A DNA stretch of 64,000 nt, taken from contig NC_090599.1 in NCBI RefSeq assembly GCF_000497125.1, positions 682,001 through 746,000 on the forward strand. The letters run 5' to 3'. Below, in pieces: positions 1 to 64,000 of this stretch (positions are counted from its first letter, which is position 1; the number at the start of each line of letters is the position of its first letter). The position numbers were made by a program, and so were the translations under genes. Below the pieces are notes generated by a model. It saw only the letters and a list, made by a program, of their open reading frames with translations. It had not been told where the DNA came from and searched no databases. Origin of the DNA: Spironucleus salmonicida. Lineage: Eukaryota.

Positions 1-448
1 GCTCCAGCTGTGCCTGCTGCTGGGCGTGCAGTTCCTGCTCATGCTGTACAGCACGCTCTTCCTCGCGCTCTTCTTCCAGTTCGTCTTCAACTCCTTCGTC
101 GCCGCGATCGCCGTGTTCATGACCACCGTCAGCATCCTCTTCACCTTCGCCGGGCCCTACATCAACCCCAGCTCCGTGCCCTCCTACTGGAGCTGGATGC
201 CCTGGGTCAGCCAGTTCGCCTACATGTTCCGCGCCTACCTGTACCTCATCCTCCACGGCCAGGACGTGGTGTGCGACCCCGGCCAGAGCTGCCCGCTCGA
301 CTCGGGGGCCACCATGTTCGAGCTCTACGGGCAGCAGGGCTGGACGCTGCTCAGCGCCACGCTCACCAACGTCGGCTACACCGCCGGCGTGATCGCGCTC
401 TTCGCCTGCGCGTCCTACCTCATGCTGCGCTACCGCCGCTTCTCCTGA
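1..448 (+). CDS. ABCG transporter, 3' part (copy of 8536..10527), truncated by window edge
   Basis: Identical to the C-terminal TMD of the full copy; ends TGA. Confidence 0.9.
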   Translation, partial: LQLCLLLGVQFLLMLYSTLFLALFFQFVFNSFVAAIAVFMTTVSILFTFAGPYINPSSVPSYWSWMPWVSQFAYMFRAYLYLILHGQDVVCDPGQSCPLDSGATMFELYGQQGWTLLSATLTNVGYTAGVIALFACASYLMLRYRRFS

Positions 449-467
449 CGCTCCCTTCCACCCTACA

Positions 468-935
468 ATGAAGTTCGCGTCGCTGCTGGTGTTCGCCGCG
501 GCCCCGCTCGCCCTCGCGGCCCAGATGACCGTGATCTGCTCCGTGGTGCGGCTCATGCCCGGCTGCCCCGCCCCCGTGGACGCCTGGGTGGCCCTGCTCC
601 GCGCGCACGGCGCCTACAGGCCCACCGTGCTGCTCGGCTACGCGGCCAACCTCGCCGCCGTGGTGCACGCCCTGCTGCTGGCGGTGCTCTGGGGCCTCGA
701 GCGCCTGGCCCGCGCGCACCGCCGCTGCCGCCTCCCGGCCTACCTGCTCACGCTGAGCCTCTGCCTCTCGCTCGTGCAGGCGGAGTTCCGCACCGTGCCC
801 GACCTGCTCGTCGTGGTGCTCAACGAGCGCCTCCTGGCCCTCCTGCGCGCCGCCGCCCGGCAGCTCGGGGGGATCGCGGTGGCCGGCCGGCTCCTCCTCC
901 AGCAGGTGGGAGCGGAGGTGCTGGACGCCGAGTGA
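468..935 (+). CDS. Hypothetical multi-pass membrane protein, 155 aa (IR1 copy A)
   Basis: ATG after C-rich tract, strong GC3 bias, hydrophobic segments, stop in AGTGA. Confidence 0.7.
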   Translation: MKFASLLVFAAAPLALAAQMTVICSVVRLMPGCPAPVDAWVALLRAHGAYRPTVLLGYAANLAAVVHALLLAVLWGLERLARAHRRCRLPAYLLTLSLCLSLVQAEFRTVPDLLVVVLNERLLALLRAAARQLGGIAVAGRLLLQQVGAEVLDAE

Positions 936-1010
936 CCTCCTTTCCTCTCCCGCAACTTGTGGTTCACCGTACCGAATTCGCTTCGGGCACATATCCGCCC
1001 TCCCCGAAGA

Positions 1011-1175
1011 ATGGACGAGCGGAAGGTGATCCAGCCCAGCTACTCCGAGTACCAGCGGATGTTCGACGGCGACAACCCCTCGGTCACCGAGATCTCCGCG
1101 CGCGGCAGCCAGAGCAACCTGCAGGACATCCTGGACGCCAACCTGGACGAGGCCTCGTCGCTCGCCTCCGAATGA
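1011..1175 (+). CDS. Acidic microprotein, 54 aa, 'SYxEYxxM-DNPSV' family (IR1 copy A)
   Basis: CCCTCCCCGAAGA-ATG context, GC3 bias, similar to the 17060..17218 product. Confidence 0.65.
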   Translation: MDERKVIQPSYSEYQRMFDGDNPSVTEISARGSQSNLQDILDANLDEASSLASE

Positions 1176-1263
1176 TTATTTCTCTTGCGGTACTCCACGG
1201 GCTGGGCATGGACCGCGGCACGCACCGGCCCCTGACATCGCGGCCCATCCTCGCCCCTCCAAA

Positions 1264-2100
1264 ATGCGGCGCCCGCACTCCCCGGTCCCGACGCGCTCCC
1301 TCGGCCCCAGCGCCCCGGCCCGGCCCGCCACGCACGCCGCGCGCAGGGTTCCTATAAGTATTAGATCAGAATCTCCCGTTCTGGTGCGTCTGCAGAACAC
1401 AATAGAACACCACAAGCTCGAAATTCACAACCAGCACGGTGTGGCGTTCCGGAACATCCTGACGAAGGAGGACTTCACACAGTTGCAGTTCTACCAGTAG
1501 GAGCTAGTCGATTTCGCACCTCAGAAGACGAGCAGGATTTTGAAGAATTTGAAGGCCAAAATCCAGCCCAGTTTCCACTCGCAACACCTCATTTTTTACA
1601 AGGTAAACCCCATCGCAACTCACTAGCTGGTGAAGCACAAGTCGCTAGAGCTCACCCAGTACTCGTCATATTTTGTGGGAATCTTGAACTCGAATAAGTT
1701 AAACTTTATGAGAAAAATCGTTGCCCGCTTCAGCCAGATGAAACAGTGTGACGTCGTTCCACCTATTTCGGAGGCTATTATCAACCGCATAACGCTGGTT
1801 TTGCCGAAGAATCTCGGGCCACGGCTTCTGGAAAAGGCGCAACGTGCGCTAGCTGACATGCAGAAAGCGTTTACGCTACTGTTTTTTGATGGTGGTGAGT
1901 TCATGAACTACCTATTTTTTCTCAAGTGGCAACTAAAAGCGGCATGCTTCACACTGTACTTGAATGATATTTTTCCCATAATAAGCATTTACCAGCAGGC
2001 GAATTAGAGAATTTTGTACTATTAGACCTTTGTGGTAATCAGAAAGTTTAACAAGGTCGACTCAATTTTCGGGGCCTAGGGTGATATGGTGAATTAGTGA
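1264..2100 (+). CDS. Hypothetical protein, 278 aa; first 32 codons lie in the IR1 arm
   Basis: Track ORFs 1264..1500 and 1630..2007 join in frame with TAG=Gln; ends TAGTGA. Confidence 0.75.
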
Positions 2101-3227
2101 ATTAGGGGTAGCTGAGAAATGAAAATTTTAGTTTCGAGGCACAATAATAAAATAAGAGGTACGATTTATCTATGACTATTTATTAGCTATTAGTGGCGCT
2201 GAGTAGGGGAAATTAGTGTTTACGGCATTTAGTTAGCTAGTCATGTTGTTAAGTAAGTAAATAATTATATATAATAATGTTACATTATAATTATATAAAA
2301 TTAATTATTTACTTCATTTTAAGCTATTGTTTTCGTGGACATTTAGATTTCATTCTGGTAATTAAACTATATTTATAAATTTCTGAACCCTTTTTAAGAA
2401 TAGTTATAATACGAATCAAATAAGTGAAGTCTTAGCATTTATCATTATGTTACCAATAATATTATTGCTGGTTTCACTTTATAAAGAGGAGAAATTATAT
2501 AAAAACTAACTGCTTTAGCTTAATATGTATTGAATATAGTGATATTAAGTATAAATCATATCAATACTTCATAGCAATGGACTTGAATATTCTCCAGAGC
2601 TGAAGTGAGCTTATCAAGTTTTTAATTCAAAATTTGAAGCTTTGATGTCTCTATTAGAATCAGTATTTCTAGCTTATCTAAAAGTCTATCTATATTAGGT
2701 GGGAAGCTAATACTCTTTTGAATTTAACTAGGAGATTTTATAAATTTAGGAACTAAGCAAGCACTATATATGTCTAGTGGAGTATGTATGAATTGTTATT
2801 TCATTTTAGTAGGGATGTTTTGCTTTTATTATCGATGTGAAATCGGATATGAATTGTTTTCCATTTTCGTAAGTTATTAATTATAGATTCTTGATTATGA
2901 TTTTACGAGTCAATGTGTTTCCAATTTAAAAATATGTATTGCTTAAAATCAATAACAAAACAGATTGTATAAAATCTATTATTCTAAATTAGCTATGATT
3001 TTGTATATTTTACGAAAAACGAATACAATTACTTTTAATACATAGAATACATACTTAGTTAATATTAATAATAGAAACTTACTCAAATAACCCGGTATAA
3101 TTTGTTTTGCCAACGACGTAATAATGTTATATTATTAAAAAATTGATAAAATTTCGTGAAAAGATTATGGATTTATATTTGTTTCTACATTTATGAGTAT
3201 AAAATTTTCATAATTTTTAATAGCAAT

Positions 3228-5459
3228 TCACTAAAGAAGATTTGCCAATCCTTTTGGTGCAAATACAGGTAAGCCTTTCTCTCGATCAAATATCATAAAT
3301 GAATCTTCATAAAGATAGCACATATATATTGAATCAATTGTTAGCTGAACTATCCCTACTGTATAGTATGAAATAATGAACATTAATACAGATACAAGCA
3401 ATGACCCAGAAATATACAAATCCTAAAAGGGTGATGTATACCTAATAATAGCCCACGTACAAACGCCAGATCCTACAGCTATTAATAATTTTGCAAATGT
3501 TAGAAATATCCAGGATAAGAATTTAACACTCATGCTAGTAAAGAAAGACCCCATAGTTAGTTTCATTGAACCGCCTAGTGATTTAAAATAACCTACTCCA
3601 GTAATAGCGGAATAAATAACAACGTTTCTATTAATCCATTCTACTACTTTTTACAAGCATTTCAGGCAGCAACGAGCTACCTGGAATGCAGCTTTAATAA
3701 TTTTAGAATTAGCAATTTTGTTACTTAGTTCTAGTCGTCTTAAAACATATTCTAAGATCATTCTAATAAAAACAACTAAGCTAGTTATGAAACTGGCAAC
3801 AAGCAAGGTTCCCATATTTTTGATAACGCAAAGAATACTTTACTTGAAAACTCCTTTTGTACGTCTTTTATCAGAAAAGTACCAATAAGCTACGTGGAAG
3901 GAGATCATATACTATAGGCAGGAGTGAATGAAAAAGCTGCCCCAAATTACCATAAAAACGTATAATGCAAATAATGCGGTAGTACAGCCATTTTAAACTG
4001 TAGTTTGTACTCCATCTATTTCCGTGATGATCGTAAAATTAAACATATGACCTCTGGCATCATAATTACCACTCAGATAGTACATTAAAGCTATTCCACC
4101 AGTCCACACTAAATGACCTACAAAAATGACAACAAAAAATATCGGAATGAAAAATATATTGGGGACCTTTCTCATGCAGTCGACAGATGAAGCAATAACA
4201 GCGATTCCAACGCGGATTCCTTTGAAACAGAGAATAGCAAATAATAAGACCAACCCACCAACTATCGCAATAACGATACCGAGTGCCAGAAACAAATTCG
4301 CCTTATTCATGAGATCGGAGTCCACAAACCCGAAAAAGTCTATCGTGTTTTGGGCCGAAATTTTGAGCTGCAGCGAAAGTGAGATGAAGTAGTAGGCCCC
4401 AAACGCCGCCGCAAGCACAACAGCGATGATGGTGCCGTAAACAACGAATTTAACGATGAACCTGAGACAAACTAGATAAACCGCCGTTATCGCAATGCCG
4501 CACAGCAGCCCGTAAATGATCTGCAAATATGTCATTTTCACCTCAAAAGCGAAGCTTTGCATAACGCTGGCAACGAAACTGACGATTTTTGACAGCAGCG
4601 GCCCCACGACTGCGACGTTTTGGGCCTGCAAATTAACGCGCAAAACGCACTGCTGGACGCCGAGTTGCGCCAGGGGCCCCAGGAGCTCGTAATCGGTCCG
4701 CGCGCCCGAACCAGCGAATTTCTGGACGGGGACGCAGAAACCGCTCAGGAAGGTGTATTTTGGGTTCCCGGCCAGGAACGCCTGAAATTCGTCCGCGGGG
4801 TACTCAGATTTCACGCTTGCGGCGGAAATGCCGTCTATTTTTCCAGCAAAATCTACGAAATCAGCGCTGCAGAGCACCTCCGTCGTGGGCTGAAGCTGGC
4901 AGTCGAAATCTGAGCGCATGCAGACAGTGCCCCCGAGCCCCGCAAAACCGACGGCACGGGAGCTGAAATCGGTGCGCAGCGGTCTGATTTTGCGGAAAAA
5001 TGTGCGGGTGCGCGTAGGGTCCAGCCTGCCAGCGTCCGAGAGATCGCACGAAATGCCGCTTGCAGGGTGCAGTTTCTGGATCAGTTGGCAGAAATCTGGC
5101 ACCTGGGAGGGCGATAACATACGCGAATAGTCCGTTGCGAGGAAATCTGGCTGGTTTGGTAGGCCACAAACTCTCCTATTTTGGTCTGCCGGTCGGATTA
5201 TGAGCAGTATCTGGTCCGCATGCGTCCAGAGTTTGTAGAATACTGCAGAGCCCAGCATCGCTGCGAGCGCGAGCATAAAGATTATGGAGCAGAGGACGTC
5301 GCGAAATTTGCGCTGTTTGGGGCTCATAATGGGGGAGGCTGAAACAGCGTTTTGGGAGATAGCAGGTGATTCTGGCCCGCTGGGAACGTATTATGCCACG
5401 TTTGCCTTTACAGGTGTGAAAATTTGGCCCTGCGTTTAAAAATTGTCTATCTGTGTCAT
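3228..5459 (-). CDS. Choline transporter-like (CTL/SLC44) protein, ~743 aa
   Basis: RKFRDVLCSIIF, RPADQNRRVCG, many TM helices, WINRNVVIYSAITGVGYFKS. Track ORFs 3993..5327 and 3231..3419 fuse under table 6. Confidence 0.88.
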
Positions 5460-5694
5460 TTTAAAAAAGTGAACACTAATACATTGCTTTTATATTTTAA
5501 TGTTCGTGTATTATTATTGACAGAATAATCTGAGTACTATAGAAACTAAATAATTTATATTTAATATATAATAACCATTTATTAACAAAAAAATCTCAAT
5601 TTAACTATTCTAGTTTCTACGATATTTAGTATATAATACCTTCCAACGGAATTTTCAATCCCACGCGCAGTCCGCCCACAATTAAACCCAAATC

Positions 5695-7062
5695 TCACAT
5701 CCTGATCACCTGGTTTATGTCCTTTCCCTTCTCGTCGCTCCCCTTCCTTTTTTCCCAAAAAACACCATTTCCGCCCTCCCTAATTTCTCTAATTCCTCTA
5801 ATTTCTCCAATTTCCCCGCAAATGCAGAAAATCACGTCCCCGACGATCCCGAAACCGAGCAAATTGCTCCCAGGGAAGTTCGCGAAGCAGCTCGAAATCT
5901 GCTGCACGAGCATGATCTTCTGCTGGTTGAAAACGAGCTTCAGCACGAAGCCCGAGGACGCGCCCAGCAGGATGCTGCTAGCGTCGTTCTGCGCGATTTT
6001 CTGGATGCCGTAAATCGGTCGCTGAGCAGACGAAATCGCCGTTTCCGGCGCTAGCAGCTGCCCCAGGCGGCAGAAATACGCCGCCTGCAACGTCGTGCGG
6101 CTGAGCGTCACGCCGAAGCCCTGGAACGACGCCAGCACGAACGCGTCCGGCAGCTCCAGCAGCTGGTCGTACGTGTTGTCGTCGAGGTCGATTTCGGTGC
6201 TCGTCGCCAGGTCGACGAAGCGCGAGGGCTGCCCCGGGGCCTGCAGAACGATTGCGCCTGCCGAAACTGCCGAAATTCGGCCCTCGAACATGAGCCGTCG
6301 CTGGACGATTATGCTATCGATTACGCGCCGGTCGGTCTTGCAGATGAAGCCGATTTTGAGCTCCAGGAGGTCATTCTCGCCGAAGAATTGGCGGTTTTCA
6401 GCGTCGAAAAAGACGTCTTTGGAGACCAAATTGAGCAAAATTTCGCTGTCAGAAGCAGAAATTACGCAAATCAACCGCGGAATGACCTGAAAATCGAGCT
6501 TTATTAGGTCCAGCAGGTTCTGCGCGTGGAAACCGCTCGCAGTGAACTCTATCAGGAGAAGCGATACCGTTGTAGCGATAATGAGCGTATTGAGGGCAAA
6601 TTGTAGGTCGAAAACGTGCACGGGGCCCTTGTCGGAAGTGAGCTGGAACTGGTGCAGGAGCGTCGCCTGCGGCTTGGAAAAGCGCTGCTCCGCTGGCTGA
6701 TTAAATGCGCTTTGAGCGGTTTCTGGTTTTTTGAAAATGTAGCACTGGTTGTCCAGCGTCGCCGTCGCGAAATACGACTGGTTCGTGGCACACAGATACG
6801 GAACTGATGAGAATAATCGCTGATTTGTTGGAAAATTCGGTTTATTTGTTGGCTTCTGCTGTGTTTAGTCAGTAGGATATATTGGATGCACTTAGTATGG
6901 CGGGTTAGACTGATTTTGGGGTTATTCAACATAATTTCGTCTCTGTGGTTATTGGGTATATTATTATGGGTTTTAATATATTACTTCAGGCTATTAAGGA
7001 GCTTGGTGTGATCGTTGATCAGGTTAGTAGTTCTTAATTGGGTTTTTACCTAAGTATACCAT
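5695..7062 (-). CDS. Hypothetical protein, 455 aa; Q/P/N-rich N-terminus, possibly beta-propeller-like C-terminus
   Basis: Frame open from ATG 7062 to TGA 5695 with TAR=Gln. Confidence 0.75.
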
Positions 7063-7624
7063 TTTCGAGGTAAATTAAAACTATATAATAGTATAATAAT
7101 ATTGATTTACTTTTAATTAAGATTATTTAACAACGATATTAAATTCTTTAGTACTATATATTAAGTAAGCTACTTTATCTATAGATGCACTAAATATTTA
7201 ATTAAGGTGGTAATAAATAAACGAGATTCTAAATCATCCAAATATTAAAATAATGCTCAAAATAAAGCAGCATATTTATAATTAGATTAAATTTTATACT
7301 AGTCAGTCTATGTTTGAATCTACTAATGTAATAATATTTTAACGCTCAGAAAACTTTACTTACTCCCCCTGGCACGAAAAAGATAAATCTTATTTCACAA
7401 TACCTTTAGAGTACATTCTCCATTTATAATGAAACAATCTTAATGATGGTATTGACTTCTTAAACTCTTTATACTGTTGAACTGGTTAAGTAACTTATAA
7501 TTTTGCAATATTCATTTTCCATAGTGTATTTTATTATATAAATTTGTATTATAATAAAAGAAAAAACAAAATCAAAGAATGCTTATGATTAGAAATTTGT
7601 AAACGATGAGTTGACTGTCTGAAC

Positions 7625-7720
7625 ACTTATAGGAACCCTGCGCGCGGCGTGCGTGGCGGGCCGGGCCGGGGCGCTGGGGCCGAGGGAGCGCGTCGGGACC
7701 GGGGAGTGCGGGCGCCGCAT
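7625..7720 (-). pseudogene. Orphan 5' fragment (32 codons) of gene 1264..2100
   Basis: Identical start, then unrelated AT-rich sequence past the arm border. Confidence 0.6.
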
Positions 7721-7808
7721 TTTGGAGGGGCGAGGATGGGCCGCGATGTCAGGGGCCGGTGCGTGCCGCGGTCCATGCCCAGCCCGTGGAGTACCGCAAG
7801 AGAAATAA

Positions 7809-7973
7809 TCATTCGGAGGCGAGCGACGAGGCCTCGTCCAGGTTGGCGTCCAGGATGTCCTGCAGGTTGCTCTGGCTGCCGCGCGCGGAGATCTCGGTGA
7901 CCGAGGGGTTGTCGCCGTCGAACATCCGCTGGTACTCGGAGTAGCTGGGCTGGATCACCTTCCGCTCGTCCAT
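7809..7973 (-). CDS. Acidic microprotein, 54 aa (IR1 copy B)
   Basis: Mirror of 1011..1175. Confidence 0.65.
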   Translation of the reverse strand: MDERKVIQPSYSEYQRMFDGDNPSVTEISARGSQSNLQDILDANLDEASSLASE

Positions 7974-8048
7974 TCTTCGGGGAGGGCGGATATGTGCCCG
8001 AAGCGAATTCGGTACGGTGAACCACAAGTTGCGGGAGAGGAAAGGAGG

Positions 8049-8516
8049 TCACTCGGCGTCCAGCACCTCCGCTCCCACCTGCTGGAGGAGGAGCCGGCCG
8101 GCCACCGCGATCCCCCCGAGCTGCCGGGCGGCGGCGCGCAGGAGGGCCAGGAGGCGCTCGTTGAGCACCACGACGCGCAGGTCGGGCACGGTGCGGAACT
8201 CCGCCTGCACGAGCGAGAGGCAGAGGCTCAGCGTGAGCAGGTAGGCCGGGAGGCGGCAGCGGCGGTGCGCGCGGGCCAGGCGCTCGAGGCCCCAGAGCAC
8301 CGCCAGCAGCAGGGCGTGCACCACGGCGGCGAGGTTGGCCGCGTAGCCGAGCAGCACGGTGGGCCTGTAGGCGCCGTGCGCGCGGAGCAGGGCCACCCAG
8401 GCGTCCACGGGGGCGGGGCAGCCGGGCATGAGCCGCACCACGGAGCAGATCACGGTCATCTGGGCCGCGAGGGCGAGCGGGGCCGCGGCGAACACCAGCA
8501 GCGACGCGAACTTCAT
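8049..8516 (-). CDS. Hypothetical membrane protein, 155 aa (IR1 copy B; one L->R change)
   Basis: Mirror of 468..935. Confidence 0.7.
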   Translation of the reverse strand: MKFASLLVFAAAPLALAAQMTVICSVVRLMPGCPAPVDAWVALLRAHGAYRPTVLLGYAANLAAVVHALLLAVLWGLERLARAHRRCRLPAYLLTLSLCLSLVQAEFRTVPDLRVVVLNERLLALLRAAARQLGGIAVAGRLLLQQVGAEVLDAE

Positions 8517-8535
8517 TGTAGGGTGGAAGGGAGCG

Positions 8536-10527
8536 TCAGGAGAAGCGGCGGTAGCGCAGCATGAGGTAGGACGCGCAGGCGAAGAGCGCGATCACGCCGG
8601 CGGTGTAGCCGACGTTGGTGAGCGTGGCGCTGAGCAGCGTCCAGCCCTGCTGCCCGTAGAGCTCGAACATGGTGGCCCCCGAGTCGAGCGGGCAGCTCTG
8701 GCCGGGGTCGCACACCACGTCCTGGCCGTGGAGGATGAGGTACAGGTAGGCGCGGAACATGTAGGCGAACTGGCTGACCCAGGGCATCCAGCTCCAGTAG
8801 GAGGGCACGGAGCTGGGGTTGATGTAGGGCCCGGCGAAGGTGAAGAGGATGCTGACGGTGGTCATGAACACGGCGATCGCGGCGACGAAGGAGTTGAAGA
8901 CGAACTGGAAGAAGAGCGCGAGGAAGAGCGTGCTGTACAGCATGAGCAGGAACTGCACGCCCAGCAGCAGGCACAGCTGGAGCGAGCTGTTCATGTTCAC
9001 CATGAAGTACGCGATCACGATCGTGTAGAACACCATGAACACGTACACCGGCAGGTCCACCAGCAGCTCCGCCAGGAAGAACCCCGCCGTGCCGTACAGC
9101 CCCTGCGCGTGCTCCGCCAGGTACACCTGCCGCTTCTGGAACCAGCGCTGCGCAGCGTCCGCCGAGGGCGGGAACACCAGCGTGATCTGGATGAAGAACA
9201 CCGCCCCGATGCGGTTCCCCACCGCCGTGTAGGTGTAGCCCAGCCGCCACCACAGCGAGCCCGCGAAGAGCGCCACCACCGTGTACTGCAGCAGGAAGCG
9301 GAAGAACAGCACCGGGTTGCGCACCTGCTGCCGCACCGCCCGCGAGAGCAGCACGCCGAACTGCGCCTGGTAGCTCTGCACGTACTTCGCCTCGTAGTGC
9401 AGCACCTCGTACGCCGAGATCAGCGCGTGCGGCAGCAGCCCGAACTTGCGGTCCGCCCGGTACGCGCCGTACTGCTGGCCCGCCGACAGCGTGTAGCCCA
9501 GCACCGCGCGCCCGTCCACGCCGTCCGGGTCCACCGTCTCGGCGGTCTCCAGCACAGCCAGCCGGACTGGCACTGGCGCGGCCTGCCGGAACTCCGCCGC
9601 GAGCCGCTCCACCACGGCCTCCTGAGAGGGGTCCGCGAGCAGCTCGATGAGGAAGTCGGCGGGGTTCACGTTCTCGGGCAGGCTCACGCCGGCACTGCGC
9701 GCGCGCTCCAGGAAGCCCGCGGCGGGGATGCTGAAGAGCAGCTGGCCGCGGCGCATGACCAGCACGCGGTCGAAGAGCCCCCACATCTGGCTGGTGGGCT
9801 GGTGGATCGTGGTCAGCACCGTGAGCCCGTGGCGCTGCGAGTCGGGGCTCGTGAACTGGTCGTAGGGGCGCCCGCTGAGCCCCTTCAGCGTCGCGATGAG
9901 CTGGTTCGCGGTGTGCACGTCCAGCCCGCTCGTGCACTCGTCCAGCACCAGCACCTCCGCCCCGGACACGATCTGGCGCGCGATGCTGGTCCGCCGCCGC
10001 TCGCCCCCCGAGATCCCGCTCTTGTTCGCCCCCGCCGAGAAGCCCTGGCCCGCCGGCGCCCCGATGAGGGAGTCGCGGACGTGGGCCAGGCCGAGCGAGG
10101 CCAGCGTGCGGTCGGTGAGCTCCTCGTGGTGGCGGCCGGGCAGCTTCAGGTCCGCCACGAACTTCACCGCCTCGAAGACGGTCTCCTCCGCGCCCAGGAT
10201 GTCCTCCTGCTGCACGTAGCCCAGGCGGCGCTTGATCCAGGGCCCCACGCGCTTGCCGTTGAAGCGCACCTCGCCCGAGAAGGTCTTCGTGTAGAGCCGG
10301 TTGCACACGATGTTGATCAGCGAGGTCTTCCCGCAGCCCGAGGACCCGATGATAGCCACGAACTCCCCCGGCTGCACGTCCAGCGAGATGTCCCGCAGGA
10401 TCGGCTTGAAGGGCTCCTCCGCCTGGCAGAACTCCTGGCGCCGGTAGCGGTACCGGGAGGCGGCGTGCAGCTTCTAGCGCAGGCCCTCAGGCACCGAGTA
10501 GGACAGGTGGTCCACGCTGATAGACAT
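8536..10527 (-). CDS. ABCG (White-type) half transporter, 663 aa
   Basis: Walker A GSSGCGKTS, signature ISGGERRR, Walker B VLVLDE, TIHQP, NPADF, C-terminal TMD. ATG at 10527 reached through one TAG=Gln. Confidence 0.95.
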
Positions 10528-11670
10528 TTTGTGGAGTCGCAGCGGCCACGTTCGCAGGGGAGCCGAGCACGGCGCGGGCTGGAGGGCAGAGAGGCCTTGG
10601 AATGGGGTCTGCTGGGATGGGTAAAGGGAGTATGTGTGGGCAGGGTATGCCGGGGCGCGGGGCTCGCTCCATTTAGGAGGTCGGCTTCGAATGGATTATG
10701 ATATCTTTTCGTGATAAAAACAGCTAATTTATAATATTCAAAAATCTAATTAATATAATTAGAGTAAGTAGGATACATAAATTTACGTATAGTTCATTCT
10801 TGATTAAGAAGCTACTAATTAAAATCTTATTCTAATAAAACAAAACGCAATGAATTTATACCATATTACAATTATATGATAAAGTATAAAATTATTTTAA
10901 AGAGTATTATAACATAAAATAGATAACTATCACCATAAAAGAATAAACTGATAAATAATAATTATTTGTATAAAATTTGATAAAATATAATACCATGATT
11001 AATTTAATACTTAATGATGATATGTCATATATTTCGTCAATATAATGATTCAAATGTACTATATGATAAATAAATATTACAAATCATTCAAATAGTAAGC
11101 TCTTACTAACGCTTTTCTTAATTAGTCCAGCTTTTCTATTTTTTCTATCATCTTTATAAGAATTAATAATTTCATATAGTTCTTATATTTTTTCTTATTA
11201 TACTTCAAACACCTATGATTTTACTAATGACTGATCTAATTAGCCTATTTTAATGTTATCTAGTGATTATGACTGTTTAATATTCTTGGTCATTCTCTAA
11301 ATTAATGTAAATGAATCAGTGTTGTATTTATGTATATGTATAATATTTAGTGTTTTTAATTCTTAATTTCTTTTTTACATTTTTGTAAAGTGATTAATGT
11401 ATACTATTTGTTATATATAAGAATCGCGAATATAAATCGATACCATTAAAAAATATAACATTAAGACTGAAATTGAACTATGATGTTTGTAAATATTATT
11501 TAATTACATTACAAATACTATGAACTTATAAAAATAAAAGTAGAATATAATAAATCATCACTAATTTCAAATTTTAACAATGAAGTACGGGAATCTTATC
11601 ATTACTATCAATAAGGACATAAAATATATATTAGATAGAAACAAATTTACTTTGATCTAGGGATCAGGTG

Positions 11671-11754
11671 CTGAGCATCGAGAGCCTGCAGCAGCGGAAC
11701 CAGGAGCGCTGGGAGATGCTGCGGCAGCTGGACGAGCGGTTCGGGCTGGAGTGA
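11671..11754 (+). pseudogene. Orphan 3' fragment (LSIESLQQRNQERWEMLRQLDERFGLE*) of gene 22390..23445
   Basis: Arm begins mid-CDS; upstream sequence is unrelated and AT-rich. Confidence 0.7.
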
Positions 11755-11962
11755 TTGCGTGGTGCGTTTGCCGTAGGGCAGTATGTCATAGAAGGGTGGC
11801 TGGTGGAACAGAACAAGTCACTCAGGCCGCGTCCTACAGGGCCTGCGCGGCGGGATAGCGTGGCACCGCGGGGGTCAGATCCTGCAGGATGATCACGGGG
11901 CGGTACTGGGGCTTGCGGGCGCGGCGGCAGCAGGCGAGCATTCGGTGCGAGGGTCTACGCGG

Positions 11963-12196
11963 TCACTCCGCCAGGTCCTCCTCCTGGTACGAGGCGCGCG
12001 AGGGGCACCCCACGAGGCTGCCGGGCCGTGCGAAGCTGATCGCGCTCTCCTGGGCGCCGGTGCAGGCCGTGAAGACCTGCGTGGGGACCAGGTTCTCGAT
12101 GAGCGACATCAGGTCGTCGTCGATGGCGAGGTCTGGCGGGCTCGGGATGCTCTAGATGCTCTTCTGGTGCAGCGCGTGCAGCCGGCGCTTGCGCAT
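11963..12196 (-). CDS. Microprotein, 77 aa, 'MRxRRLHAL' family paralog 2 (IR2 copy A)
   Basis: Mirror of 21948..22181. Confidence 0.75.
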
Positions 12197-12327
12197 TTTC
12201 GGAGGGCAGTTGTATTTAAATAGGAGGAATTAAAAGCCTTTTGCGTATTTGTGTTTTAGCACAATATCCGAGCGTGGAGCAGAATGGGCGCGGCGGTATG
12301 ATGGGCAGGAGAGCGCTGCCGAGCCGC

Positions 12328-12552
12328 TCAGAGGGTCAGGTCCTCGTCGATGCAGGAGGTCTGGCTGACGCAGCCCATCATACACGGCTACTGCTCCAGG
12401 CTGATCATGCTGTCCTTATTGTGGGAGCTGGACGAGAATATGTGCTCGGGTTGCATATCGATGACCGTCGCAAAGAAGTCCTCCAGAGGGGCTGGCGGCA
12501 GGATCTGGGTAATCTTCTTCTGCTGGAGGGCGTGCAGGCGGCGCTGTCGCAT
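12328..12552 (-). CDS. Microprotein, 74 aa, 'MRxRRLHAL' family paralog 1 (IR2 copy A)
   Basis: Mirror of 21592..21816. Confidence 0.75.
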
Positions 12553-13031
12553 TTTGGGGAGGGACGCGCAAATGCGTCTGGGATATAGTATTGAGTAGTT
12601 TTGGTCCGCCCTGCGTATACAAATAAATTATTTACGAATACATGTTTCGATGCATAAAGCTTGGCGTGCACTGGGATGGGAAACTGTAGCTACCAGTTTG
12701 CATCGGCCCAAACCGAACCCCATGCTGCAGTGGTCACGATGCAGCATACACACCGGGCGTTGCGCGCCCACGCCAGGCAGCGTTCGCTGGAAATGGAGAT
12801 TTAAGCACACGCCTCTTTGGGCAAATATTTGTAATCAGCATCTGTACAAAAACGTAAACAATAATTTTCTACAGATACGAGGATAACCGGATATATAGGA
12901 TAGTACCTTCTTCGGGAGTGAACATCTACAGTGCGCAGTTATCAGTTTCACCCTAATAGTAACGGCGGTCCCGCGCTGGTTTTGCAATTATCCTATCCTA
13001 TACTCTATTCTAACGTCCCTACGCTCGTAAA

Positions 13032-13205
13032 ATGAAGCGGTGCTGTGCCAACTGGGCCAGCAGCGATGTTGACGAGTTCTTCTACTGCCACCAGATGCAG
13101 GGTGCTACCGACAAGAGTGCATCCGGAGAATCTGGCTAACTCCAGCACAGACACCGGAGCGAGGGACGCGTGCTAGGACTAGCGGTGACCGAAGAAGGCG
13201 CCTGA
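13032..13205 (+). CDS. Possible 57-aa microprotein (MKRCCANW...); mirror at 20939..21112
   Basis: AAAATG start, open with TAA=Gln; no recognisable motif. Confidence 0.35.
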
Positions 13206-13307
13206 GCAGCTCTGGCGATAGCTGCAGCTTCGACGCGCCGCTGACCAGCCGACTCTCGTATACAAGTATACAAGGTATTTCTATACATAATACTACCGAG
13301 GCGAAGA

Positions 13308-13643
13308 ATGGAGGTTCCGGTCACCGTCGACCTCCCCCAGAGCACGCGGTATGTCAGCCTACCGGTAGGGAAGACACTGCTGGAGGCTCTTCGAGCTAGC
13401 GGAATCAAGGTGCAGAACGGCTGCGGCGGCATCCAAGCGTGCTGCACATGCTAGGTGGCCTTCGACGCTGAGTCCTTCGTGAGACTTCCGAAGATGACAG
13501 ATGCCGAGGAGGATATGCTCACCTTCTCCCCTGACTAGAACCCCCTAGCTAGGCTGTCGTGCGCGGTGGTCGTAGACGAGGCTATCCGTGGCGCACGGAT
13601 AGTGGTGAAGGAGCAGAATCTGGCCCCGGGCCATAGCAAGTGA
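13308..13643 (+). CDS. Adrenodoxin-type [2Fe-2S] ferredoxin, 111 aa (IR2 copy A)
   Basis: GKTLLEA, CGGIQACCTC, EEDML, RLSC. Contains two TAG=Gln, so the track misses it. Stop in AGTGA. Confidence 0.93.
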
Positions 13644-13848
13644 TATCAGTTTAGTCATCAGCCTCCAGCCAAACCACCCGAGGCAAGCGCATTCTAGAAA
13701 CGATCTGGGCTCGGTAGAGTTTGGTTTAGTGCAGTACCCAGATTGATGCTTATTTGTTAAATATTAAGAAAATTATACAATTGCAACCTTGCACAAACCT
13801 GAATATAATCCACATTAGGGTAGGATATATTCGTGTCCTCACTCCAAA

Positions 13849-14925
13849 ATGACCGATTCCTTGTTCACTCACATTATGTTTTTCCTGCTAACCGCATCCT
13901 CTACTGGCTACCTGTTCGGCTTTACCCTACTAGAGAAAAACCTGGGCATGTCAAAGTTCACATTCACCACCGCGGCGGTTGGATTCGCGACGTCTGGGCT
14001 TGTTTTCCATCTCGGCCTCCTCGATAAGATGGTACGTAAACTTTCTCTCCGGCCGGTGCTATGGATTGCGATGGCCATCCAACAGGCGGGCCTCACGCTC
14101 TGCCAGTTTCCAGCGGTGCACCCCCTAAACTACATTGCGGCGCTGCTGACTTCGTGCGGTTGCTGCATGCTATATTCGGCATTATTCTACCTGTACGGTA
14201 ACTTTATGTACTTTGGTGTAGTGTCCTCTATCGCTTTCGCGGCCTCTACCACGTTCTTCTACTTTTCAGCGCTCAGCCAGTATTACCTTATCGGATTGCA
14301 GCTGCTAAGTGTCACGTCGCTGGCCCTATTCTTTCCAAAGTACCCTAGCTCCTACTGGCAGCAGGAGAAGCGCAAGCTTCTGCATAAGTCCCAGGTGCTG
14401 ACGCTCGCTGTATTCGGTAGTATCTTCAGCAAGAACCTGATGACCGTGTCCTACTTCTCTTTCGACAAGAGCCAGCTGGTATTCTCACTAGGTCTTGCCT
14501 CTTCGGTATTATCTGGACTATTCCTGTTCAACCTTCGCGTCGGTATGGTCATCTTTGCCAGCATGGCGGTGGTATCCTGCATCCTGAACGTGTTCAACAA
14601 CGTCATCCTGATACAGTTAGGTTTCTACCTCGCCAATATCGCAGCGGGGGGATTCATCTCGGGGGCTATGGCCCTCAACTCGTAGGAGAACGTGATGCGT
14701 GACAACGGGTTGATCTACCTCGCCCTGATTTGTGGAAACATTAGTGGGTTCCTCGAGAAGATAGACAGAATATGGTATTAGGCCTGTTATGAAGTATGCA
14801 TGGTCCTCATCGTGGTTGGCATGGCCGGAGTTTTCATGGTGGATACGGTGGAGAAAGCGTCCGTTGAGGAGGGAACCAGGGAGTCAGGGCAGGAGGACCT
14901 CAATCTGGGGGTCGCACAGGAGTGA
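13849..14925 (+). CDS. MFS-like multi-pass membrane protein, 358 aa (IR2 copy A)
   Basis: About 11-12 hydrophobic segments, MFS-like loop LDKMVRKLSLRP. Extends past TAG 14683 to AGTGA. Confidence 0.8.
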
Positions 14926-14961
14926 TTGAATATAATAGATACTAAATCGGTCTGGACCATA

Positions 14962-15186
14962 ATGAGGAGCGACCAGGCCAGCCACCGATACGTGCAATCC
15001 AAGGCATTCCGCCACCAAAAGGAACGGTCCCGCCTGCACAACTCTCCAAACTCCTCATTCGAAGCGCGCCATGGCGAGTGTACGGCCCCACCTGCTGACC
15101 GTCTGCAGGACCCCTGTTATCAGGAGGCTGCGTTCGCCAACGGGTTCGTGCTCCCGCGGCTGCTCCACTAGTGCAGCACCAAGTGA
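14962..15186 (+). CDS. Possible 74-aa hypothetical; mirror at 18958..19182
   Basis: ATG 36 bp after the MFS stop, ends AAGTGA. Confidence 0.4.
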
Positions 15187-15292
15187 GAATTCAGTACCAG
15201 CGGTAGAGGCGCTTCCTCACCCACCTCAAAGCGTTCTGGTACCCACTCTTGCATGCGGAGTGGGCAAACATCAACAAAGTGACATATTGCGT

Positions 15293-15475
15293 TCACTCCT
15301 CGCTCCAGTCGTCCACGCCCTCTACCAGGTCCTCCTCGGCGAACAGAATTGCACCCTCCGACGCCTCGACCTCGAAGGAGTGCTGATCGATCTGCTGTGT
15401 ACCAAAACACGATACCTGAAACTCGGCGAGCCCCTCGTCACTCGTACTGGGGCCTCCCATGTTCGATGAGTTCAT
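15293..15475 (-). CDS. Possible acidic 55-60 aa microprotein; mirror at 18669..18851
   Basis: Ends GAGTGA; head-to-head with the 15492 gene. Confidence 0.4.
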   Translation of the reverse strand: MNSSNMGGPSTSDEGLAEFQVSCFGTQQIDQHSFEVEASEGAILFAEEDLVEGVDDWSEE

Positions 15476-15491
15476 TCAAGTTCCACTCCAA

Positions 15492-16085
15492 ATGCTCATC
15501 ACGCTCTCGGCCGCCGCAATCGCGTGCTACTCGCGGCGCAGCTTCGACTTCTGCGAGTCCATAACTGTTATGCCACCAAAAACTACACCGGTGTTGCTGG
15601 ACCTACAGAGCATGCCAACTCCGGATGACCTGGCTGCTGTCCTCAGCTCTCACGTTGTGATAGGTCTGGTACTCAACGCCTCTCATGCGTAGTTGGTGAA
15701 GGTTCTTGGTGACCGGTACAAAGTTGTGGCATCGCTGACCTCTACTCCTTCCTCGAGCACCCTCCGAATACCAACCCCAAAACCCACCGCACTGTACCTA
15801 GGTTTTTCCTGCACACCCAATGCCGAATCCTAAGTTCCATACGATTCGATGCCAGCGCCGGCCCTAGTGCATTCCAGGGCCATGCTAATTGGATTCGATG
15901 CATCTCCAAAGACTATCAATAAGCTTTACGCCTACTTCGCGCGTGATTCTCTTAAGGAACCGTCAAAGGATGAGATAATGGAGCAGGTGAAGGGCACTGA
16001 CGAGTTTAAGCGCATCATTGAAGAAGCGATGTCCCAGCGCGTTCTCGAGGAGGTCCAGAAAAAGCTCGACAAGGGAGAGTTGTGA
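15492..16085 (+). CDS. Hypothetical protein, ~197 aa, hydrophobic N-terminus (IR2 copy A)
   Basis: Track ORFs 15459..15692 and 15849..16085 join under table 6; CCACTCCAA-ATG context. Confidence 0.7.
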
Positions 16086-17059
16086 TTGGATTTAAGGGAT
16101 ATAGATTATACACTAACAGTAAATTAGTTAGGGTAGATAGTAAAGTAATTATTAATTATAAATATTAATAACAAAGTTGATAAGACGATTTAATTTTACA
16201 ATGAATCGTAAAATTATTTGATCTAGCAAAAATCAACAATATATCAATTTTATTTTCTAAATTAAACATAAAATTTGGTGTATATACATGTAGCTTTCAT
16301 TCTGAGAAGTTTTTATGAAATTTAAAATCTTAATAAAACAAGTAAAATAAATATAAAACCATTATAAAATCTGAAATTGGTTTATAAGTTATTCGTATCA
16401 GCATAGCTTTGAAAGTTTAATAATGTGTGTAACAGTTGATATACTAGGATAAATAATTCTAATCTTAATATTTAACTAACCAGAATATAATATTACTAGC
16501 TTGAGCATTATCTATGATGATATAAAATATATCATACATACAATTAAGGTTGATATTATACTTAGAGATTGATATATTTTTATTGTATATGATGGTAATG
16601 TTAAGGTTTCTTACAATATTAATTGAAAATCCAATTGGTACAAGGTAAAATGTTAAGTTTCAAAGCCTTCATTTATCTCAATATACTTTATATATACACA
16701 TTAAACATAAATGAATATATACAATAGCAGAGCTTTTATTTAACATTCATTTTGTAAATACACATATTTTGCGATTATAATGAATAAAATAAAATTTAAT
16801 CAGTCTAAATTTTGGACTGAGTTATTGTTAAATAAGCTATTATTAAATAATAGGGTAAATTTCAAGTGAATACAATCATTAAACCAGAATTAGAAGTAAA
16901 TTTATACGATAAATTTTGAATTCTATAAATACTTGAATACATGTAAAATGATACAAAATATTATTATATAATATATAGCAATTTATAGTATTATTGTTAT
17001 AATTCGTAAATATAATACTGAATATAATTATATATAAATATTACGTTCTCAGTTTTAAA

Positions 17060-17218
17060 ATGAACTGTAAATAGATTTCATATGATGAATACTTGAAAAT
17101 GTATGAAGAAGATAATAAACCTTCAGTTTTAACTCCTATAGGTGGATAATCATATCATTGTTCATAATTTAATGAGTTCATTGAAGATCTTGATTCTTTT
17201 TAAGTAGACTATGAGTGA
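17060..17218 (+). CDS. Acidic microprotein, 52 aa, AT-rich member of the 'SYxEYxxM-DNPSV' family
   Basis: MNCKQISYDEYLKMYEEDNKPSVLTPIG...; ends GAGTGA; resembles the 1011..1175 product. Confidence 0.65.
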
Positions 17219-18058
17219 TTTAATTTTATTACTAAATATCGTATAGCAAAGATTATAAATATATAGGATATTGTAGCATAACTTAATGTTAAGAATAGCT
17301 AATCCTACATTAATTCCTCACCTAAATCATAAGTCTATTTTTGGAACTTATTAGAAAAATAAATTATTTTGTTTTTAATATACCTAATAATTTCACAAAT
17401 ACCATTTAATGCTATATTAATTAATAAATATAAGACAATATGGATAAATTTCTTTTGCTAATATTAGATTTAAGTAAATACTATTTAAAATATTTAAAAA
17501 GTATTATTCCATAGATAATTTTGTTATGTAATATATATATTATATAGTTAAATAACCAATATTAATTTCAAATTTGTTTTTAACTTCTATTTGACACTAC
17601 AGAAAATGATAAGACTAAATCATAAAATCAAATACTAAAAGATATAAGAATAAACTAAGAAGAATATCAAAAGCGATCAAATACTACATTATACAAGATA
17701 TTGAGACATTTTACTAAAAGTAATAATATTATAATTTGATCTTTAAAGCGCTAAGTGATCTACATAAATAACTATTATTTTTTGTATATGTTATTAAATG
17801 AGTCTCTTAATGGTTATTTATTTTCTTATAATTATAATTATTAAAAATAAACTAAATAATAATTAAACTGTATTTTATCTAATACTATCATTGCAATAGT
17901 ATGATGTCCAGAAAGTTTGATAATACTTTGCAGTTGTCCTCTATTTCCATCGTTAAATTGAACCAGCTTTCATAATTCTGCCAATTTATATTAAATTGTT
18001 TTCATACTCAAAATACAACATTATATAATTTTTTATTTAATATAATTGAGCCATTCAA

Positions 18059-18652
18059 TCACAACTCTCCCTTGTCGAGCTTTTTCTGGACCTCCTCGAG
18101 AACGCGCTGGGACATCGCTTCTTCAATGATGCGCTTAAACTCGTCAGTGCCCTTCACCTGCTCCATTATCTCATCCTTTGACGGTTCCTTAAGAGAATCA
18201 CGCGCGAAGTAGGCGTAAAGCTTATTGATAGTCTTTGGAGATGCATCGAATCCAATTAGCATGGCCCTGGAATGCACTAGGGCCGGCGCTGGCATCGAAT
18301 CGTATGGAACTTAGGATTCGGCATTGGGTGTGCAGGAAAAACCTAGGTACAGTGCGGTGGGTTTTGGGGTTGGTATTCGGAGGGTGCTCGAGGAAGGAGT
18401 AGAGGTCAGCGATGCCACAACTTTGTACCGGTCACCAAGAACCTTCACCAACTACGCATGAGAGGCGTTGAGTACCAGACCTATCACAACGTGAGAGCTG
18501 AGGACAGCAGCCAGGTCATCCGGAGTTGGCATGCTCTGTAGGTCCAGCAACACCGGTGTAGTTTTTGGTGGCATAACAGTTATGGACTCGCAGAAGTCGA
18601 AGCTGCGCCGCGAGTAGCACGCGATTGCGGCGGCCGAGAGCGTGATGAGCAT
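18059..18652 (-). CDS. Hypothetical protein, ~197 aa (IR2 copy B)
   Basis: Mirror of 15492..16085. Confidence 0.7.
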
Positions 18653-19218
18653 TTGGAGTGGAACTTGAATGAACTCATCGAACATGGGAGGCCCCAGTAC
18701 GAGTGACGAGGGGCTCGCCGAGTTTCAGGTATCGTGTTTTGGTACACAGCAGATCGATCAGCACTCCTTCGAGGTCGAGGCGTCGGAGGGTGCAATTCTG
18801 TTCGCCGAGGAGGACCTGGTAGAGGGCGTGGACGACTGGAGCGAGGAGTGAACGCAATATGTCACTTTGTTGATGTTTGCCCACTCCGCATGCAAGAGTG
18901 GGTACCAGAACGCTTTGAGGTGGGTGAGGAAGCGCCTCTACCGCTGGTACTGAATTCTCACTTGGTGCTGCACTAGTGGAGCAGCCGCGGGAGCACGAAC
19001 CCGTTGGCGAACGCAGCCTCCTGATAACAGGGGTCCTGCAGACGGTCAGCAGGTGGGGCCGTACACTCGCCATGGCGCGCTTCGAATGAGGAGTTTGGAG
19101 AGTTGTGCAGGCGGGACCGTTCCTTTTGGTGGCGGAATGCCTTGGATTGCACGTATCGGTGGCTGGCCTGGTCGCTCCTCATTATGGTCCAGACCGATTT
19201 AGTATCTATTATATTCAA

Positions 19219-20295
19219 TCACTCCTGTGCGACCCCCAGATTGAGGTCCTCCTGCCCTGACTCCCTGGTTCCCTCCTCAACGGACGCTTTCTCCACCGTA
19301 TCCACCATGAAAACTCCGGCCATGCCAACCACGATGAGGACCATGCATACTTCATAACAGGCCTAATACCATATTCTGTCTATCTTCTCGAGGAACCCAC
19401 TAATGTTTCCACAAATCAGGGCGAGGTAGATCAACCCGTTGTCACGCATCACGTTCTCCTACGAGTTGAGGGCCATAGCCCCCGAGATGAATCCCCCCGC
19501 TGCGATATTGGCGAGGTAGAAACCTAACTGTATCAGGATGACGTTGTTGAACACGTTCAGGATGCAGGATACCACCGCCATGCTGGCAAAGATGACCATA
19601 CCGACGCGAAGGTTGAACAGGAATAGTCCAGATAATACCGAAGAGGCAAGACCTAGTGAGAATACCAGCTGGCTCTTGTCGAAAGAGAAGTAGGACACGG
19701 TCATCAGGTTCTTGCTGAAGATACTACCGAATACAGCGAGCGTCAGCACCTGGGACTTATGCAGAAGCTTGCGCTTCTCCTGCTGCCAGTAGGAGCTAGG
19801 GTACTTTGGAAAGAATAGGGCCAGCGACGTGACACTTAGCAGCTGCAATCCGATAAGGTAATACTGGCTGAGCGCTGAAAAGTAGAAGAACGTGGTAGAG
19901 GCCGCGAAAGCGATAGAGGACACTACACCAAAGTACATAAAGTTACCGTACAGGTAGAATAATGCCGAATATAGCATGCAGCAACCGCACGAAGTCAGCA
20001 GCGCCGCAATGTAGTTTAGGGGGTGCACCGCTGGAAACTGGCAGAGCGTGAGGCCCGCCTGTTGGATGGCCATCGCAATCCATAGCACCGGCCGGAGAGA
20101 AAGTTTACGTACCATCTTATCGAGGAGGCCGAGATGGAAAACAAGCCCAGACGTCGCGAATCCAACCGCCGCGGTGGTGAATGTGAACTTTGACATGCCC
20201 AGGTTTTTCTCTAGTAGGGTAAAGCCGAACAGGTAGCCAGTAGAGGATGCGGTTAGCAGGAAAAACATAATGTGAGTGAACAAGGAATCGGTCAT
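19219..20295 (-). CDS. MFS-like membrane protein (IR2 copy B)
   Basis: Mirror of 13849..14925. Confidence 0.8.
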
Positions 20296-20500
20296 TTTGG
20301 AGTGAGGACACGAATATATCCTACCCTAATGTGGATTATATTCAGGTTTGTGCAAGGTTGCAATTGTATAATTTTCTTAATATTTAACAAATAAGCATCA
20401 ATCTGGGTACTGCACTAAACCAAACTCTACCGAGCCCAGATCGTTTCTAGAATGCGCTTGCCTCGGGTGGTTTGGCTGGAGGCTGATGACTAAACTGATA

Positions 20501-20836
20501 TCACTTGCTATGGCCCGGGGCCAGATTCTGCTCCTTCACCACTATCCGTGCGCCACGGATAGCCTCGTCTACGACCACCGCGCACGACAGCCTAGCTAGG
20601 GGGTTCTAGTCAGGGGAGAAGGTGAGCATATCCTCCTCGGCATCTGTCATCTTCGGAAGTCTCACGAAGGACTCAGCGTCGAAGGCCACCTAGCATGTGC
20701 AGCACGCTTGGATGCCGCCGCAGCCGTTCTGCACCTTGATTCCGCTAGCTCGAAGAGCCTCCAGCAGTGTCTTCCCTACCGGTAGGCTGACATACCGCGT
20801 GCTCTGGGGGAGGTCGACGGTGACCGGAACCTCCAT
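20501..20836 (-). CDS. [2Fe-2S] ferredoxin (IR2 copy B)
   Basis: Mirror of 13308..13643. Confidence 0.93.
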
Positions 20837-21591
20837 TCTTCGCCTCGGTAGTATTATGTATAGAAATACCTTGTATACTTGTATACGAGAGTCGGCTGGT
20901 CAGCGGCGCGTCGAAGCTGCAGCTATCGCCAGAGCTGCTCAGGCGCCTTCTTCGGTCACCGCTAGTCCTAGCACGCGTCCCTCGCTCCGGTGTCTGTGCT
21001 GGAGTTAGCCAGATTCTCCGGATGCACTCTTGTCGGTAGCACCCTGCATCTGGTGGCAGTAGAAGAACTCGTCAACATCGCTGCTGGCCCAGTTGGCACA
21101 GCACCGCTTCATTTTACGAGCGTAGGGACGTTAGAATAGAGTATAGGATAGGATAATTGCAAAACCAGCGCGGGACCGCCGTTACTATTAGGGTGAAACT
21201 GATAACTGCGCACTGTAGATGTTCACTCCCGAAGAAGGTACTATCCTATATATCCGGTTATCCTCGTATCTGTAGAAAATTATTGTTTACGTTTTTGTAC
21301 AGATGCTGATTACAAATATTTGCCCAAAGAGGCGTGTGCTTAAATCTCCATTTCCAGCGAACGCTGCCTGGCGTGGGCGCGCAACGCCCGGTGTGTATGC
21401 TGCATCGTGACCACTGCAGCATGGGGTTCGGTTTGGGCCGATGCAAACTGGTAGCTACAGTTTCCCATCCCAGTGCACGCCAAGCTTTATGCATCGAAAC
21501 ATGTATTCGTAAATAATTTATTTGTATACGCAGGGCGGACCAAAACTACTCAATACTATATCCCAGACGCATTTGCGCGTCCCTCCCCAAA

Positions 21592-21816
21592 ATGCGACAG
21601 CGCCGCCTGCACGCCCTCCAGCAGAAGAAGATTACCCAGATCCTGCCGCCAGCCCCTCTGGAGGACTTCTTTGCGACGGTCATCGATATGCAACCCGAGC
21701 ACATATTCTCGTCCAGCTCCCACAATAAGGACAGCATGATCAGCCTGGAGCAGTAGCCGTGTATGATGGGCTGCGTCAGCCAGACCTCCTGCATCGACGA
21801 GGACCTGACCCTCTGA
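21592..21816 (+). CDS. Microprotein, 74 aa (MRQRRLHALQQKKITQI...GCVSQTSCIDEDLTL)
   Basis: CCCTCCCCAAAATG context; one TAG=Gln; paralog directly downstream. Confidence 0.75.
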
Positions 21817-21947
21817 GCGGCTCGGCAGCGCTCTCCTGCCCATCATACCGCCGCGCCCATTCTGCTCCACGCTCGGATATTGTGCTAAAACACAAATACG
21901 CAAAAGGCTTTTAATTCCTCCTATTTAAATACAACTGCCCTCCGAAA

Positions 21948-22181
21948 ATGCGCAAGCGCCGGCTGCACGCGCTGCACCAGAAGAGCATCTAGAGCATCCC
22001 GAGCCCGCCAGACCTCGCCATCGACGACGACCTGATGTCGCTCATCGAGAACCTGGTCCCCACGCAGGTCTTCACGGCCTGCACCGGCGCCCAGGAGAGC
22101 GCGATCAGCTTCGCACGGCCCGGCAGCCTCGTGGGGTGCCCCTCGCGCGCCTCGTACCAGGAGGAGGACCTGGCGGAGTGA
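21948..22181 (+). CDS. Microprotein, 77 aa (MRKRRLHALHQKSIQSI...GCPSRASYQEEDLAE)
   Basis: CCCTCCGAAAATG context; stop in AGTGA. Confidence 0.75.
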
Positions 22182-22202
22182 CCGCGTAGACCCTCGCACC
22201 GA

Positions 22203-22322
22203 ATGCTCGCCTGCTGCCGCCGCGCCCGCAAGCCCCAGTACCGCCCCGTGATCATCCTGCAGGATCTGACCCCCGCGGTGCCACGCTATCCCGCCGCGCA
22301 GGCCCTGTAGGACGCGGCCTGA
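22203..22322 (+). CDS. Possible 39-aa peptide (MLACCRRARKPQYRPVII...); mirror at 11822..11941
   Basis: GC3-biased; stop followed immediately by AGTGA. Confidence 0.35.
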
Positions 22323-22389
22323 GTGACTTGTTCTGTTCCACCAGCCACCCTTCTATGACATACTGCCCTACGGCAAACGCACCACGCAA

Positions 22390-23445
22390 TCACTCCAGCC
22401 CGAACCGCTCGTCCAGCTGCCGCAGCATCTCCCAGCGCTCCTGGTTCCGCTGCTGCAGGCTCTCGATGCTCAGGATTTCGCGCTCCCCGGCCTCGCTCTC
22501 TGCGCGCGCCAGCGCCGCTACCTCACGTCGCAGCTCGCTGCGCGTGGCCTCCAGCTGCTGAATCTGCTGCGCCGTGCTCGCAATCTCGGCCCGAACGCTG
22601 TCCGCGAGCTCGTCCTGCGTCGCCTGCGGGGATTTTGCCTGCCGCATGAGCAGCCCTTCGAGTTCGCTGACGCGCGTTTTGAGTGCCTGCACCTCCGGCG
22701 AATTGGCCTGCATTTGAGACATGCGCTGCATCTGGAGCTCCTGTAGAATCTGGAACTGAACATCGTGGCTCGGGTTGCTTTGGGCCGCCAGAAGCTGCTG
22801 CTGTTGCAGTTGGATCATGTTAATCTGCTGAGAAAGCTGTGTCAAGTTGTGGAGCATCATCTCGTTTTGGGGCTGATGGAGCACAATTTGCTGCGGAGGT
22901 TGGGGCGGGGCGAGTTGCTGTTGAAATTGGGGTGGGGGTATAGGAGGTGTAGGGGTTGGAGGCTGAAATTTGACGGTTTAGCGGAGCTGTGGAGGTGATT
23001 GTGCTTCTTCTACGGGATCTGGCATGAATTTTGGCTGTGGCTTGACGATTCTGACCTCTTTTTAAGGTATTTCTGGAGCTTGAAAACGTAGCTTTTTCTG
23101 ACGCTCCCTCTCGGCTTCCTACTCCACAGCGCGTTGGACTGAAGCATAGTAGCGTGCTGAGAAGTCCTTGTCTTCTTATGCGAGCTATTCGGCCTCTACC
23201 TTATCAAACGCGCTAACAGATTTCCAATTTTATTATATACGCATAATGAGGTTGTCTTTAAACTTTTATATTCTCTTTCTGTCAAATTCGTTATAGTCGC
23301 GATCATTCATTCGACCGTCTCTTATTTATCCGTCTTATGGAGGAGGAGAATTAAGTTGCTCCTCTTGAATTTCTCTAGCACGTTACTAGTTAATAAGTTT
23401 TTATTAGTGCTAAACTTTCCTATCTAGATCAGATAAAATAAACAT
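22390..23445 (-). CDS. Gln/Pro-rich coiled-coil hypothetical, 351 aa; last 27 codons lie in the IR2 arm
   Basis: Open from CCTCCGCACAAA-ATG (23445) to GAGTGA with TAR=Gln. Confidence 0.8.
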
Positions 23446-24486
23446 TTTGTGCGGAGGTAATATATATAATTTATTATATATTAGTACCAAATAAATATTG
23501 CCAATTTAGTCTAATAAATATTATACATAATTATTATGCTCATTCTGAACTTAAAACTAGTATATTTTAGTTACATGGATAATATATATATTAACTATAA
23601 TAGCTTTATATTATTTAATCTATATTATAAACTAATTAAAGTAAGTTTTGTAATGTACATTAAATTAATTAACAAGAGGAAAATATTATGAATGACACTT
23701 TTATATAAATTATTTTTAATAAAAAAACTATATTATTCTTTACATGATATATTTTAAAATAACAAAGATGAGAGATATTCATTTACTCACTTTGTATCTA
23801 GGCTTAGGAGTTTGTAATTTAGTTATTTAACTTTTATGTTATAATTTTATATGTGTTTAATTCAGTTTTGGTAGTTATGTTAATGAAGAAGATGCAGAGT
23901 TTGAGATTTGTATTATGATATTTTAGTTATCCATCATGTTATAATGACTAACATTAACATAAACATAGTCTTCGTTACATTTCTAAACACCTAAATTTTT
24001 AATTGATAAATTGAGTGCGGATTTATGCTGATTTTACATTATGAAAAACATAATACGAAAACATATAATAAAATATATTTGTATATAATACGGTAAGATA
24101 ATTATCTTATAATATTTATTATAATACTAACATAAGAAGAGGACTATTTGATAATTATATTTATCATTTATGATATTAAATAAGTTTTGAATCTGGACAT
24201 TACACTAGATATAAAAATTATGAATAATAATATAAATATATACAATATTCTTAATTATTTATTTGAAAACAAGTAAAGCAATTTCTAAACTCTGTATATC
24301 TTGTACTATATAGAGTATTTTATTTTTAATCTGTAATTAGTTGCTAACTGCACTTTAATTTTTATAAACTTTATACTATAATATGTTTAATGATAGTATA
24401 TATTTACACAAATTGTGTATCAAAAATAAATGTAAATTCATATTTGATATATTATTCTTACATAGTATTATAATTGTATTTTTAAA

Positions 24487-24765
24487 ATGACATGCAAACA
24501 TAAATGGAGCTACCAGGAAATAGATATGTTAGTGGACGCTGTATCAAAGTATGGAAAGCATTGGAAATTGATTCAAGAAACAATATTCTAACATATCAAA
24601 GTCACTGGTCTCCGTTGTATGTATTACAAAATATAACGTTTAGGAGATACATAAGAAAATATAAATAGATTTGACGCCGTAGAACTTACTAAAACATCTA
24701 CATAGAGTTATTTCAATACCTATAATGATTAATTTAACTCGTTAATCCCAGAAGAGCTGTTCTGA
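24487..24765 (+). CDS. Single-repeat Myb/SANT-like protein, 92 aa
   Basis: KHKWSYQEIDMLVDAVSKYGKHWKLIQ matches the Myb W-x-x-x-E...L...V.KYG..W..I pattern. Confidence 0.85.
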
Positions 24766-25186
24766 GTGTATTCTATTTTTCTGATAGTTTCTATTATTAC
24801 TCGTTGTAGTTGTATATCTTCTTAAAATACAATGTATAGTAAAATACAATTTGTATTTGCTAAAATCATATATGTAATTTGCTATTAACCTTATTAGTTA
24901 TATAGAGTTAATAATTTTAGCATACTTTTGTAGTAATCTGTAATAAAACTAAATTGAGAAAAGAAGAAACCTAGTAACTAATTATACTAAATAATATGAC
25001 TAATAGATAAAAATTTATATTTCTAACAGATAAGTATGTTTTTATTAATTTTATATTTTATAATATTTTAAACGAAAATAGAATACTTAGTTATTTATAA
25101 TTAATTAACATAACTAGAGTAAAAACCAAAAATTAGAGTAATGATTAAACCATATTTTATTACAATTTTAAACAATAATATTTAAA

Positions 25187-25561
25187 ATGAAGAGTATTAA
25201 ATATAACTACTAGTTCATAAGCAAGGAAGATACTATGTAGATTAAAACAATGATTTTGGCCTAAAAGTTGATAAAAGATACATCATGGGGCGAGGTTCTT
25301 CCAATTAAATAAAGCAATAAATTTGTAAAGCCAACAAGCTTTAGGACCCCTTCGCCAACAAATTAATTGTCTAGAGGTATCCGCCATACATTAAATCTAA
25401 GAACACCATAAATTAGCGATGAGTACCAAAAAATTGCCATCAAACCATTACTTTCCTGTAGAGCTAGCAAACCAAGCAAAATTACGGAATTAGATAATTC
25501 TTCGTATGATTTACCATCTTCTTTCATGCTAACTGCCATGATCCATACTATGATCGAGTGA
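25187..25561 (+). CDS. Hypothetical protein, 124 aa
   Basis: TAAAATG start, open under table 6, ends GAGTGA. Confidence 0.5.
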
Positions 25562-25660
25562 CTATTGAAATATACACAGAATAGTTCATTATTTTTTAAA
25601 ATCCCATTTTTAATAATTTATATATTATAATATTATATATTATAATATATTTTCCAAATT

Positions 25661-27898
25661 ATGAACGACGCCCTGCAAGCATTTCTGGATTCCTCAGACC
25701 CCAAATACCTTATTTTCACCCAAATACAGCCGATGCCTTTTCTTACACTTGTCTCGCAGCTCCCATTCCAAACGAATTAAATCCAAATCCTTAAAAATCA
25801 TCTACAGTAAAATCTCCCACCAGGGCTGATGCAGCAGCTCCTTCAATTTAACCAGCAGATTGGTCTCACAGCAGATAGCTACAAGGCGCGCCGCTTTGCG
25901 CTGATTTTCGACCCGCAGAAACAGCTTGTTTTTGAACGACTCGTGGACCGCACTCTAACCGTACGCCAAGCGGCACTGCAGTGCGCAGTGGCATAAAACT
26001 TCTTATAGGACGATATTTTGGCATAACGTTTCGTGGATGTCCTCGTGTAAACCTCGAAAACAGACGACCTGATCGGTGCAATGGACCTGAATCTGGTATC
26101 CCCGGTCATTATAAACTACCTCAAAACAGCTGGAAGCTGCCCAGCTGCTGCCGAAAAGCTGGCAGAAATCGACCAGATTTCGCCTTTCGAGAGCTTCCTG
26201 CAGGAGGGCGACGCATACTTAATCAAGTACTTTCAGAAGGTCATAAACGCCCCGAATGCGTCGCTTATCGATTTCCTGAACGCCTACGTTGAACGCGAGT
26301 TCGAATTACTCCCGTGTGCGATAAACTCGATTCGTCACTCCAAAAATCACCAAATTGTAAACTTTCTAGAGCGTAAAATCTCTGATTTGAACCTAAACCG
26401 CAATGTTTTAGCCGGAGCTTTAAATTAAATTAACACTGATGACTCGTTTGGCGGAATTTCGGTGGATATTTTCGCCGGAAATCAACTGGATTTAGGCGTC
26501 TTGTTTAAGAGTAATAAGGACAACTAAAGTCTGCAAAATACGCAACAGAATCTCGCGATATTCACTCTACTGATATAAGAAATTTAGCGAAATATTCACG
26601 GAAATCTGCAGCTCGCAAATGATATAATCGTTAACTATCTAAACCGCACAGACTCGTTCGCGCTCGGAAAGCACATTACCATGCTAGATTTCGTCTTTAA
26701 CTGCATGGCTCAGAGTTCGCAGCTCCACGACGAGAATCTTGAGGATGTTTCAGCGTTTGTCAAGCAAATTGACAGGTAAATTTCGCAATTTTACGTGTCC
26801 TGCAAAACGAGTTTTTCGACGGATTCTGACTTCTATTTTTAGATAGTTTCTATATCTACCGGAATTGTAAATTAAATTGCATTTTTCGCTCCTCATGAAG
26901 AGCTTTTGGGCGTTGTTTTGCACTGCCGAAACACGCTCGGCAAGCTCGCGACAATGATATTTGGGTAGTTATTCAGTTTAGAGATTCGTGCAGAAATCGG
27001 TTTTCTGAGGTCTGTGTATGTTTACACGATTTTGGGGGCCAACATTTCACTGCTGACGCCGTCGATCAAGGACTATCAGTTTGACGTAATTCGTAAGTGG
27101 GCAGAGCAGCTGGTTGGCCAGGTGAATATATACTCAGAGGACACTTTTTTGAAGTCTATCGTATATGGGGAGCAAGAGCCTGAGCAGAATGCGGCATTGA
27201 TAGCTTTCACAGTCGAGAATGTGGTCGATTTAGTTAATATTTTGTTACAGTTCGATAATAAATTTGACATGGATGCGTTGATGGTTTAAATTGCTCGATT
27301 GGTATATCATGTTATGAATTCTAATACATTAAGAGGGTGTGTTGATTGCTAGAGCCTGATATTCACCTATTTTTAACCAATTTTGGGACGGTTATTTGAG
27401 CTTGCAAGTTTTACATCTAATTTTCTTCATTTTGGCGTTTTATTAGGTATTATTGTGCTGAATGTACCATAGGGTGAACGTTTTGTAATATTTTTATTCG
27501 ATTAGCTGTTAACATAAGGTGCTGATTACTTAATAGTAACCGAAATATTGGTAGGAGTTCTAGCAGTTAACGAGTGCTATAAATTTGGCGAAGAAATAGG
27601 ATGTACTGAAATTGTTAATAAATGCTCCAAAATAAACGTTCTACCAGTTATTTTCCTTTGTTATCGTCAGAGTAAGCAAGTAGAGCGCAGTATCGAAAAA
27701 TTAATTACTCTCGGGATATCAGTATTGCCATAGGAATAACGATCCGCATGTTAAATCTAAATGCGTAAGTTAGAATGTGATATTGAGGTAGATGCCGGTA
27801 CTGAGGATGCAGGCTAAGGATTTAGAGCTGAATATATTAAGAAGCTTGGAAAATTATGTTCACGTCCGGCTGGACTTATCGACCGTATATATGAATGA
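25661..27898 (+). CDS. Alpha-helical / HEAT-repeat-like protein, 745 aa
   Basis: Track ORFs 26081, 27014 and 27548 share one frame; HEAT-like ERLVDRTLTVRQAAL. Confidence 0.75.
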
Positions 27899-28384
27899 AT
27901 GTTACAATTTAATTTTTATAAATAATAAATTTTTTCACTTTGTATGAAGGCCTACTATTGAAAAAATAACTATATTAAGCTTTTATTTTCTACTATTATA
28001 AGACATTATAACAATATAAAACTAAGAAATCCGCGATCCGGCCGCCGCGCAGGTTCGCTGAAGCGCGCCCCTTCCCATTCCCTCGGGCCCCTGCTCGGGA
28101 GCTGCTGGGCAACCGCCTCTCTGGGGCAGACAGCGCGAGCCACGGTACCTCCCGTCGATGCAGCATGCGGAGCACCGGGTACCGCGCCTCAGTCCCCCAG
28201 GAAGCTGGACTGGCGCCTCGGCCTGTCTCGCCGCGGCTCCGGCCTGGCCTCGGAGGGCGACGGCACGCGGTACGCCTGCTATCGTGTGCGCTGCGTGCCC
28301 AGGATCTGTGATATAGGCGGCTGCGGGGGCACCGGCTGGGACATGCCGCTCTGGCGCGCGCGGGACGGGCGCATTTCGGAAGGG

Positions 28385-29173
28385 TCAGTCGCGGCGGGCG
28401 CGGCGGAGGAGGGCGGCGATGGCGAAGGCGACCAGCAGCCAGAGGCCGGCGCTGATGCCGATGACGACCTGCACGGCGGTGGTGATGCCCGGCAGCACCC
28501 CGGTGGGGGCGCAGTACCAGGCCGTGATGTTGCGGAACATCTGCGGGCGCGTGGCGGTGTCCCCGGTGCCAAAGGCGAGCACCCCGTACTCTAGCGCGCC
28601 CCGGGCGGCCTCGCACCGCAGCCGGAAGGGCGGGGGCGCCGAGGTGGACACCGCGCAGCCCCCGTCGAGGCAGATCGCGGCGGGGCACCACTGGAAGGAG
28701 CGGCCCAAGCCGCAGTCCGCCACGCCCGAGGTGCGGACGGTGCAGTAGTCCAGCGCGCTCTGGGGGTCCAGCGGGCAGTAGGAGCCGCCCTGCACCGAGA
28801 AGAACGCCGCGGGAGCCCCCGCCGGGGTGCCGCCCAGGGCCCGGCAGGCGGCCAGGAAGAGCGCGTGCGGCACGCCGGGGCCCCAGACCTCCAGCGAGCC
28901 CGTTGCGCATAGCACCGGGTCCGGGGAGTAGAAGCCCCCGCACGTGTACGGGGCGGGGAGGCGCTGGCAGTTGCGGCACCAGGCCCGCGCGGTTAGCGTC
29001 TGGGCGGGGGAGGTCAGCTCGAGCATGGAGGCGACCAGGACGCCAGCGCGCCGCCGGCAGCTGTCCAGCAGGTCCTAGGCGCCCATGAAGTTGTTGGTGA
29101 GCGGCGTGCCGTCGGGGGCGCAGAGCAGCTGGATGGTGCGGGCGTGGAAGGCGCCGCAGGTGGTGCCGTACAT
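28385..29173 (-). CDS. Cys-rich membrane protein with C-terminal TM, 262 aa (IR3 copy A)
   Basis: Mirror of 34495..35283. Confidence 0.75.
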
Positions 29174-29213
29174 TGTGGAGGGGCGGAGGGGACATGGCCC
29201 AAGCAGGAAAGCC

Positions 29214-29495
29214 TCACTCGACGAGCAGCACGCGCTCCACAAACCGCCCCGGCACCAGCAGCTCCTTGCGCTGCACCAGGTCGTACCCCGCGTGCGCCTC
29301 CGGGCTGGGAAGCGGCCTCTCAGCGTCGTCGCGGGGCACGAACTGCGTCACGTCGCGCAGCATGAAGCTCAGGTCGTACTCCAGGGCCGCGAGAGCCCCG
29401 CGCACGTGGAAGCCGTTGGTTAGCTGCAGCTGCACGACCGCGCCAAGGAAGCGCTCCCCGAACGCCTGCGCATCCGGCGTCTTCAACTCCGGCAT
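29214..29495 (-). CDS. Sm/LSm-fold protein, 93 aa (IR3 copy A)
   Basis: Mirror of 34173..34454. Confidence 0.75.
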   Translation of the reverse strand: MPELKTPDAQAFGERFLGAVVQLQLTNGFHVRGALAALEYDLSFMLRDVTQFVPRDDAERPLPSPEAHAGYDLVQRKELLVPGRFVERVLLVE

Positions 29496-29512
29496 TCAGT
29501 GGAAGGGAAGAA

Positions 29513-29881
29513 TCAGTCCAGCTCGGTGGCGTAGTGCACGCCGAAGTCCGTCCCCGCCATGGGCCCGGCCGCCAGCTGCTGGAGCCTGCGCCGGTTCGCG
29601 TTCCGTAGGCCTGCGTGGGCAGCCTCGCGGTCTGCCATCTCCCCCACCGAGGTCGCCGCGCCCCGCCGGGTCTGCCGGTGCTTCTCCGCCTCCAGCGCCC
29701 GCACCTCGTCCAGCAGCTCGTGCGCGCGCCCCCGCAGACGGCCCAGCAGCAGCTCGTCGGGGCACGCCTGGCGGAGGTAGCGCAGGACTGGGGCCTCTGG
29801 CACGCAGGTGTACTGGGAGGGTGTGTAGGCGGCAGCGGGCTGCTGGCGGGCGGCCTGCTCGTGCTTCCGGATGTACGCCAT
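29513..29881 (-). CDS. Hypothetical protein, 122 aa (IR3 copy A)
   Basis: Mirror of 33787..34155. Confidence 0.65.
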   Translation of the reverse strand: MAYIRKHEQAARQQPAAAYTPSQYTCVPEAPVLRYLRQACPDELLLGRLRGRAHELLDEVRALEAEKHRQTRRGAATSVGEMADREAAHAGLRNANRRRLQQLAAGPMAGTDFGVHYATELD

Positions 29882-30068
29882 TTCTGGGCGGGCCAGTTCG
29901 GGATATATAAGTAGTAATTTCTGGAACAAGGATATAGATATATATGATTTCCCATAATAAAAACAAGTTAACTACACAGTAAGCATTAAAGACTATTAGT
30001 TTAATTATAGTAGGATGAATAACTTATATATATTATCTCTCAATTATTTATCCACTCCATATTCCTAA

Positions 30069-33000
30069 ATGCTATCCTAAATTAAAAATCTAAAAAACGT
30101 CATTATAGCACTAGGAACAGTTAAAATTCACGAATTATATTAACACATATCTCCAGATTGTAGGTAACATTAAAATTTGATTTAGAATTACTTGTTAAAA
30201 ATTCCGCATTTAATTATTAAATAGGACTAGCTAACATTACCAGACTAATACCGCATTAAATATCTATCTTTAAATCTTATATGTTCCAAATACCCTCAGT
30301 TAAGTAAGATTTATTTCATTATTTCTTCATCTCTTTTTCATGGCTTCGACTAATAATAATTGATGCGATTTACTAATCTCGATGCTAAATAAGTATCAAG
30401 ATTTGTTTTGATACTTGTTTAAGCAAATTTAGTCATATAAACTAAAGGAAAAATTTTATTTGCAACTTTTATTCTATAGCAGGAGTATCCTGAATATGTT
30501 TTACAAACCTTTTCTTAAATCAATACTGCAAATACATTATATGATTTGGTAGAATTTAATAAGATATTTTAAAATATAGTTACTAGTGTATCAGTATTAC
30601 TTGATTCATAGTTTAAAAACTAAAATTTAGAGAACACAATATAGCAGGTTTCAAATTTTTAAGCTTGTTGGAAACCTGAGATTTTCATAGAAACCTTAAT
30701 AAAGTATAATTTAATTGAAATAAAAATTGTTGGGAAACGAAAAATTTTTATTAAAAAATAAGCAGATACCAAATAGTTTATCAGCCCTAATTTTTCTATT
30801 TTTACACCTATTTTTGCACCAACGCGTGTAGTAAAACTACATTCTTTGGATATTTTGCAAGCTACGCATGGTTAAGGGCTTGTTTTATTAATAAAATAAT
30901 ATTTCACACATGAATCTACTAAAATGTCTACGCATTTAAAACCAATGTTGGAAGCTAATTACCATATGAAAATAAATGAAAGCGGTCTAATAACGTCTTT
31001 AAAAAGAGAGCAGCATGACAATTCAGAAATCTGTAAAGATGAAGCTATTGATTCAGATACGGTACCAAAAGGGGATCGAGCAGTTGTACTGAAAACAATT
31101 CTAGATAATGTTTAATTTATAGAAATTTTTTAACTTTTTCATATTTTGTAGCTTAAAATTTATGCATAAGGTGATTTTGTTAAAATAGACAATAAATATA
31201 GGATTAGGTTTCTATAGTAATGTTAAAAATAATATAATATTCAGAGTGTAACCATTAATGGTATATAATTTTTATTTTTAAAGGATAATGGAACTACTGA
31301 AGAGTCTATTGCAAATTGTTTAAATAAAGAGAATACATTTGAAAATTAATATTTTCTTAATTCTCAATAAGAACATCAGTTATATTTGTTAGATACTATT
31401 AAAAACCTATCAGAACTAATAATATTTAACAAAATTTTTAGAGACTCATGTTTTTATGTTGATAGCTTACTAGCTTATTTAACACCATAACAACTCATAA
31501 ATATAGATTATAATTTAGGAATTTGTGTATTATAAAATATTTGTGAGTTTACATAGAGATAAATGTTGAATACACCTGTAATTTTGCTTCCAATTGACTT
31601 ATAAGTTCTCATTCTGAAAAATTATTAGGATTACATTAAATTTAAATCATTTATTACAATAGAAATTAAAAAACTGTTATAATTAGGATTTTTAGAGTAA
31701 ATTCCTCTTAAAATTGGAATTAATGATTTTTATATTGCAAGAATTAATAATACTTCCTGTGAGAAAATAGCTATTAGAATTAGATCAGTATTTTAGTTCG
31801 AAGTAACAAAATTTATTGATAAAGAATATTGTAGTATCATTGAAGATTTAACTTTCATAAACAAAACAGAAGCGTAGTATTTTATAGAATATTCTTATTA
31901 AATTCAATCTTTTAAAATTCCTTTTATTTTTGCTAATTATTTTTACTAACTATTAACCATTCTTAATTAATAAGTTACTAAAACATTTCCTTTTCCAAGT
32001 TATATTAATTTAGAACTAGATAAAAATTTAATTATTGATACAGAGTATAATGAAATTATTTAAAATATACATAATATTTTATAAATCTAGAATTTCTGCC
32101 CCTAATAAGAAAAATTAAAGATTAAAAAATATTTACATAATGTTTCAGGTTCTATTATACATATTGAATAGCTTTAAATAGAAAATATAACCTAAAATTA
32201 AATACTAGTTACTATTATTAAACTGAAATAGTAAAACTCTATAAGGGCTAAGAAAGCTATTTATTTTCTAAATTAGAAGAGATTTTTACCATTTGACTTA
32301 GATAATTTAAGCCAATTTCATGTAGTAATTAATTAAGATCTTACTACTAAATCTCATCATAGACAGAAATCATCTGAAGAACTCTCAAAATTGCATTAAA
32401 AACGAGTTATTACACATGTATCGCATATTGATAATAAAGAATATCTTAGGTTTTCGAGCTTACAGCGTATTAATAAAAGTGTTATAAGTGCTCGCCTTCA
32501 TAAAATGCACTTTTAGCATTTTAAACCTCATAAGCTTAACATTTAATATACAGTGAAAAAGCAGCACCAAAATACGATTTCAACTAAGGTTTCACTTCCA
32601 TTTTCCATTAAAAAATCAATTTTTCAATTCGCTGAATCCACACTTTAGCTAAAAAAAGGTTCTTGGGGTGAATATTTGAACTTGCGGGATACAAGCAAAT
32701 CACCAGAAATCTATGAGCTTTATGTACAAATTATAAAAGACTAAACTGTGCCAAAAGACTGCATTTTGCAAGATTTTTTTTACGCCTCGGGACTGCTTAC
32801 AAAGGATTTTAAACTGCCCCGTGCGATCAGATACGCACCGTTCGTGAAAACCTTCAAATTCGATCATTCAGAGGCTTCTGGGGTCCAGCTTAGCATTCTT
32901 CAGGATCTGGCACTGGTCAGAAATGTGTTGATTTTCGATGATAAAACGGTGAAAACGAGCGAAATGCTAGCCCAAAACGACGCAGAATTCGTCGAAATTG

Positions 33001-33650
33001 AGGCCGAAATTGCGAATTCTGGAGCATTTCCGTTCCATTTTGACCTCAAAATTACAGCATTTGACCAGAAGGAAATTGACGATTTAGATACCAGCATAAT
33101 GAGCCTCTAGAACTCTCAACAAATTGCCGTTGCGAGCGTTTATGATGATATTTTGGAGTAGAGCCAATTTTCACTCAGGCGCTCAAGCTACAAAGGCGGG
33201 TATGAGGAGGGGAAAAATGCTGATATTGGAGCGGATTAGTAGGTTAAATGCGAGTTAGAAACTTAGAATTAGGTAGTTTTGTTACTGAATGAATAATAAT
33301 AAGAAAGTTTAATCTAAAAATTTACGTGCAACGAAATTGAGCTTGTGGGCAGCAAAAATGGGTTTTAGGAAGAGCTCCCAGAAGAATTTATTAGGGATAT
33401 TAGTATTTGTATACTCGATTTTATTTATGTAAATCCTGGAAATAATGTTATGAGCATGCTATGCAAATTTTTTATGGTTCTACCAGTCGTCATAATTCGC
33501 GTTATCAATGTTTTGAGCTATGACTTTTTGGTCGAAATTAGGGATTCTAGAGGTTATGTTGCCAGATGCCTTACTGGGAAGGTAGAGGAAGAATCATGGA
33601 CGCTTAGGACTAGTTATGAGAATTATAGGCGTTTTGTCTAGTAGGAGTGA
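30069..33650 (+). CDS. Large hypothetical protein, ~1193 aa, with an N-terminal winged-helix-like motif; fills the IR3 spacer
   Basis: Track ORFs 30924, 32748 and 33450 share one frame; ends GAGTGA. Alternative ATG at 30015. The middle was not checked codon by codon. Confidence 0.8.
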
Positions 33651-33786
33651 TTTAACGGTAAATATTTTATTAATTGGCGTTTTTAGTACTAAGTTTGTTG
33701 TTTATCCTATTGAACTAAGGTAATAAATTATACTTATTTTTTCCAGGAAATTACTACTTATATATCCCGAACTGGCCCGCCCAGAA

Positions 33787-34155
33787 ATGGCGTACATCCG
33801 GAAGCACGAGCAGGCCGCCCGCCAGCAGCCCGCTGCCGCCTACACACCCTCCCAGTACACCTGCGTGCCAGAGGCCCCAGTCCTGCGCTACCTCCGCCAG
33901 GCGTGCCCCGACGAGCTGTTGCTGGGCCGTCTGCGGGGGCGCGCGCACGAGCTGCTGGACGAGGTGCGGGCGCTGGAGGCGGAGAAGCACCGGCAGACCC
34001 GGCGGGGCGCGGCGACCTCGGTGGGGGAGATGGCAGACCGCGAGGCTGCCCACGCAGGCCTACGGAACGCGAACCGGCGCAGGCTCCAGCAGCTGGCGGC
34101 CGGGCCCATGGCGGGGACGGACTTCGGCGTGCACTACGCCACCGAGCTGGACTGA
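33787..34155 (+). CDS. Hypothetical protein, 122 aa (IR3 copy B)
   Basis: GC3 bias; AT-rich element and C-rich tract before ATG. Confidence 0.65.
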   Translation: MAYIRKHEQAARQQPAAAYTPSQYTCVPEAPVLRYLRQACPDELLLGRLRGRAHELLDEVRALEAEKHRQTRRGAATSVGEMADREAAHAGLRNANRRRLQQLAAGPMAGTDFGVHYATELD

Positions 34156-34172
34156 TTCTTCCCTTCCACTGA

Positions 34173-34454
34173 ATGCCGGAGTTGAAGACGCCGGATGCGC
34201 AGGCGTTCGGGGAGCGCTTCCTTGGCGCGGTCGTGCAGCTGCAGCTAACCAACGGCTTCCACGTGCGCGGGGCTCTCGCGGCCCTGGAGTACGACCTGAG
34301 CTTCATGCTGCGCGACGTGACGCAGTTCGTGCCCCGCGACGACGCTGAGAGGCCGCTTCCCAGCCCGGAGGCGCACGCGGGGTACGACCTGGTGCAGCGC
34401 AAGGAGCTGCTGGTGCCGGGGCGGTTTGTGGAGCGCGTGCTGCTCGTCGAGTGA
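34173..34454 (+). CDS. Sm/LSm-fold protein, possibly Naa38/Mak31-like, 93 aa (IR3 copy B)
   Basis: Sm1-like FLGAVVQLQLTNGFHVRGALAALEYDLSFMLRDV; Sm2-like LLVPGRFVERV; stop in AGTGA. Confidence 0.75.
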   Translation: MPELKTPDAQAFGERFLGAVVQLQLTNGFHVRGALAALEYDLSFMLRDVTQFVPRDDAERPLPSPEAHAGYDLVQRKELLVPGRFVERVLLVE

Positions 34455-34494
34455 GGCTTTCCTGCTTGGGCCATGTCCCCTCCGCCCCTCCACA

Positions 34495-35283
34495 ATGTAC
34501 GGCACCACCTGCGGCGCCTTCCACGCCCGCACCATCCAGCTGCTCTGCGCCCCCGACGGCACGCCGCTCACCAACAACTTCATGGGCGCCTAGGACCTGC
34601 TGGACAGCTGCCGGCGGCGCGCTGGCGTCCTGGTCGCCTCCATGCTCGAGCTGACCTCCCCCGCCCAGACGCTAACCGCGCGGGCCTGGTGCCGCAACTG
34701 CCAGCGCCTCCCCGCCCCGTACACGTGCGGGGGCTTCTACTCCCCGGACCCGGTGCTATGCGCAACGGGCTCGCTGGAGGTCTGGGGCCCCGGCGTGCCG
34801 CACGCGCTCTTCCTGGCCGCCTGCCGGGCCCTGGGCGGCACCCCGGCGGGGGCTCCCGCGGCGTTCTTCTCGGTGCAGGGCGGCGCCTACTGCCCGCTGG
34901 ACCCCCAGAGCGCGCTGGACTACTGCACCGTCCGCACCTCGGGCGTGGCGGACTGCGGCTTGGGCCGCTCCTTCCAGTGGTGCCCCGCCGCGATCTGCCT
35001 CGACGGGGGCTGCGCGGTGTCCACCTCGGCGCCCCCGCCCTTCCGGCTGCGGTGCGAGGCCGCCCGGGGCGCGCTAGAGTACGGGGTGCTCGCCTTTGGC
35101 ACCGGGGACACCGCCACGCGCCCGCAGATGTTCCGCAACATCACGGCCTGGTACTGCGCCCCCACCGGGGTGCTGCCGGGCATCACCACCGCCGTGCAGG
35201 TCGTCATCGGCATCAGCGCCGGCCTCTGGCTGCTGGTCGCCTTCGCCATCGCCGCCCTCCTCCGCCGCGCCCGCCGCGACTGA
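34495..35283 (+). CDS. Cys-rich membrane protein, 262 aa (IR3 copy B)
   Basis: Many Cys, C-terminal TM VVIGISAGLWLLVAFAIAALL and basic tail RRARRD; one TAG=Gln. Confidence 0.75.
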
Positions 35284-35293
35284 CCCTTCCGAA

Positions 35294-35479
35294 ATGCGCC
35301 CGTCCCGCGCGCGCCAGAGCGGCATGTCCCAGCCGGTGCCCCCGCAGCCGCCTATATCACAGATCCTGGGCACGCAGCGCACACGATAGCAGGCGTACCG
35401 CGTGCCGTCGCCCTCCGAGGCCAGGCCGGAGCCGCGGCGAGACAGGCCGAGGCGCCAGTCCAGCTTCCTGGGGGACTGA
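35294..35479 (+). CDS. Possible 61-aa Arg/Pro-rich microprotein; mirror at 28189..28374
   Basis: CCCTTCCGAAATG context, like neighbouring genes. Confidence 0.4.
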
Positions 35480-36016
35480 GGCGCGGTACCCGGTGCTCCG
35501 CATGCTGCATCGACGGGAGGTACCGTGGCTCGCGCTGTCTGCCACAGAGAGGCGGTTGCCCAGCAGCTCCCGAGCAGGGGCCCGAAGGAATAGGAAGGGG
35601 CGCGCTTCAGCGAACCTGCGCGGCGGCCGGATCGCGGATTTCTTAGTTATTAGGATGACTTTTTGTTTTTCTTGTACTTGATTACTCCAGCCTGATTAGA
35701 AGTATTTGCTAGATTTTGTATATACTTTTATTAGACTAGATGAAGTAAGTAAGGTTATTATATTCAAACTTATAATATATTACATTAACAACCTACATTT
35801 TACAAATAGACCTACTTAATGTTATAATTTATATTTTATTTTAAGGTTATGCGATTGGTATTAGTGAATGTTGAATATAATGTGAATACAAATATGAGGT
35901 TAATTATAATATGAATAATACAACAAAGAATTATTAGGATATACGTAAAATTAATTTTAAAAAATATTATATATTATGGTATTTTAGCTGAAGGTATATT
36001 CTTTCTTTTATTTAAA

Positions 36017-37516
36017 ATGACTGACACTATAGAAGTAAAAAATAAGGAAGAAAATACAAAGGTTAATAAAAAAGACGTATCTTATTTAGGAACTGGACCA
36101 ATATTACAAGTACTCCTATATTAATCTGTGAATAATATGTTGGGTTTTGTTATTGTAACATTGTATATGCTGGCTGATTCTGTGTTCATAGGCTAGTATC
36201 TTGGAGAACCAGGTTTAGCAGCTTCTTCACTAGGATTATCAATCGAGTTACTATTATGTATTATTGTCATTCAGTCACTATCCGTTGGTTCAATAGCTTT
36301 AATTGGCCCTGCTCTCGGATAAAATAGAATAGATGATGCTAGAAATTATGCCACATAATTTTTCCTCTTACTGGTTATCTATAATCTTATTGTACCTTGC
36401 TTTATGATACCCTTAAGAAAAATTATAGCGTAAGGATTAGGTGCAACTACAGAGCCAACCTATACATATCTTGAAAGTTATATTACTGTTATGTATTCTG
36501 GTGGTGTTCTAGCTTATACTATTAATGTAGGTCTACTACCACTTTTAAGGTAAGAGAATAAAGTTCGAGAAGCTATGGTTTTATAAATCGTTAGCTCCTT
36601 GCTTAATATTATACTTGATGCTATTTTCTTCAATCTAACATTAAGTTAGCTCGGTATGATGTGTGCAGCCTTATCTACTGTACTCTCATAACTTATCATT
36701 GATATTTGGATATTATATAATTTCTTTGGTGGGGTAAAATCAACAGTAATAAAATTTAGTAAGAAAGGCCTCAGATTCACCAAAGAATACCTTAAAACTA
36801 CATTTGCACAGTTTGTTCCAGCTGTTTCTAATACTGTTCCTATCATAGTGGAAATCGCACTGATGAATTCCCAAATATCTAAATATGGAGGAAACAAAGC
36901 AGTTTTCTATGGTGCTGTATATGGACTCATGTGTCGGTTAATATAGTTACTTGTGCAACCAAGATTAGGAATTTATTTCGGTTTTTTAGCTATAATTTCA
37001 TACAATCTAGGCCAAAAAAAGTTTTAAAGAATATAAAAACTTATTTATTATGCAGATTGGGTTACAATGTTCTTCTTAATTATAATTGACGCTATTCTTA
37101 TAGGATTAATGCCATATATTATTTTTATATTCAACACCGATCAGAAGTTTATTGATGAGGCCACTCCACTTCTCAGGATGAGCTTCGCGGGTCTTTTCAC
37201 CATGGGATCAATTTCAGTAGCGTCTGGGGTGTTATAGATGAGTGGATAAGTCGTAATTGCGACTCTAATTTAAGGATTTAGACTTACTATTGATATTATC
37301 TTGCTTTATACAATTCCACTCTTCTTAGATGTGAAATGGGTATTTTTAGTACCATCTATAACTGAAACTTGTGGATGTATCATTGGCTAAGTAGTATTAG
37401 CAACATAAACTCGTAAGTATAAAAGAATGGCTGAAACCCAAGCTTTAGAGTCAGAACTTGAACTATGTTCTTAAGTTGAAATAAGCGTATAAGATGGAGT
37501 TAAAGAAGAAAACTGA
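36017..37516 (+). CDS. MATE-family efflux transporter, 499 aa
   Basis: LGTGPILQVLL, TLYMLADSVFIGQYLGEPGLAA, IGPALGQ, LLNIILDAIFF, ISYNLGQKKFQRI. Seen only with TAR=Gln. Confidence 0.92.
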
Positions 37517-37984
37517 TATTGATTTCTATTAAGCTATTATTTTTAGTAAAGTATGCGATTTTTTATTAATATTCACTAGCATTTTTAATGCAAAATAAGA
37601 TTTATTATTATTATTTAAATTAAGGTATATAAGTATACGATGATAATTGTTCGCTAACTTTAAATAATATAAAAAACTAAATTGTACTTGTTTTTCCTTT
37701 TAATTTTTAGAATGTATCGTGAGGATAATTTTCTTTATCTACAAAAATAATTGACATTGCTAGAACAATAATACTAACATCAACTATATATAGGCTTTAT
37801 ACACCAAAATGATGTTGTTTAAAAAGTATTTTAGTATAAAATGTTACTAGAATATTAGTAACCTTAGAATAGTTAAGAAAAAGTTTAATTACATATCAAA
37901 GATTTTATCAAATGATTATTTATATTACAATTTATTATTAATATCTATCCATATTCTCATAATTTTATTGTTTTGTAATGTAAA

Positions 37985-38758
37985 ATGAATAGAAACAAGT
38001 TTTATATAAAGTATTATTTGTTGACTAGAAAAATGAGAAATATTAAGAAAAAAACTTTGACCGCCCTATCACTACTAACATAAGAAAATTAGCCATCTCA
38101 GTCACTATTTTCATCTAGAACATTGCAACAATAACTATGCCCTAGGTTATTATAATCTTCGCGATTGAACACTCCAAATATGTATCCATCAAATTTAGCG
38201 TTAATTTAGTAAGTAGAAATTGCACTAATAAAAAATAACTGTGATTTAAAGGTAAATTTACAGTCTTCTGATGATGAGGATAGTCCATATTCATACAAAA
38301 TAATACCAACTACTGAATAAGCACCATTCGTTCTCAAAAATATTGAATTTCTTATTGAATACAAATAATTGTTTTAAGAAGGTATTAGATTTGGTAGATA
38401 GCAGTATATATAGTCTATAATTGTAAATTTTCGACGAGATAGAAAAAATAGTACGACCTAAAAGATTACAAAACTGCATCTAAATAATATTAAATTAAGT
38501 ATAAAAACAACAAATTAATAAAAGTGTATTTTTTGTTCTAATGAATCAATAGTAAGTAAAGTTACAATAGATATTATTTAATAAATGTAGAACGATTTTA
38601 GGTTATTATTTGGTTCAGATATACCTTTTAAAAATTATATATTTATCAAATGGTAATTATTCCCAGATGGACTAAAAATTGCGTACTAAGAGGAGCAAAA
38701 TATCTCGAAATTGATAAAGTAGGTAAATCGTTTAATATCAAAGCGAACACAAAAATGA
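37985..38758 (+). CDS. Hypothetical protein, ~257 aa
   Basis: TGA-free frame in AT-rich DNA. Confidence 0.45.
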
Positions 38759-39066
38759 GTTGTATTCTACATTTTTTATATTATCTAATTCACTCAGGAA
38801 GTGGTGAAAATGTTTCCCCGGCGTTAGGATAAAAAATATTAAGTCCAAATTCATTTATTTCTTCAAATTTATCTAATACTTAGTTATAATCCTACATAAC
38901 AAAATCAGTCAAATTCTATGATACATTACTAATTCCTGGTATATGAGTAATTGGTTTAAACATTTTATTTAAGGTAAACTTATTATATAATAAATAATAA
39001 AATTATAATAAAATTACTCAATAGTATTAATATATATATTTAAAAATTACCCACTTCTAAAATCAA

Positions 39067-40218
39067 ATGTCATTGCCAAAATCATACCCTTGTACCATTT
39101 TACCAGCAAATAATTATCATTTCATTCGTCTTGTTTCATCAAAGTAACTTTCTGTTAGTAAGTAAGAAAGGATTAACCGTCTGTATTCATTTTCATTTCC
39201 TGATGAATTAGAATTATATCCATGCTCTTTAATAGATATAATTCCTCGTAATTTAGAATCGGTTATGAGAGATTTTTTTGAGTCTAATTCTCTATATATT
39301 GATGATGATCTTACAAGGTAAGCCCATAAAGAATATATTTTTACGCCAGACTTTCCACATGTTCCAAAATGTGAAATGATGCTATGGGATCTTGTTTCTT
39401 AATATTTTGATTTAAATGCAATTATTGATGAAACTATTTCTAAGAAATTAGTGTTTTTTATAATGAATAATGAAGAGAGGGATATATTTAAAACTCTGGA
39501 TTTTTCCTCAATTCGTTTTCGTGTTGTTGATGTTTTCCGTAAATTTAAATCAATTTCAATTTCAATTCCATAATTAATAAATCTTCCTATACTCAACCCT
39601 AGAACGTTTTCCATTTGTAGTTATAGAAAATGCGACCTAATTGTCTAAGATGTTTTAGAAACTAGATAAGATCCTATTACTAACGTTAACACAGTAATTT
39701 ATGGAGTGACTAGTGGAATGCTAAGAGAATTATCATCCAGTTTGGGAAACGTGCTTAAGCCTTATTTAGACAGATAGGGTCTAGTTTGTGCACGAATTTC
39801 ATAATCACCATTTATGAAAGTTTTAACAAGTTAAAAGCATCTAGTAATAATCTCTATAGGTGCAGGTTTTTCGTCAATTTTACCTCTAATTAGATACCGA
39901 TAGAAACAAAATATAGACACACCAATTACATTATTTTTAAATACACGTAATTCAGATGATTTAGGATATCTATAAAAATAAATAATTGACGGACCAAGTT
40001 AAAATTTAAGAGTTTTAGTGGCAACTGGTTAACCAGCTAGTGTTTCTATTATTGAAAATGCAGAGGTGTTTACAGAAGATACTCAGTTAGTATATGCTGG
40101 TAGATCGAGTGTGCTTTTAGAAATCAAAGATCTTGTTATTCAAATGTATGATGAAAATGGTGCAGATGGCGAGTAAAAAGTAGATGAAATAATAAAATAC
40201 ACGTGGATCAGAGACTGA
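39067..40218 (+). CDS. FAD/NADPH-binding reductase module (cytochrome P450 reductase-like, no flavodoxin domain), 383 aa
   Basis: LPILNPRTFSICS, YGVTSGML, IISIGAGFSSILPLI, LFLNTRN and LVYAGR occur in canonical FNR order. Confidence 0.82.
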
Positions 40219-40796
40219 TTCTATATAATCACTTCCGTAAAAATTGCCATAAACTCTTCTTGGCGGGTTTGGGCTTTTCTAACAAACTTGTTGATTATCC
40301 AAAATTAAAATTAGTTTGAGTTAGCTGTTAAAACATAGACTAATCCGCTACCAATTTTATACTAAACTTTTAAGTAATAAACATGTTGCATTTTAATGCG
40401 TTTATTATTTATTGTTATTACTTTTAAATAGCTAAAATTTAACTGTAAAGAAATTAGATTTTCGTTTTCATTTCAGTAAATTTAGTTTAATAGTAAATAT
40501 CTTCCCGTTTTAGCCTTTCAATATACTAATGCTTATCAATTTTCATATTTATTTGTATATCCATTTTATGTTATTATAATATAATAATTATATTCACCAC
40601 TATTTTAGTTAAAATCTAAAATATTTGGTATCACTAGAAATTAATCCAAATCTACTAAGCTAAGAATTTGAAGAAGTCCGCGCCGAAGTGTCTGCATACT
40701 ATCAAAACTCGCATCTCTCTAAGATTCGTTATGTTCCAGCAGTTCTTGTTAAAAACTTCAACAATCCTCCGTCCAAGCTGAATTAAAATAATATTA

Positions 40797-41765
40797 TCAC
40801 TTGTCCATACTCAGCTAGCTGCCTTCGCGCTTCTGGCTCAAATTGCTCAGTTGCTGCAGTTCTTTTATGATAAAAATAGCCTCCTCTTTTACTACTTGAA
40901 ACGATTCGTCATTGTGCGAAATTGAATCTTTCAGCGAATTGTACTATGCGACACCGTTGCTAATTATAGCCTGCTACTTCTAATTTTCCTCACGCAGTTT
41001 CTCAATTTCCTCCCCTTGACGCTAGCTACGCGCGCTGCTCTCTGAATTGGCCGTCGCGAGCTCCTAGCACTTCAGCTCAAATCTGCCCTTCCACAAATTA
41101 TCCGATTCAACTTCAAACCCATTATTATATTGTAACTAGTATTAAATTATTTTGTTTTAACTGCGCAATTCTGCGTCCAAAATTTTGGTCTCGAATTCGT
41201 TCTGCTGCAGCAGTTACTACTGCCGCATATTACGGGCCTTCTACTCGCAGACCCGAAGTTTGCCTTCTACTGCGCGCAACTCATCCCTCAGATCACGTTC
41301 GAGCGATTCGTGCGCGGCTCGCATCTCGTCGAACTTCTCTCTGGGGACCGTTTCCAGAGCCGTGTTCGAGGAGAACGAAAGCTGTGACTGAAGCGATGCG
41401 ATTTTGGCGCTCAAATTTGCTATAAGAGCCTGCTACGCGTGATGCAGGGTGACGTTGCTACTTTGGGGGGTGCCTTTAGTTGCGAGGTGCTCAATCTTGA
41501 GGGGCTGGATCTGCGCAACGCCGGATTCAATTTTAGGGGGTCTTGGAGTGCAGATTGGAATGCTTTATGTGGGGATTCCCGGTTGCGGCGTGAGCTGGGA
41601 CACTGTCAGCGCAGAATTTTTGTAGTTTTACAGCGGCGTGCGCTGGGAAGGTGCTGGTTGGTTGGCACCAGGCGAATACCTGTCCCTCAGCAGCTGGAAT
41701 TACTGCTTTAGTACGGCGCTGGTGGACTGGGCAGACTAGGGCCTTTTGAAATTTGGGTTATACAT
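40797..41765 (-). CDS. Coiled-coil hypothetical protein, 322 aa
   Basis: E/Q/K/L heptads; ATG and AAGTGA stop in frame. Confidence 0.75.
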
Positions 41766-42648
41766 TTGGAAGGCGTACAAATAATGATAATGATAGTATA
41801 TATGAAGCAAATTAATTTTCGTATTAGTATTATTATACATTTAATAGTGATAAAATTTTATACATTATTGACATGTGATAACTCTATAGGGTCAGAATTT
41901 TAGTTTAGTAATTATGGGAGGTGCTACAAAGGCAGTAAATGATTTTATATTTACTTGTTCAAGGGTTGCTCATAGTATAACAGTTTTACTAAAACCTTCA
42001 ATGATTTAACTAGATATTGCCATATTGGCGCATCAAGGGCTATTATGAATGGTTTAGCAATGCTAATATTTTACTACTGACTTAAATAAGTAAATTTTCG
42101 ATAATAAACAGTTACATAGAAGACTTGAAGAACTAGGAAAATTGCAATAAATTATCTTGGCTGGCTTGATCAGCTTTCGTTCCTATACCTTTCTTTATGA
42201 TGATATAAATTAACCACGAATACTATGAAACATAATCCCACACGCGAACCCAAATACACGTGTCAGTATCTCCTGACACGAAAAAAATCATGTATAAGCC
42301 TATTATTACCATATCAGTGCAATAACATCCATAATAACTCCTAAAAGCTTAGAATATAGTGACTCAGCGAAATACACCACCACAACTGACTGCATACGAG
42401 TGGCTCATTACAATTTTCTAAAAACTCCATTCAATCCTAGTAAAAAGCAACACAACTGGAGTCTTAAATAACACTACTCAAATATACAAGTTACATGAGA
42501 ATAATAAGGCCTGACACCCCCACTTACCTGCGCGCTTGGGCCCTCCGAATATAAATTATTATTATTATTATATAATATAATAAATATATTTATTTTCTAC
42601 AATTTATTTTAATATTATTATATCCCAATATTAACCTAATTTTATAAA

Positions 42649-43365
42649 ATGGAGATTTAGTTCCCAAACGAAATTAGCCAAAATTTGCTCCTCGATTAAC
42701 TCAGCTGGCGACCAGGAGCTGTTGCTACGCCTATAATCACCCCAAACTTTGTAACGAAAATCGATCTGCACAGGGTCAATTTGCACTTTCCACTCCATCT
42801 CTAACTGATCCAAAGCGCCAGAAACGTCCGTGATCTCTCGCTCCGCGCCTGCAATTTGCGCGTTTTGGAGCTGCGAAATTTCGAATTTTTGACAAAAATT
42901 GACCTTTCAAACAATCCAAATCTAATTCGATTTTCCATTCCTTCTTCGGCAAAGGTGCTAATCGTCAGAAATTGCGGTTTGACCGATTTTTCGATCGAAA
43001 CTGACGGCCTGAACTGCCTCGATCTGGCGCACAACAAGCTGCGACGGGTGGCACCGCAGAGGCGCCTGGGACTGCTCGATTTGAGCTTCAATTCGCTCCA
43101 AAATTTCGACGTTTCGGAGCACTTCGAAGTCGCTAAAGTCGTCCTGTGGCGCAACGAACTGCGCTATTTCATGCTCTTCGACGACGTTGAAATCGATTTG
43201 TGCAGCCAGAAATTGGAGTGGGAAATTGTTTAATATAAAGGTATAATAATTGATATAATTAAAAAATTTGGAGTGGTAGAAAAAAGGAAGGGGATGCCGT
43301 AGAATTTGGTGAGGTGCGAGATGTTGCGGAGGCTATATAGGGGCTTTGGGATAGTGCGGTAGTGA
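42649..43365 (+). CDS. Leucine-rich repeat protein, 238 aa
   Basis: LTKIDLSNNPNL, LNCLDLAHNKL, LGLLDLSFNSL; ends TAGTGA. Confidence 0.85.
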
Positions 43366-43399
43366 GGGCACTTCAAATAAATTATAATACGTTTCTCCC

Positions 43400-43642
43400 T
43401 CACTCGGTGATGCCGTCGAAGATAGTGCTAGCGTTTCTGAGATCCTCTGGCTCCTCCGCGGCGTGGCCGCTGTGTCTGGCGTGCTCGTTAAGCTCTTTCA
43501 TCGTTTCGTTAAAATTTACAACTTCACCCCTCAGGCATGCTCCCTGTGCCGGAATTAGCTGTGTTCTGACGTTCTTAGCGCTCTTCTTCAGCTTAATTTT
43601 GTCTAGCAAGGTCTCCTTTCGGTACACCAGCCCAAGTTGCAT
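43400..43642 (-). CDS. Hypothetical protein, 80 aa
   Basis: ATG to GAGTGA. Confidence 0.55.
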   Translation of the reverse strand: MQLGLVYRKETLLDKIKLKKSAKNVRTQLIPAQGACLRGEVVNFNETMKELNEHARHSGHAAEEPEDLRNASTIFDGITE

Positions 43643-43697
43643 TTAAAAATGGAGTGATATAATACTATTCTATGTATAATAATGGTAGTATAGAAAA

Positions 43698-44012
43698 TCA
43701 TTCGTTAAGCCCCGCCTAGGACATGCTCGCTAGAACCCTGTTGAGCCTCGTGTCCGTCTGGACCAACAACAAAGGGGCTTCGTCGGCCTCGTCGATCAGC
43801 TTGTCGGTGTCCCGGTCGCTCATGAAGAGCTCCTCCTCGTGCTTAAGGAACAAACGTGACGTGTTATTGGAGTACTTACTGATGTTCAAGTTTGTGCAGA
43901 CGGACATGGGTGTAGTGGGGCCTGATCTAGACTACAGGCATGGCTATTTCGGCTGAGGTTGGCAAAGCTGCGAGGACACAGCCTCCTCCAGCCTGGAAAT
44001 GTTTACACCCAT
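43698..44012 (-). CDS. 'MGxxxS[KR]LExxVxxQL' family small protein, 104 aa
   Basis: MGVNISRLEEAVSSQLCQPQP...DTRLNRVLASM. Confidence 0.7.
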
Positions 44013-44283
44013 TTATTCCTAATTGCTATTTGTAGGTATATTTAATAGTATATAAAAACACAAAAACTTTAATTTGCAAACACATTAAATTCGATTAATT
44101 ATATTAAAATTACGTTTTTGGAATTACGCATTTTATCTATATACTTCGTACTCAAACTGCTCCAGTAAAAACCAGAAAAAATTACCCTCAACTAATCTAA
44201 ACCAGATACAGCTTTAGCGTCTACTTTTAGCATCCACTCCACCGCGCCCAATAAATTTTTCTTTTTCCAATTCCTAAAACTCT

Positions 44284-45321
44284 TCACATTAGACGCATCC
44301 AAACCCAGTTTCTCAGCATGCTCAAAACTTGCTCCAGAACCGCGACCATCGCCTGCGAGTCCCACCACACCTCTTTGATGCCACTTTTCCGCTGCTGGTA
44401 CTCCTTGCAAATCGGCAGCAGCGGCATGCTGAAATTGTAGGGGATTCCGACCACGCCCGTAAAGTAATGAATTCCGGTAGCAGTTTGGATCCGAATCAGA
44501 GCAGTTTTCGGCGTGCTCTCCGCGAAGACCATAAAAGTGACCTATTTAATGAAGTTTTGGAAATTCTGCTTCTGCACGAAAAGCTCGGAATTGTTGAAGA
44601 GCAGGAACACCAAAACGCAGTAAATGGCGTTCAGTTCGAACTGGGAGATGGGCTCTGGTGCGCTGTTGATAATTTTGTTGAAAATGCCCTTAAAGTGGTC
44701 GGTTTCAATTACGTTTTGCGCCTCTTTGCCAAAAATGAGCTGCGGCGTGTAGGCCCTTGCCTGGTACGATATGCCCCTGTTAATGATTTCCAGGGGAAAC
44801 TGGATCGGGTACTTGAACTTTTTCGTGAAATACTGCTGCGCAGCGTGTTCGAAAAACAGCGCATGGTCAGGCTAGGACACCTGGTTTGCGCTGGTTTTAG
44901 AGTCGTTGGACTGAGCGAAGAGGGGCCTCTCCAGGTCGAAATTCTGTACGGCTTATATAAGCTGCATGAGATTCTTCTGGGACGCCTCGGAGTTCAGGTT
45001 CTGGTGTAATTTTGAGAGCTGGAGCGCGAATGATCGTGTGAGCGCGTAGATTTTCGCTGTGGGGTCCCTGTCAAACTCGCTGATTAACAAATTTTCGCAC
45101 TTGGGAAGAGGCTACTTTGTTGCGGGCTAACTGCAGAGATCGTCGTTTTCTACCAGATACTCGTTTTTGAGGTCTGCGCAGGACTGCCTGATTTTCTCCA
45201 ATTCATCATAGTAGTCGCTGTTATTAAACCCCAGTATCTGCTGTAGTCTGTCGTTTTCGGTTGAATACGGATTCTTGGCCAAATCTGCATCATCAGAATC
45301 AGAGAATTCAAAATTCGTCAT
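44284..45321 (-). CDS. Hypothetical protein, 345 aa
   Basis: Track ORFs 45127..45369 and 44284..44532 join in frame under table 6. Confidence 0.7.
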
Positions 45322-45370
45322 TTCAAGTTTATCAATATTATATATATTATTGTATAAAACTAAATTCAAA

Positions 45371-45784
45371 ATGATAAACTACAACTAAATCTTGGAGAGG
45401 AATTTCTATACCTACCTGGAACAGGAGAATGCCCTCAAAAATATGAAAAACTACCAGAAATCCCTTATAAATTCATGTCGTCCCAAAAAATTTTCAGCTC
45501 CATCGATTTCTGACATTTTCGGTATTTCGGACAGGCCAAAACCGGTTTATGCAAAGCCCGCAAAGCCTATCAAGTACCCCAAATACAAACCCGTTAAGCT
45601 AAGTAAAACAATGAAAAATGTGACCTTATATCCATATTAACATATCAAGGTGGTACCAAAAATCGACGACTAGGAGGTCTTCCTGGATGCGGTGGTGAGC
45701 CAGTTTCTAGGTGAGAACTGTTAGGTTGAGCCAATGAAAAGAGGATAAAAATGCTTCGTGGAGGTTTAATTCGCACACGAGTGA
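45371..45784 (+). CDS. Basic hypothetical protein, 137 aa
   Basis: Divergent from the 45321 gene across a 49-bp AT-rich gap; ends GAGTGA. Confidence 0.6.
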
Positions 45785-46565
45785 TGGTATAAGTGTTTGT
45801 AGGTTGTAGGATTTGCAAGGTTGGTCTGATTGGTAGAACAAGTAAATTGAGATAATCCTAACGAAAAAAATGTTAAAAATAGTATTAATTTTGTATAATA
45901 ATGCAATTATTTACTAATATTATTCCATCTTATATATAATAAATGTTTTACCATATAATAACAATAATTTTCAAATGGAGTGATCTTGTTAATATAAAAT
46001 TATATACGATAATATATTCTAGTAAACGTAAATATCAGTTTTACATAAAAAGGATAGGTTTATTAAGTGCATTAAGGTAAGAAGAGCCAGATTATCAGCA
46101 GACTTAAATTAGAAATCAGTGATAAAAGATACAGAAGATCAGTAATGAAAGCGCTCTTGTCTAGAATATGTGATTCTCATCTTGATTAATAATGGATCCA
46201 TTTGTCTATATAATTGGTAGTATTTCAATTTAAACTTTATTTTAATATATTATAGAATATTCAATACTGAGGTAATTAGGGATGTTCTGTTACTCAAGGT
46301 AATGGGAAGTCTTTACAAATATGCTAGCTGTTGCTGATAACATTTATAATATTTTTAAACTTTTATCAAAATATTATTATTTGTACAGAGTGCCTACATG
46401 GTTATTGTGAAAAATATTATAGTTTAGGATATATACTCTTACTAGTAGTTATATAATTATATTTATAGTAATGACAAAAACATTTAGTAATAGCAAATTA
46501 GTCAAAATAATAATAGTTACTATAAATATTGAATATAGGGAATGAATAATCGAAAACAGTAATAT

Positions 46566-46832
46566 TCACTTTACATTTTTAATTGCTGGTAGATGATTAG
46601 CAGCATGTACAGTTCCACATAGTTGAAGGAATGTCATGCTATTATTAAATTTACTATCTTAAGATAAAGGTTTATTTTCTTATTCAGAATAAGAAAGATT
46701 CTCTTTATCAACTGTTTCCATTATATTACCAGCTAAGGTTTAGATTTCAGAAACTGATTGTTTAATTTCAACCCTATCCTCTTTAAGCTACTAGTTTACA
46801 GAGTGCTCTAATCGCATCAACCCCGCACCCAT
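46566..46832 (-). CDS. Divergent member of the MG...LExxVxxQL family, 88 aa
   Basis: MGAGLMRLEHSVNQQL...; ends AAGTGA. Confidence 0.55.
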
Positions 46833-46943
46833 TTTTGAAACTAATAATAGACTTACTTTATCATACTAAAAGAAAATTTTCAGATATCGAAACGACAGTT
46901 TATATTATCTTTATATTTATAATTTTATATATTACCGCTGAAA

Positions 46944-47771
46944 ATGGAAATACACTAAACCCCATTTAAATATTTACGACATGATATCCAATTAGTAAAT
47001 ACTTTAATCAAACGAGGTAATAATTTGTTAAATCATTAAATTAGAGACTTACATATATAGCCATCCCCAATAAAATAGCGAATAGATGATATATTAGATA
47101 TTACTATGTTGGCTAGATCTAAATCTTCAAATTATGGCTAAGATTTAGATGATCAAACGAATAATATTATAAAATAAACAAAATAAAATTTAAAATACTA
47201 GTAGAACTTAGACTAATGTATAAATATCATGCATTAATCATAGAGGAAATCTTATGAAGCCGAAAAGAAATCTGTCCAAAAGTCTATCTTACAAAAAGAC
47301 CTTAAATAAGATTAACCTATATTATTTAATAAACTTAGTGCTATCTTATGTCCCTAAGATTTTTAAATTTTATTATCAAATTATTTAGAAACTGGACAGA
47401 TTTCCGCTGATAGTCTAAATTTATTTTTTTAAAAATAGGGAATTCAACGCAGCGTAGATGATTATTTGAATATTTCTGACGTACCAAAAAAGCGCTCTAA
47501 GTCAAATACAAAATAGTAAAGCTATACCTATCAATTACCTTGTGATCCTACCCTTTCAGACGCGCATAAAGTTTTCGGAGTTCCACTGCGGATAACAAGA
47601 AGAGCTAAGTCTAAACAATCAATTTACGCATAAAAATACGTCGAAACTCACAAAAGTCCATAAAATTTAGATCAGGGAATTCAGTTTAGGATGTTTTCTA
47701 AAGCAAAAATGGTAGCTTACACCGCAGAACTAGACCACTACTTACTGCAATAAATAGCCAAATCAAAGTGA
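46944..47771 (+). CDS. Hypothetical protein, 275 aa
   Basis: TGA-free frame, ends AAGTGA. Confidence 0.6.
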
Positions 47772-47783
47772 AATTCAATATGC

Positions 47784-48689
47784 TCACAAAAAGTATTCAA
47801 CCACCTCTCTTGCAGTCTCGACCCTCTCTCTATTTTCGCTGTACTACACGAGCTCGTAGTCGCCACCTTCTAGCACGATCATGACTGCGCCCTGATTTCC
47901 GCTTCTGTAGCAGTAGTTAGGCGCACCAAAAATGGTGATAAGCTGCTTGCCGTGGCTCCACGCGTATCCGTCCATGGCCATTTGGTGTCCCCGGGCGACC
48001 AAGCTCATGCCGTTATCCTTCAGAAACTTCCTGGTAACGTCCTCCCCGAAGCCGCAGCCACAGCCGCGCATGGACGGCTAGAAGCCGAACCCCGAAATCG
48101 GGTCGGACCACACTGCGTCTGACAGCGCTCCCGACGGTGGAATCTCTTCCTTTCTGTTCAAAATGCTCAAATCCGAAACCGTCTCGAAGTGGGGCGAAAG
48201 GCCCGCGTGGATGCAGAAAATCTTGTTGTTCAGCACGCACGCAATTGGGATTTGGTCGAAAACCTCCACCAGGGCCGCCCAGGGCGCCGCTGAGCCGTAC
48301 TTGCGCAGAATCTCGTCGTAAAAGCCGTACACTTGCGTCACCTGCCGCGTCTCGTGGTTTCCCCGCAAAAGCGTAACGCGTCGAGGGTGCTTGATGAAGA
48401 GCAGCAAGGCCAGGCACAGCGTCTCCGTAGAGTAGTAGCCCCTGTCGACAAAATCGCCAAGGAACACGTAGTTCGTGTAGGGTGGAAAACCTGATATCTT
48501 AAATATCTCAATCAGGTCGTGAAACTGGCCGTGCATATCGCCTACAATCGTTGCCGGGGCTGGCACGTTGACAACGTTCGGCAGGGCAGAAAGCATCATT
48601 TTCGCTAAAGATGCTAATGCCAGAATCTCCTAATGTGTGGGTGTGATTCCTTGGTAGGTTCTGGCTAAGCATTCGTCTAAATTGAACAT
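47784..48689 (-). CDS. PPP-family Ser/Thr phosphatase catalytic subunit (PP2A/PP4/PP6 group), 301 aa
   Basis: GDMHG, GDFVDRG, RGNHE, WSDP, RGHQ, APNYCYR and C-terminal YFL; internal TAR=Gln. Confidence 0.96.
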
Positions 48690-48867
48690 TTGTATAACTT
48701 TCGAAATGACGATTACTGATTATTATATATTGTTTTAAGTATGATACTAAACAAAAAAATTCGGTATTAATTATATAAGATACAAAATATTAATATTGAT
48801 TTGTAAATCAAAACATAGAATAAGATTATTATACATTTTATAATTAAATCTATTCGTTTCATTCATT

Positions 48868-50256
48868 ATGGAAACATATCAATCCCTTCATGCCATGAAA
48901 AAACGCATCTCTGCAATGTGTGATTTCATGAACGATGCAATTGTACCTCTACAGCTGGCTGCAACTAAACTTAATTCGATTAATCCTCCATAAGGTAAGT
49001 TTACAACTATGCATACTACAACTATTTAGGCTTTATTGACTAATATAGATTAGATAAAGCAACAAATTGCGTCTATATTGTCAAGTCGTAGAGATCTTGC
49101 AGATAGTGCCAAAAAGACCGATGATGAGTTTGAGAAAATTCAGAAATAAATTGATATTCTTTCAAAGAAACTTAATTCAAAGAAGGGTAATGAAGTATAA
49201 GCTTAAATTACACAGTTATAGACACAATAATAAAAAATTGGGGAAATACTGAATATTGCATTATAAGAAATGGAATAAGTTGAATCCTAATTGGATGTTA
49301 CTGTCACTACTTTCTATTCCTTATTTACATTAAATATACCTTAATAAATTATTCCATAAAAATTTGGTGTGCCTTAAAATTTAGTATAAAATAATGCTAG
49401 AGGTGTTGAGTAATAGCAGTAACCTAATTATCCAAAACCACCTCCAAAATAATTCAACCCGTTAGATGATGATCTTCTAGGATTTTAACCTTAAAGAAAA
49501 GTTGAATAAGTCCCCTTTGATGTTACAAAATTTGTAACAACTGATCCATCTAAGTTTTAGAATTAGCCTGGAAAGCCAGTTATCCCACCTACTCAAAATT
49601 TTGCTAGTATAGTTCCTAATAGACCAAATGCAGTCCCACCGCCAGTTCCTATTTAATTTAAACCTGTAAATCCACCTACAACATAAAAGGTAACGGCACC
49701 ATAAGATGGTAAGCCTAAAGTAACATTTAATAAACCAAAAATTATATCTCCTACTGATATGGCAGCTGAAGAGGCTAGAAAATATCAAGAAGATCTATTA
49801 AAGTAATAATAAGAAATAGAAAGATAACAACAAAAAATGGATGATGGCATTTCTGGAAATTACTATTAAGAAGAAATTGAAGCGCCTAGACTTTTAGTAC
49901 CCGTAGAAGTTGAACCGATTGCTTAAGAGTCTTATCCAGAGCCTGTTATTGAATCTGCGTATGATCCTTATGCAACTGTAGATTAATAAGAGCCGCTGCA
50001 AGAATAACAAGTGTAACAGGTTTATTAAGACGTACAGCAAACTTATGAGTAACCATAACAACCATATGAGGAACCTTAGCAAGCGTATGATCCTTATGCG
50101 TAATAATATGAATAGTAGCAGCAATATGATTAAAATGGATACCCATACTAGGCATATGATTAGCAAAATTAACAGTATGATTAGAATTAGTAGTAATATG
50201 ACTAAAATCAGAATTATAATCAAGGAAGTTATGATCCTTATGCTAATTAATGGTGA
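48868..50256 (+). CDS. Coiled-coil + Pro-rich + Tyr/Asp/Gln-repeat protein, 462 aa
   Basis: Single open frame with dense TAR codons in Gln tracts; three YDPYA motifs. Confidence 0.8.
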
Positions 50257-50329
50257 AAGACTTTTTAATTTTATTTTGATTCTTAATATATAATATAATA
50301 TATTGAATATAATTTTTACCGCTTCAATT

Positions 50330-51469
50330 ATGCTTCAGTTTCCTCGAATTGAAATACTTAGAGCAGAGTTGCAGCTATTATAACCATAGTAACTGGAAAA
50401 GAATACAATTATAAACATCTAAACCGAAGCAAAACGTCTTTATAAGCTGATTCCGTATATAGTTATAAATAATACAAAACTATCTTCTGTGTGCGAATAT
50501 AAAGAGCTTAAATCTGCATTTAATAACTCTTGTAATGAGAAACATCTTTTTAGAAACTTTTGTCAGCTTAATTACAATTCAGACTTCCATTTCTTTTTGA
50601 TTTAATTTATAGTAGATAATTATTAATATAATAATGAGATCATTGCATTATAAACCGTTGAGTAATTCTAAACCCATTTTATAGTAAAATAATAAAACTA
50701 AGTCAATAGAAAATTATCATTTTGTGTTATTATGGTATTCGCTGAGATTTTGGATATAAAAATTTATGATGAAAATGCATTATTAACAGGTAATTTTCAA
50801 CCTCTAAATCTTTAAATCCCTGAAGTTATTTCAGTTCCCCCACGCTAAGAACCATAAATTTTATAACAACAGTCTTTTTCATCCGGTTAACCTATATCGT
50901 AAAACAATCTTTGTGATGATTGCTGTTAAAATTGTTCCCTACTTAACGCTGAAATTTTAAATCTGAAGTTAGTTCAAAATGAGCTAAGAAATAGACTCTA
51001 AGGAGAAATTAATTCACTCAAAAACATAATTAGTATTAATTAGCTTAAAGGTACGTAAGCATAAAATGCAGAAAAGGCAGAAGCCTAACCTCGTTCACCA
51101 TTACCTTAGAATACTGGAAATGAGAAAATGAAGCAAAAAGTTATTGAATTTCAGAGCGAAATCTACAGTTTAAAAGCTGAGCTTGAACTACATAAAAACT
51201 AACTTTCTGAATCTAACTAAAAATTATAGGAATAATCATAAAAATATACAATTATTGAAAGGGAAAAGGCTATTTTGGATACATAATTTTAGTAGTTTAA
51301 AACTCGAACAACTGATTAAGTCCTTAAACTCGAAGGTCTCGTCAATCGATAAAATTCTTCCTTAGATGCTCTGAAATCTAAGCCAAGAGCTGGATAGATC
51401 AGTGAAGTTGCATAATATATAATCAATGATTTAGAGGATTAGTTGATTACATTGAAGTGTGGAAAATGA
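50330..51469 (+). CDS. Coiled-coil hypothetical protein, 379 aa
   Basis: ATG and TGA in frame; C-terminal heptads. Confidence 0.7.
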
Positions 51470-52075
51470 ATGAAGACATGAATTTTACATAAATACATTA
51501 TTTTTACGAAGAGTTATGTTAAGATGGTTTTAACCTAACTGAAAATATAATAAAATCATTTAAAAGTCATATGGTCCAAAAATTAGACTTTAAACAAATT
51601 AAGATTTCACGGAAGCATTTATAATAAAAATAATTTAGTATTTACTGTATTATATAAAGTTAAAAATAAACAAGAAATTATAACTGCATAATATATGTAT
51701 AAAACACTTTAACCTTAGTGGCTGTGAACTCTAGTAAATTTTTCAATATTTTTACTAATTAATATTTTGTTCCTATAGCATTTTAAGAAATTCTTTATAA
51801 CAAGTGTGTACAATAAAATTATATATAAATCCTTATAATTAGTTCATTAATATACAAACTATAAATAGAGTAAACTTTCCTATTAAATCTTTATGCAAAG
51901 ATTATATAAAGTAAGTGAATAAAGACATACAGGTTTAATATACAATTTTATTATTTTCATTCAAAAAATTTATTATGAAGCTCACTATATATAGTAAATA
52001 TATGAAAATATTACGTTATTTGTAGAATAATCTTGTTAGTTTTGCAATATTTTATCGTAAGAAGTAAATTTAAAA

Positions 52076-52468
52076 ATGGGCATATAGGTATCTAAACTAG
52101 AAAATAACGTAGTAAATCAGCTGAGATAATAGTAGCCCCTATTAACTTATGATATTTCCAGCCTATAACCCAATATAGAGAATTAGTAGCCATAATTTTC
52201 TTTTATTCGCCAACCTATATATAATAATAGTACATCTTTCTAAAATCAAAGTGAAAGTAAGCTACCTAATGGGTTTAAGCTAATTAGTCCTCGTAACAAG
52301 TAATGGTTACTGAATAATAACAGTGCTGGTTCAGAAAAAGTGTCTTACTATACTTTCATCGAAACCGAGACAGAAGCTCGAAATTAGGAATTATATTAAA
52401 GTGCGGATAGACTCAGCCGGATATTAACATTAATATGCGATAATAACAATGGCTAGATTATTTAATGA
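52076..52468 (+). CDS. 'MGxxxS[KR]LExxVxxQL' family small protein, 130 aa
   Basis: MGIQVSKLENNVVNQLRQQQP...ADRLSRILTLI. Confidence 0.7.
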
Positions 52469-52575
52469 TTTTTTATTCTAGCCTTCTAACATGAGATATA
52501 TATTATGAGAAAATTATATATAAAATAAAATCCATCTAATATCTACAGTATTAAAAAAATACTACGAAAACAAAA

Positions 52576-53391
52576 ATGAGAGCGTATAAATTCTGCTGGA
52601 AATCACCTGCTATTTACATTCCAACTATCGTGACAATAGTAATAGCTTTACTTATGTTACTGTTTGCATCTGCTCTCACCGAAATAGATTATTAACTGGC
52701 CCTCATGATAAAAGCATAGAGCATCGAAGCAACTGGTATATTCCACTTTATGAACGTCTATTTCTACCTTATGGCCGTTTTTCCGCTTATTTTGCTTACT
52801 GGACTCGCTATTTTCATTGTATTTTTCAAAATGCCGAAGTAGATAAAATGGGCCTTTGTCACCCAACAAGCAGTTTCTTTTATGGCATATGTTGGAGTTT
52901 CGTTTATTATCATGCAATCGTTAAAAGCTACTATAAACCGTCCCAGACCATATTAGGTTTAAATATTCTCGAACACCACATCGCACACGTGCTTCGTCGA
53001 TTTCCTGCCCTTTGGGCACTACAATAGCAACAAAACGAGTGGCTGCGACTTCAAAATGCACTCCTGCCCTTCAGGACACACTTTTACGACCACTGTATTT
53101 TTGAGCAGTAATCTGCTCATCTTGAGGTCTTCTTATAGGGAGCTGCTACGTTTCCGGCAATTCGAGAAAGCGATAAAAATCATATTTCCGGTGCTCACCG
53201 TTTTTGCTGTGCTGCTCCTCGTGCTAATTCCGGTCGTCATGATCGCCAGGATCCAGGCGTCAGCGCACTTCTTTTCCGACGTTTCCTTAGGGTTCGTGCT
53301 CACTTTTGCGCTGGGCGGCGTCTGGGACGTTCTGGAGGTTCAGTATGATAGGGAGGCGGAGGGTAACGCGGTAAATTCGATAACGTTCTGA
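52576..53391 (+). CDS. PAP2-superfamily membrane phosphatase, 271 aa
   Basis: C1 KATINRPRP, C2 PSGH, C3 ARIQASAHFFSDV; TM helices. Confidence 0.93.
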
Positions 53392-54496
53392 CTGAGATAC
53401 TAAATTTAATTTTTTTTGGAAGGTTTGAAGTTTTAAAAATATATAATAATAATATTAATTTTAAATTTGGGAAGGGTAAAAATATAAATTTGATAATAAT
53501 ATATAATAATTATGTTTGGATAGGGTTATTAGTGATCGAGGAAGGGAAAGCTATTAGATAATAAAGCACAGGTAGAGTGGTTTATCATAGAGGTTTGAAT
53601 GATTTTTTATGCAGTTAAACACGCAATTTCAGTAAAGTTAAGATGCCTTGCGTCAATGTAGGGGGGCTCTAACTATTAAAGGAAAGACGCAGCAAATTAC
53701 TAGTGTAGTATATTCTAAATATACCTAGTGGATTAGTTGATCGTGTGTTTGTGCATTAATCATCCCAAATGCGCCACTACTCAAATGCCGTCGCGAGGCC
53801 CTAGGATGGAGTGGTCATCCCCGTATCTGTGCAGGAATACCCGCAGCCATAAACGCTCTAACTTAGGAGAGAATGCCAGTTGTGTTGGGCCGCACTCCCA
53901 CGAATGCGTTTCTGCCTATAAATTTCGTGACTTTGAGCCGGCTAGGTGCGCTGGACTGAGGGTGCACCGGTGTAATTAGTAGTGCGTATGGGTATTGCGA
54001 CTTTTTGGATCCTCACCCTTACTGCTCCTTTTTACGGTCCAGGGTCAGCTTGCATTACCCATACATGGCGCTGCTAGGAAAGGAAATTCCAGCAGGTGTG
54101 GTGCATTTGGACAGGCTCTTGCAAGCTCTGGACCTGGCCCACGTACTTCGGAGAAATTGCACATTACGGAGGCTTGGCGAGTCTTGCTCAGGACATTGTA
54201 TCCTGGACACCCCAGAATGCTGCCAAGGTCAGCGTGTATGCAATCTGCAGCATGGAGGCAGATGCAAGAGTACTGCCTGCAATGGAGCTACTGGCCTTAC
54301 TGTGGTAGATGGCCATGCGCAGGTATCCCATGCCCTCCAGGACCACCAACGTAGCCTCATGTTAGCGCCCATTCCCAATATCCTGCCGCAGCGCATCCGT
54401 AGATCGGCCTTTGCACTTCTCTCAACAAATAGTTGCAAGTCAGGAATTCGCATCCACCCCACTCATCTCTATAGGCGTCCACAGTGATAACTTCGC

Positions 54497-55063
54497 TCAG
54501 ACCCCGACCAGCTGCCTGGCACTGGTGACCTCGCTAGCGGCCCGGACCGTGCCCTCCTACTCCACGAGCAGCACGCCCCCGACGACGTCCACCACGGTCC
54601 CGATCGTGAAGGCGCGGCCCAGCATCCCGCAGAGCGCGCGGTACTCTCCGTCGCGGACGCCCAGGGCCTCCCGGTACACGCGCTCGGCCAGGTCCCGGGG
54701 GCCGGCGTCCCAGCGGGCGGTCGCAAAGTCGGGGACGGGGACCAGGTTGACCCCCAGCCCGACGTAGCCCACGCCGCCCGCCTGGTGCTCCAGGACGCCG
54801 CCGCACTTCCCGCCTGGCAGGAGCAGGTCGTTGGGCCACTTGAGTGCGGCGCCCAGCAGCCGGGCCGCGGCGACCGCGACGTGCGTGAGGTCGAAGCGCC
54901 GCGTGACGAAGGTGCAGTGCAGGCTGCCGGGGGTGGACTGCCAGGGCCCGGTGCGGCCGACGCCGGCGGTTTGCCGGAGGGCCAGCACGACGGTCTCGGG
55001 CGGGTGGGCAAGCGCCTCGTCCATGGTGGAGGCGAGCTCCGCGAAGACGCGCAGGCGGGGCAT
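54497..55063 (-). CDS. Biotin protein ligase (BirA/BPL catalytic domain), 188 aa (IR4 copy A)
   Basis: STMDEA, QTAGVGR, WQSTPGSL, KWPNDL, KCGGVL, GLGVNL. Confidence 0.9.
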
Positions 55064-55156
55064 TCTGGGCGTAGCGCGTAGGGCCGGGTGGGGTTATTAT
55101 GTGGCGAATTGCATATAATATCCGAATGGGATTTCATTTTTCACCTCCCCTGCACC
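55064..55156. promoter_or_regulatory. 93-bp bidirectional promoter region BPL/RPL18a (mirror 60064..60156)
   Basis: Head-to-head ATGs; AT-rich core with a C-rich tract before each start. Confidence 0.6.
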
Positions 55157-55672
55157 ATGAACCAGTACGAAATCTGCGGCAGACAGCTCAAGAACGCCCC
55201 CGTTGACGCCCCCGTCTTCAAGATGACCATCTTCGCCACCAACGACATCATCGCCGAGTCCCGCTTCTGGTACTTCCTCAACTCCCTCCAGCGCATCAAG
55301 AAGTCCAACGGCCAGCTCGTCTCCATCAAGAAGGTCACCGAGGACGACTCCACCGTCCGCACCTACGGCATCACCATCCGTTACCGCACCCAGGTCGGTC
55401 ACCAGAACCAGTACCGCGAAATCCGCGAGACCACCGCCGCCCGCGCCATGGAGAAGCTCTTCTCCGTCATGGCCGGCCAGTACCACATCCGCTATCAGGA
55501 CGTGCAGATCATCAAGTTCGACATCGTCAAGAACGAAGACGTTCGCAGACCCATCGTCATGGACGTCATCCCCGGCGACCACAACGGCAACAAGGTAGAG
55601 TTCCCCCACTACTTCCCCGTTTCCACCTGCGTTCGCGCTTCCCGCAAGGCTATCTTTGTCGCCAAGCACTGA
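55157..55672 (+). CDS. RPL18A: 60S ribosomal protein eL20/L18a, 171 aa (IR4 copy A)
   Basis: FKMTIFATNDIIAESRFWYFL, KKSNGQLV, HQNQYREIRE; highly biased codons, no TAR codons. Confidence 0.96.
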   Translation: MNQYEICGRQLKNAPVDAPVFKMTIFATNDIIAESRFWYFLNSLQRIKKSNGQLVSIKKVTEDDSTVRTYGITIRYRTQVGHQNQYREIRETTAARAMEKLFSVMAGQYHIRYQDVQIIKFDIVKNEDVRRPIVMDVIPGDHNGNKVEFPHYFPVSTCVRASRKAIFVAKH

Positions 55673-55704
55673 TTAAATTATCTCACTTCTCCGTATATAT
55701 CGTA

Positions 55705-56826
55705 TCACACTTGTTCACGCACAACTCTGATTCCACAAACTTCCCAAACATTCGACTCCTAGTGAGGGACACCATCCATTCGGCATATCTTATCCAGCAC
55801 CTCACCCTGCCGAATTGCATGAGGAATTTCTAGTAAAATGCATTATCCAATATTTGTTCTAATACAAATTTTATTTTCGTTATATAAACTTATAGAAATC
55901 GGTCTACCGTCAAACTATTATTGAAATTTTGGCCAAAGTTCGACTGAATTTTCTATTTTATAACACCAAACTCTACCATTTAGCTCAGCTAGTATAACCA
56001 TCCCATCTAATAATACGCATTTTCTTCGATTTTTAACTAATTTATCTTCAAATGGAATTTACTCTTAGTTTTTAGTGTTCAAATTATAAAGTAGGCCATG
56101 TTCAGTAACAACAATAGGAAATTTAATTTGATCTATAGATACTAAATCAATTGAATGTATAGCTTTAATTATTAATTTATTTATATCTATTTCATATACA
56201 TCACCATTTTCTGTACCTAAGAATAAAGATTAGTCATTAATATCCCATGTTGTAATAAATTCTACTAATTTAATACTTTATAATTCATGAACATTTTCAT
56301 AAATAGTAGTCTCACATATGTTATCACTTTAAGTAATGGCTATGAATTTATTTTGATGTTCAAAACAGAATACTAGATTTTTAATTTTTAATTCTGATTA
56401 TTATTGTGTCTATTCTTATAAATTTTCTATATTCTCTAATATCTCATTACCTAATATTTTAACAAGTTTCCTAATGTTAATATTTTTCACTAAAGGTAGA
56501 AGTGCATTTACTTGATTTTCGGATAATTCATTTAACAATTTATCAGTCATTAAAATTTCATCCTTTTTAGAGTAAGTGTTACTATTCATTACCCTCCTAA
56601 TATCTCTTATTTCATCATTTTCAGGTAATGCAGAAGTTGTCAAAATCGATTATAACAAATCTTCACAGTTTTGTGCAATTTACGATTGTTCAAGTTCATT
56701 GACATTGTATGGTTTTTCAATAGCAGAAAATGTCAACAATTTTTGATCATCCGATTATTAAGATCTGCGTTATAAGAATTCTTATTTCTTTTAATCAAAT
56801 GATTTAGAAGAGTTTGAATCTTACAT
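55705..56826 (-). CDS. Hypothetical protein, 373 aa, possibly WD40-like C-terminal half; last ~39 codons lie in the IR4 arm
   Basis: Open frame from ATG 56826 to TGA 55705; LFLGTENGDVYEI, ILAELNGRVWCY. Confidence 0.7.
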
Positions 56827-57603
56827 TATAAAAAGTTGCAACTATTTATATAATAATATAAAATGTAAATCTATCCTAACTCTAGTAATCGTCTATGAAA
56901 TAAAATATAGTCAAATAACAAATATACTCAGTATTATAGAAATAGATACTATTTATTGAATCATATACTCTTATCTGTTAAGTCGAAGTATTAAAATAAA
57001 ATTATATAGTTATATAGGTAATTAACTTACTACCTTTATTTAACGTGGGCTCTAAGATTGTATTTAACATTTAAGAAAAATAATAAAATTGTGACAAGCT
57101 TACTGGTTGCGTTTATATTAGCGTATTGTATAAATGTCGAATAAAATGATATTGATAGAAGACTATATTAAGATACTCTTAATATTATACCTATATGTCC
57201 TATATAAATTAATTTTTTAGAGTACTATCACATTTTTTTGTTTTTGTTATTTATTATAGTCTATAGAATTCCATGAATTAAACCATGATTACTTTCAACT
57301 GAATCCTGATTTTAATTTCCTCACAACAAATCAAGGTTAAATATATATATAATAAATTAGGCCTTTCTTTAATCTCGTCTACTATTCGTCTATTTTATAT
57401 TTAAACAGAACCTGTTAAGATTGATAAAAATTAACAATTAATATTTTAAAGTGTATGTATTTTGTTTTTACGGCCATATTAGCACTAAAATATGATGTAA
57501 ATAGGCATAAATTAATCTTTTAGTATTCATAGAGATTAACTTAATAAGATTTGTGCAAAATTTAAACTAGAAAAAAATACTAATATAATTTCATAATCAT
57601 CAC

Positions 57604-57825
57604 TCAATAAGACGGTGCAATAATTGGATTAGACTACATAGCAAATGTGCAAAACCAAAATAGCCAGAAGCAGCAAACTGTACCTATAACAGTGACTAAA
57701 ATTGTTGATAGATGTGTTTTATTCTTGAAGAAGCAAGGTATAACGCATAATACTATCCCTACTAATACAAAAACACCCGTGGTTATGCCAAAAAGGGATG
57801 CATCAATACGAAATTCCTAGGTCAT
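57604..57825 (-). CDS. V-ATPase V0 subunit e (Vma9/ATP6V0E-like), 73 aa
   Basis: Two TM helices; TVCCFWLFWFCTFAMQSNPIIAP matches the CCxLxWxxTxxxQxNP motif, with the conserved Q encoded by TAG. Confidence 0.88.
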
Positions 57826-57878
57826 TTATTTGATTAGATTGGAATGAAAAATAGTATATTTAATATTTAATATTAAAA

Positions 57879-59063
57879 TCATTATGTAAACGCTAACATG
57901 CATGTTATATTATCAGTGCTTCCTAACCAATAGGCCATTTTTACTAGAACTTAACACATTCTTTTTTCTAGTGGGGCCTTTGGATCAATATCACACACGT
58001 TATGACCTCTATCTGGTGGTAGTCCTGTTAATTTTTTAATTCCTAAGTCACCACTTCGTGCATTTCCAGAACAATAATTTATAGCTATTTCAGATAAATC
58101 TTTATTCTCACCTTATTTAGCCTATGTGAGACCACTTTTCATTGACTTGACCAATATATCTACTTAGTCGTTTGAAAATATATTAAATAATCCATCGCAA
58201 GCAATTAAAATATAGCTAATCTCATCTAGAGGATAAACATTAACATCAGGTTCACAAATAACACCAAACTATTTTAATACATTATCACCAACTGCTCTAC
58301 TTAAACTTAGAACTCCTTATACTCTAGAAATACCAAATTCCCGACTAATAAATACACCTCTTATTTTCTTAAGACGCTCAATTTCGCTTTTTTAATCTGG
58401 TGAGTGATCTTCTGTTGCAATAATACTTTAACTTTTCATGCCTAAAATAACACGGGAATCCCCAACATGATTAACATACACTTATTATTCATGAATAATA
58501 ACACATGAAAGAGTACTACCTTATTCGTCTAAAGACCTGTTGGAACACACTTTTGACTCCAAAAATTGAATTGACTATCTGATAGAATCTTCTACGTTTC
58601 CTTAACTCATAATAGAAGTAAAAACTAAGCTTGGGTATATTTATGCTGCTATTTTAGATACTCTAGCCCCACCATGTCCATCAAAAATGGCAGCAACTTA
58701 AATATTATTTTATGTTTACACTACTTCAGCATCTTCATTCGAGTACCTTCTACCTTATATTGACTCAAAATGAAAATCCAATATATCTTTTTGATCCACT
58801 ATGGCTGGTTACTATTATTTTACCTATAACCTTGAAGCTGACCTTGGTTTTTACTATGAAGAAACAGTTTGAGAAGATAAATAGGGAGATTTTGTGGTGT
58901 ATGCTGATTAAATTGTTGAACGTGTACCATTAATTAACACTGCACGTTTGGGAGGATAATTTGTAAACGATGTTGGTACTGGTATATTAAAAATGCCAGT
59001 TTTATTTAAAGGTGGTAGATTAGAAGCTGTTCGCGCTTGTGTAATGTTGCGGGAATGTTGCAT
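57879..59063 (-). CDS. Protein phosphatase 2C (PPM), 394 aa
   Basis: QGRRYSNEDA, IFDGHGG, GST, HVGDSR, DHSP, LSLSRAVGD, ACDGL, GSTDNIT. Confidence 0.95.
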
Positions 59064-59396
59064 TTTTTAGAAATATTTCTAAATTATTATATCAATTATC
59101 ATAATAGTATCAATTATTTCTTTAATATTGTATATATAGGAAACATGTTATTGTCAAGTCTAAATAGTATCACCTACTGAAATATAATAAGTCTGTTAAT
59201 ACTTAATATATGTATAACAAGAACTAAATTTCCATCAACACTGATAGAAAACTAAAATAACCTAAATCTACGTATTCCTAAAATAACTTTTTAAAATTTC
59301 TATATATATATTACTATACAGTCAGTCTTAATAAAATTAATTATCTAAAAAAGCAATAATAAATTTCTAAATAAAATAATACGTTTGAAGTAGTTA

Positions 59397-59515
59397 CTCA
59401 TGCAATTCGGCAGGGTGAGGTGCTGGATAAGATATGCCGAATGGATGGTGTCCCTCACTAGGAGTCGAATGTTTGGGAAGTTTGTGGAATCAGAGTTGTG
59501 CGTGAACAAGTGTGA
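59397..59515 (+). pseudogene. Orphan 3' fragment of gene 55705..56826
   Basis: Arm border falls inside the CDS; no matching upstream part here. Confidence 0.6.
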
Positions 59516-59547
59516 TACGATATATACGGAGAAGTGAGATAATTTAA

Positions 59548-60063
59548 TCAGTGCTTGGCGACAAAGATAGCCTTGCGGGAAGCGCGAACGCAGGTGGAAA
59601 CGGGGAAGTAGTGGGGGAACTCTACCTTGTTGCCGTTGTGGTCGCCGGGGATGACGTCCATGACGATGGGTCTGCGAACGTCTTCGTTCTTGACGATGTC
59701 GAACTTGATGATCTGCACGTCCTGATAGCGGATGTGGTACTGGCCGGCCATGACGGAGAAGAGCTTCTCCATGGCGCGGGCGGCGGTGGTCTCGCGGATT
59801 TCGCGGTACTGGTTCTGGTGACCGACCTGGGTGCGGTAACGGATGGTGATGCCGTAGGTGCGGACGGTGGAGTCGTCCTCGGTGACCTTCTTGATGGAGA
59901 CGAGCTGGCCGTTGGACTTCTTGATGCGCTGGAGGGAGTTGAGGAAGTACCAGAAGCGGGACTCGGCGATGATGTCGTTGGTGGCGAAGATGGTCATCTT
60001 GAAGACGGGGGCGTCAACGGGGGCGTTCTTGAGCTGTCTGCCGCAGATTTCGTACTGGTTCAT
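59548..60063 (-). CDS. RPL18A: eL20/L18a (IR4 copy B)
   Basis: Mirror of 55157..55672. Confidence 0.96.
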   Translation of the reverse strand: MNQYEICGRQLKNAPVDAPVFKMTIFATNDIIAESRFWYFLNSLQRIKKSNGQLVSIKKVTEDDSTVRTYGITIRYRTQVGHQNQYREIRETTAARAMEKLFSVMAGQYHIRYQDVQIIKFDIVKNEDVRRPIVMDVIPGDHNGNKVEFPHYFPVSTCVRASRKAIFVAKH

Positions 60064-60156
60064 GGTGCAGGGGAGGTGAAAAATGAAATCCCATTCGGAT
60101 ATTATATGCAATTCGCCACATAATAACCCCACCCGGCCCTACGCGCTACGCCCAGA

Positions 60157-60723
60157 ATGCCCCGCCTGCGCGTCTTCGCGGAGCTCGCCTCCACCATGGA
60201 CGAGGCGCTTGCCCACCCGCCCGAGACCGTCGTGCTGGCCCTCCGGCAAACCGCCGGCGTCGGCCGCACCGGGCCCTGGCAGTCCACCCCCGGCAGCCTG
60301 CACTGCACCTTCGTCACGCGGCGCTTCGACCTCACGCACGTCGCGGTCGCCGCGGCCCGGCTGCTGGGCGCCGCACTCAAGTGGCCCAACGACCTGCTCC
60401 TGCCAGGCGGGAAGTGCGGCGGCGTCCTGGAGCACCAGGCGGGCGGCGTGGGCTACGTCGGGCTGGGGGTCAACCTGGTCCCCGTCCCCGGCTTTGCGAC
60501 CGCCCGCTGGGACGCCGGCCCCCGGGACCTGGCCGAGCGCGTGTACCGGGAGGCCCTGGGCGTCCGCGACGGAGAGTACCGCGCGCTCTGCGGGATGCTG
60601 GGCCGCGCCTTCACGATCGGGACCGTGGTGGACGTCGTCGGGGGCGTGCTGCTCGTGGAGTAGGAGGGCACGGTCCGGGCCGCTAGCGAGGTCACCAGTG
60701 CCAGGCAGCTGGTCGGGGTCTGA
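60157..60723 (+). CDS. Biotin protein ligase (IR4 copy B; one D->G change)
   Basis: Mirror of 54497..55063; reads through TAG 60661. Confidence 0.9.
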
Positions 60724-63517
60724 GCGAAGTTATCACTGTGGACGCCTATAGAGATGAGTGGGGTGGATGCGAATTCCTGACTTGCAACTATTTGTTGAGA
60801 GAAGTGCAAAGGCCGATCTACGGATGCGCTGCGGCAGGATATTGGGAATGGGCGCTAACATGAGGCTACGTTGGTGGTCCTGGAGGGCATGGGATACCTG
60901 CGCATGGCCATCTACCACAGTAAGGCCAGTAGCTCCATTGCAGGCAGTACTCTTGCATCTGCCTCCATGCTGCAGATTGCATACACGCTGACCTTGGCAG
61001 CATTCTGGGGTGTCCAGGATACAATGTCCTGAGCAAGACTCGCCAAGCCTCCGTAATGTGCAATTTCTCCGAAGTACGTGGGCCAGGTCCAGAGCTTGCA
61101 AGAGCCTGTCCAAATGCACCACACCTGCTGGAATTTCCTTTCCTAGCAGCGCCATGTATGGGTAATGCAAGCTGACCCTGGACCGTAAAAAGGAGCAGTA
61201 AGGGTGAGGATCCAAAAAGTCGCAATACCCATACGCACTACTAATTACACCGGTGCACCCTCAGTCCAGCGCACCTAGCCGGCTCAAAGTCACGAAATTT
61301 ATAGGCAGAAACGCATTCGTGGGAGTGCGGCCCAACACAACTGGCATTCTCTCCTAAGTTAGAGCGTTTATGGCTGCGGGTATTCCTGCACAGATACGGG
61401 GATGACCACTCCATCCTAGGGCCTCGCGACGGCATTTGAGTAGTGGCGCATTTGGGATGAATACACAAGCAGTTGGATAACATTATAATTAAATTAATAA
61501 TAGGGATTCTCTTAATCAACAATATTACTTTCATTGCCATTTCATGGTAATATTTCTATTTGGTGTGAATAAAATTCGATAAATTTACATAAAAATAAAT
61601 TTTATTTACTTGGGTGTTGGAGTAATATGGTGGATTTCGTATAATGTCCACTGTAATATTATTTAATATCAGGAATTACTAGTTAGATTAAGTGTAAGGG
61701 AAATATATAAGGTATATTCATATTTATAATATATTTAGGCAGTGATGTTAACGGTATTATTTAGAAAACTTGTCAAGTGAAGTAAATTTTGGCCAAAATA
61801 AATTTTTATTTTCTATTACTAATATATAATATAACATATATTAACTGTATATCTAAAATAATATTAAATGGGTTTAGATGTTGATTTGTAGATATGTCCT
61901 ATATTATGAAATAAAACGAAGAAATTGAAATTATATTGATTAATTTTACGTTGGTTTCAAATTCATTAATGTTAAGGAGCAAAGTTGAAATATAAAAAAG
62001 TATTTTATTCTAGATTTCTGTTATTATTAATTTTATCATAATAAATAATCATGAAATAAGATTTTTGATTCTATTAAATTATTGTAGATAAAATAGAAAG
62101 AGCAAAAACAAAACTTCAGTGAAGGTTTTTGATAAATACTGATGTAGTAATTCGCCAGATTCGGACTTAATCTAAATTTATTCGATTTTATATTGTTTTT
62201 AATTTCATATTGTTTAGTATTTTATATTCAATATATATCAGGTATTTATCGAGTAATCTAATCTACTTCTAAGGATGATATTCATTGAACCTTTTAGCAT
62301 ATCCATAGCTTCAATGGATTCTAGAAGAATGCTGATGAGAGTATAAGAAGTAAATTTTTCACCCATTTGAGCTATCAGATGTAATTTTAATGATGTATTT
62401 TTATACAAAATTAAACCCTGTAAAATAGGAAGCGAATTCATCAAGAATTTTGGAAGCAGACTTTGTTCTTAAAATAACAATAATAATTAAACTTGAAATT
62501 ATAATAATTTTCATAAATAATTAATTTAATTCATATGAGTCAGCTATAAAAATCATAAAAATCAAATTTTATCATTATTTCAAATAAAGTTTAATATAAA
62601 ATTCATTCACATAAGATACTATATAATCTGAGTATATCTTTCTATGGCTAACATTTCCTTAGTATAGTATCTGTACATGTAAAGTCACATGTATTATTCT
62701 ACTAAGAATTTATTATACACACCTCGTTACTTTTCAGTTGACTAATGAACTATACGTTAGTCTCTGTTATATTAATAATTTCTTTCGGGGTAAGTTAGCT
62801 TTAAACATTCTTTTCAAGATTCGATATTGACTAACCCATTTTTGAATTTTATTATTGATATATATTGTAATATATTAGAGATATAGTAATTCTAATTTAG
62901 ATATAGGTTGTTATTATATTTACTTTCATATTATCATTCTACATAAATAATCTGATAATCATATTTTACCTATCATTAAATACTATGTACTCAACAAATG
63001 TATATATTAATTTATGTTTAATATACAGTATTATATAAGTTAAACTAATCTATATACATTTTTTAATTGACTCTTAATATTATATACATAGTTATATTTA
63101 ACAAATCAAATCTTAGAAAGTTAATATTTTTAAATTTTTAGTGCATTAACGATCATACATTACAGTTTTAATTATATATTTAGTTTCATCATATTCATCC
63201 ATACATATTATATTACGGATCTTAAATATTACTCCTGATTCAACTTATACTATACTTTAAATACATTGCCTTTTACATCTTTATTAATACTTAAAACTAA
63301 AATGCTACTTCAATTTTTAGTTTTATATTTATAACTTGATAATAATATTTATTTATAATAAAACTTCTTTGAACATAGACTATTATACCTTAGTCCTCCA
63401 TATAGTAAAATATTAGTTAAAAACTTTTGCAGATATCACCCATACTTAAGTAACCTTTCCCTTTGCGGTAAAATTAGATATATCTGATTTTATACATTTA
63501 TACGTATTTTACAATTA

Positions 63518-63862
63518 ATGGGCGTGTAAGTTTCAAAACTGGAAGGCATGGTCGCCCAACAGCTGGTGCAACCGCATCCCCAAATAGCGCCCGTTATCTC
63601 ACAGCTTTCTCCGCAGCTGCTGCGCATTGGATCATGTTCTGATCTCCCGCCACTGTTTGACCATCGGAAGCAGAACTCACAATACGGCACGCTGGACACG
63701 CAACGGTTCCAGCAGTACAGCCTTACCGGCGCCAGCGCACAGAATTCGGCCAGCAACCTCTGGTCGAAAACGTCAATTAAGAAGCACGAGTTCGCTGAGA
63801 GCTCGAACAGGCTAAGCAAGGTCCTGTCAGACATGCAGGAGCAATACGAGGGCGTGCAATGA
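63518..63862 (+). CDS. 'MGxxxS[KR]LExxVxxQL' family small protein, 114 aa
   Basis: MGVQVSKLEGMVAQQLVQPHP...SNRLSKVLSDM. Start lies 10 codons upstream of the track ORF, via TAA=Gln. Confidence 0.75.
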
Positions 63863-64000
63863 GTTTTACATATTTTTCACTCTGTGTTTTATATTTTTAA
63901 TACCTGTTAATATACATTAATATACAATTTACTTGCCTTATTTGTTTTTAACATATTATTATACAATATCCATAATATCTAAAATTCTACCCGTTCACTA

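Follow-up and report, generated by a model that had tools for sequence, protein, structure and literature searches.

Inverted Repeats and Their Genes

The window (the whole stretch analysed, 64,000 nt) is nuclear DNA of Spironucleus salmonicida. A search for repeats of at least 60 bp revealed exactly four inverted pairs, IR1 to IR4, with arms of 1.4–4.4 kb separated by spacers of 2.0–6.3 kb (6259, 1961, 3825 and 3557 nt; Table 1). No direct repeats and no further inverted repeats of at least 60 bp were found in the window, indicating that the four pairs have no sequence in common. Both the pairs and their unrelatedness had been claimed in an earlier note made from the sequence alone, and the arm ends given by the repeat tool reach only 3–8 nt past the coordinates reported there. 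Arm sequence makes up 19,520 of the 64,000 bases (30.5%), close to the third that had been claimed. The arms of IR1 to IR4 differ at 2, 1, 5 and 5 positions in full tool coordinates, and at 1, 0, 5 and 1 positions within the tighter limits of the earlier note, giving 7 mismatches in 9,743 bp (0.07%). With an identity of 99.7–100% (divergence 0–0.26%) the arms are therefore near-identical, as noted before, and not identical.

Table 1. Coordinates of the inverted repeats in the window and of the genes within and beside them.
Feature	Position	Strand	GC or GC3	Location and remarks
IR1 left arm	1..1362			Truncated by window start; repeat search, 2 mismatches
ABCG gene, 3' end	1-448	+		IR1 left arm
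155-aa ORF	468-935	+		IR1 left arm
Gene	1264-2100	+		Starts in IR1 left arm, extends into spacer
IR1 spacer	1363..7621		GC 0.40
Choline-transporter-like gene	3228-5459	-		IR1 spacer
455-aa gene	5695-7062	-		IR1 spacer
IR1 right arm	7622..8983			Demonstrable part
ABCG gene, complete	8536-10527	-	GC3 0.98	Pfam-confirmed
IR2 left arm	11671..16091			1 mismatch, at arm edge
Right-flank gene, 3' fragment	11671-11754			IR2 left arm; last 28 codons
Two small ORFs	11966-12199, 12331-12555	-		IR2 left arm
[2Fe-2S] ferredoxin	13308-13643	+		IR2 left arm
358-aa membrane protein	13849-14925	+		IR2 left arm
132-aa ORF	15071-15469	+		IR2 left arm
208-aa ORF	15459-16085	+		IR2 left arm
IR2 spacer	16092..18052		GC 0.20
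IR2 right arm	18053..22473			Mirror copy of left arm
Membrane protein, second copy	19219-20295	-		IR2 right arm
Ferredoxin, second copy	20501-20836	-		IR2 right arm
351-aa flank gene, single-copy	22390..23445	-		Last 28 codons inside IR2 right arm
IR3 left arm	28020..29921		GC 0.72	5 mismatches
262-aa cysteine-rich membrane protein	28385-29173	-	GC3 0.97	IR3 left arm
93-aa Sm-like ORF	29214-29495	-	GC3 0.91	IR3 left arm
122-aa ORF	29513-29881	-		IR3 left arm
IR3 spacer	29922..33746		GC 0.28
IR3 right arm	33747..35648			Mirror copy
IR3 right-arm ORFs	34495-35283, 34173-34454, 33787-34155	+ (all)		Mirror copies
IR4 left arm	53757..55831			5 mismatches, 4 at edges
140-aa ORF	54065-54487	+		IR4 left arm
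Biotin-protein ligase (BPL)	54497-55063	-	GC3 0.95	IR4 left arm; Pfam-confirmed
Ribosomal protein L18a	55157-55672	+	GC3 0.90	IR4 left arm; Pfam-confirmed
373-aa gene	55705-56826	-	GC3 0.19	IR4 spacer
IR4 spacer	55832..59388		GC 0.27
PP2C phosphatase	57879-59102	-	GC3 0.19	IR4 spacer
IR4 right arm	59389..61463			Mirror copy
L18a, second copy	59548-60063	-		IR4 right arm
BPL, second copy	60157-60723	+		IR4 right arm
140-aa ORF, second copy	60733-61155	-		IR4 right arm

Most of the cargo proposed earlier was recovered, with L18a, BPL and ABCG identified by Pfam and the ferredoxin by its match to solved structures (E 2.7e-11); the proposed Sm protein gave only weak matches (LSM, E 0.13 in Pfam; SmD3, E 0.2). 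None of the 50 ORFs queried against Pfam matched a transposase, integrase or reverse transcriptase, as the absence of transposases noted before had indicated, and no common end motif was found at the arm junctions. The IR2 spacer contained no convincing ORF and had zero depth in both RNA-like runs, and RNA-like contigs over the IR3 spacer were sparse and patchy, one of them spanning the right inner junction. RNA-like contigs over the IR2 membrane-protein gene reached depths in the thousands, contig depth being a poor measure of expression.

The demonstrable arm of IR1 contains only the last 448 nt of the ABCG gene, and its boundary cuts a gene, leaving a 5' fragment at 7622-7720. GC-rich DNA that includes the complete ABCG gene extends past 8983 as far as a GC step at 10695, presumed to be the true arm end. 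This step suggests arms of approximately 3.1 kb that are truncated by the window start, in line with an earlier suspicion that IR1 is longer than could be seen. The four pairs are best explained as inverted segmental duplications that are independent of one another, involve ordinary nuclear genes and each enclose a unique 2–6 kb spacer.

Physical Structure of the Palindromes

Short-read contigs from four runs (DNA and RNA-like) were compared with IR2 and IR3, two of the four pairs, and every arm junction of both was reproduced by DNA and RNA-like contigs. In two DNA runs the contigs stop exactly at 18056 and 22473 (IR2) and at 28020 and 29921 (IR3), while the spacer contigs (16060-18085 and 29892-33776) overlap the arms by 30 nt at each end. 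Each outer arm end is joined by two different flank contigs, whose loose ends match the other flank exactly when reverse-complemented. The IR2 arms had approximately twice the depth of spacer and flanks (16.4 vs. 8.6–8.7 in run X1; 24.8 vs. 11.3–11.6 in X3). The IR3 arms were not doubled (0.8–1.0x in X1, approximately 1.5x in X3), which may reflect coverage bias at 72% GC. The collapsed IR3 arm contigs of two runs carry different letters at 28783 and 29749, indicating that both arm variants are present in the reads. The DNA runs may share the source sample of the window, making this comparison independent of assembly method and not of strain. The palindromes are real chromosome structure, as observed on IR2 and IR3.

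Base Composition of Arms, Spacers and Flanks

The arms of IR1 to IR4 had GC contents of 0.69, 0.55, 0.72 and 0.60, compared to 0.40, 0.20, 0.28 and 0.27 for their spacers and 0.42 for the whole window. Non-ORF DNA within the arms was 0.50–0.68 GC, against 0.20–0.26 in seven non-coding background stretches. Median GC3 was 0.90 for arm ORFs (n = 15) and 0.53 for ORFs outside (n = 14; Mann-Whitney p = 1.3e-4), with one arm ORF read in the wrong frame, an error that acts to weaken the contrast. Third codon positions in the arms were up to 0.90–0.99 GC, and first and second positions were also raised.

The homology ends are abrupt jumps from about 20–30% to 55–75% GC, and the change falls there rather than at gene ends. 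Seven GC steps, defined as a change of at least 0.35 between 200-bp windows, were found in the 64 kb. Five had an arm end no more than 60 bp away, a sixth was 67 bp from one, and the seventh lay at 10695, the presumed end of the truncated IR1 arm. When 14 positions were drawn at random 20,000 times, this agreement was never equalled. No arm contained an AT-rich terminal stretch of at least 100 bp. All 1-kb bins of at least 0.53 GC were in an arm, adjoined one or covered the presumed IR1 extension (9001-10000). Bins of 0.52–0.53 were arm bins with two exceptions, one within the IR1 spacer (6001-7000, 0.523) and one across the presumed end of the IR1 arm (10001-11000, 0.526). The GC excess closely tracks the arms.

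The earlier claim that the arms are far more GC-rich than spacers and flanks stands in general, and fails at two of the 14 boundaries, 1362 and 22473, where single-copy GC-rich DNA extends past the arm. The step at 22473 is only 0.05–0.08, and GC3 in the 351-aa flank gene declines stepwise outward (0.96, 0.79, 0.52, 0.40) over approximately 900 bp. This region is an unbroken, single-depth short-read contig, and no partner homology was found for a decayed partner of the flank. The outer-left and inner-left boundaries of IR4 show modest steps of approximately 0.2.

Discussion

On the possible genome-wide architecture proposed in the earlier note, the literature gives the extent of duplication: regions duplicated over 2 kb or more at 95% identity or more account for 19.2% of the S. 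salmonicida assembly, most of them the length of a single gene, and average 44.7% GC vs. 30.7% (PMC9509377), with orientation unmentioned in the available text. The genome also has GC islands with sharp shifts from 30 to 70% and some GC3s values near 1, which their authors found hard to explain (PMC1805757, PMC2874811). Both would be the same phenomenon as the arms, seen from two sides. An inverted arrangement of duplicates, gene conversion between duplicates, and homology ends tied to GC steps were not found in the available S. salmonicida and S. barkhanus literature, nor were palindromes in the part of it searched for them; supplementary tables may list orientations. The GC islands and GC-rich duplications are already published; we found no paper on the inverted arrangement or the conversion mechanism for S. 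salmonicida.

On balance we favour, with modest confidence, the reading that the inverted duplications are old and that G/C-biased gene conversion has kept the two arms of each pair alike. Conversion between arms, which the earlier note proposed as keeping them identical, accounts best for the GC pattern; it is something we infer from that pattern, and a reading as recent duplication survives beside it. The arms of each pair would repeatedly repair and copy-correct one another by intrachromosomal, non-allelic conversion, with heteroduplex repair preferring G/C over A/T. Such repair would counter the AT bias of mutation only in sequence present twice, raising GC in the arms and leaving spacers and flanks rich in AT. 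Inverted pairs would be retained because recombination between their arms can do no more than flip the spacer, while between direct repeats it removes a copy. An adaptive role would not have to be invoked; doubled dosage would be a by-product, whether of consequence or not, and the dosage and repair-template benefits suggested in the earlier note are putative. Three of the five IR3 mismatches are in the 105 bp at the outer edge of the arm, which would fit conversion losing strength towards arm edges, and the higher GC of the published duplicated regions also counts for GC-biased conversion. GC3s exceeds 75% in 14 S. salmonicida genes and in none of their S. barkhanus orthologs, often at small dN (PMC2874811), indicating that the high-GC state is derived in S. 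salmonicida. Conversion between arms cannot act beyond homology, and the GC-rich flank at 22473 therefore needs an extra assumption: the arm may have been shortened by deletion of its partner, or allelic biased conversion may have acted around a hotspot. The modest steps at the two left boundaries of IR4 and the undoubled depth of the IR3 arms also weigh against this reading.

The main alternative is that the GC islands came first, from another cause (for example regional mutation bias, or biased conversion at allelic recombination hotspots), and that their inverted copies are very recent, the arms being alike through youth rather than homogenization. The boundaries at 1362 and 22473, with GC-rich single-copy DNA past the arm on the side of the intact gene, fit a breakpoint inside an older island better than they fit conversion. 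The tiny arm divergence agrees with this, as do the genes cut at boundaries (fragments 11671-11754 and 7622-7720), typical of fresh segmental duplications, and the duplicated 19.2% of the assembly could mean a high rate of recent duplication (PMC9509377). However, at the other original-side boundaries that can be observed, GC changes right where the homology ends, and no arm terminates in an AT-rich stretch of at least 100 bp, neither of which is expected from random breakpoints around older islands. Nearly all GC-rich 1-kb bins also lie in or beside arms or the presumed IR1 extension. Copying of older islands also leaves their origin unexplained, as did the 2007 and 2010 papers (PMC1805757, PMC2874811), and we consider it possible but rather unlikely.

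Selection on the cargo, with GC raised by codon or expression optimization and two copies kept for dosage, both adaptive, appears improbable. In its favour are the ribosomal protein L18a among the cargo, the deep RNA-like contigs described above over the IR2 membrane-protein gene, and the non-random codon use of high-GC3s genes in the 2007 survey (PMC1805757). Against this, the non-ORF DNA of the arms is also GC-rich, indicating together with arm GC3 a regional effect that goes beyond codons; GC3 is 0.95–0.98 in a biotin ligase and an ABCG transporter; and GC ends with homology, not with genes. Highly expressed S. salmonicida genes have mixed optimal codons, many preferred ones ending in U, with GC3s centered near 0.4 (PMC1805757), so in our reading translational selection points the opposite way. 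Insertion of mobile or foreign GC-rich cassettes as inverted pairs is very improbable: the composition contrasts sharply with the host background and the genome has many lateral transfers (PMC1805757), but the pairs share neither sequence nor end motif, carry none of the mobile-element enzymes searched for and include a eukaryotic ribosomal protein. False palindromes made by a long-read assembler, or chimeric reads, are the least credible source. Such similar arms are hard to assemble and IR3 lacked clear doubling, but contigs of four runs give all IR2 and IR3 junctions, the IR2 arms have doubled depth, a few sites distinguish the arms with both variants seen, the spacers are long and unique, and the genome authors reported long-read and optical-map validation (PMC9509377). 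For IR2 and IR3 an artefact is close to refuted.

Mammalian sex-chromosome palindromes have inverted, gene-bearing arms of more than 99.9% identity around a unique spacer, and their conversion is reported to be GC-biased. The pairs described here share the inverted gene-bearing arms and unique spacer. The mammalian arms measure 10 kb to Mb on a non-recombining chromosome, carry testis genes and show a slight GC gain, in contrast to kb-scale arms in a tetraploid protist where GC roughly triples. Higher GC in plastid inverted repeats is explained by copy correction biased towards GC. Genes moved into them evolve with slower substitution and higher GC (PMC5010901). Plastids differ in having one large pair per organelle genome, in the many copies of that genome and in the small size of the GC effect. 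The analogy with both systems, drawn in the earlier note, is apt as a way of working, and inverted vsp pairs of Giardia are the closest published relatives. Giardia intestinalis WB has 14 identical inverted vsp pairs and G. muris seven, and identical vsp genes of G. intestinalis were found only in this arrangement (PMC2996952, PMC7641422). Giardia and Spironucleus belong to the same protist order; the vsp pairs are head-to-head or tail-to-tail, 2,190–3,847 bp apart (1,961–6,259 bp for the S. salmonicida spacers), and have flanks identical up to an abrupt divergence point. They differ in their surface-antigen cargo, compared to housekeeping cargo here (L18a, ferredoxin, biotin ligase, ABCG), and in the available text no GC shift is reported for them, whereas the S. 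salmonicida arms are multi-gene with extreme GC contrast. If true, the reading preferred here suggests that GC-biased copy-correction between arms made the long-unexplained GC islands of this genome.

Results

Inverted Pairs and Their Ends

A repeat scan of the window revealed four pairs of arms (IR1 to IR4), each pair lying in reverse-complement orientation on one molecule around a spacer of unique DNA. The arms are 1,362–4,421 nt long with 1–5 mismatches per pair, giving the organization of chromosomal palindromes, and they make up 30.5% of the window. Alignment of arm with arm gave 2 mismatches for IR1, 1 for IR2 and 5 each for IR3 and IR4, several of them in the final bases added by the repeat tool; the tighter arm limits used in the earlier note leave 7 differences over 9,743 bp. 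Three of the five IR3 mismatches lie no more than 105 bp from the outer edge, with one internal mismatch in IR1, one in IR4 and none in IR2, all of these numbers being very small. Besides the four pairs the whole window contained no repeat of at least 60 bp, direct or inverted. The earlier note had described near-identical, reverse-complement arms of kilobase scale that share no sequence between pairs, and this was borne out on both counts.

Coordinates of the inverted repeat pairs in the window, from the repeat scan (the start of the window truncates the left arm of IR1)
Pair	Left arm	Right arm	Orientation	Spacer (nt)
IR1	1-1362	7622-8983	inverted	6259
IR2	11671-16091	18053-22473	inverted	1961
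IR3	28020-29921	33747-35648	inverted	3825
IR4	53757-55831	59389-61463	inverted	3557

The true arm length of IR1 is probably about 3.1 kb, running to position 10695, because GC-rich DNA with a complete ABCG gene follows the right copy as far as that point, where GC content falls sharply.

Comparison of the flanks showed that homology is lost abruptly at the arm ends, leaving no residual similarity. The final 28 codons of the gene in the right flank of IR2 recur as a fragment at 11671–11754, and the opening 33 codons of the gene at 1264–2100 recur at 7622–7720. Since genes are cut by the arm ends in this way, each pair arose by the copying of a segment, with one side recognizable as the original. 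Inspection of the 14 junctions by eye gave no shared motif or microhomology. Arms that had shrunk, leaving decayed homology beyond their ends, were also considered; the matches in the flanks, at about 60% and in both orientations, were all AT-rich and of low complexity, and no decayed partner sequence was detected past any boundary.

Base Composition

The GC content of the arms is 0.55–0.72, compared with 0.20–0.40 for the spacers and 0.20–0.26 for seven non-coding background stretches. Arm genes have a G+C content at third codon positions (GC3) of 0.90–0.99 in IR1, IR3 and IR4 and of 0.57–0.96 in IR2, while genes outside the arms gave 0.18–0.65, with medians of 0.90 and 0.53 respectively (p=1.3e-4). 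Arm DNA that lies in no ORF has a GC content of 0.50–0.68, and GC1 and GC2 are raised in the arms too, so that the rise extends to all site classes, as would be expected of GC-biased gene conversion.

The boundaries were compared with abrupt changes of GC, measured in 200-bp windows. Five of the seven sharpest steps in the window lie no more than 60 bp from an arm end, another lies at 67 bp and the last falls at the presumed arm end of IR1; none of 20,000 random sets of 14 positions equaled the arm ends for nearness to the sharpest steps. The step was 0.40 or more at six of the 14 boundaries and 0.27–0.30 at another five; two had a step of about 0.2, and at 22473 it was 0.08. The earlier statement that arms are far richer in GC than spacers and flanks holds at most boundaries, with exceptions at 1362 and 22473, where GC-rich DNA is not limited to the arm. 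Beyond 22473 the high GC reaches into the single-copy gene at 22390–23445 (−), in which GC3 falls gradually over about 900 bp from 0.96 at the 3' end, within the arm, through 0.79 and 0.52 to 0.40 at the 5' end; position 1362 is a milder case of GC-rich single-copy DNA past an arm end. The amino acid composition of the gene at 22390–23445 (−) shifts alongside GC3, from Ala/Glu/Arg/Leu-rich to Gln/Ile/Asn-rich. The spacer of IR1 is unlike the other three, with a GC content of 0.40 compared with 0.20–0.28, and contains two full genes (3228–7062) with GC3 of 0.48 and 0.64.

Support From Short-Read Contigs

Contigs from four runs, two of DNA and two probably of RNA, were compared with positions 16060–33790, which contain one arm each of IR2 and IR3 together with their spacers, so that these two of the four pairs were covered; the runs may share a sample with the window assembly and are independent of the assembler, not of the strain. 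Each arm was recovered as a single contig ending exactly at the arm ends (18056–22473 for IR2 and 28020–29921 for IR3), each spacer as one contig with a 30-nt overlap with the arm at either end, and two different flank contigs join each outer arm end. Base by base, the unplaced contig ends match the reverse complement of the opposite flank in the window. Such a pattern is what short-read assembly graphs show for a genuine inverted repeat.

Read depth gave a divided result. The IR2 arms have 1.9–2.2 times the depth of spacer and flank, but the IR3 arms, at 72% GC, reach only 0.8–1.5 times, a value not counted as evidence; the shortfall may reflect GC bias of coverage. Two of the five variable sites of IR3 carry different letters in the collapsed arm contigs of the two DNA runs, which places both arm variants among the reads. 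Over the spacer of IR2 (16092–18052), with a GC content of 0.20, depth is zero in both RNA-like runs, and both arms lie under contigs of depth 140–4,800; RNA is the presumed source of these runs, and contig depth is a poor measure of expression. With zero depth over the spacer there is no sign of read-through that would give a long hairpin RNA.

Gene Content of the Arms

Reading frames were set by GC at the codon positions and by exact matches to deposited proteins. Using the diplomonad code, in which TAA and TAG encode Gln, 14 of the 20 ORFs looked up matched deposited proteins exactly (6/10 and 8/10), all on one contig of 1,696,856 bp. Together with the L18a match given below, this identifies the window as nuclear DNA of the salmon parasite Spironucleus salmonicida. 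The IR1 arm carries an ABCG half-transporter and a 155-aa ORF, and the IR2 arm an adrenodoxin-type [2Fe-2S] ferredoxin, missed by Pfam and recognized by a PDB sequence search, with a 358-aa membrane protein and several small ORFs. Of the ORFs in the IR3 arm, one encodes a cysteine-rich membrane protein of 262 aa, one of 93 aa is weakly Sm-like and another has 122 aa. The IR4 arm contains a 140-aa ORF, biotin-protein ligase (BPL) and an ORF 98% identical to Spironucleus salmonicida L18a. The cargo listed in the earlier note is correct for L18a, ferredoxin, BPL and ABCG, but the Sm protein has a weak match only. Its observation that transposase is lacking agrees with the Pfam scans, in which none of 50 ORF queries matched a transposase, integrase or reverse transcriptase. 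No tRNA genes or Rfam families were found in the window.

Several features of individual cargo genes were also observed. An ABCG protein search returned no other S. salmonicida ABCG within the length range, the nearest relatives having 42–48% identity over about half of the query. Two tandem, diverged ORFs of about 75 aa each lie in the IR2 arm at 11966–12199 (−) and 12331–12555 (−), mirrored in 21589–22178; both open with MR[KQ]RRLHAL and have GC3 of 0.96 and 0.85 respectively. The 262-aa protein of IR3 (28385–29173 −, 34495–35283 +) ends in a membrane helix followed by the short, basic tail RRARRD, and resembles the diplomonad cysteine-rich membrane proteins. Its arm copies correspond to two deposited proteins of one 90% cluster, which fits the mismatch at 28783. 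A third copy of L18a lies outside the window on the same contig and, as the 2014 annotation numbering suggests, a few genes past the right arm of IR4. It is the same as the arm copies over residues 1–164, only the last 7 residues differing, with changes of A to T, A to I and H to Q; a difference confined to these residues suggests that another duplication boundary may lie close to the 3' end of L18a.

Discussion

The GC excess follows the homologous segment at most boundaries and is seen in every class of site. Biased arm-to-arm conversion is most likely how these palindromes work: the arms would copy-correct each other by non-allelic gene conversion, with heteroduplex mismatch repair favoring G/C, so that only duplicated DNA would escape the drift of the genome toward A/T. 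As proposed, this process would explain why GC steps and homology ends coincide in both copies, why arm DNA is GC-rich even where it is non-coding, why the GC state is derived relative to S. barkhanus and why duplicated regions show their published excess of GC. If GC rose after duplication, nearly all AT-ending synonymous sites were replaced in arms that are still 99.7–100% alike, and concerted evolution would be demonstrated. A survivor effect probably explains why the pairs are inverted: exchange between direct repeats deletes a copy, while exchange between inverted repeats flips the spacer. The exceptions at 1362 and 22473 need an extra cause, since arm conversion cannot act past homology; part of the partner copy may have been lost, or recombination near the pairs may drive allelic biased conversion as well.

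The main alternative is that the islands are older than the duplications, hotspot GC islands having existed first and then been copied in inverted orientation recently. This would account for both exceptions, at 1362 and at 22473, but gives no reason why the other breakpoints on the original side coincide with island edges, and we consider it unlikely. Selection on codon use is much weaker as an explanation of the arm genes, because non-coding arm DNA is GC-rich too and the optimal codons of the species center on a GC3s of about 0.4. The same grading applies to an artefact of assembly, against which the short-read contigs reproduce the junctions of IR2 and IR3; the earlier view of the palindromes as real is upheld for these two pairs, apart from the IR3 depth, which is not doubled. 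A mobile element is likewise a much weaker explanation: the pairs have no shared sequence and their junctions no common motif, the Pfam scans of 50 ORF queries gave no transposase or integrase, and the organization is not that of a transposon or composite element.

Biased arm-to-arm conversion bears on observations that have been in print for some time. A 2007 survey reported sharp GC shifts from about 30% to almost 70%, with high-GC3s genes in specific regions, and described mutational and selective scenarios as poor explanations of them (PMC1805757). In a 2010 comparison, 14 S. salmonicida genes had GC3s above 75%, compared with none of the S. barkhanus orthologs, often with small dN, and the pattern was judged very difficult to explain (PMC2874811). 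Both papers regarded the sharp shifts, and the genes with GC3s near 1, as peculiar. The 2014 genome gave GC contents of 36.2% for coding and 25.4% for intergenic DNA (PMC3916229), and the chromosome-scale assembly of 2022 assigned 19.2% of the genome to duplicated regions 2 kb or longer with 95% identity or higher, mostly one gene long, with a mean GC of 44.7% compared with 30.7% (PMC9509377). The word 'inverted' does not occur in the main texts of the 2007, 2010, 2014 and 2022 papers, nor 'palindrom' in those of 2014 and 2022 (PMC3916229, PMC9509377); the search covered main texts, and the supplements may give orientation. Our literature search found no paper that joins Spironucleus with biased gene conversion, and no mention of an inverted duplication or palindrome in the diplomonad papers searched.

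Palindromic duplicates homogenized by conversion with a GC bias are of a known kind, and both identical inverted gene pairs in diplomonads and GC-rich duplicates in S. salmonicida are already in print. Giardia contains 14 identical inverted vsp pairs, 2.2–3.8 kb apart with abrupt divergence points (PMC2996952), and G. muris has seven (PMC7641422). The pairs described here are alike in having near-identical inverted ORFs, head-to-head or tail-to-tail, and abrupt flank divergence, with spacers of 1,961–6,259 nt compared with 2–4 kb in Giardia. In contrast, the Giardia cargo is variant surface protein, while that of S. salmonicida is L18a, BPL, ABCG, ferredoxin and others, only the 262-aa protein of IR3 looking like a cysteine-rich membrane protein. 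Apparently new, in that we did not find them in print, are the organization of local S. salmonicida duplicates as inverted pairs of housekeeping genes, the coincidence of homology ends with GC steps and a proposed mechanism for the old GC-island puzzle. The GC effect was rated unusually strong for palindromes of this kind.

In the window, GC islands and the arms of the inverted duplications are one and the same, and at most ends they agree to tens of bases. The GC puzzle is thereby opened to a simple and decisive calculation from public data. That this identity extends to the whole genome is a tentative proposal, which we regard as possible though not yet probable: the GC islands of S. salmonicida would be arms of near-identical, largely inverted duplications, in which intrachromosomal and probably mitotic GC-biased conversion would have brought synonymous sites close to fixation for G/C (GC3 0.9–0.99) since the split from S. 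barkhanus, against a neutral GC of about 20–25%. If biased conversion is the cause, its local GC effect here is among the strongest in any nuclear genome, and it acts on ordinary genes, alters their amino acid make-up and does not need meiosis. Were the genome-wide reading true, S. salmonicida would offer a natural system of kilobase resolution in which to gauge how strong biased conversion is in the absence of meiosis, and one diplomonad-wide mechanism of duplication and repair would be suggested behind both the Giardia inverted pairs and these palindromes. Codon-usage outliers of the S. salmonicida genome should not be taken as lateral transfers or expression signals, and the presence of identical genes in pairs makes it harder in this fish pathogen to knock genes out, to map reads and to count copies.

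Follow-up and report, generated by a model that had tools for sequence, protein, structure and literature searches.

Why does the base composition of this locus flip between very AT-rich and GC-rich within tens of bases, and what sets the places where it does so? Spironucleus salmonicida is a fish parasite, a binucleate protist with an AT-rich genome. The window (the whole 64,000-nucleotide stretch analysed, positions 682,001 to 746,000 of contig NC_090599.1) is read in genetic code 6 and contains four near-identical inverted pairs (I1, I2, I3, and I4), whose arms, each with a near-identical paralogous twin, share 99.5 to 99.98% identity between copies. Nine of the 10 window proteins looked up match public proteins exactly, and a tRNA scan returned 0 genes. 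Its features are as follows.

1..1362, inner part of the I4 left arm; GC 0.69; the arm extends 1.7 kb beyond the window's left edge
1363..7621, I4 spacer; GC 0.40
3228-5459, minus strand, choline-transporter-like gene in the I4 spacer; GC3 0.22 climbing to about 0.7
5695-7062, minus strand, 455-aa gene in the I4 spacer; GC3 0.64
7622..10680, I4 right arm, 3.06 kb; GC 0.69; 2 mismatches versus its mirror
8049-8516, minus strand, 155-aa gene in the I4 right arm; GC3 0.99
8536-10527, minus strand, ABCG transporter gene in the I4 right arm; GC3 0.99
11671..16091, I1 left arm, 4421 bp; GC 0.55; 1 mismatch
16092..18052, I1 spacer; GC 0.20; without gene model
18053..22473, I1 right arm; GC 0.545
22390..23445, minus strand, 351-aa gene over the I1 outer end
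28020..29921, I3 left arm; GC 0.72
29922..33746, I3 spacer; GC 0.28
30363-33650, plus strand, 1095-aa gene in the I3 spacer; GC3 0.25, TAA-rich
33747..35648, I3 right arm; GC 0.72; 5 internal mismatches versus the left arm
52576..53391, plus strand, PAP2-family gene; inverted paralog ∼18 kb off
53757..55831, I2 left arm; GC 0.60
55832..59388, I2 spacer; GC 0.27
59389..61463, I2 right arm; GC 0.60

The I1 left arm holds small genes, among them a 358-aa membrane protein and a 111-aa ORF labelled ferredoxin-like by eye, for which a Pfam search gave no match; of the gene at 22390-23445, its outer end includes just the final 28 codons. Three genes of 262, 93, and 122 aa (GC3 0.92 to 0.97) occupy the I3 left arm, where predicted non-coding DNA amounts to 365 bp (GC 0.71). 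The I2 left arm encodes a biotin ligase and ribosomal protein L18a, with a GC3 of 0.96 and 0.91, respectively, and 1.16 kb of it is present as a third copy immediately right of the window, while the I2 spacer carries a 373-aa gene and a PP2C gene (GC3 0.19 each).

The original prediction placed ten composition switches at or near arm borders, and none of the ten is more than 23 bp from an arm end, a distance that covers ∼1.2% of the window. GC in the 200 bp to the left and right is 0.23/0.72 at 7625, 0.65/0.20 at 10690, 0.22/0.64 at 11671, 0.48/0.20 at 16088, 0.24/0.48 at 18056, 0.24/0.70 at 28020, 0.72/0.24 at 29900, 0.32/0.72 at 33770, 0.68/0.23 at 35648, and 0.19/0.46 at 59389. The switch at ∼10690 represents a true arm end (10680), because its mirror sits left of the window. 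Within a search range of ±400 bp, the best GC change-point falls at most 20 bp from the arm end at 14 of the 15 ends in the window, and composition changes sharply at all four ends of I3. The exception is 22473, where GC remains high (0.64/0.70) into a single-copy gene; GC3 of this gene (22390-23445) is 1.0 in the arm and then 0.97, 0.8, 0.7, and 0.23 at the 5′ end, and its mirror flank has a GC of 0.22 and lacks residual homology. GC-rich patches also occur beyond any current arm, e.g., at 4500-7000, 22474-23400, 41000-45500, and 47800-48600.

Intergenic arm DNA had been described as affected too, and predicted non-coding arm segments, some of which may contain unpredicted genes, indeed have a GC of 0.40 to 0.71, bar one 32-bp piece (0.28). 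Glutamine in arm genes is encoded mostly by CAG, as predicted (CAG 184, CAA 8, TAG 17, and TAA 0 in 26 models, with twins entered twice), versus CAG 203, CAA 141, TAG 117, and TAA 250 in the 23 non-arm models. The description of spacer genes as full of TAA fits the spacers of I3 and I2 (45 of 95, 18 of 31, and 20 of 31 Gln codons) but fails for the I4 spacer, whose genes use TAA for 5 of 35 and 9 of 46 Gln codons and in which CAG prevails. This I4 spacer DNA, GC-rich without a near-identical partner, is a candidate for former arm DNA.

The same association was found in a sample of 864 kb, or 5.9% of the genome, in which partners beyond the sample are missed and only window positions 1-53756 were searched genome-wide. 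Twins at an identity of at least 98% exist for approximately 24% of this sample, and arms measure 1 to 8 kb. GC climbs with the identity of the best partner, from 0.309 (none) through 0.36 (80 to 90%) and 0.425 (95 to 98%) to 0.513 (at least 98%), and the circular-shift null for twinned DNA is 0.381 ± 0.013, with a maximum of 0.452 in 2000 shifts. Orientation is irrelevant (direct twins 0.50, tandem arrays 0.57, inverted twins 0.52), and inversion is not needed for the high GC of twins. At clean arm ends the inside is GC-richer than the outside in 90 of 95 cases (155 ends examined), as it is at 37 of 39 ends predicted to be non-coding on both sides (0.50 versus 0.26). Gene edges were considered as a confound and rejected: single-copy gene ends have a median step of 0.09, and 15.5% of 309 reach 0.2, versus 57 of 95 arm ends. 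GC is below 0.42 in 17 of 81 arms, and the C1 block has a median step of merely 0.07.

Genes and their surroundings are both shifted. Of 501 gene models made in this analysis, 280 were retained (score of at least 25, at least 100 codons, non-tandem); median GC3 is 0.88 in 69 arm genes (41 non-redundant) versus 0.25 in 155 single-copy genes, and 53 of the former exceed 0.75 versus 1 of the latter. Intergenic arm DNA is not at background composition, with a GC of 0.53 (n = 52) versus 0.26 (n = 99) in single-copy DNA for 3′ flanks and 0.46 (n = 35) versus 0.19 (n = 66) for short intergenic gaps. Of 24 gene models straddling arm ends, some of which may extend into non-coding DNA, 22 have a greater GC3 in the portion within the arm than in the portion beyond it. 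The codon shift is seen in 22 of 22 codon boxes, four-fold GC is 0.84 in arms versus 0.21 in single-copy genes, and the GARP amino-acid share is 0.24 versus 0.155, a comparison of different gene sets. The GC rise at silent and non-coding sites is restricted to the duplicated tract. Collectively, GC is bound to current near-identity on a kilobase scale and with ∼20-bp edges, whether the DNA is coding or not and whichever way the copies are oriented.

Selection on codon usage, whereby the genes with high expression would be the duplicated ones as well as the GC3-rich ones, is a highly improbable cause. The arm location of L18a, the excess of four-fold over non-coding GC in arms, and the low Nc′ of high-GC3 genes per Andersson et al. 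would fit it; however, non-coding DNA is shifted too and GC3 varies within single genes, whereas translational selection is expected to act on synonymous sites only and uniformly along a gene. S. salmonicida genes with high expression are moreover reported to centre at a GC3s of about 0.4 and to prefer U-ending codons, in the available part of the 2007 survey (PMC1805757). That the islands are an assembly artefact or foreign, laterally acquired DNA is scarcely credible: the short-read runs may share a sample with the assembly, but the I1 arms merge into a single 4418-bp short-read contig at ∼2× the depth of the flanks, contigs overlap four of four junctions, arm genes such as L18a and ABCG are of native eukaryotic type and use code 6, and GC steps occur within intact genes.

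We consider it probable that the arms arose by local segmental duplication and that recurrent ectopic gene conversion, resolving mismatches toward G or C, keeps them near-identical, a homology-driven copy correction with a GC bias. Breaks or lesions would be mended from the twin nearby, a plausible route given that parasitic diplomonads reportedly lack end-joining, and heteroduplex would be repaired in the direction of G/C; two MutS genes and one UDG gene are present. Since conversion requires homology, it would halt at the arm end and thereby create the GC step. Where one copy loses a segment, the surviving copy would drift back toward AT, which would yield one-sided GC tails (e.g., 22474-23445) and orphan GC patches.

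Near-identity could instead reflect youth, through recent duplication of DNA that was GC-rich for other reasons. The one-sided tails at certain ends (22473 and 1362), the existence of single-copy GC-rich genes (GC3 of at least 0.35 in 55 of 155), and the absence of diverged shoulders agree with this (no residual homology above z 4 past the arm ends in 77 end pairs, including 19 redundant tandem rows). It is nevertheless quite improbable: where unique DNA borders both copies, even the richer flank falls by at least 0.15 at 20 of 35 end pairs, versus 4.7% of random interior cuts; just one of 155 single-copy genes has a GC3 above 0.75; and the origin of the islands themselves is left unexplained. 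Mosaic collinear pairs, with stretches of at least 97% identity beside stretches of 62 to 76%, also oppose it. In 19 mosaic alignments of old duplicates, 12 of them from one gene family, the homogenised patch has the higher GC in each copy 14 times. The PAP2 gene at 52576..53391, whose pair counts among the mosaics, is an old duplicate, partly homogenised: codons 1-120 of the pair have 53 to 77% identity and a GC3 of 0.30 to 0.47, and codons 121-240 have 93 to 99% and 0.57 to 0.77. The idea of an old duplication continuously homogenised thus stands in part. GC follows near-identity, covers non-coding DNA, and switches within genes, and old duplicates elsewhere are patchily homogenised, but the four window pairs have no diverged shoulders.

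The direction of change was approached in several ways. Between arms and unhomogenised paralogs, G/C is in the arm at 1141 differences and in the paralog at 585 (unpolarised). In paralog triplets the arm shows no excess of its own (10 up and 5 down; paralog, 10 and 6), judged from the single MATE family that qualified, with 251 sites. Amino-acid polarity is flat for ABCG (100 up and 78 down, P = 0.12; 33 and 35 with distant relatives) and for L18a (20 and 20), and close relatives of the PP2C control were not found. An indirect indication comes from 14 genes whose GC3s exceeds 75%: each ortholog in S. barkhanus is reported to lie below that value (PMC2874811, available part). Copy singletons comprise 29 GC>AT and 29 AT>GC changes overall, whereas AT-biased mutation with biased removal predicts about 75 to 86% GC>AT. 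They split into 12 versus 3 in the tightest copies and 17 versus 26 in looser ones (Fisher P = 0.015), at a post-hoc threshold whose effect is gone at 0.992 (12:10, P = 0.79); the rank correlation gives P = 0.26, and the sites are clustered. Long tandem arrays (582- to 660-bp units) hold just 3 variant sites, too few to inform.

These counts bear on homology-triggered GC-biased mutagenesis, in which twins are homogenised and the GC gain stems from the mutation spectrum in duplicated DNA, through repair synthesis that is error-prone or shielding of C/G from damage, and not through biased allele choice. The even singletons favour it, as do the absence of GC3 below 0.35 among the 69 arm genes, suggesting a quick rise, and the presence of one Y-family polymerase gene. 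The GC level itself is hard to attain with a 70% bias, which yields only 0.38 in a two-copy model. We regard this account as unlikely, given that singletons in the tightest copies tilt toward GC>AT (12:3 and 7:0), that no clear neighbour-base signature of an error-prone polymerase was found in arms, and that every codon box is shifted; four-fold GC across all four 3′ neighbours is 0.71 to 0.86 in arms versus 0.16 to 0.24 in single-copy genes. Against biased conversion, four-fold sites (0.84) stand well above non-coding arm DNA (about 0.5), both being about 0.2 in single-copy DNA, and the model requires 95% GC wins for the former and 76 to 78% for the latter. Under biased conversion, the bias would have to exceed that of primates by far, or else be boosted by more copies or population-level exchange. 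A homology-sensing repair route that rewrites local duplicates to G/C near-deterministically (∼95% GC wins, or GC-biased mutagenic repair) is possible, if doubtful; it would be a compositional mirror image of fungal repeat-induced point mutation.

In the available parts of the primate reports, X palindromes undergo GC-biased arm-to-arm gene conversion, with a directly measured bias of 70%, arms at 46% versus 41% GC, and an equilibrium of 61% versus 40% (PMC8981503), and Y palindrome P6 likewise shows GC-biased arm-to-arm conversion (PMC3723533). As in Spironucleus, their inverted arms are >99% identical around a unique spacer and GC-richer than the flanks, also with genes masked, and intermediate GC of former arm DNA has been proposed there too. 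The shift in Spironucleus is far larger (four-fold GC 0.84 versus 0.21), with ∼20-bp edges, and its bias is inferred here but directly measured in primates. Raised GC is also cited by PMC8981503 for rDNA arrays, multicopy histone genes, and human segmental duplications, which likewise combine concerted evolution with high GC in any orientation; in Spironucleus, by contrast, ordinary housekeeping and orphan genes are hit and amino-acid composition is shifted. For S. salmonicida, a 2007 survey described abrupt shifts from 30% to 70% GC in GC3 and non-coding DNA, their cause unexplained (PMC1805757), and a 2022 paper reported 44.7% versus 30.7% GC for duplicated regions, 19.2% of the genome, and invoked gene conversion solely for surface-antigen expansion (PMC9509377). 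In the available text, neither places the steps at the ends of duplicates or mentions GC-biased conversion, and our literature search found no paper tying S. salmonicida GC islands or duplicate GC to biased conversion.

The 2022 genome-wide average thus becomes a base-resolution pattern, and a concrete, testable cause is offered for GC islands unexplained since 2007. The findings caution against reading GC3 and the choice of Gln codon in this genome as signs of expression or lateral transfer; these mirror duplication state, as amino-acid composition probably does too. With an effect many-fold above that of primate palindromes, in a lineage reportedly lacking end-joining, this is a strong system in which to separate fixation from mutation bias. 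If homology-sensing rewriting were true, GC content would record, at base resolution, where DNA is or once was duplicated.

The genome around the window comprises 14.5 Mb in 42 contigs; the window occupies G000:C4:682001-746000 and is read with genetic code 6 (TAA/TAG = Gln). It contains four inverted pairs (I1 to I4), each consisting of two arms, that is, DNA with a near-identical (≥98%) twin, around a spacer.

11671-16091/18053-22473, inverted pair I1, 1 mismatch between arms
28020-29921/33747-35648, inverted pair I3
53757-55831/59389-61463, inverted pair I2
7622-10680, right arm of I4, placed from flanking DNA; its mirror extends from 1.7 kb beyond the window's left edge to 1362

All ten composition switches of the original prediction lie no more than 23 bp from an arm end; the one near 10690 is a true arm end, because flanking DNA reveals the extent of the I4 right arm and of its mirror. 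The best GC change-point falls within 20 bp of the arm end at 14 of the 15 arm ends in the window. The end at 22473 is without a GC step: a 351-aa gene runs out of the arm here, its GC3 passing from 1.0 to 0.23 across ~1 kb, and the mirror flank has a GC content of 0.22 immediately. Arm genes encode glutamine by CAG at 184 of 209 codons and never by TAA, versus TAA at 250 of 711 in non-arm genes; the description of spacer genes as full of TAA holds for the I3 and I2 spacers and fails for the CAG-rich I4 spacer genes.

Often the 3′ tail alone of a gene sits in an arm end, as at 11671-11754 and 59393-59512, where the gene bodies (22390-23445 and 55705-56826, respectively) lie outside the twin arm. 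The biotin ligase and L18a block of I2 (54496-55659) has a third copy just right of the window (G000:C4:751258-752421, 99.4% identical), and two adjacent small I1-arm genes (77 and 74 aa; 11963-12552, mirror 21592-22181) are old tandem paralogs with 36% protein identity. Short ORFs at 43698-44012, ~52020-52050, and 63518-63862 share the start MG-V/I-x-I/V-S-R/K-LE and are possibly a small diverged family; tblastn among the three found no match to each other.

The GC-rich arms are a real feature. In short-read contigs, the I1 arms merge into a single 4,418-bp contig with a depth of 310 versus 141 to 167 in its neighbors (X1 contigs) and 24.8 versus 9.6 to 12.1 (X3 contigs), and all four I1 junctions are overlapped by contigs. 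The short-read runs may be the source of the assembly itself; these data therefore argue against consensus error more than they add independent support, and an artefact, which fits poorly, has a negligible probability.

We sampled 864 kb in four blocks: 264 kb of contig C4 (window included) and 200 kb each of C1, C3, and C5, with the C3 block positioned to take in MATE paralogs already seen and the C1 and C5 blocks at fixed coordinates. GC content climbs as the best partner becomes locally more identical, from 0.309 in DNA without a partner (572 kb) and 0.31 to 0.32 below 80% identity, through 0.36, 0.38, and 0.425 in successive classes between 80% and 98%, to 0.513 at ≥98% (209 kb; circular-shift null, 0.381 ± 0.013). 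Twins are GC-rich in inverted (0.517) and direct (0.501) orientation and in tandem arrays (0.569). Unique DNA lies outside 95 of 155 arm ends, and GC is higher inside at 90 of these; 40 bp suffice for the mean profile to rise from 0.30 to 0.55. The effect is weak in the C1 block (inside richer at 6/8 ends; median step, 0.07), 17 of 81 arms are below 0.42 GC, and single-copy genes farther from arms tend weakly to have a lower GC3 (rho, −0.19; P = 0.02). The MATE transporter of the window (36017-37516) has four C3 paralogs with 57 to 63% protein identity, all AT-rich (GC ~0.3), a control in which old paralogy without homogenization leaves GC unraised.

Three C5 tandem arrays (G000:C5:510001-517883, 531160-539357, and 539316-552927; units of 660, 582, and 618 bp) are nearly perfectly homogenized at 55 to 58% GC. 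Near-perfect inverted pairs that are AT-rich (0.21 to 0.36 GC overall), mostly without gene models, lie at G000:C5:456111-466173 and 582941-587301 and at C3:627989-629557/668986-670554, and are possibly young duplicates not yet shifted.

The GC shift is probably neither a coding nor an expression effect. Using our own gene predictions (of which 9 of 10 checked agree with public proteins), the 69 arm genes exceed the 155 single-copy genes in GC3 (0.88 versus 0.25), 4-fold GC (0.84 versus 0.21), and GC12 (0.49 versus 0.36), and all 22 codon boxes are shifted (log-odds, 1.2 to 3.2). Predicted noncoding arm DNA is raised as well, as originally proposed for intergenic arm DNA: GC is 0.53 versus 0.26 in the 60 bp after the stop, 0.48 versus 0.20 in the 60 bp before the start, and 0.46 versus 0.19 in short intergenic gaps. 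The step persists at 37 of 39 ends predicted to be noncoding on both sides, and GC3 is higher on the arm side in 22 of 24 gene models straddling arm ends. Selection on codon usage or expression fits these data poorly and is highly improbable; S. salmonicida genes with high expression are reported to have GC3s near 0.4 and U-ending preferred codons, and lateral transfer was excluded for most high-GC3 genes (Andersson et al., PMC1805757).

Recent copying of ready-made GC islands should leave one flank continuing the island. At 20 of 35 end pairs, GC falls by ≥0.15 even on the richer side, versus 4.7% of interior cuts, so that this explanation fits poorly and is very unlikely. An old, homogenized duplication, as in the original prediction, would fit 19 collinear alignments in the sample that mix ≥97% with 62 to 76% identity patches, among them the window PAP2 gene; the homogenized patch is GC-richer in both copies in 14 of these alignments, although a single C1 family contributes 12 of the 19. 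A C1 large-gene family (G000:C1:493000-598000), a mosaic network of direct and inverted copies with 62 to 100% identity, provides the best local setting in which to test for conversion tracts. Diverged shoulders were not found beside the four window pairs, whose age we therefore infer from composition alone. One-sided GC tails and orphan GC patches would fit arms shortened by loss in one copy.

Collectively, the arms probably reflect recurrent repair coupled to GC-favoring mismatch resolution: one copy would be repaired repeatedly off its nearby twin, and the resulting mismatches would be resolved toward GC. Metamonads are reported to be without nonhomologous end joining, and parasitic diplomonads without alternative end joining as well, leaving homologous recombination (PMC8516963). 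The genome encodes two MutS proteins, one UDG, and one Y-family polymerase, the presence of which is uninformative on bias.

The main rival, GC-biased mutagenesis inside homogenized DNA, is unlikely. Singletons in three- and four-copy groups comprise 29 GC>AT and 29 AT>GC changes, a GC>AT share below that expected from AT-biased mutation, as this rival would have it. Against it, the tightest copies (≥99.4%) lean 12:3 toward GC>AT versus 17:26 in looser copies (P = 0.015), the pattern expected of fixation bias, although the threshold is post hoc and the contrast vanishes at 99.2%. The polarized tests were weak: paralog triplets were uninformative on AT>GC direction, and amino acid changes were not significantly GC-ward. 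Fourteen S. salmonicida genes are reported to exceed 75% GC3s, as do none of their S. barkhanus orthologs (Roxstrom-Lindquist et al., PMC2874811), consistent with gain in the former or loss in the latter.

For S. salmonicida, GC islands (PMC1805757) and a raised GC content in duplicated regions (PMC9509377) are already published. A link between duplication, GC, and biased conversion was not found in the available parts of the genome paper from 2014 (PMC3916229) or of those on H. inflata (PMC11787283) and G. muris (PMC7641422), nor was a diplomonad paper on biased conversion among the matches listed from literature outside subscription journals. In primate palindromes, GC-biased conversion between the arms is an established process (PMC8981503; PMC3723533). 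A two-copy model, which scales the GC odds at equilibrium by b/(1−b), recovers the primate bias of 70% from published equilibria (60.9% versus 39.9%); here it demands 76 to 78% in noncoding DNA and 95.5% at 4-fold sites. Constraint on regulatory DNA that is AT-rich, transcription-linked conversion, and added codon selection are candidate causes of the gap between site classes. The arms behave like products of GC-biased ectopic conversion and are putative members of that class; the strength of their GC shift is unusual.
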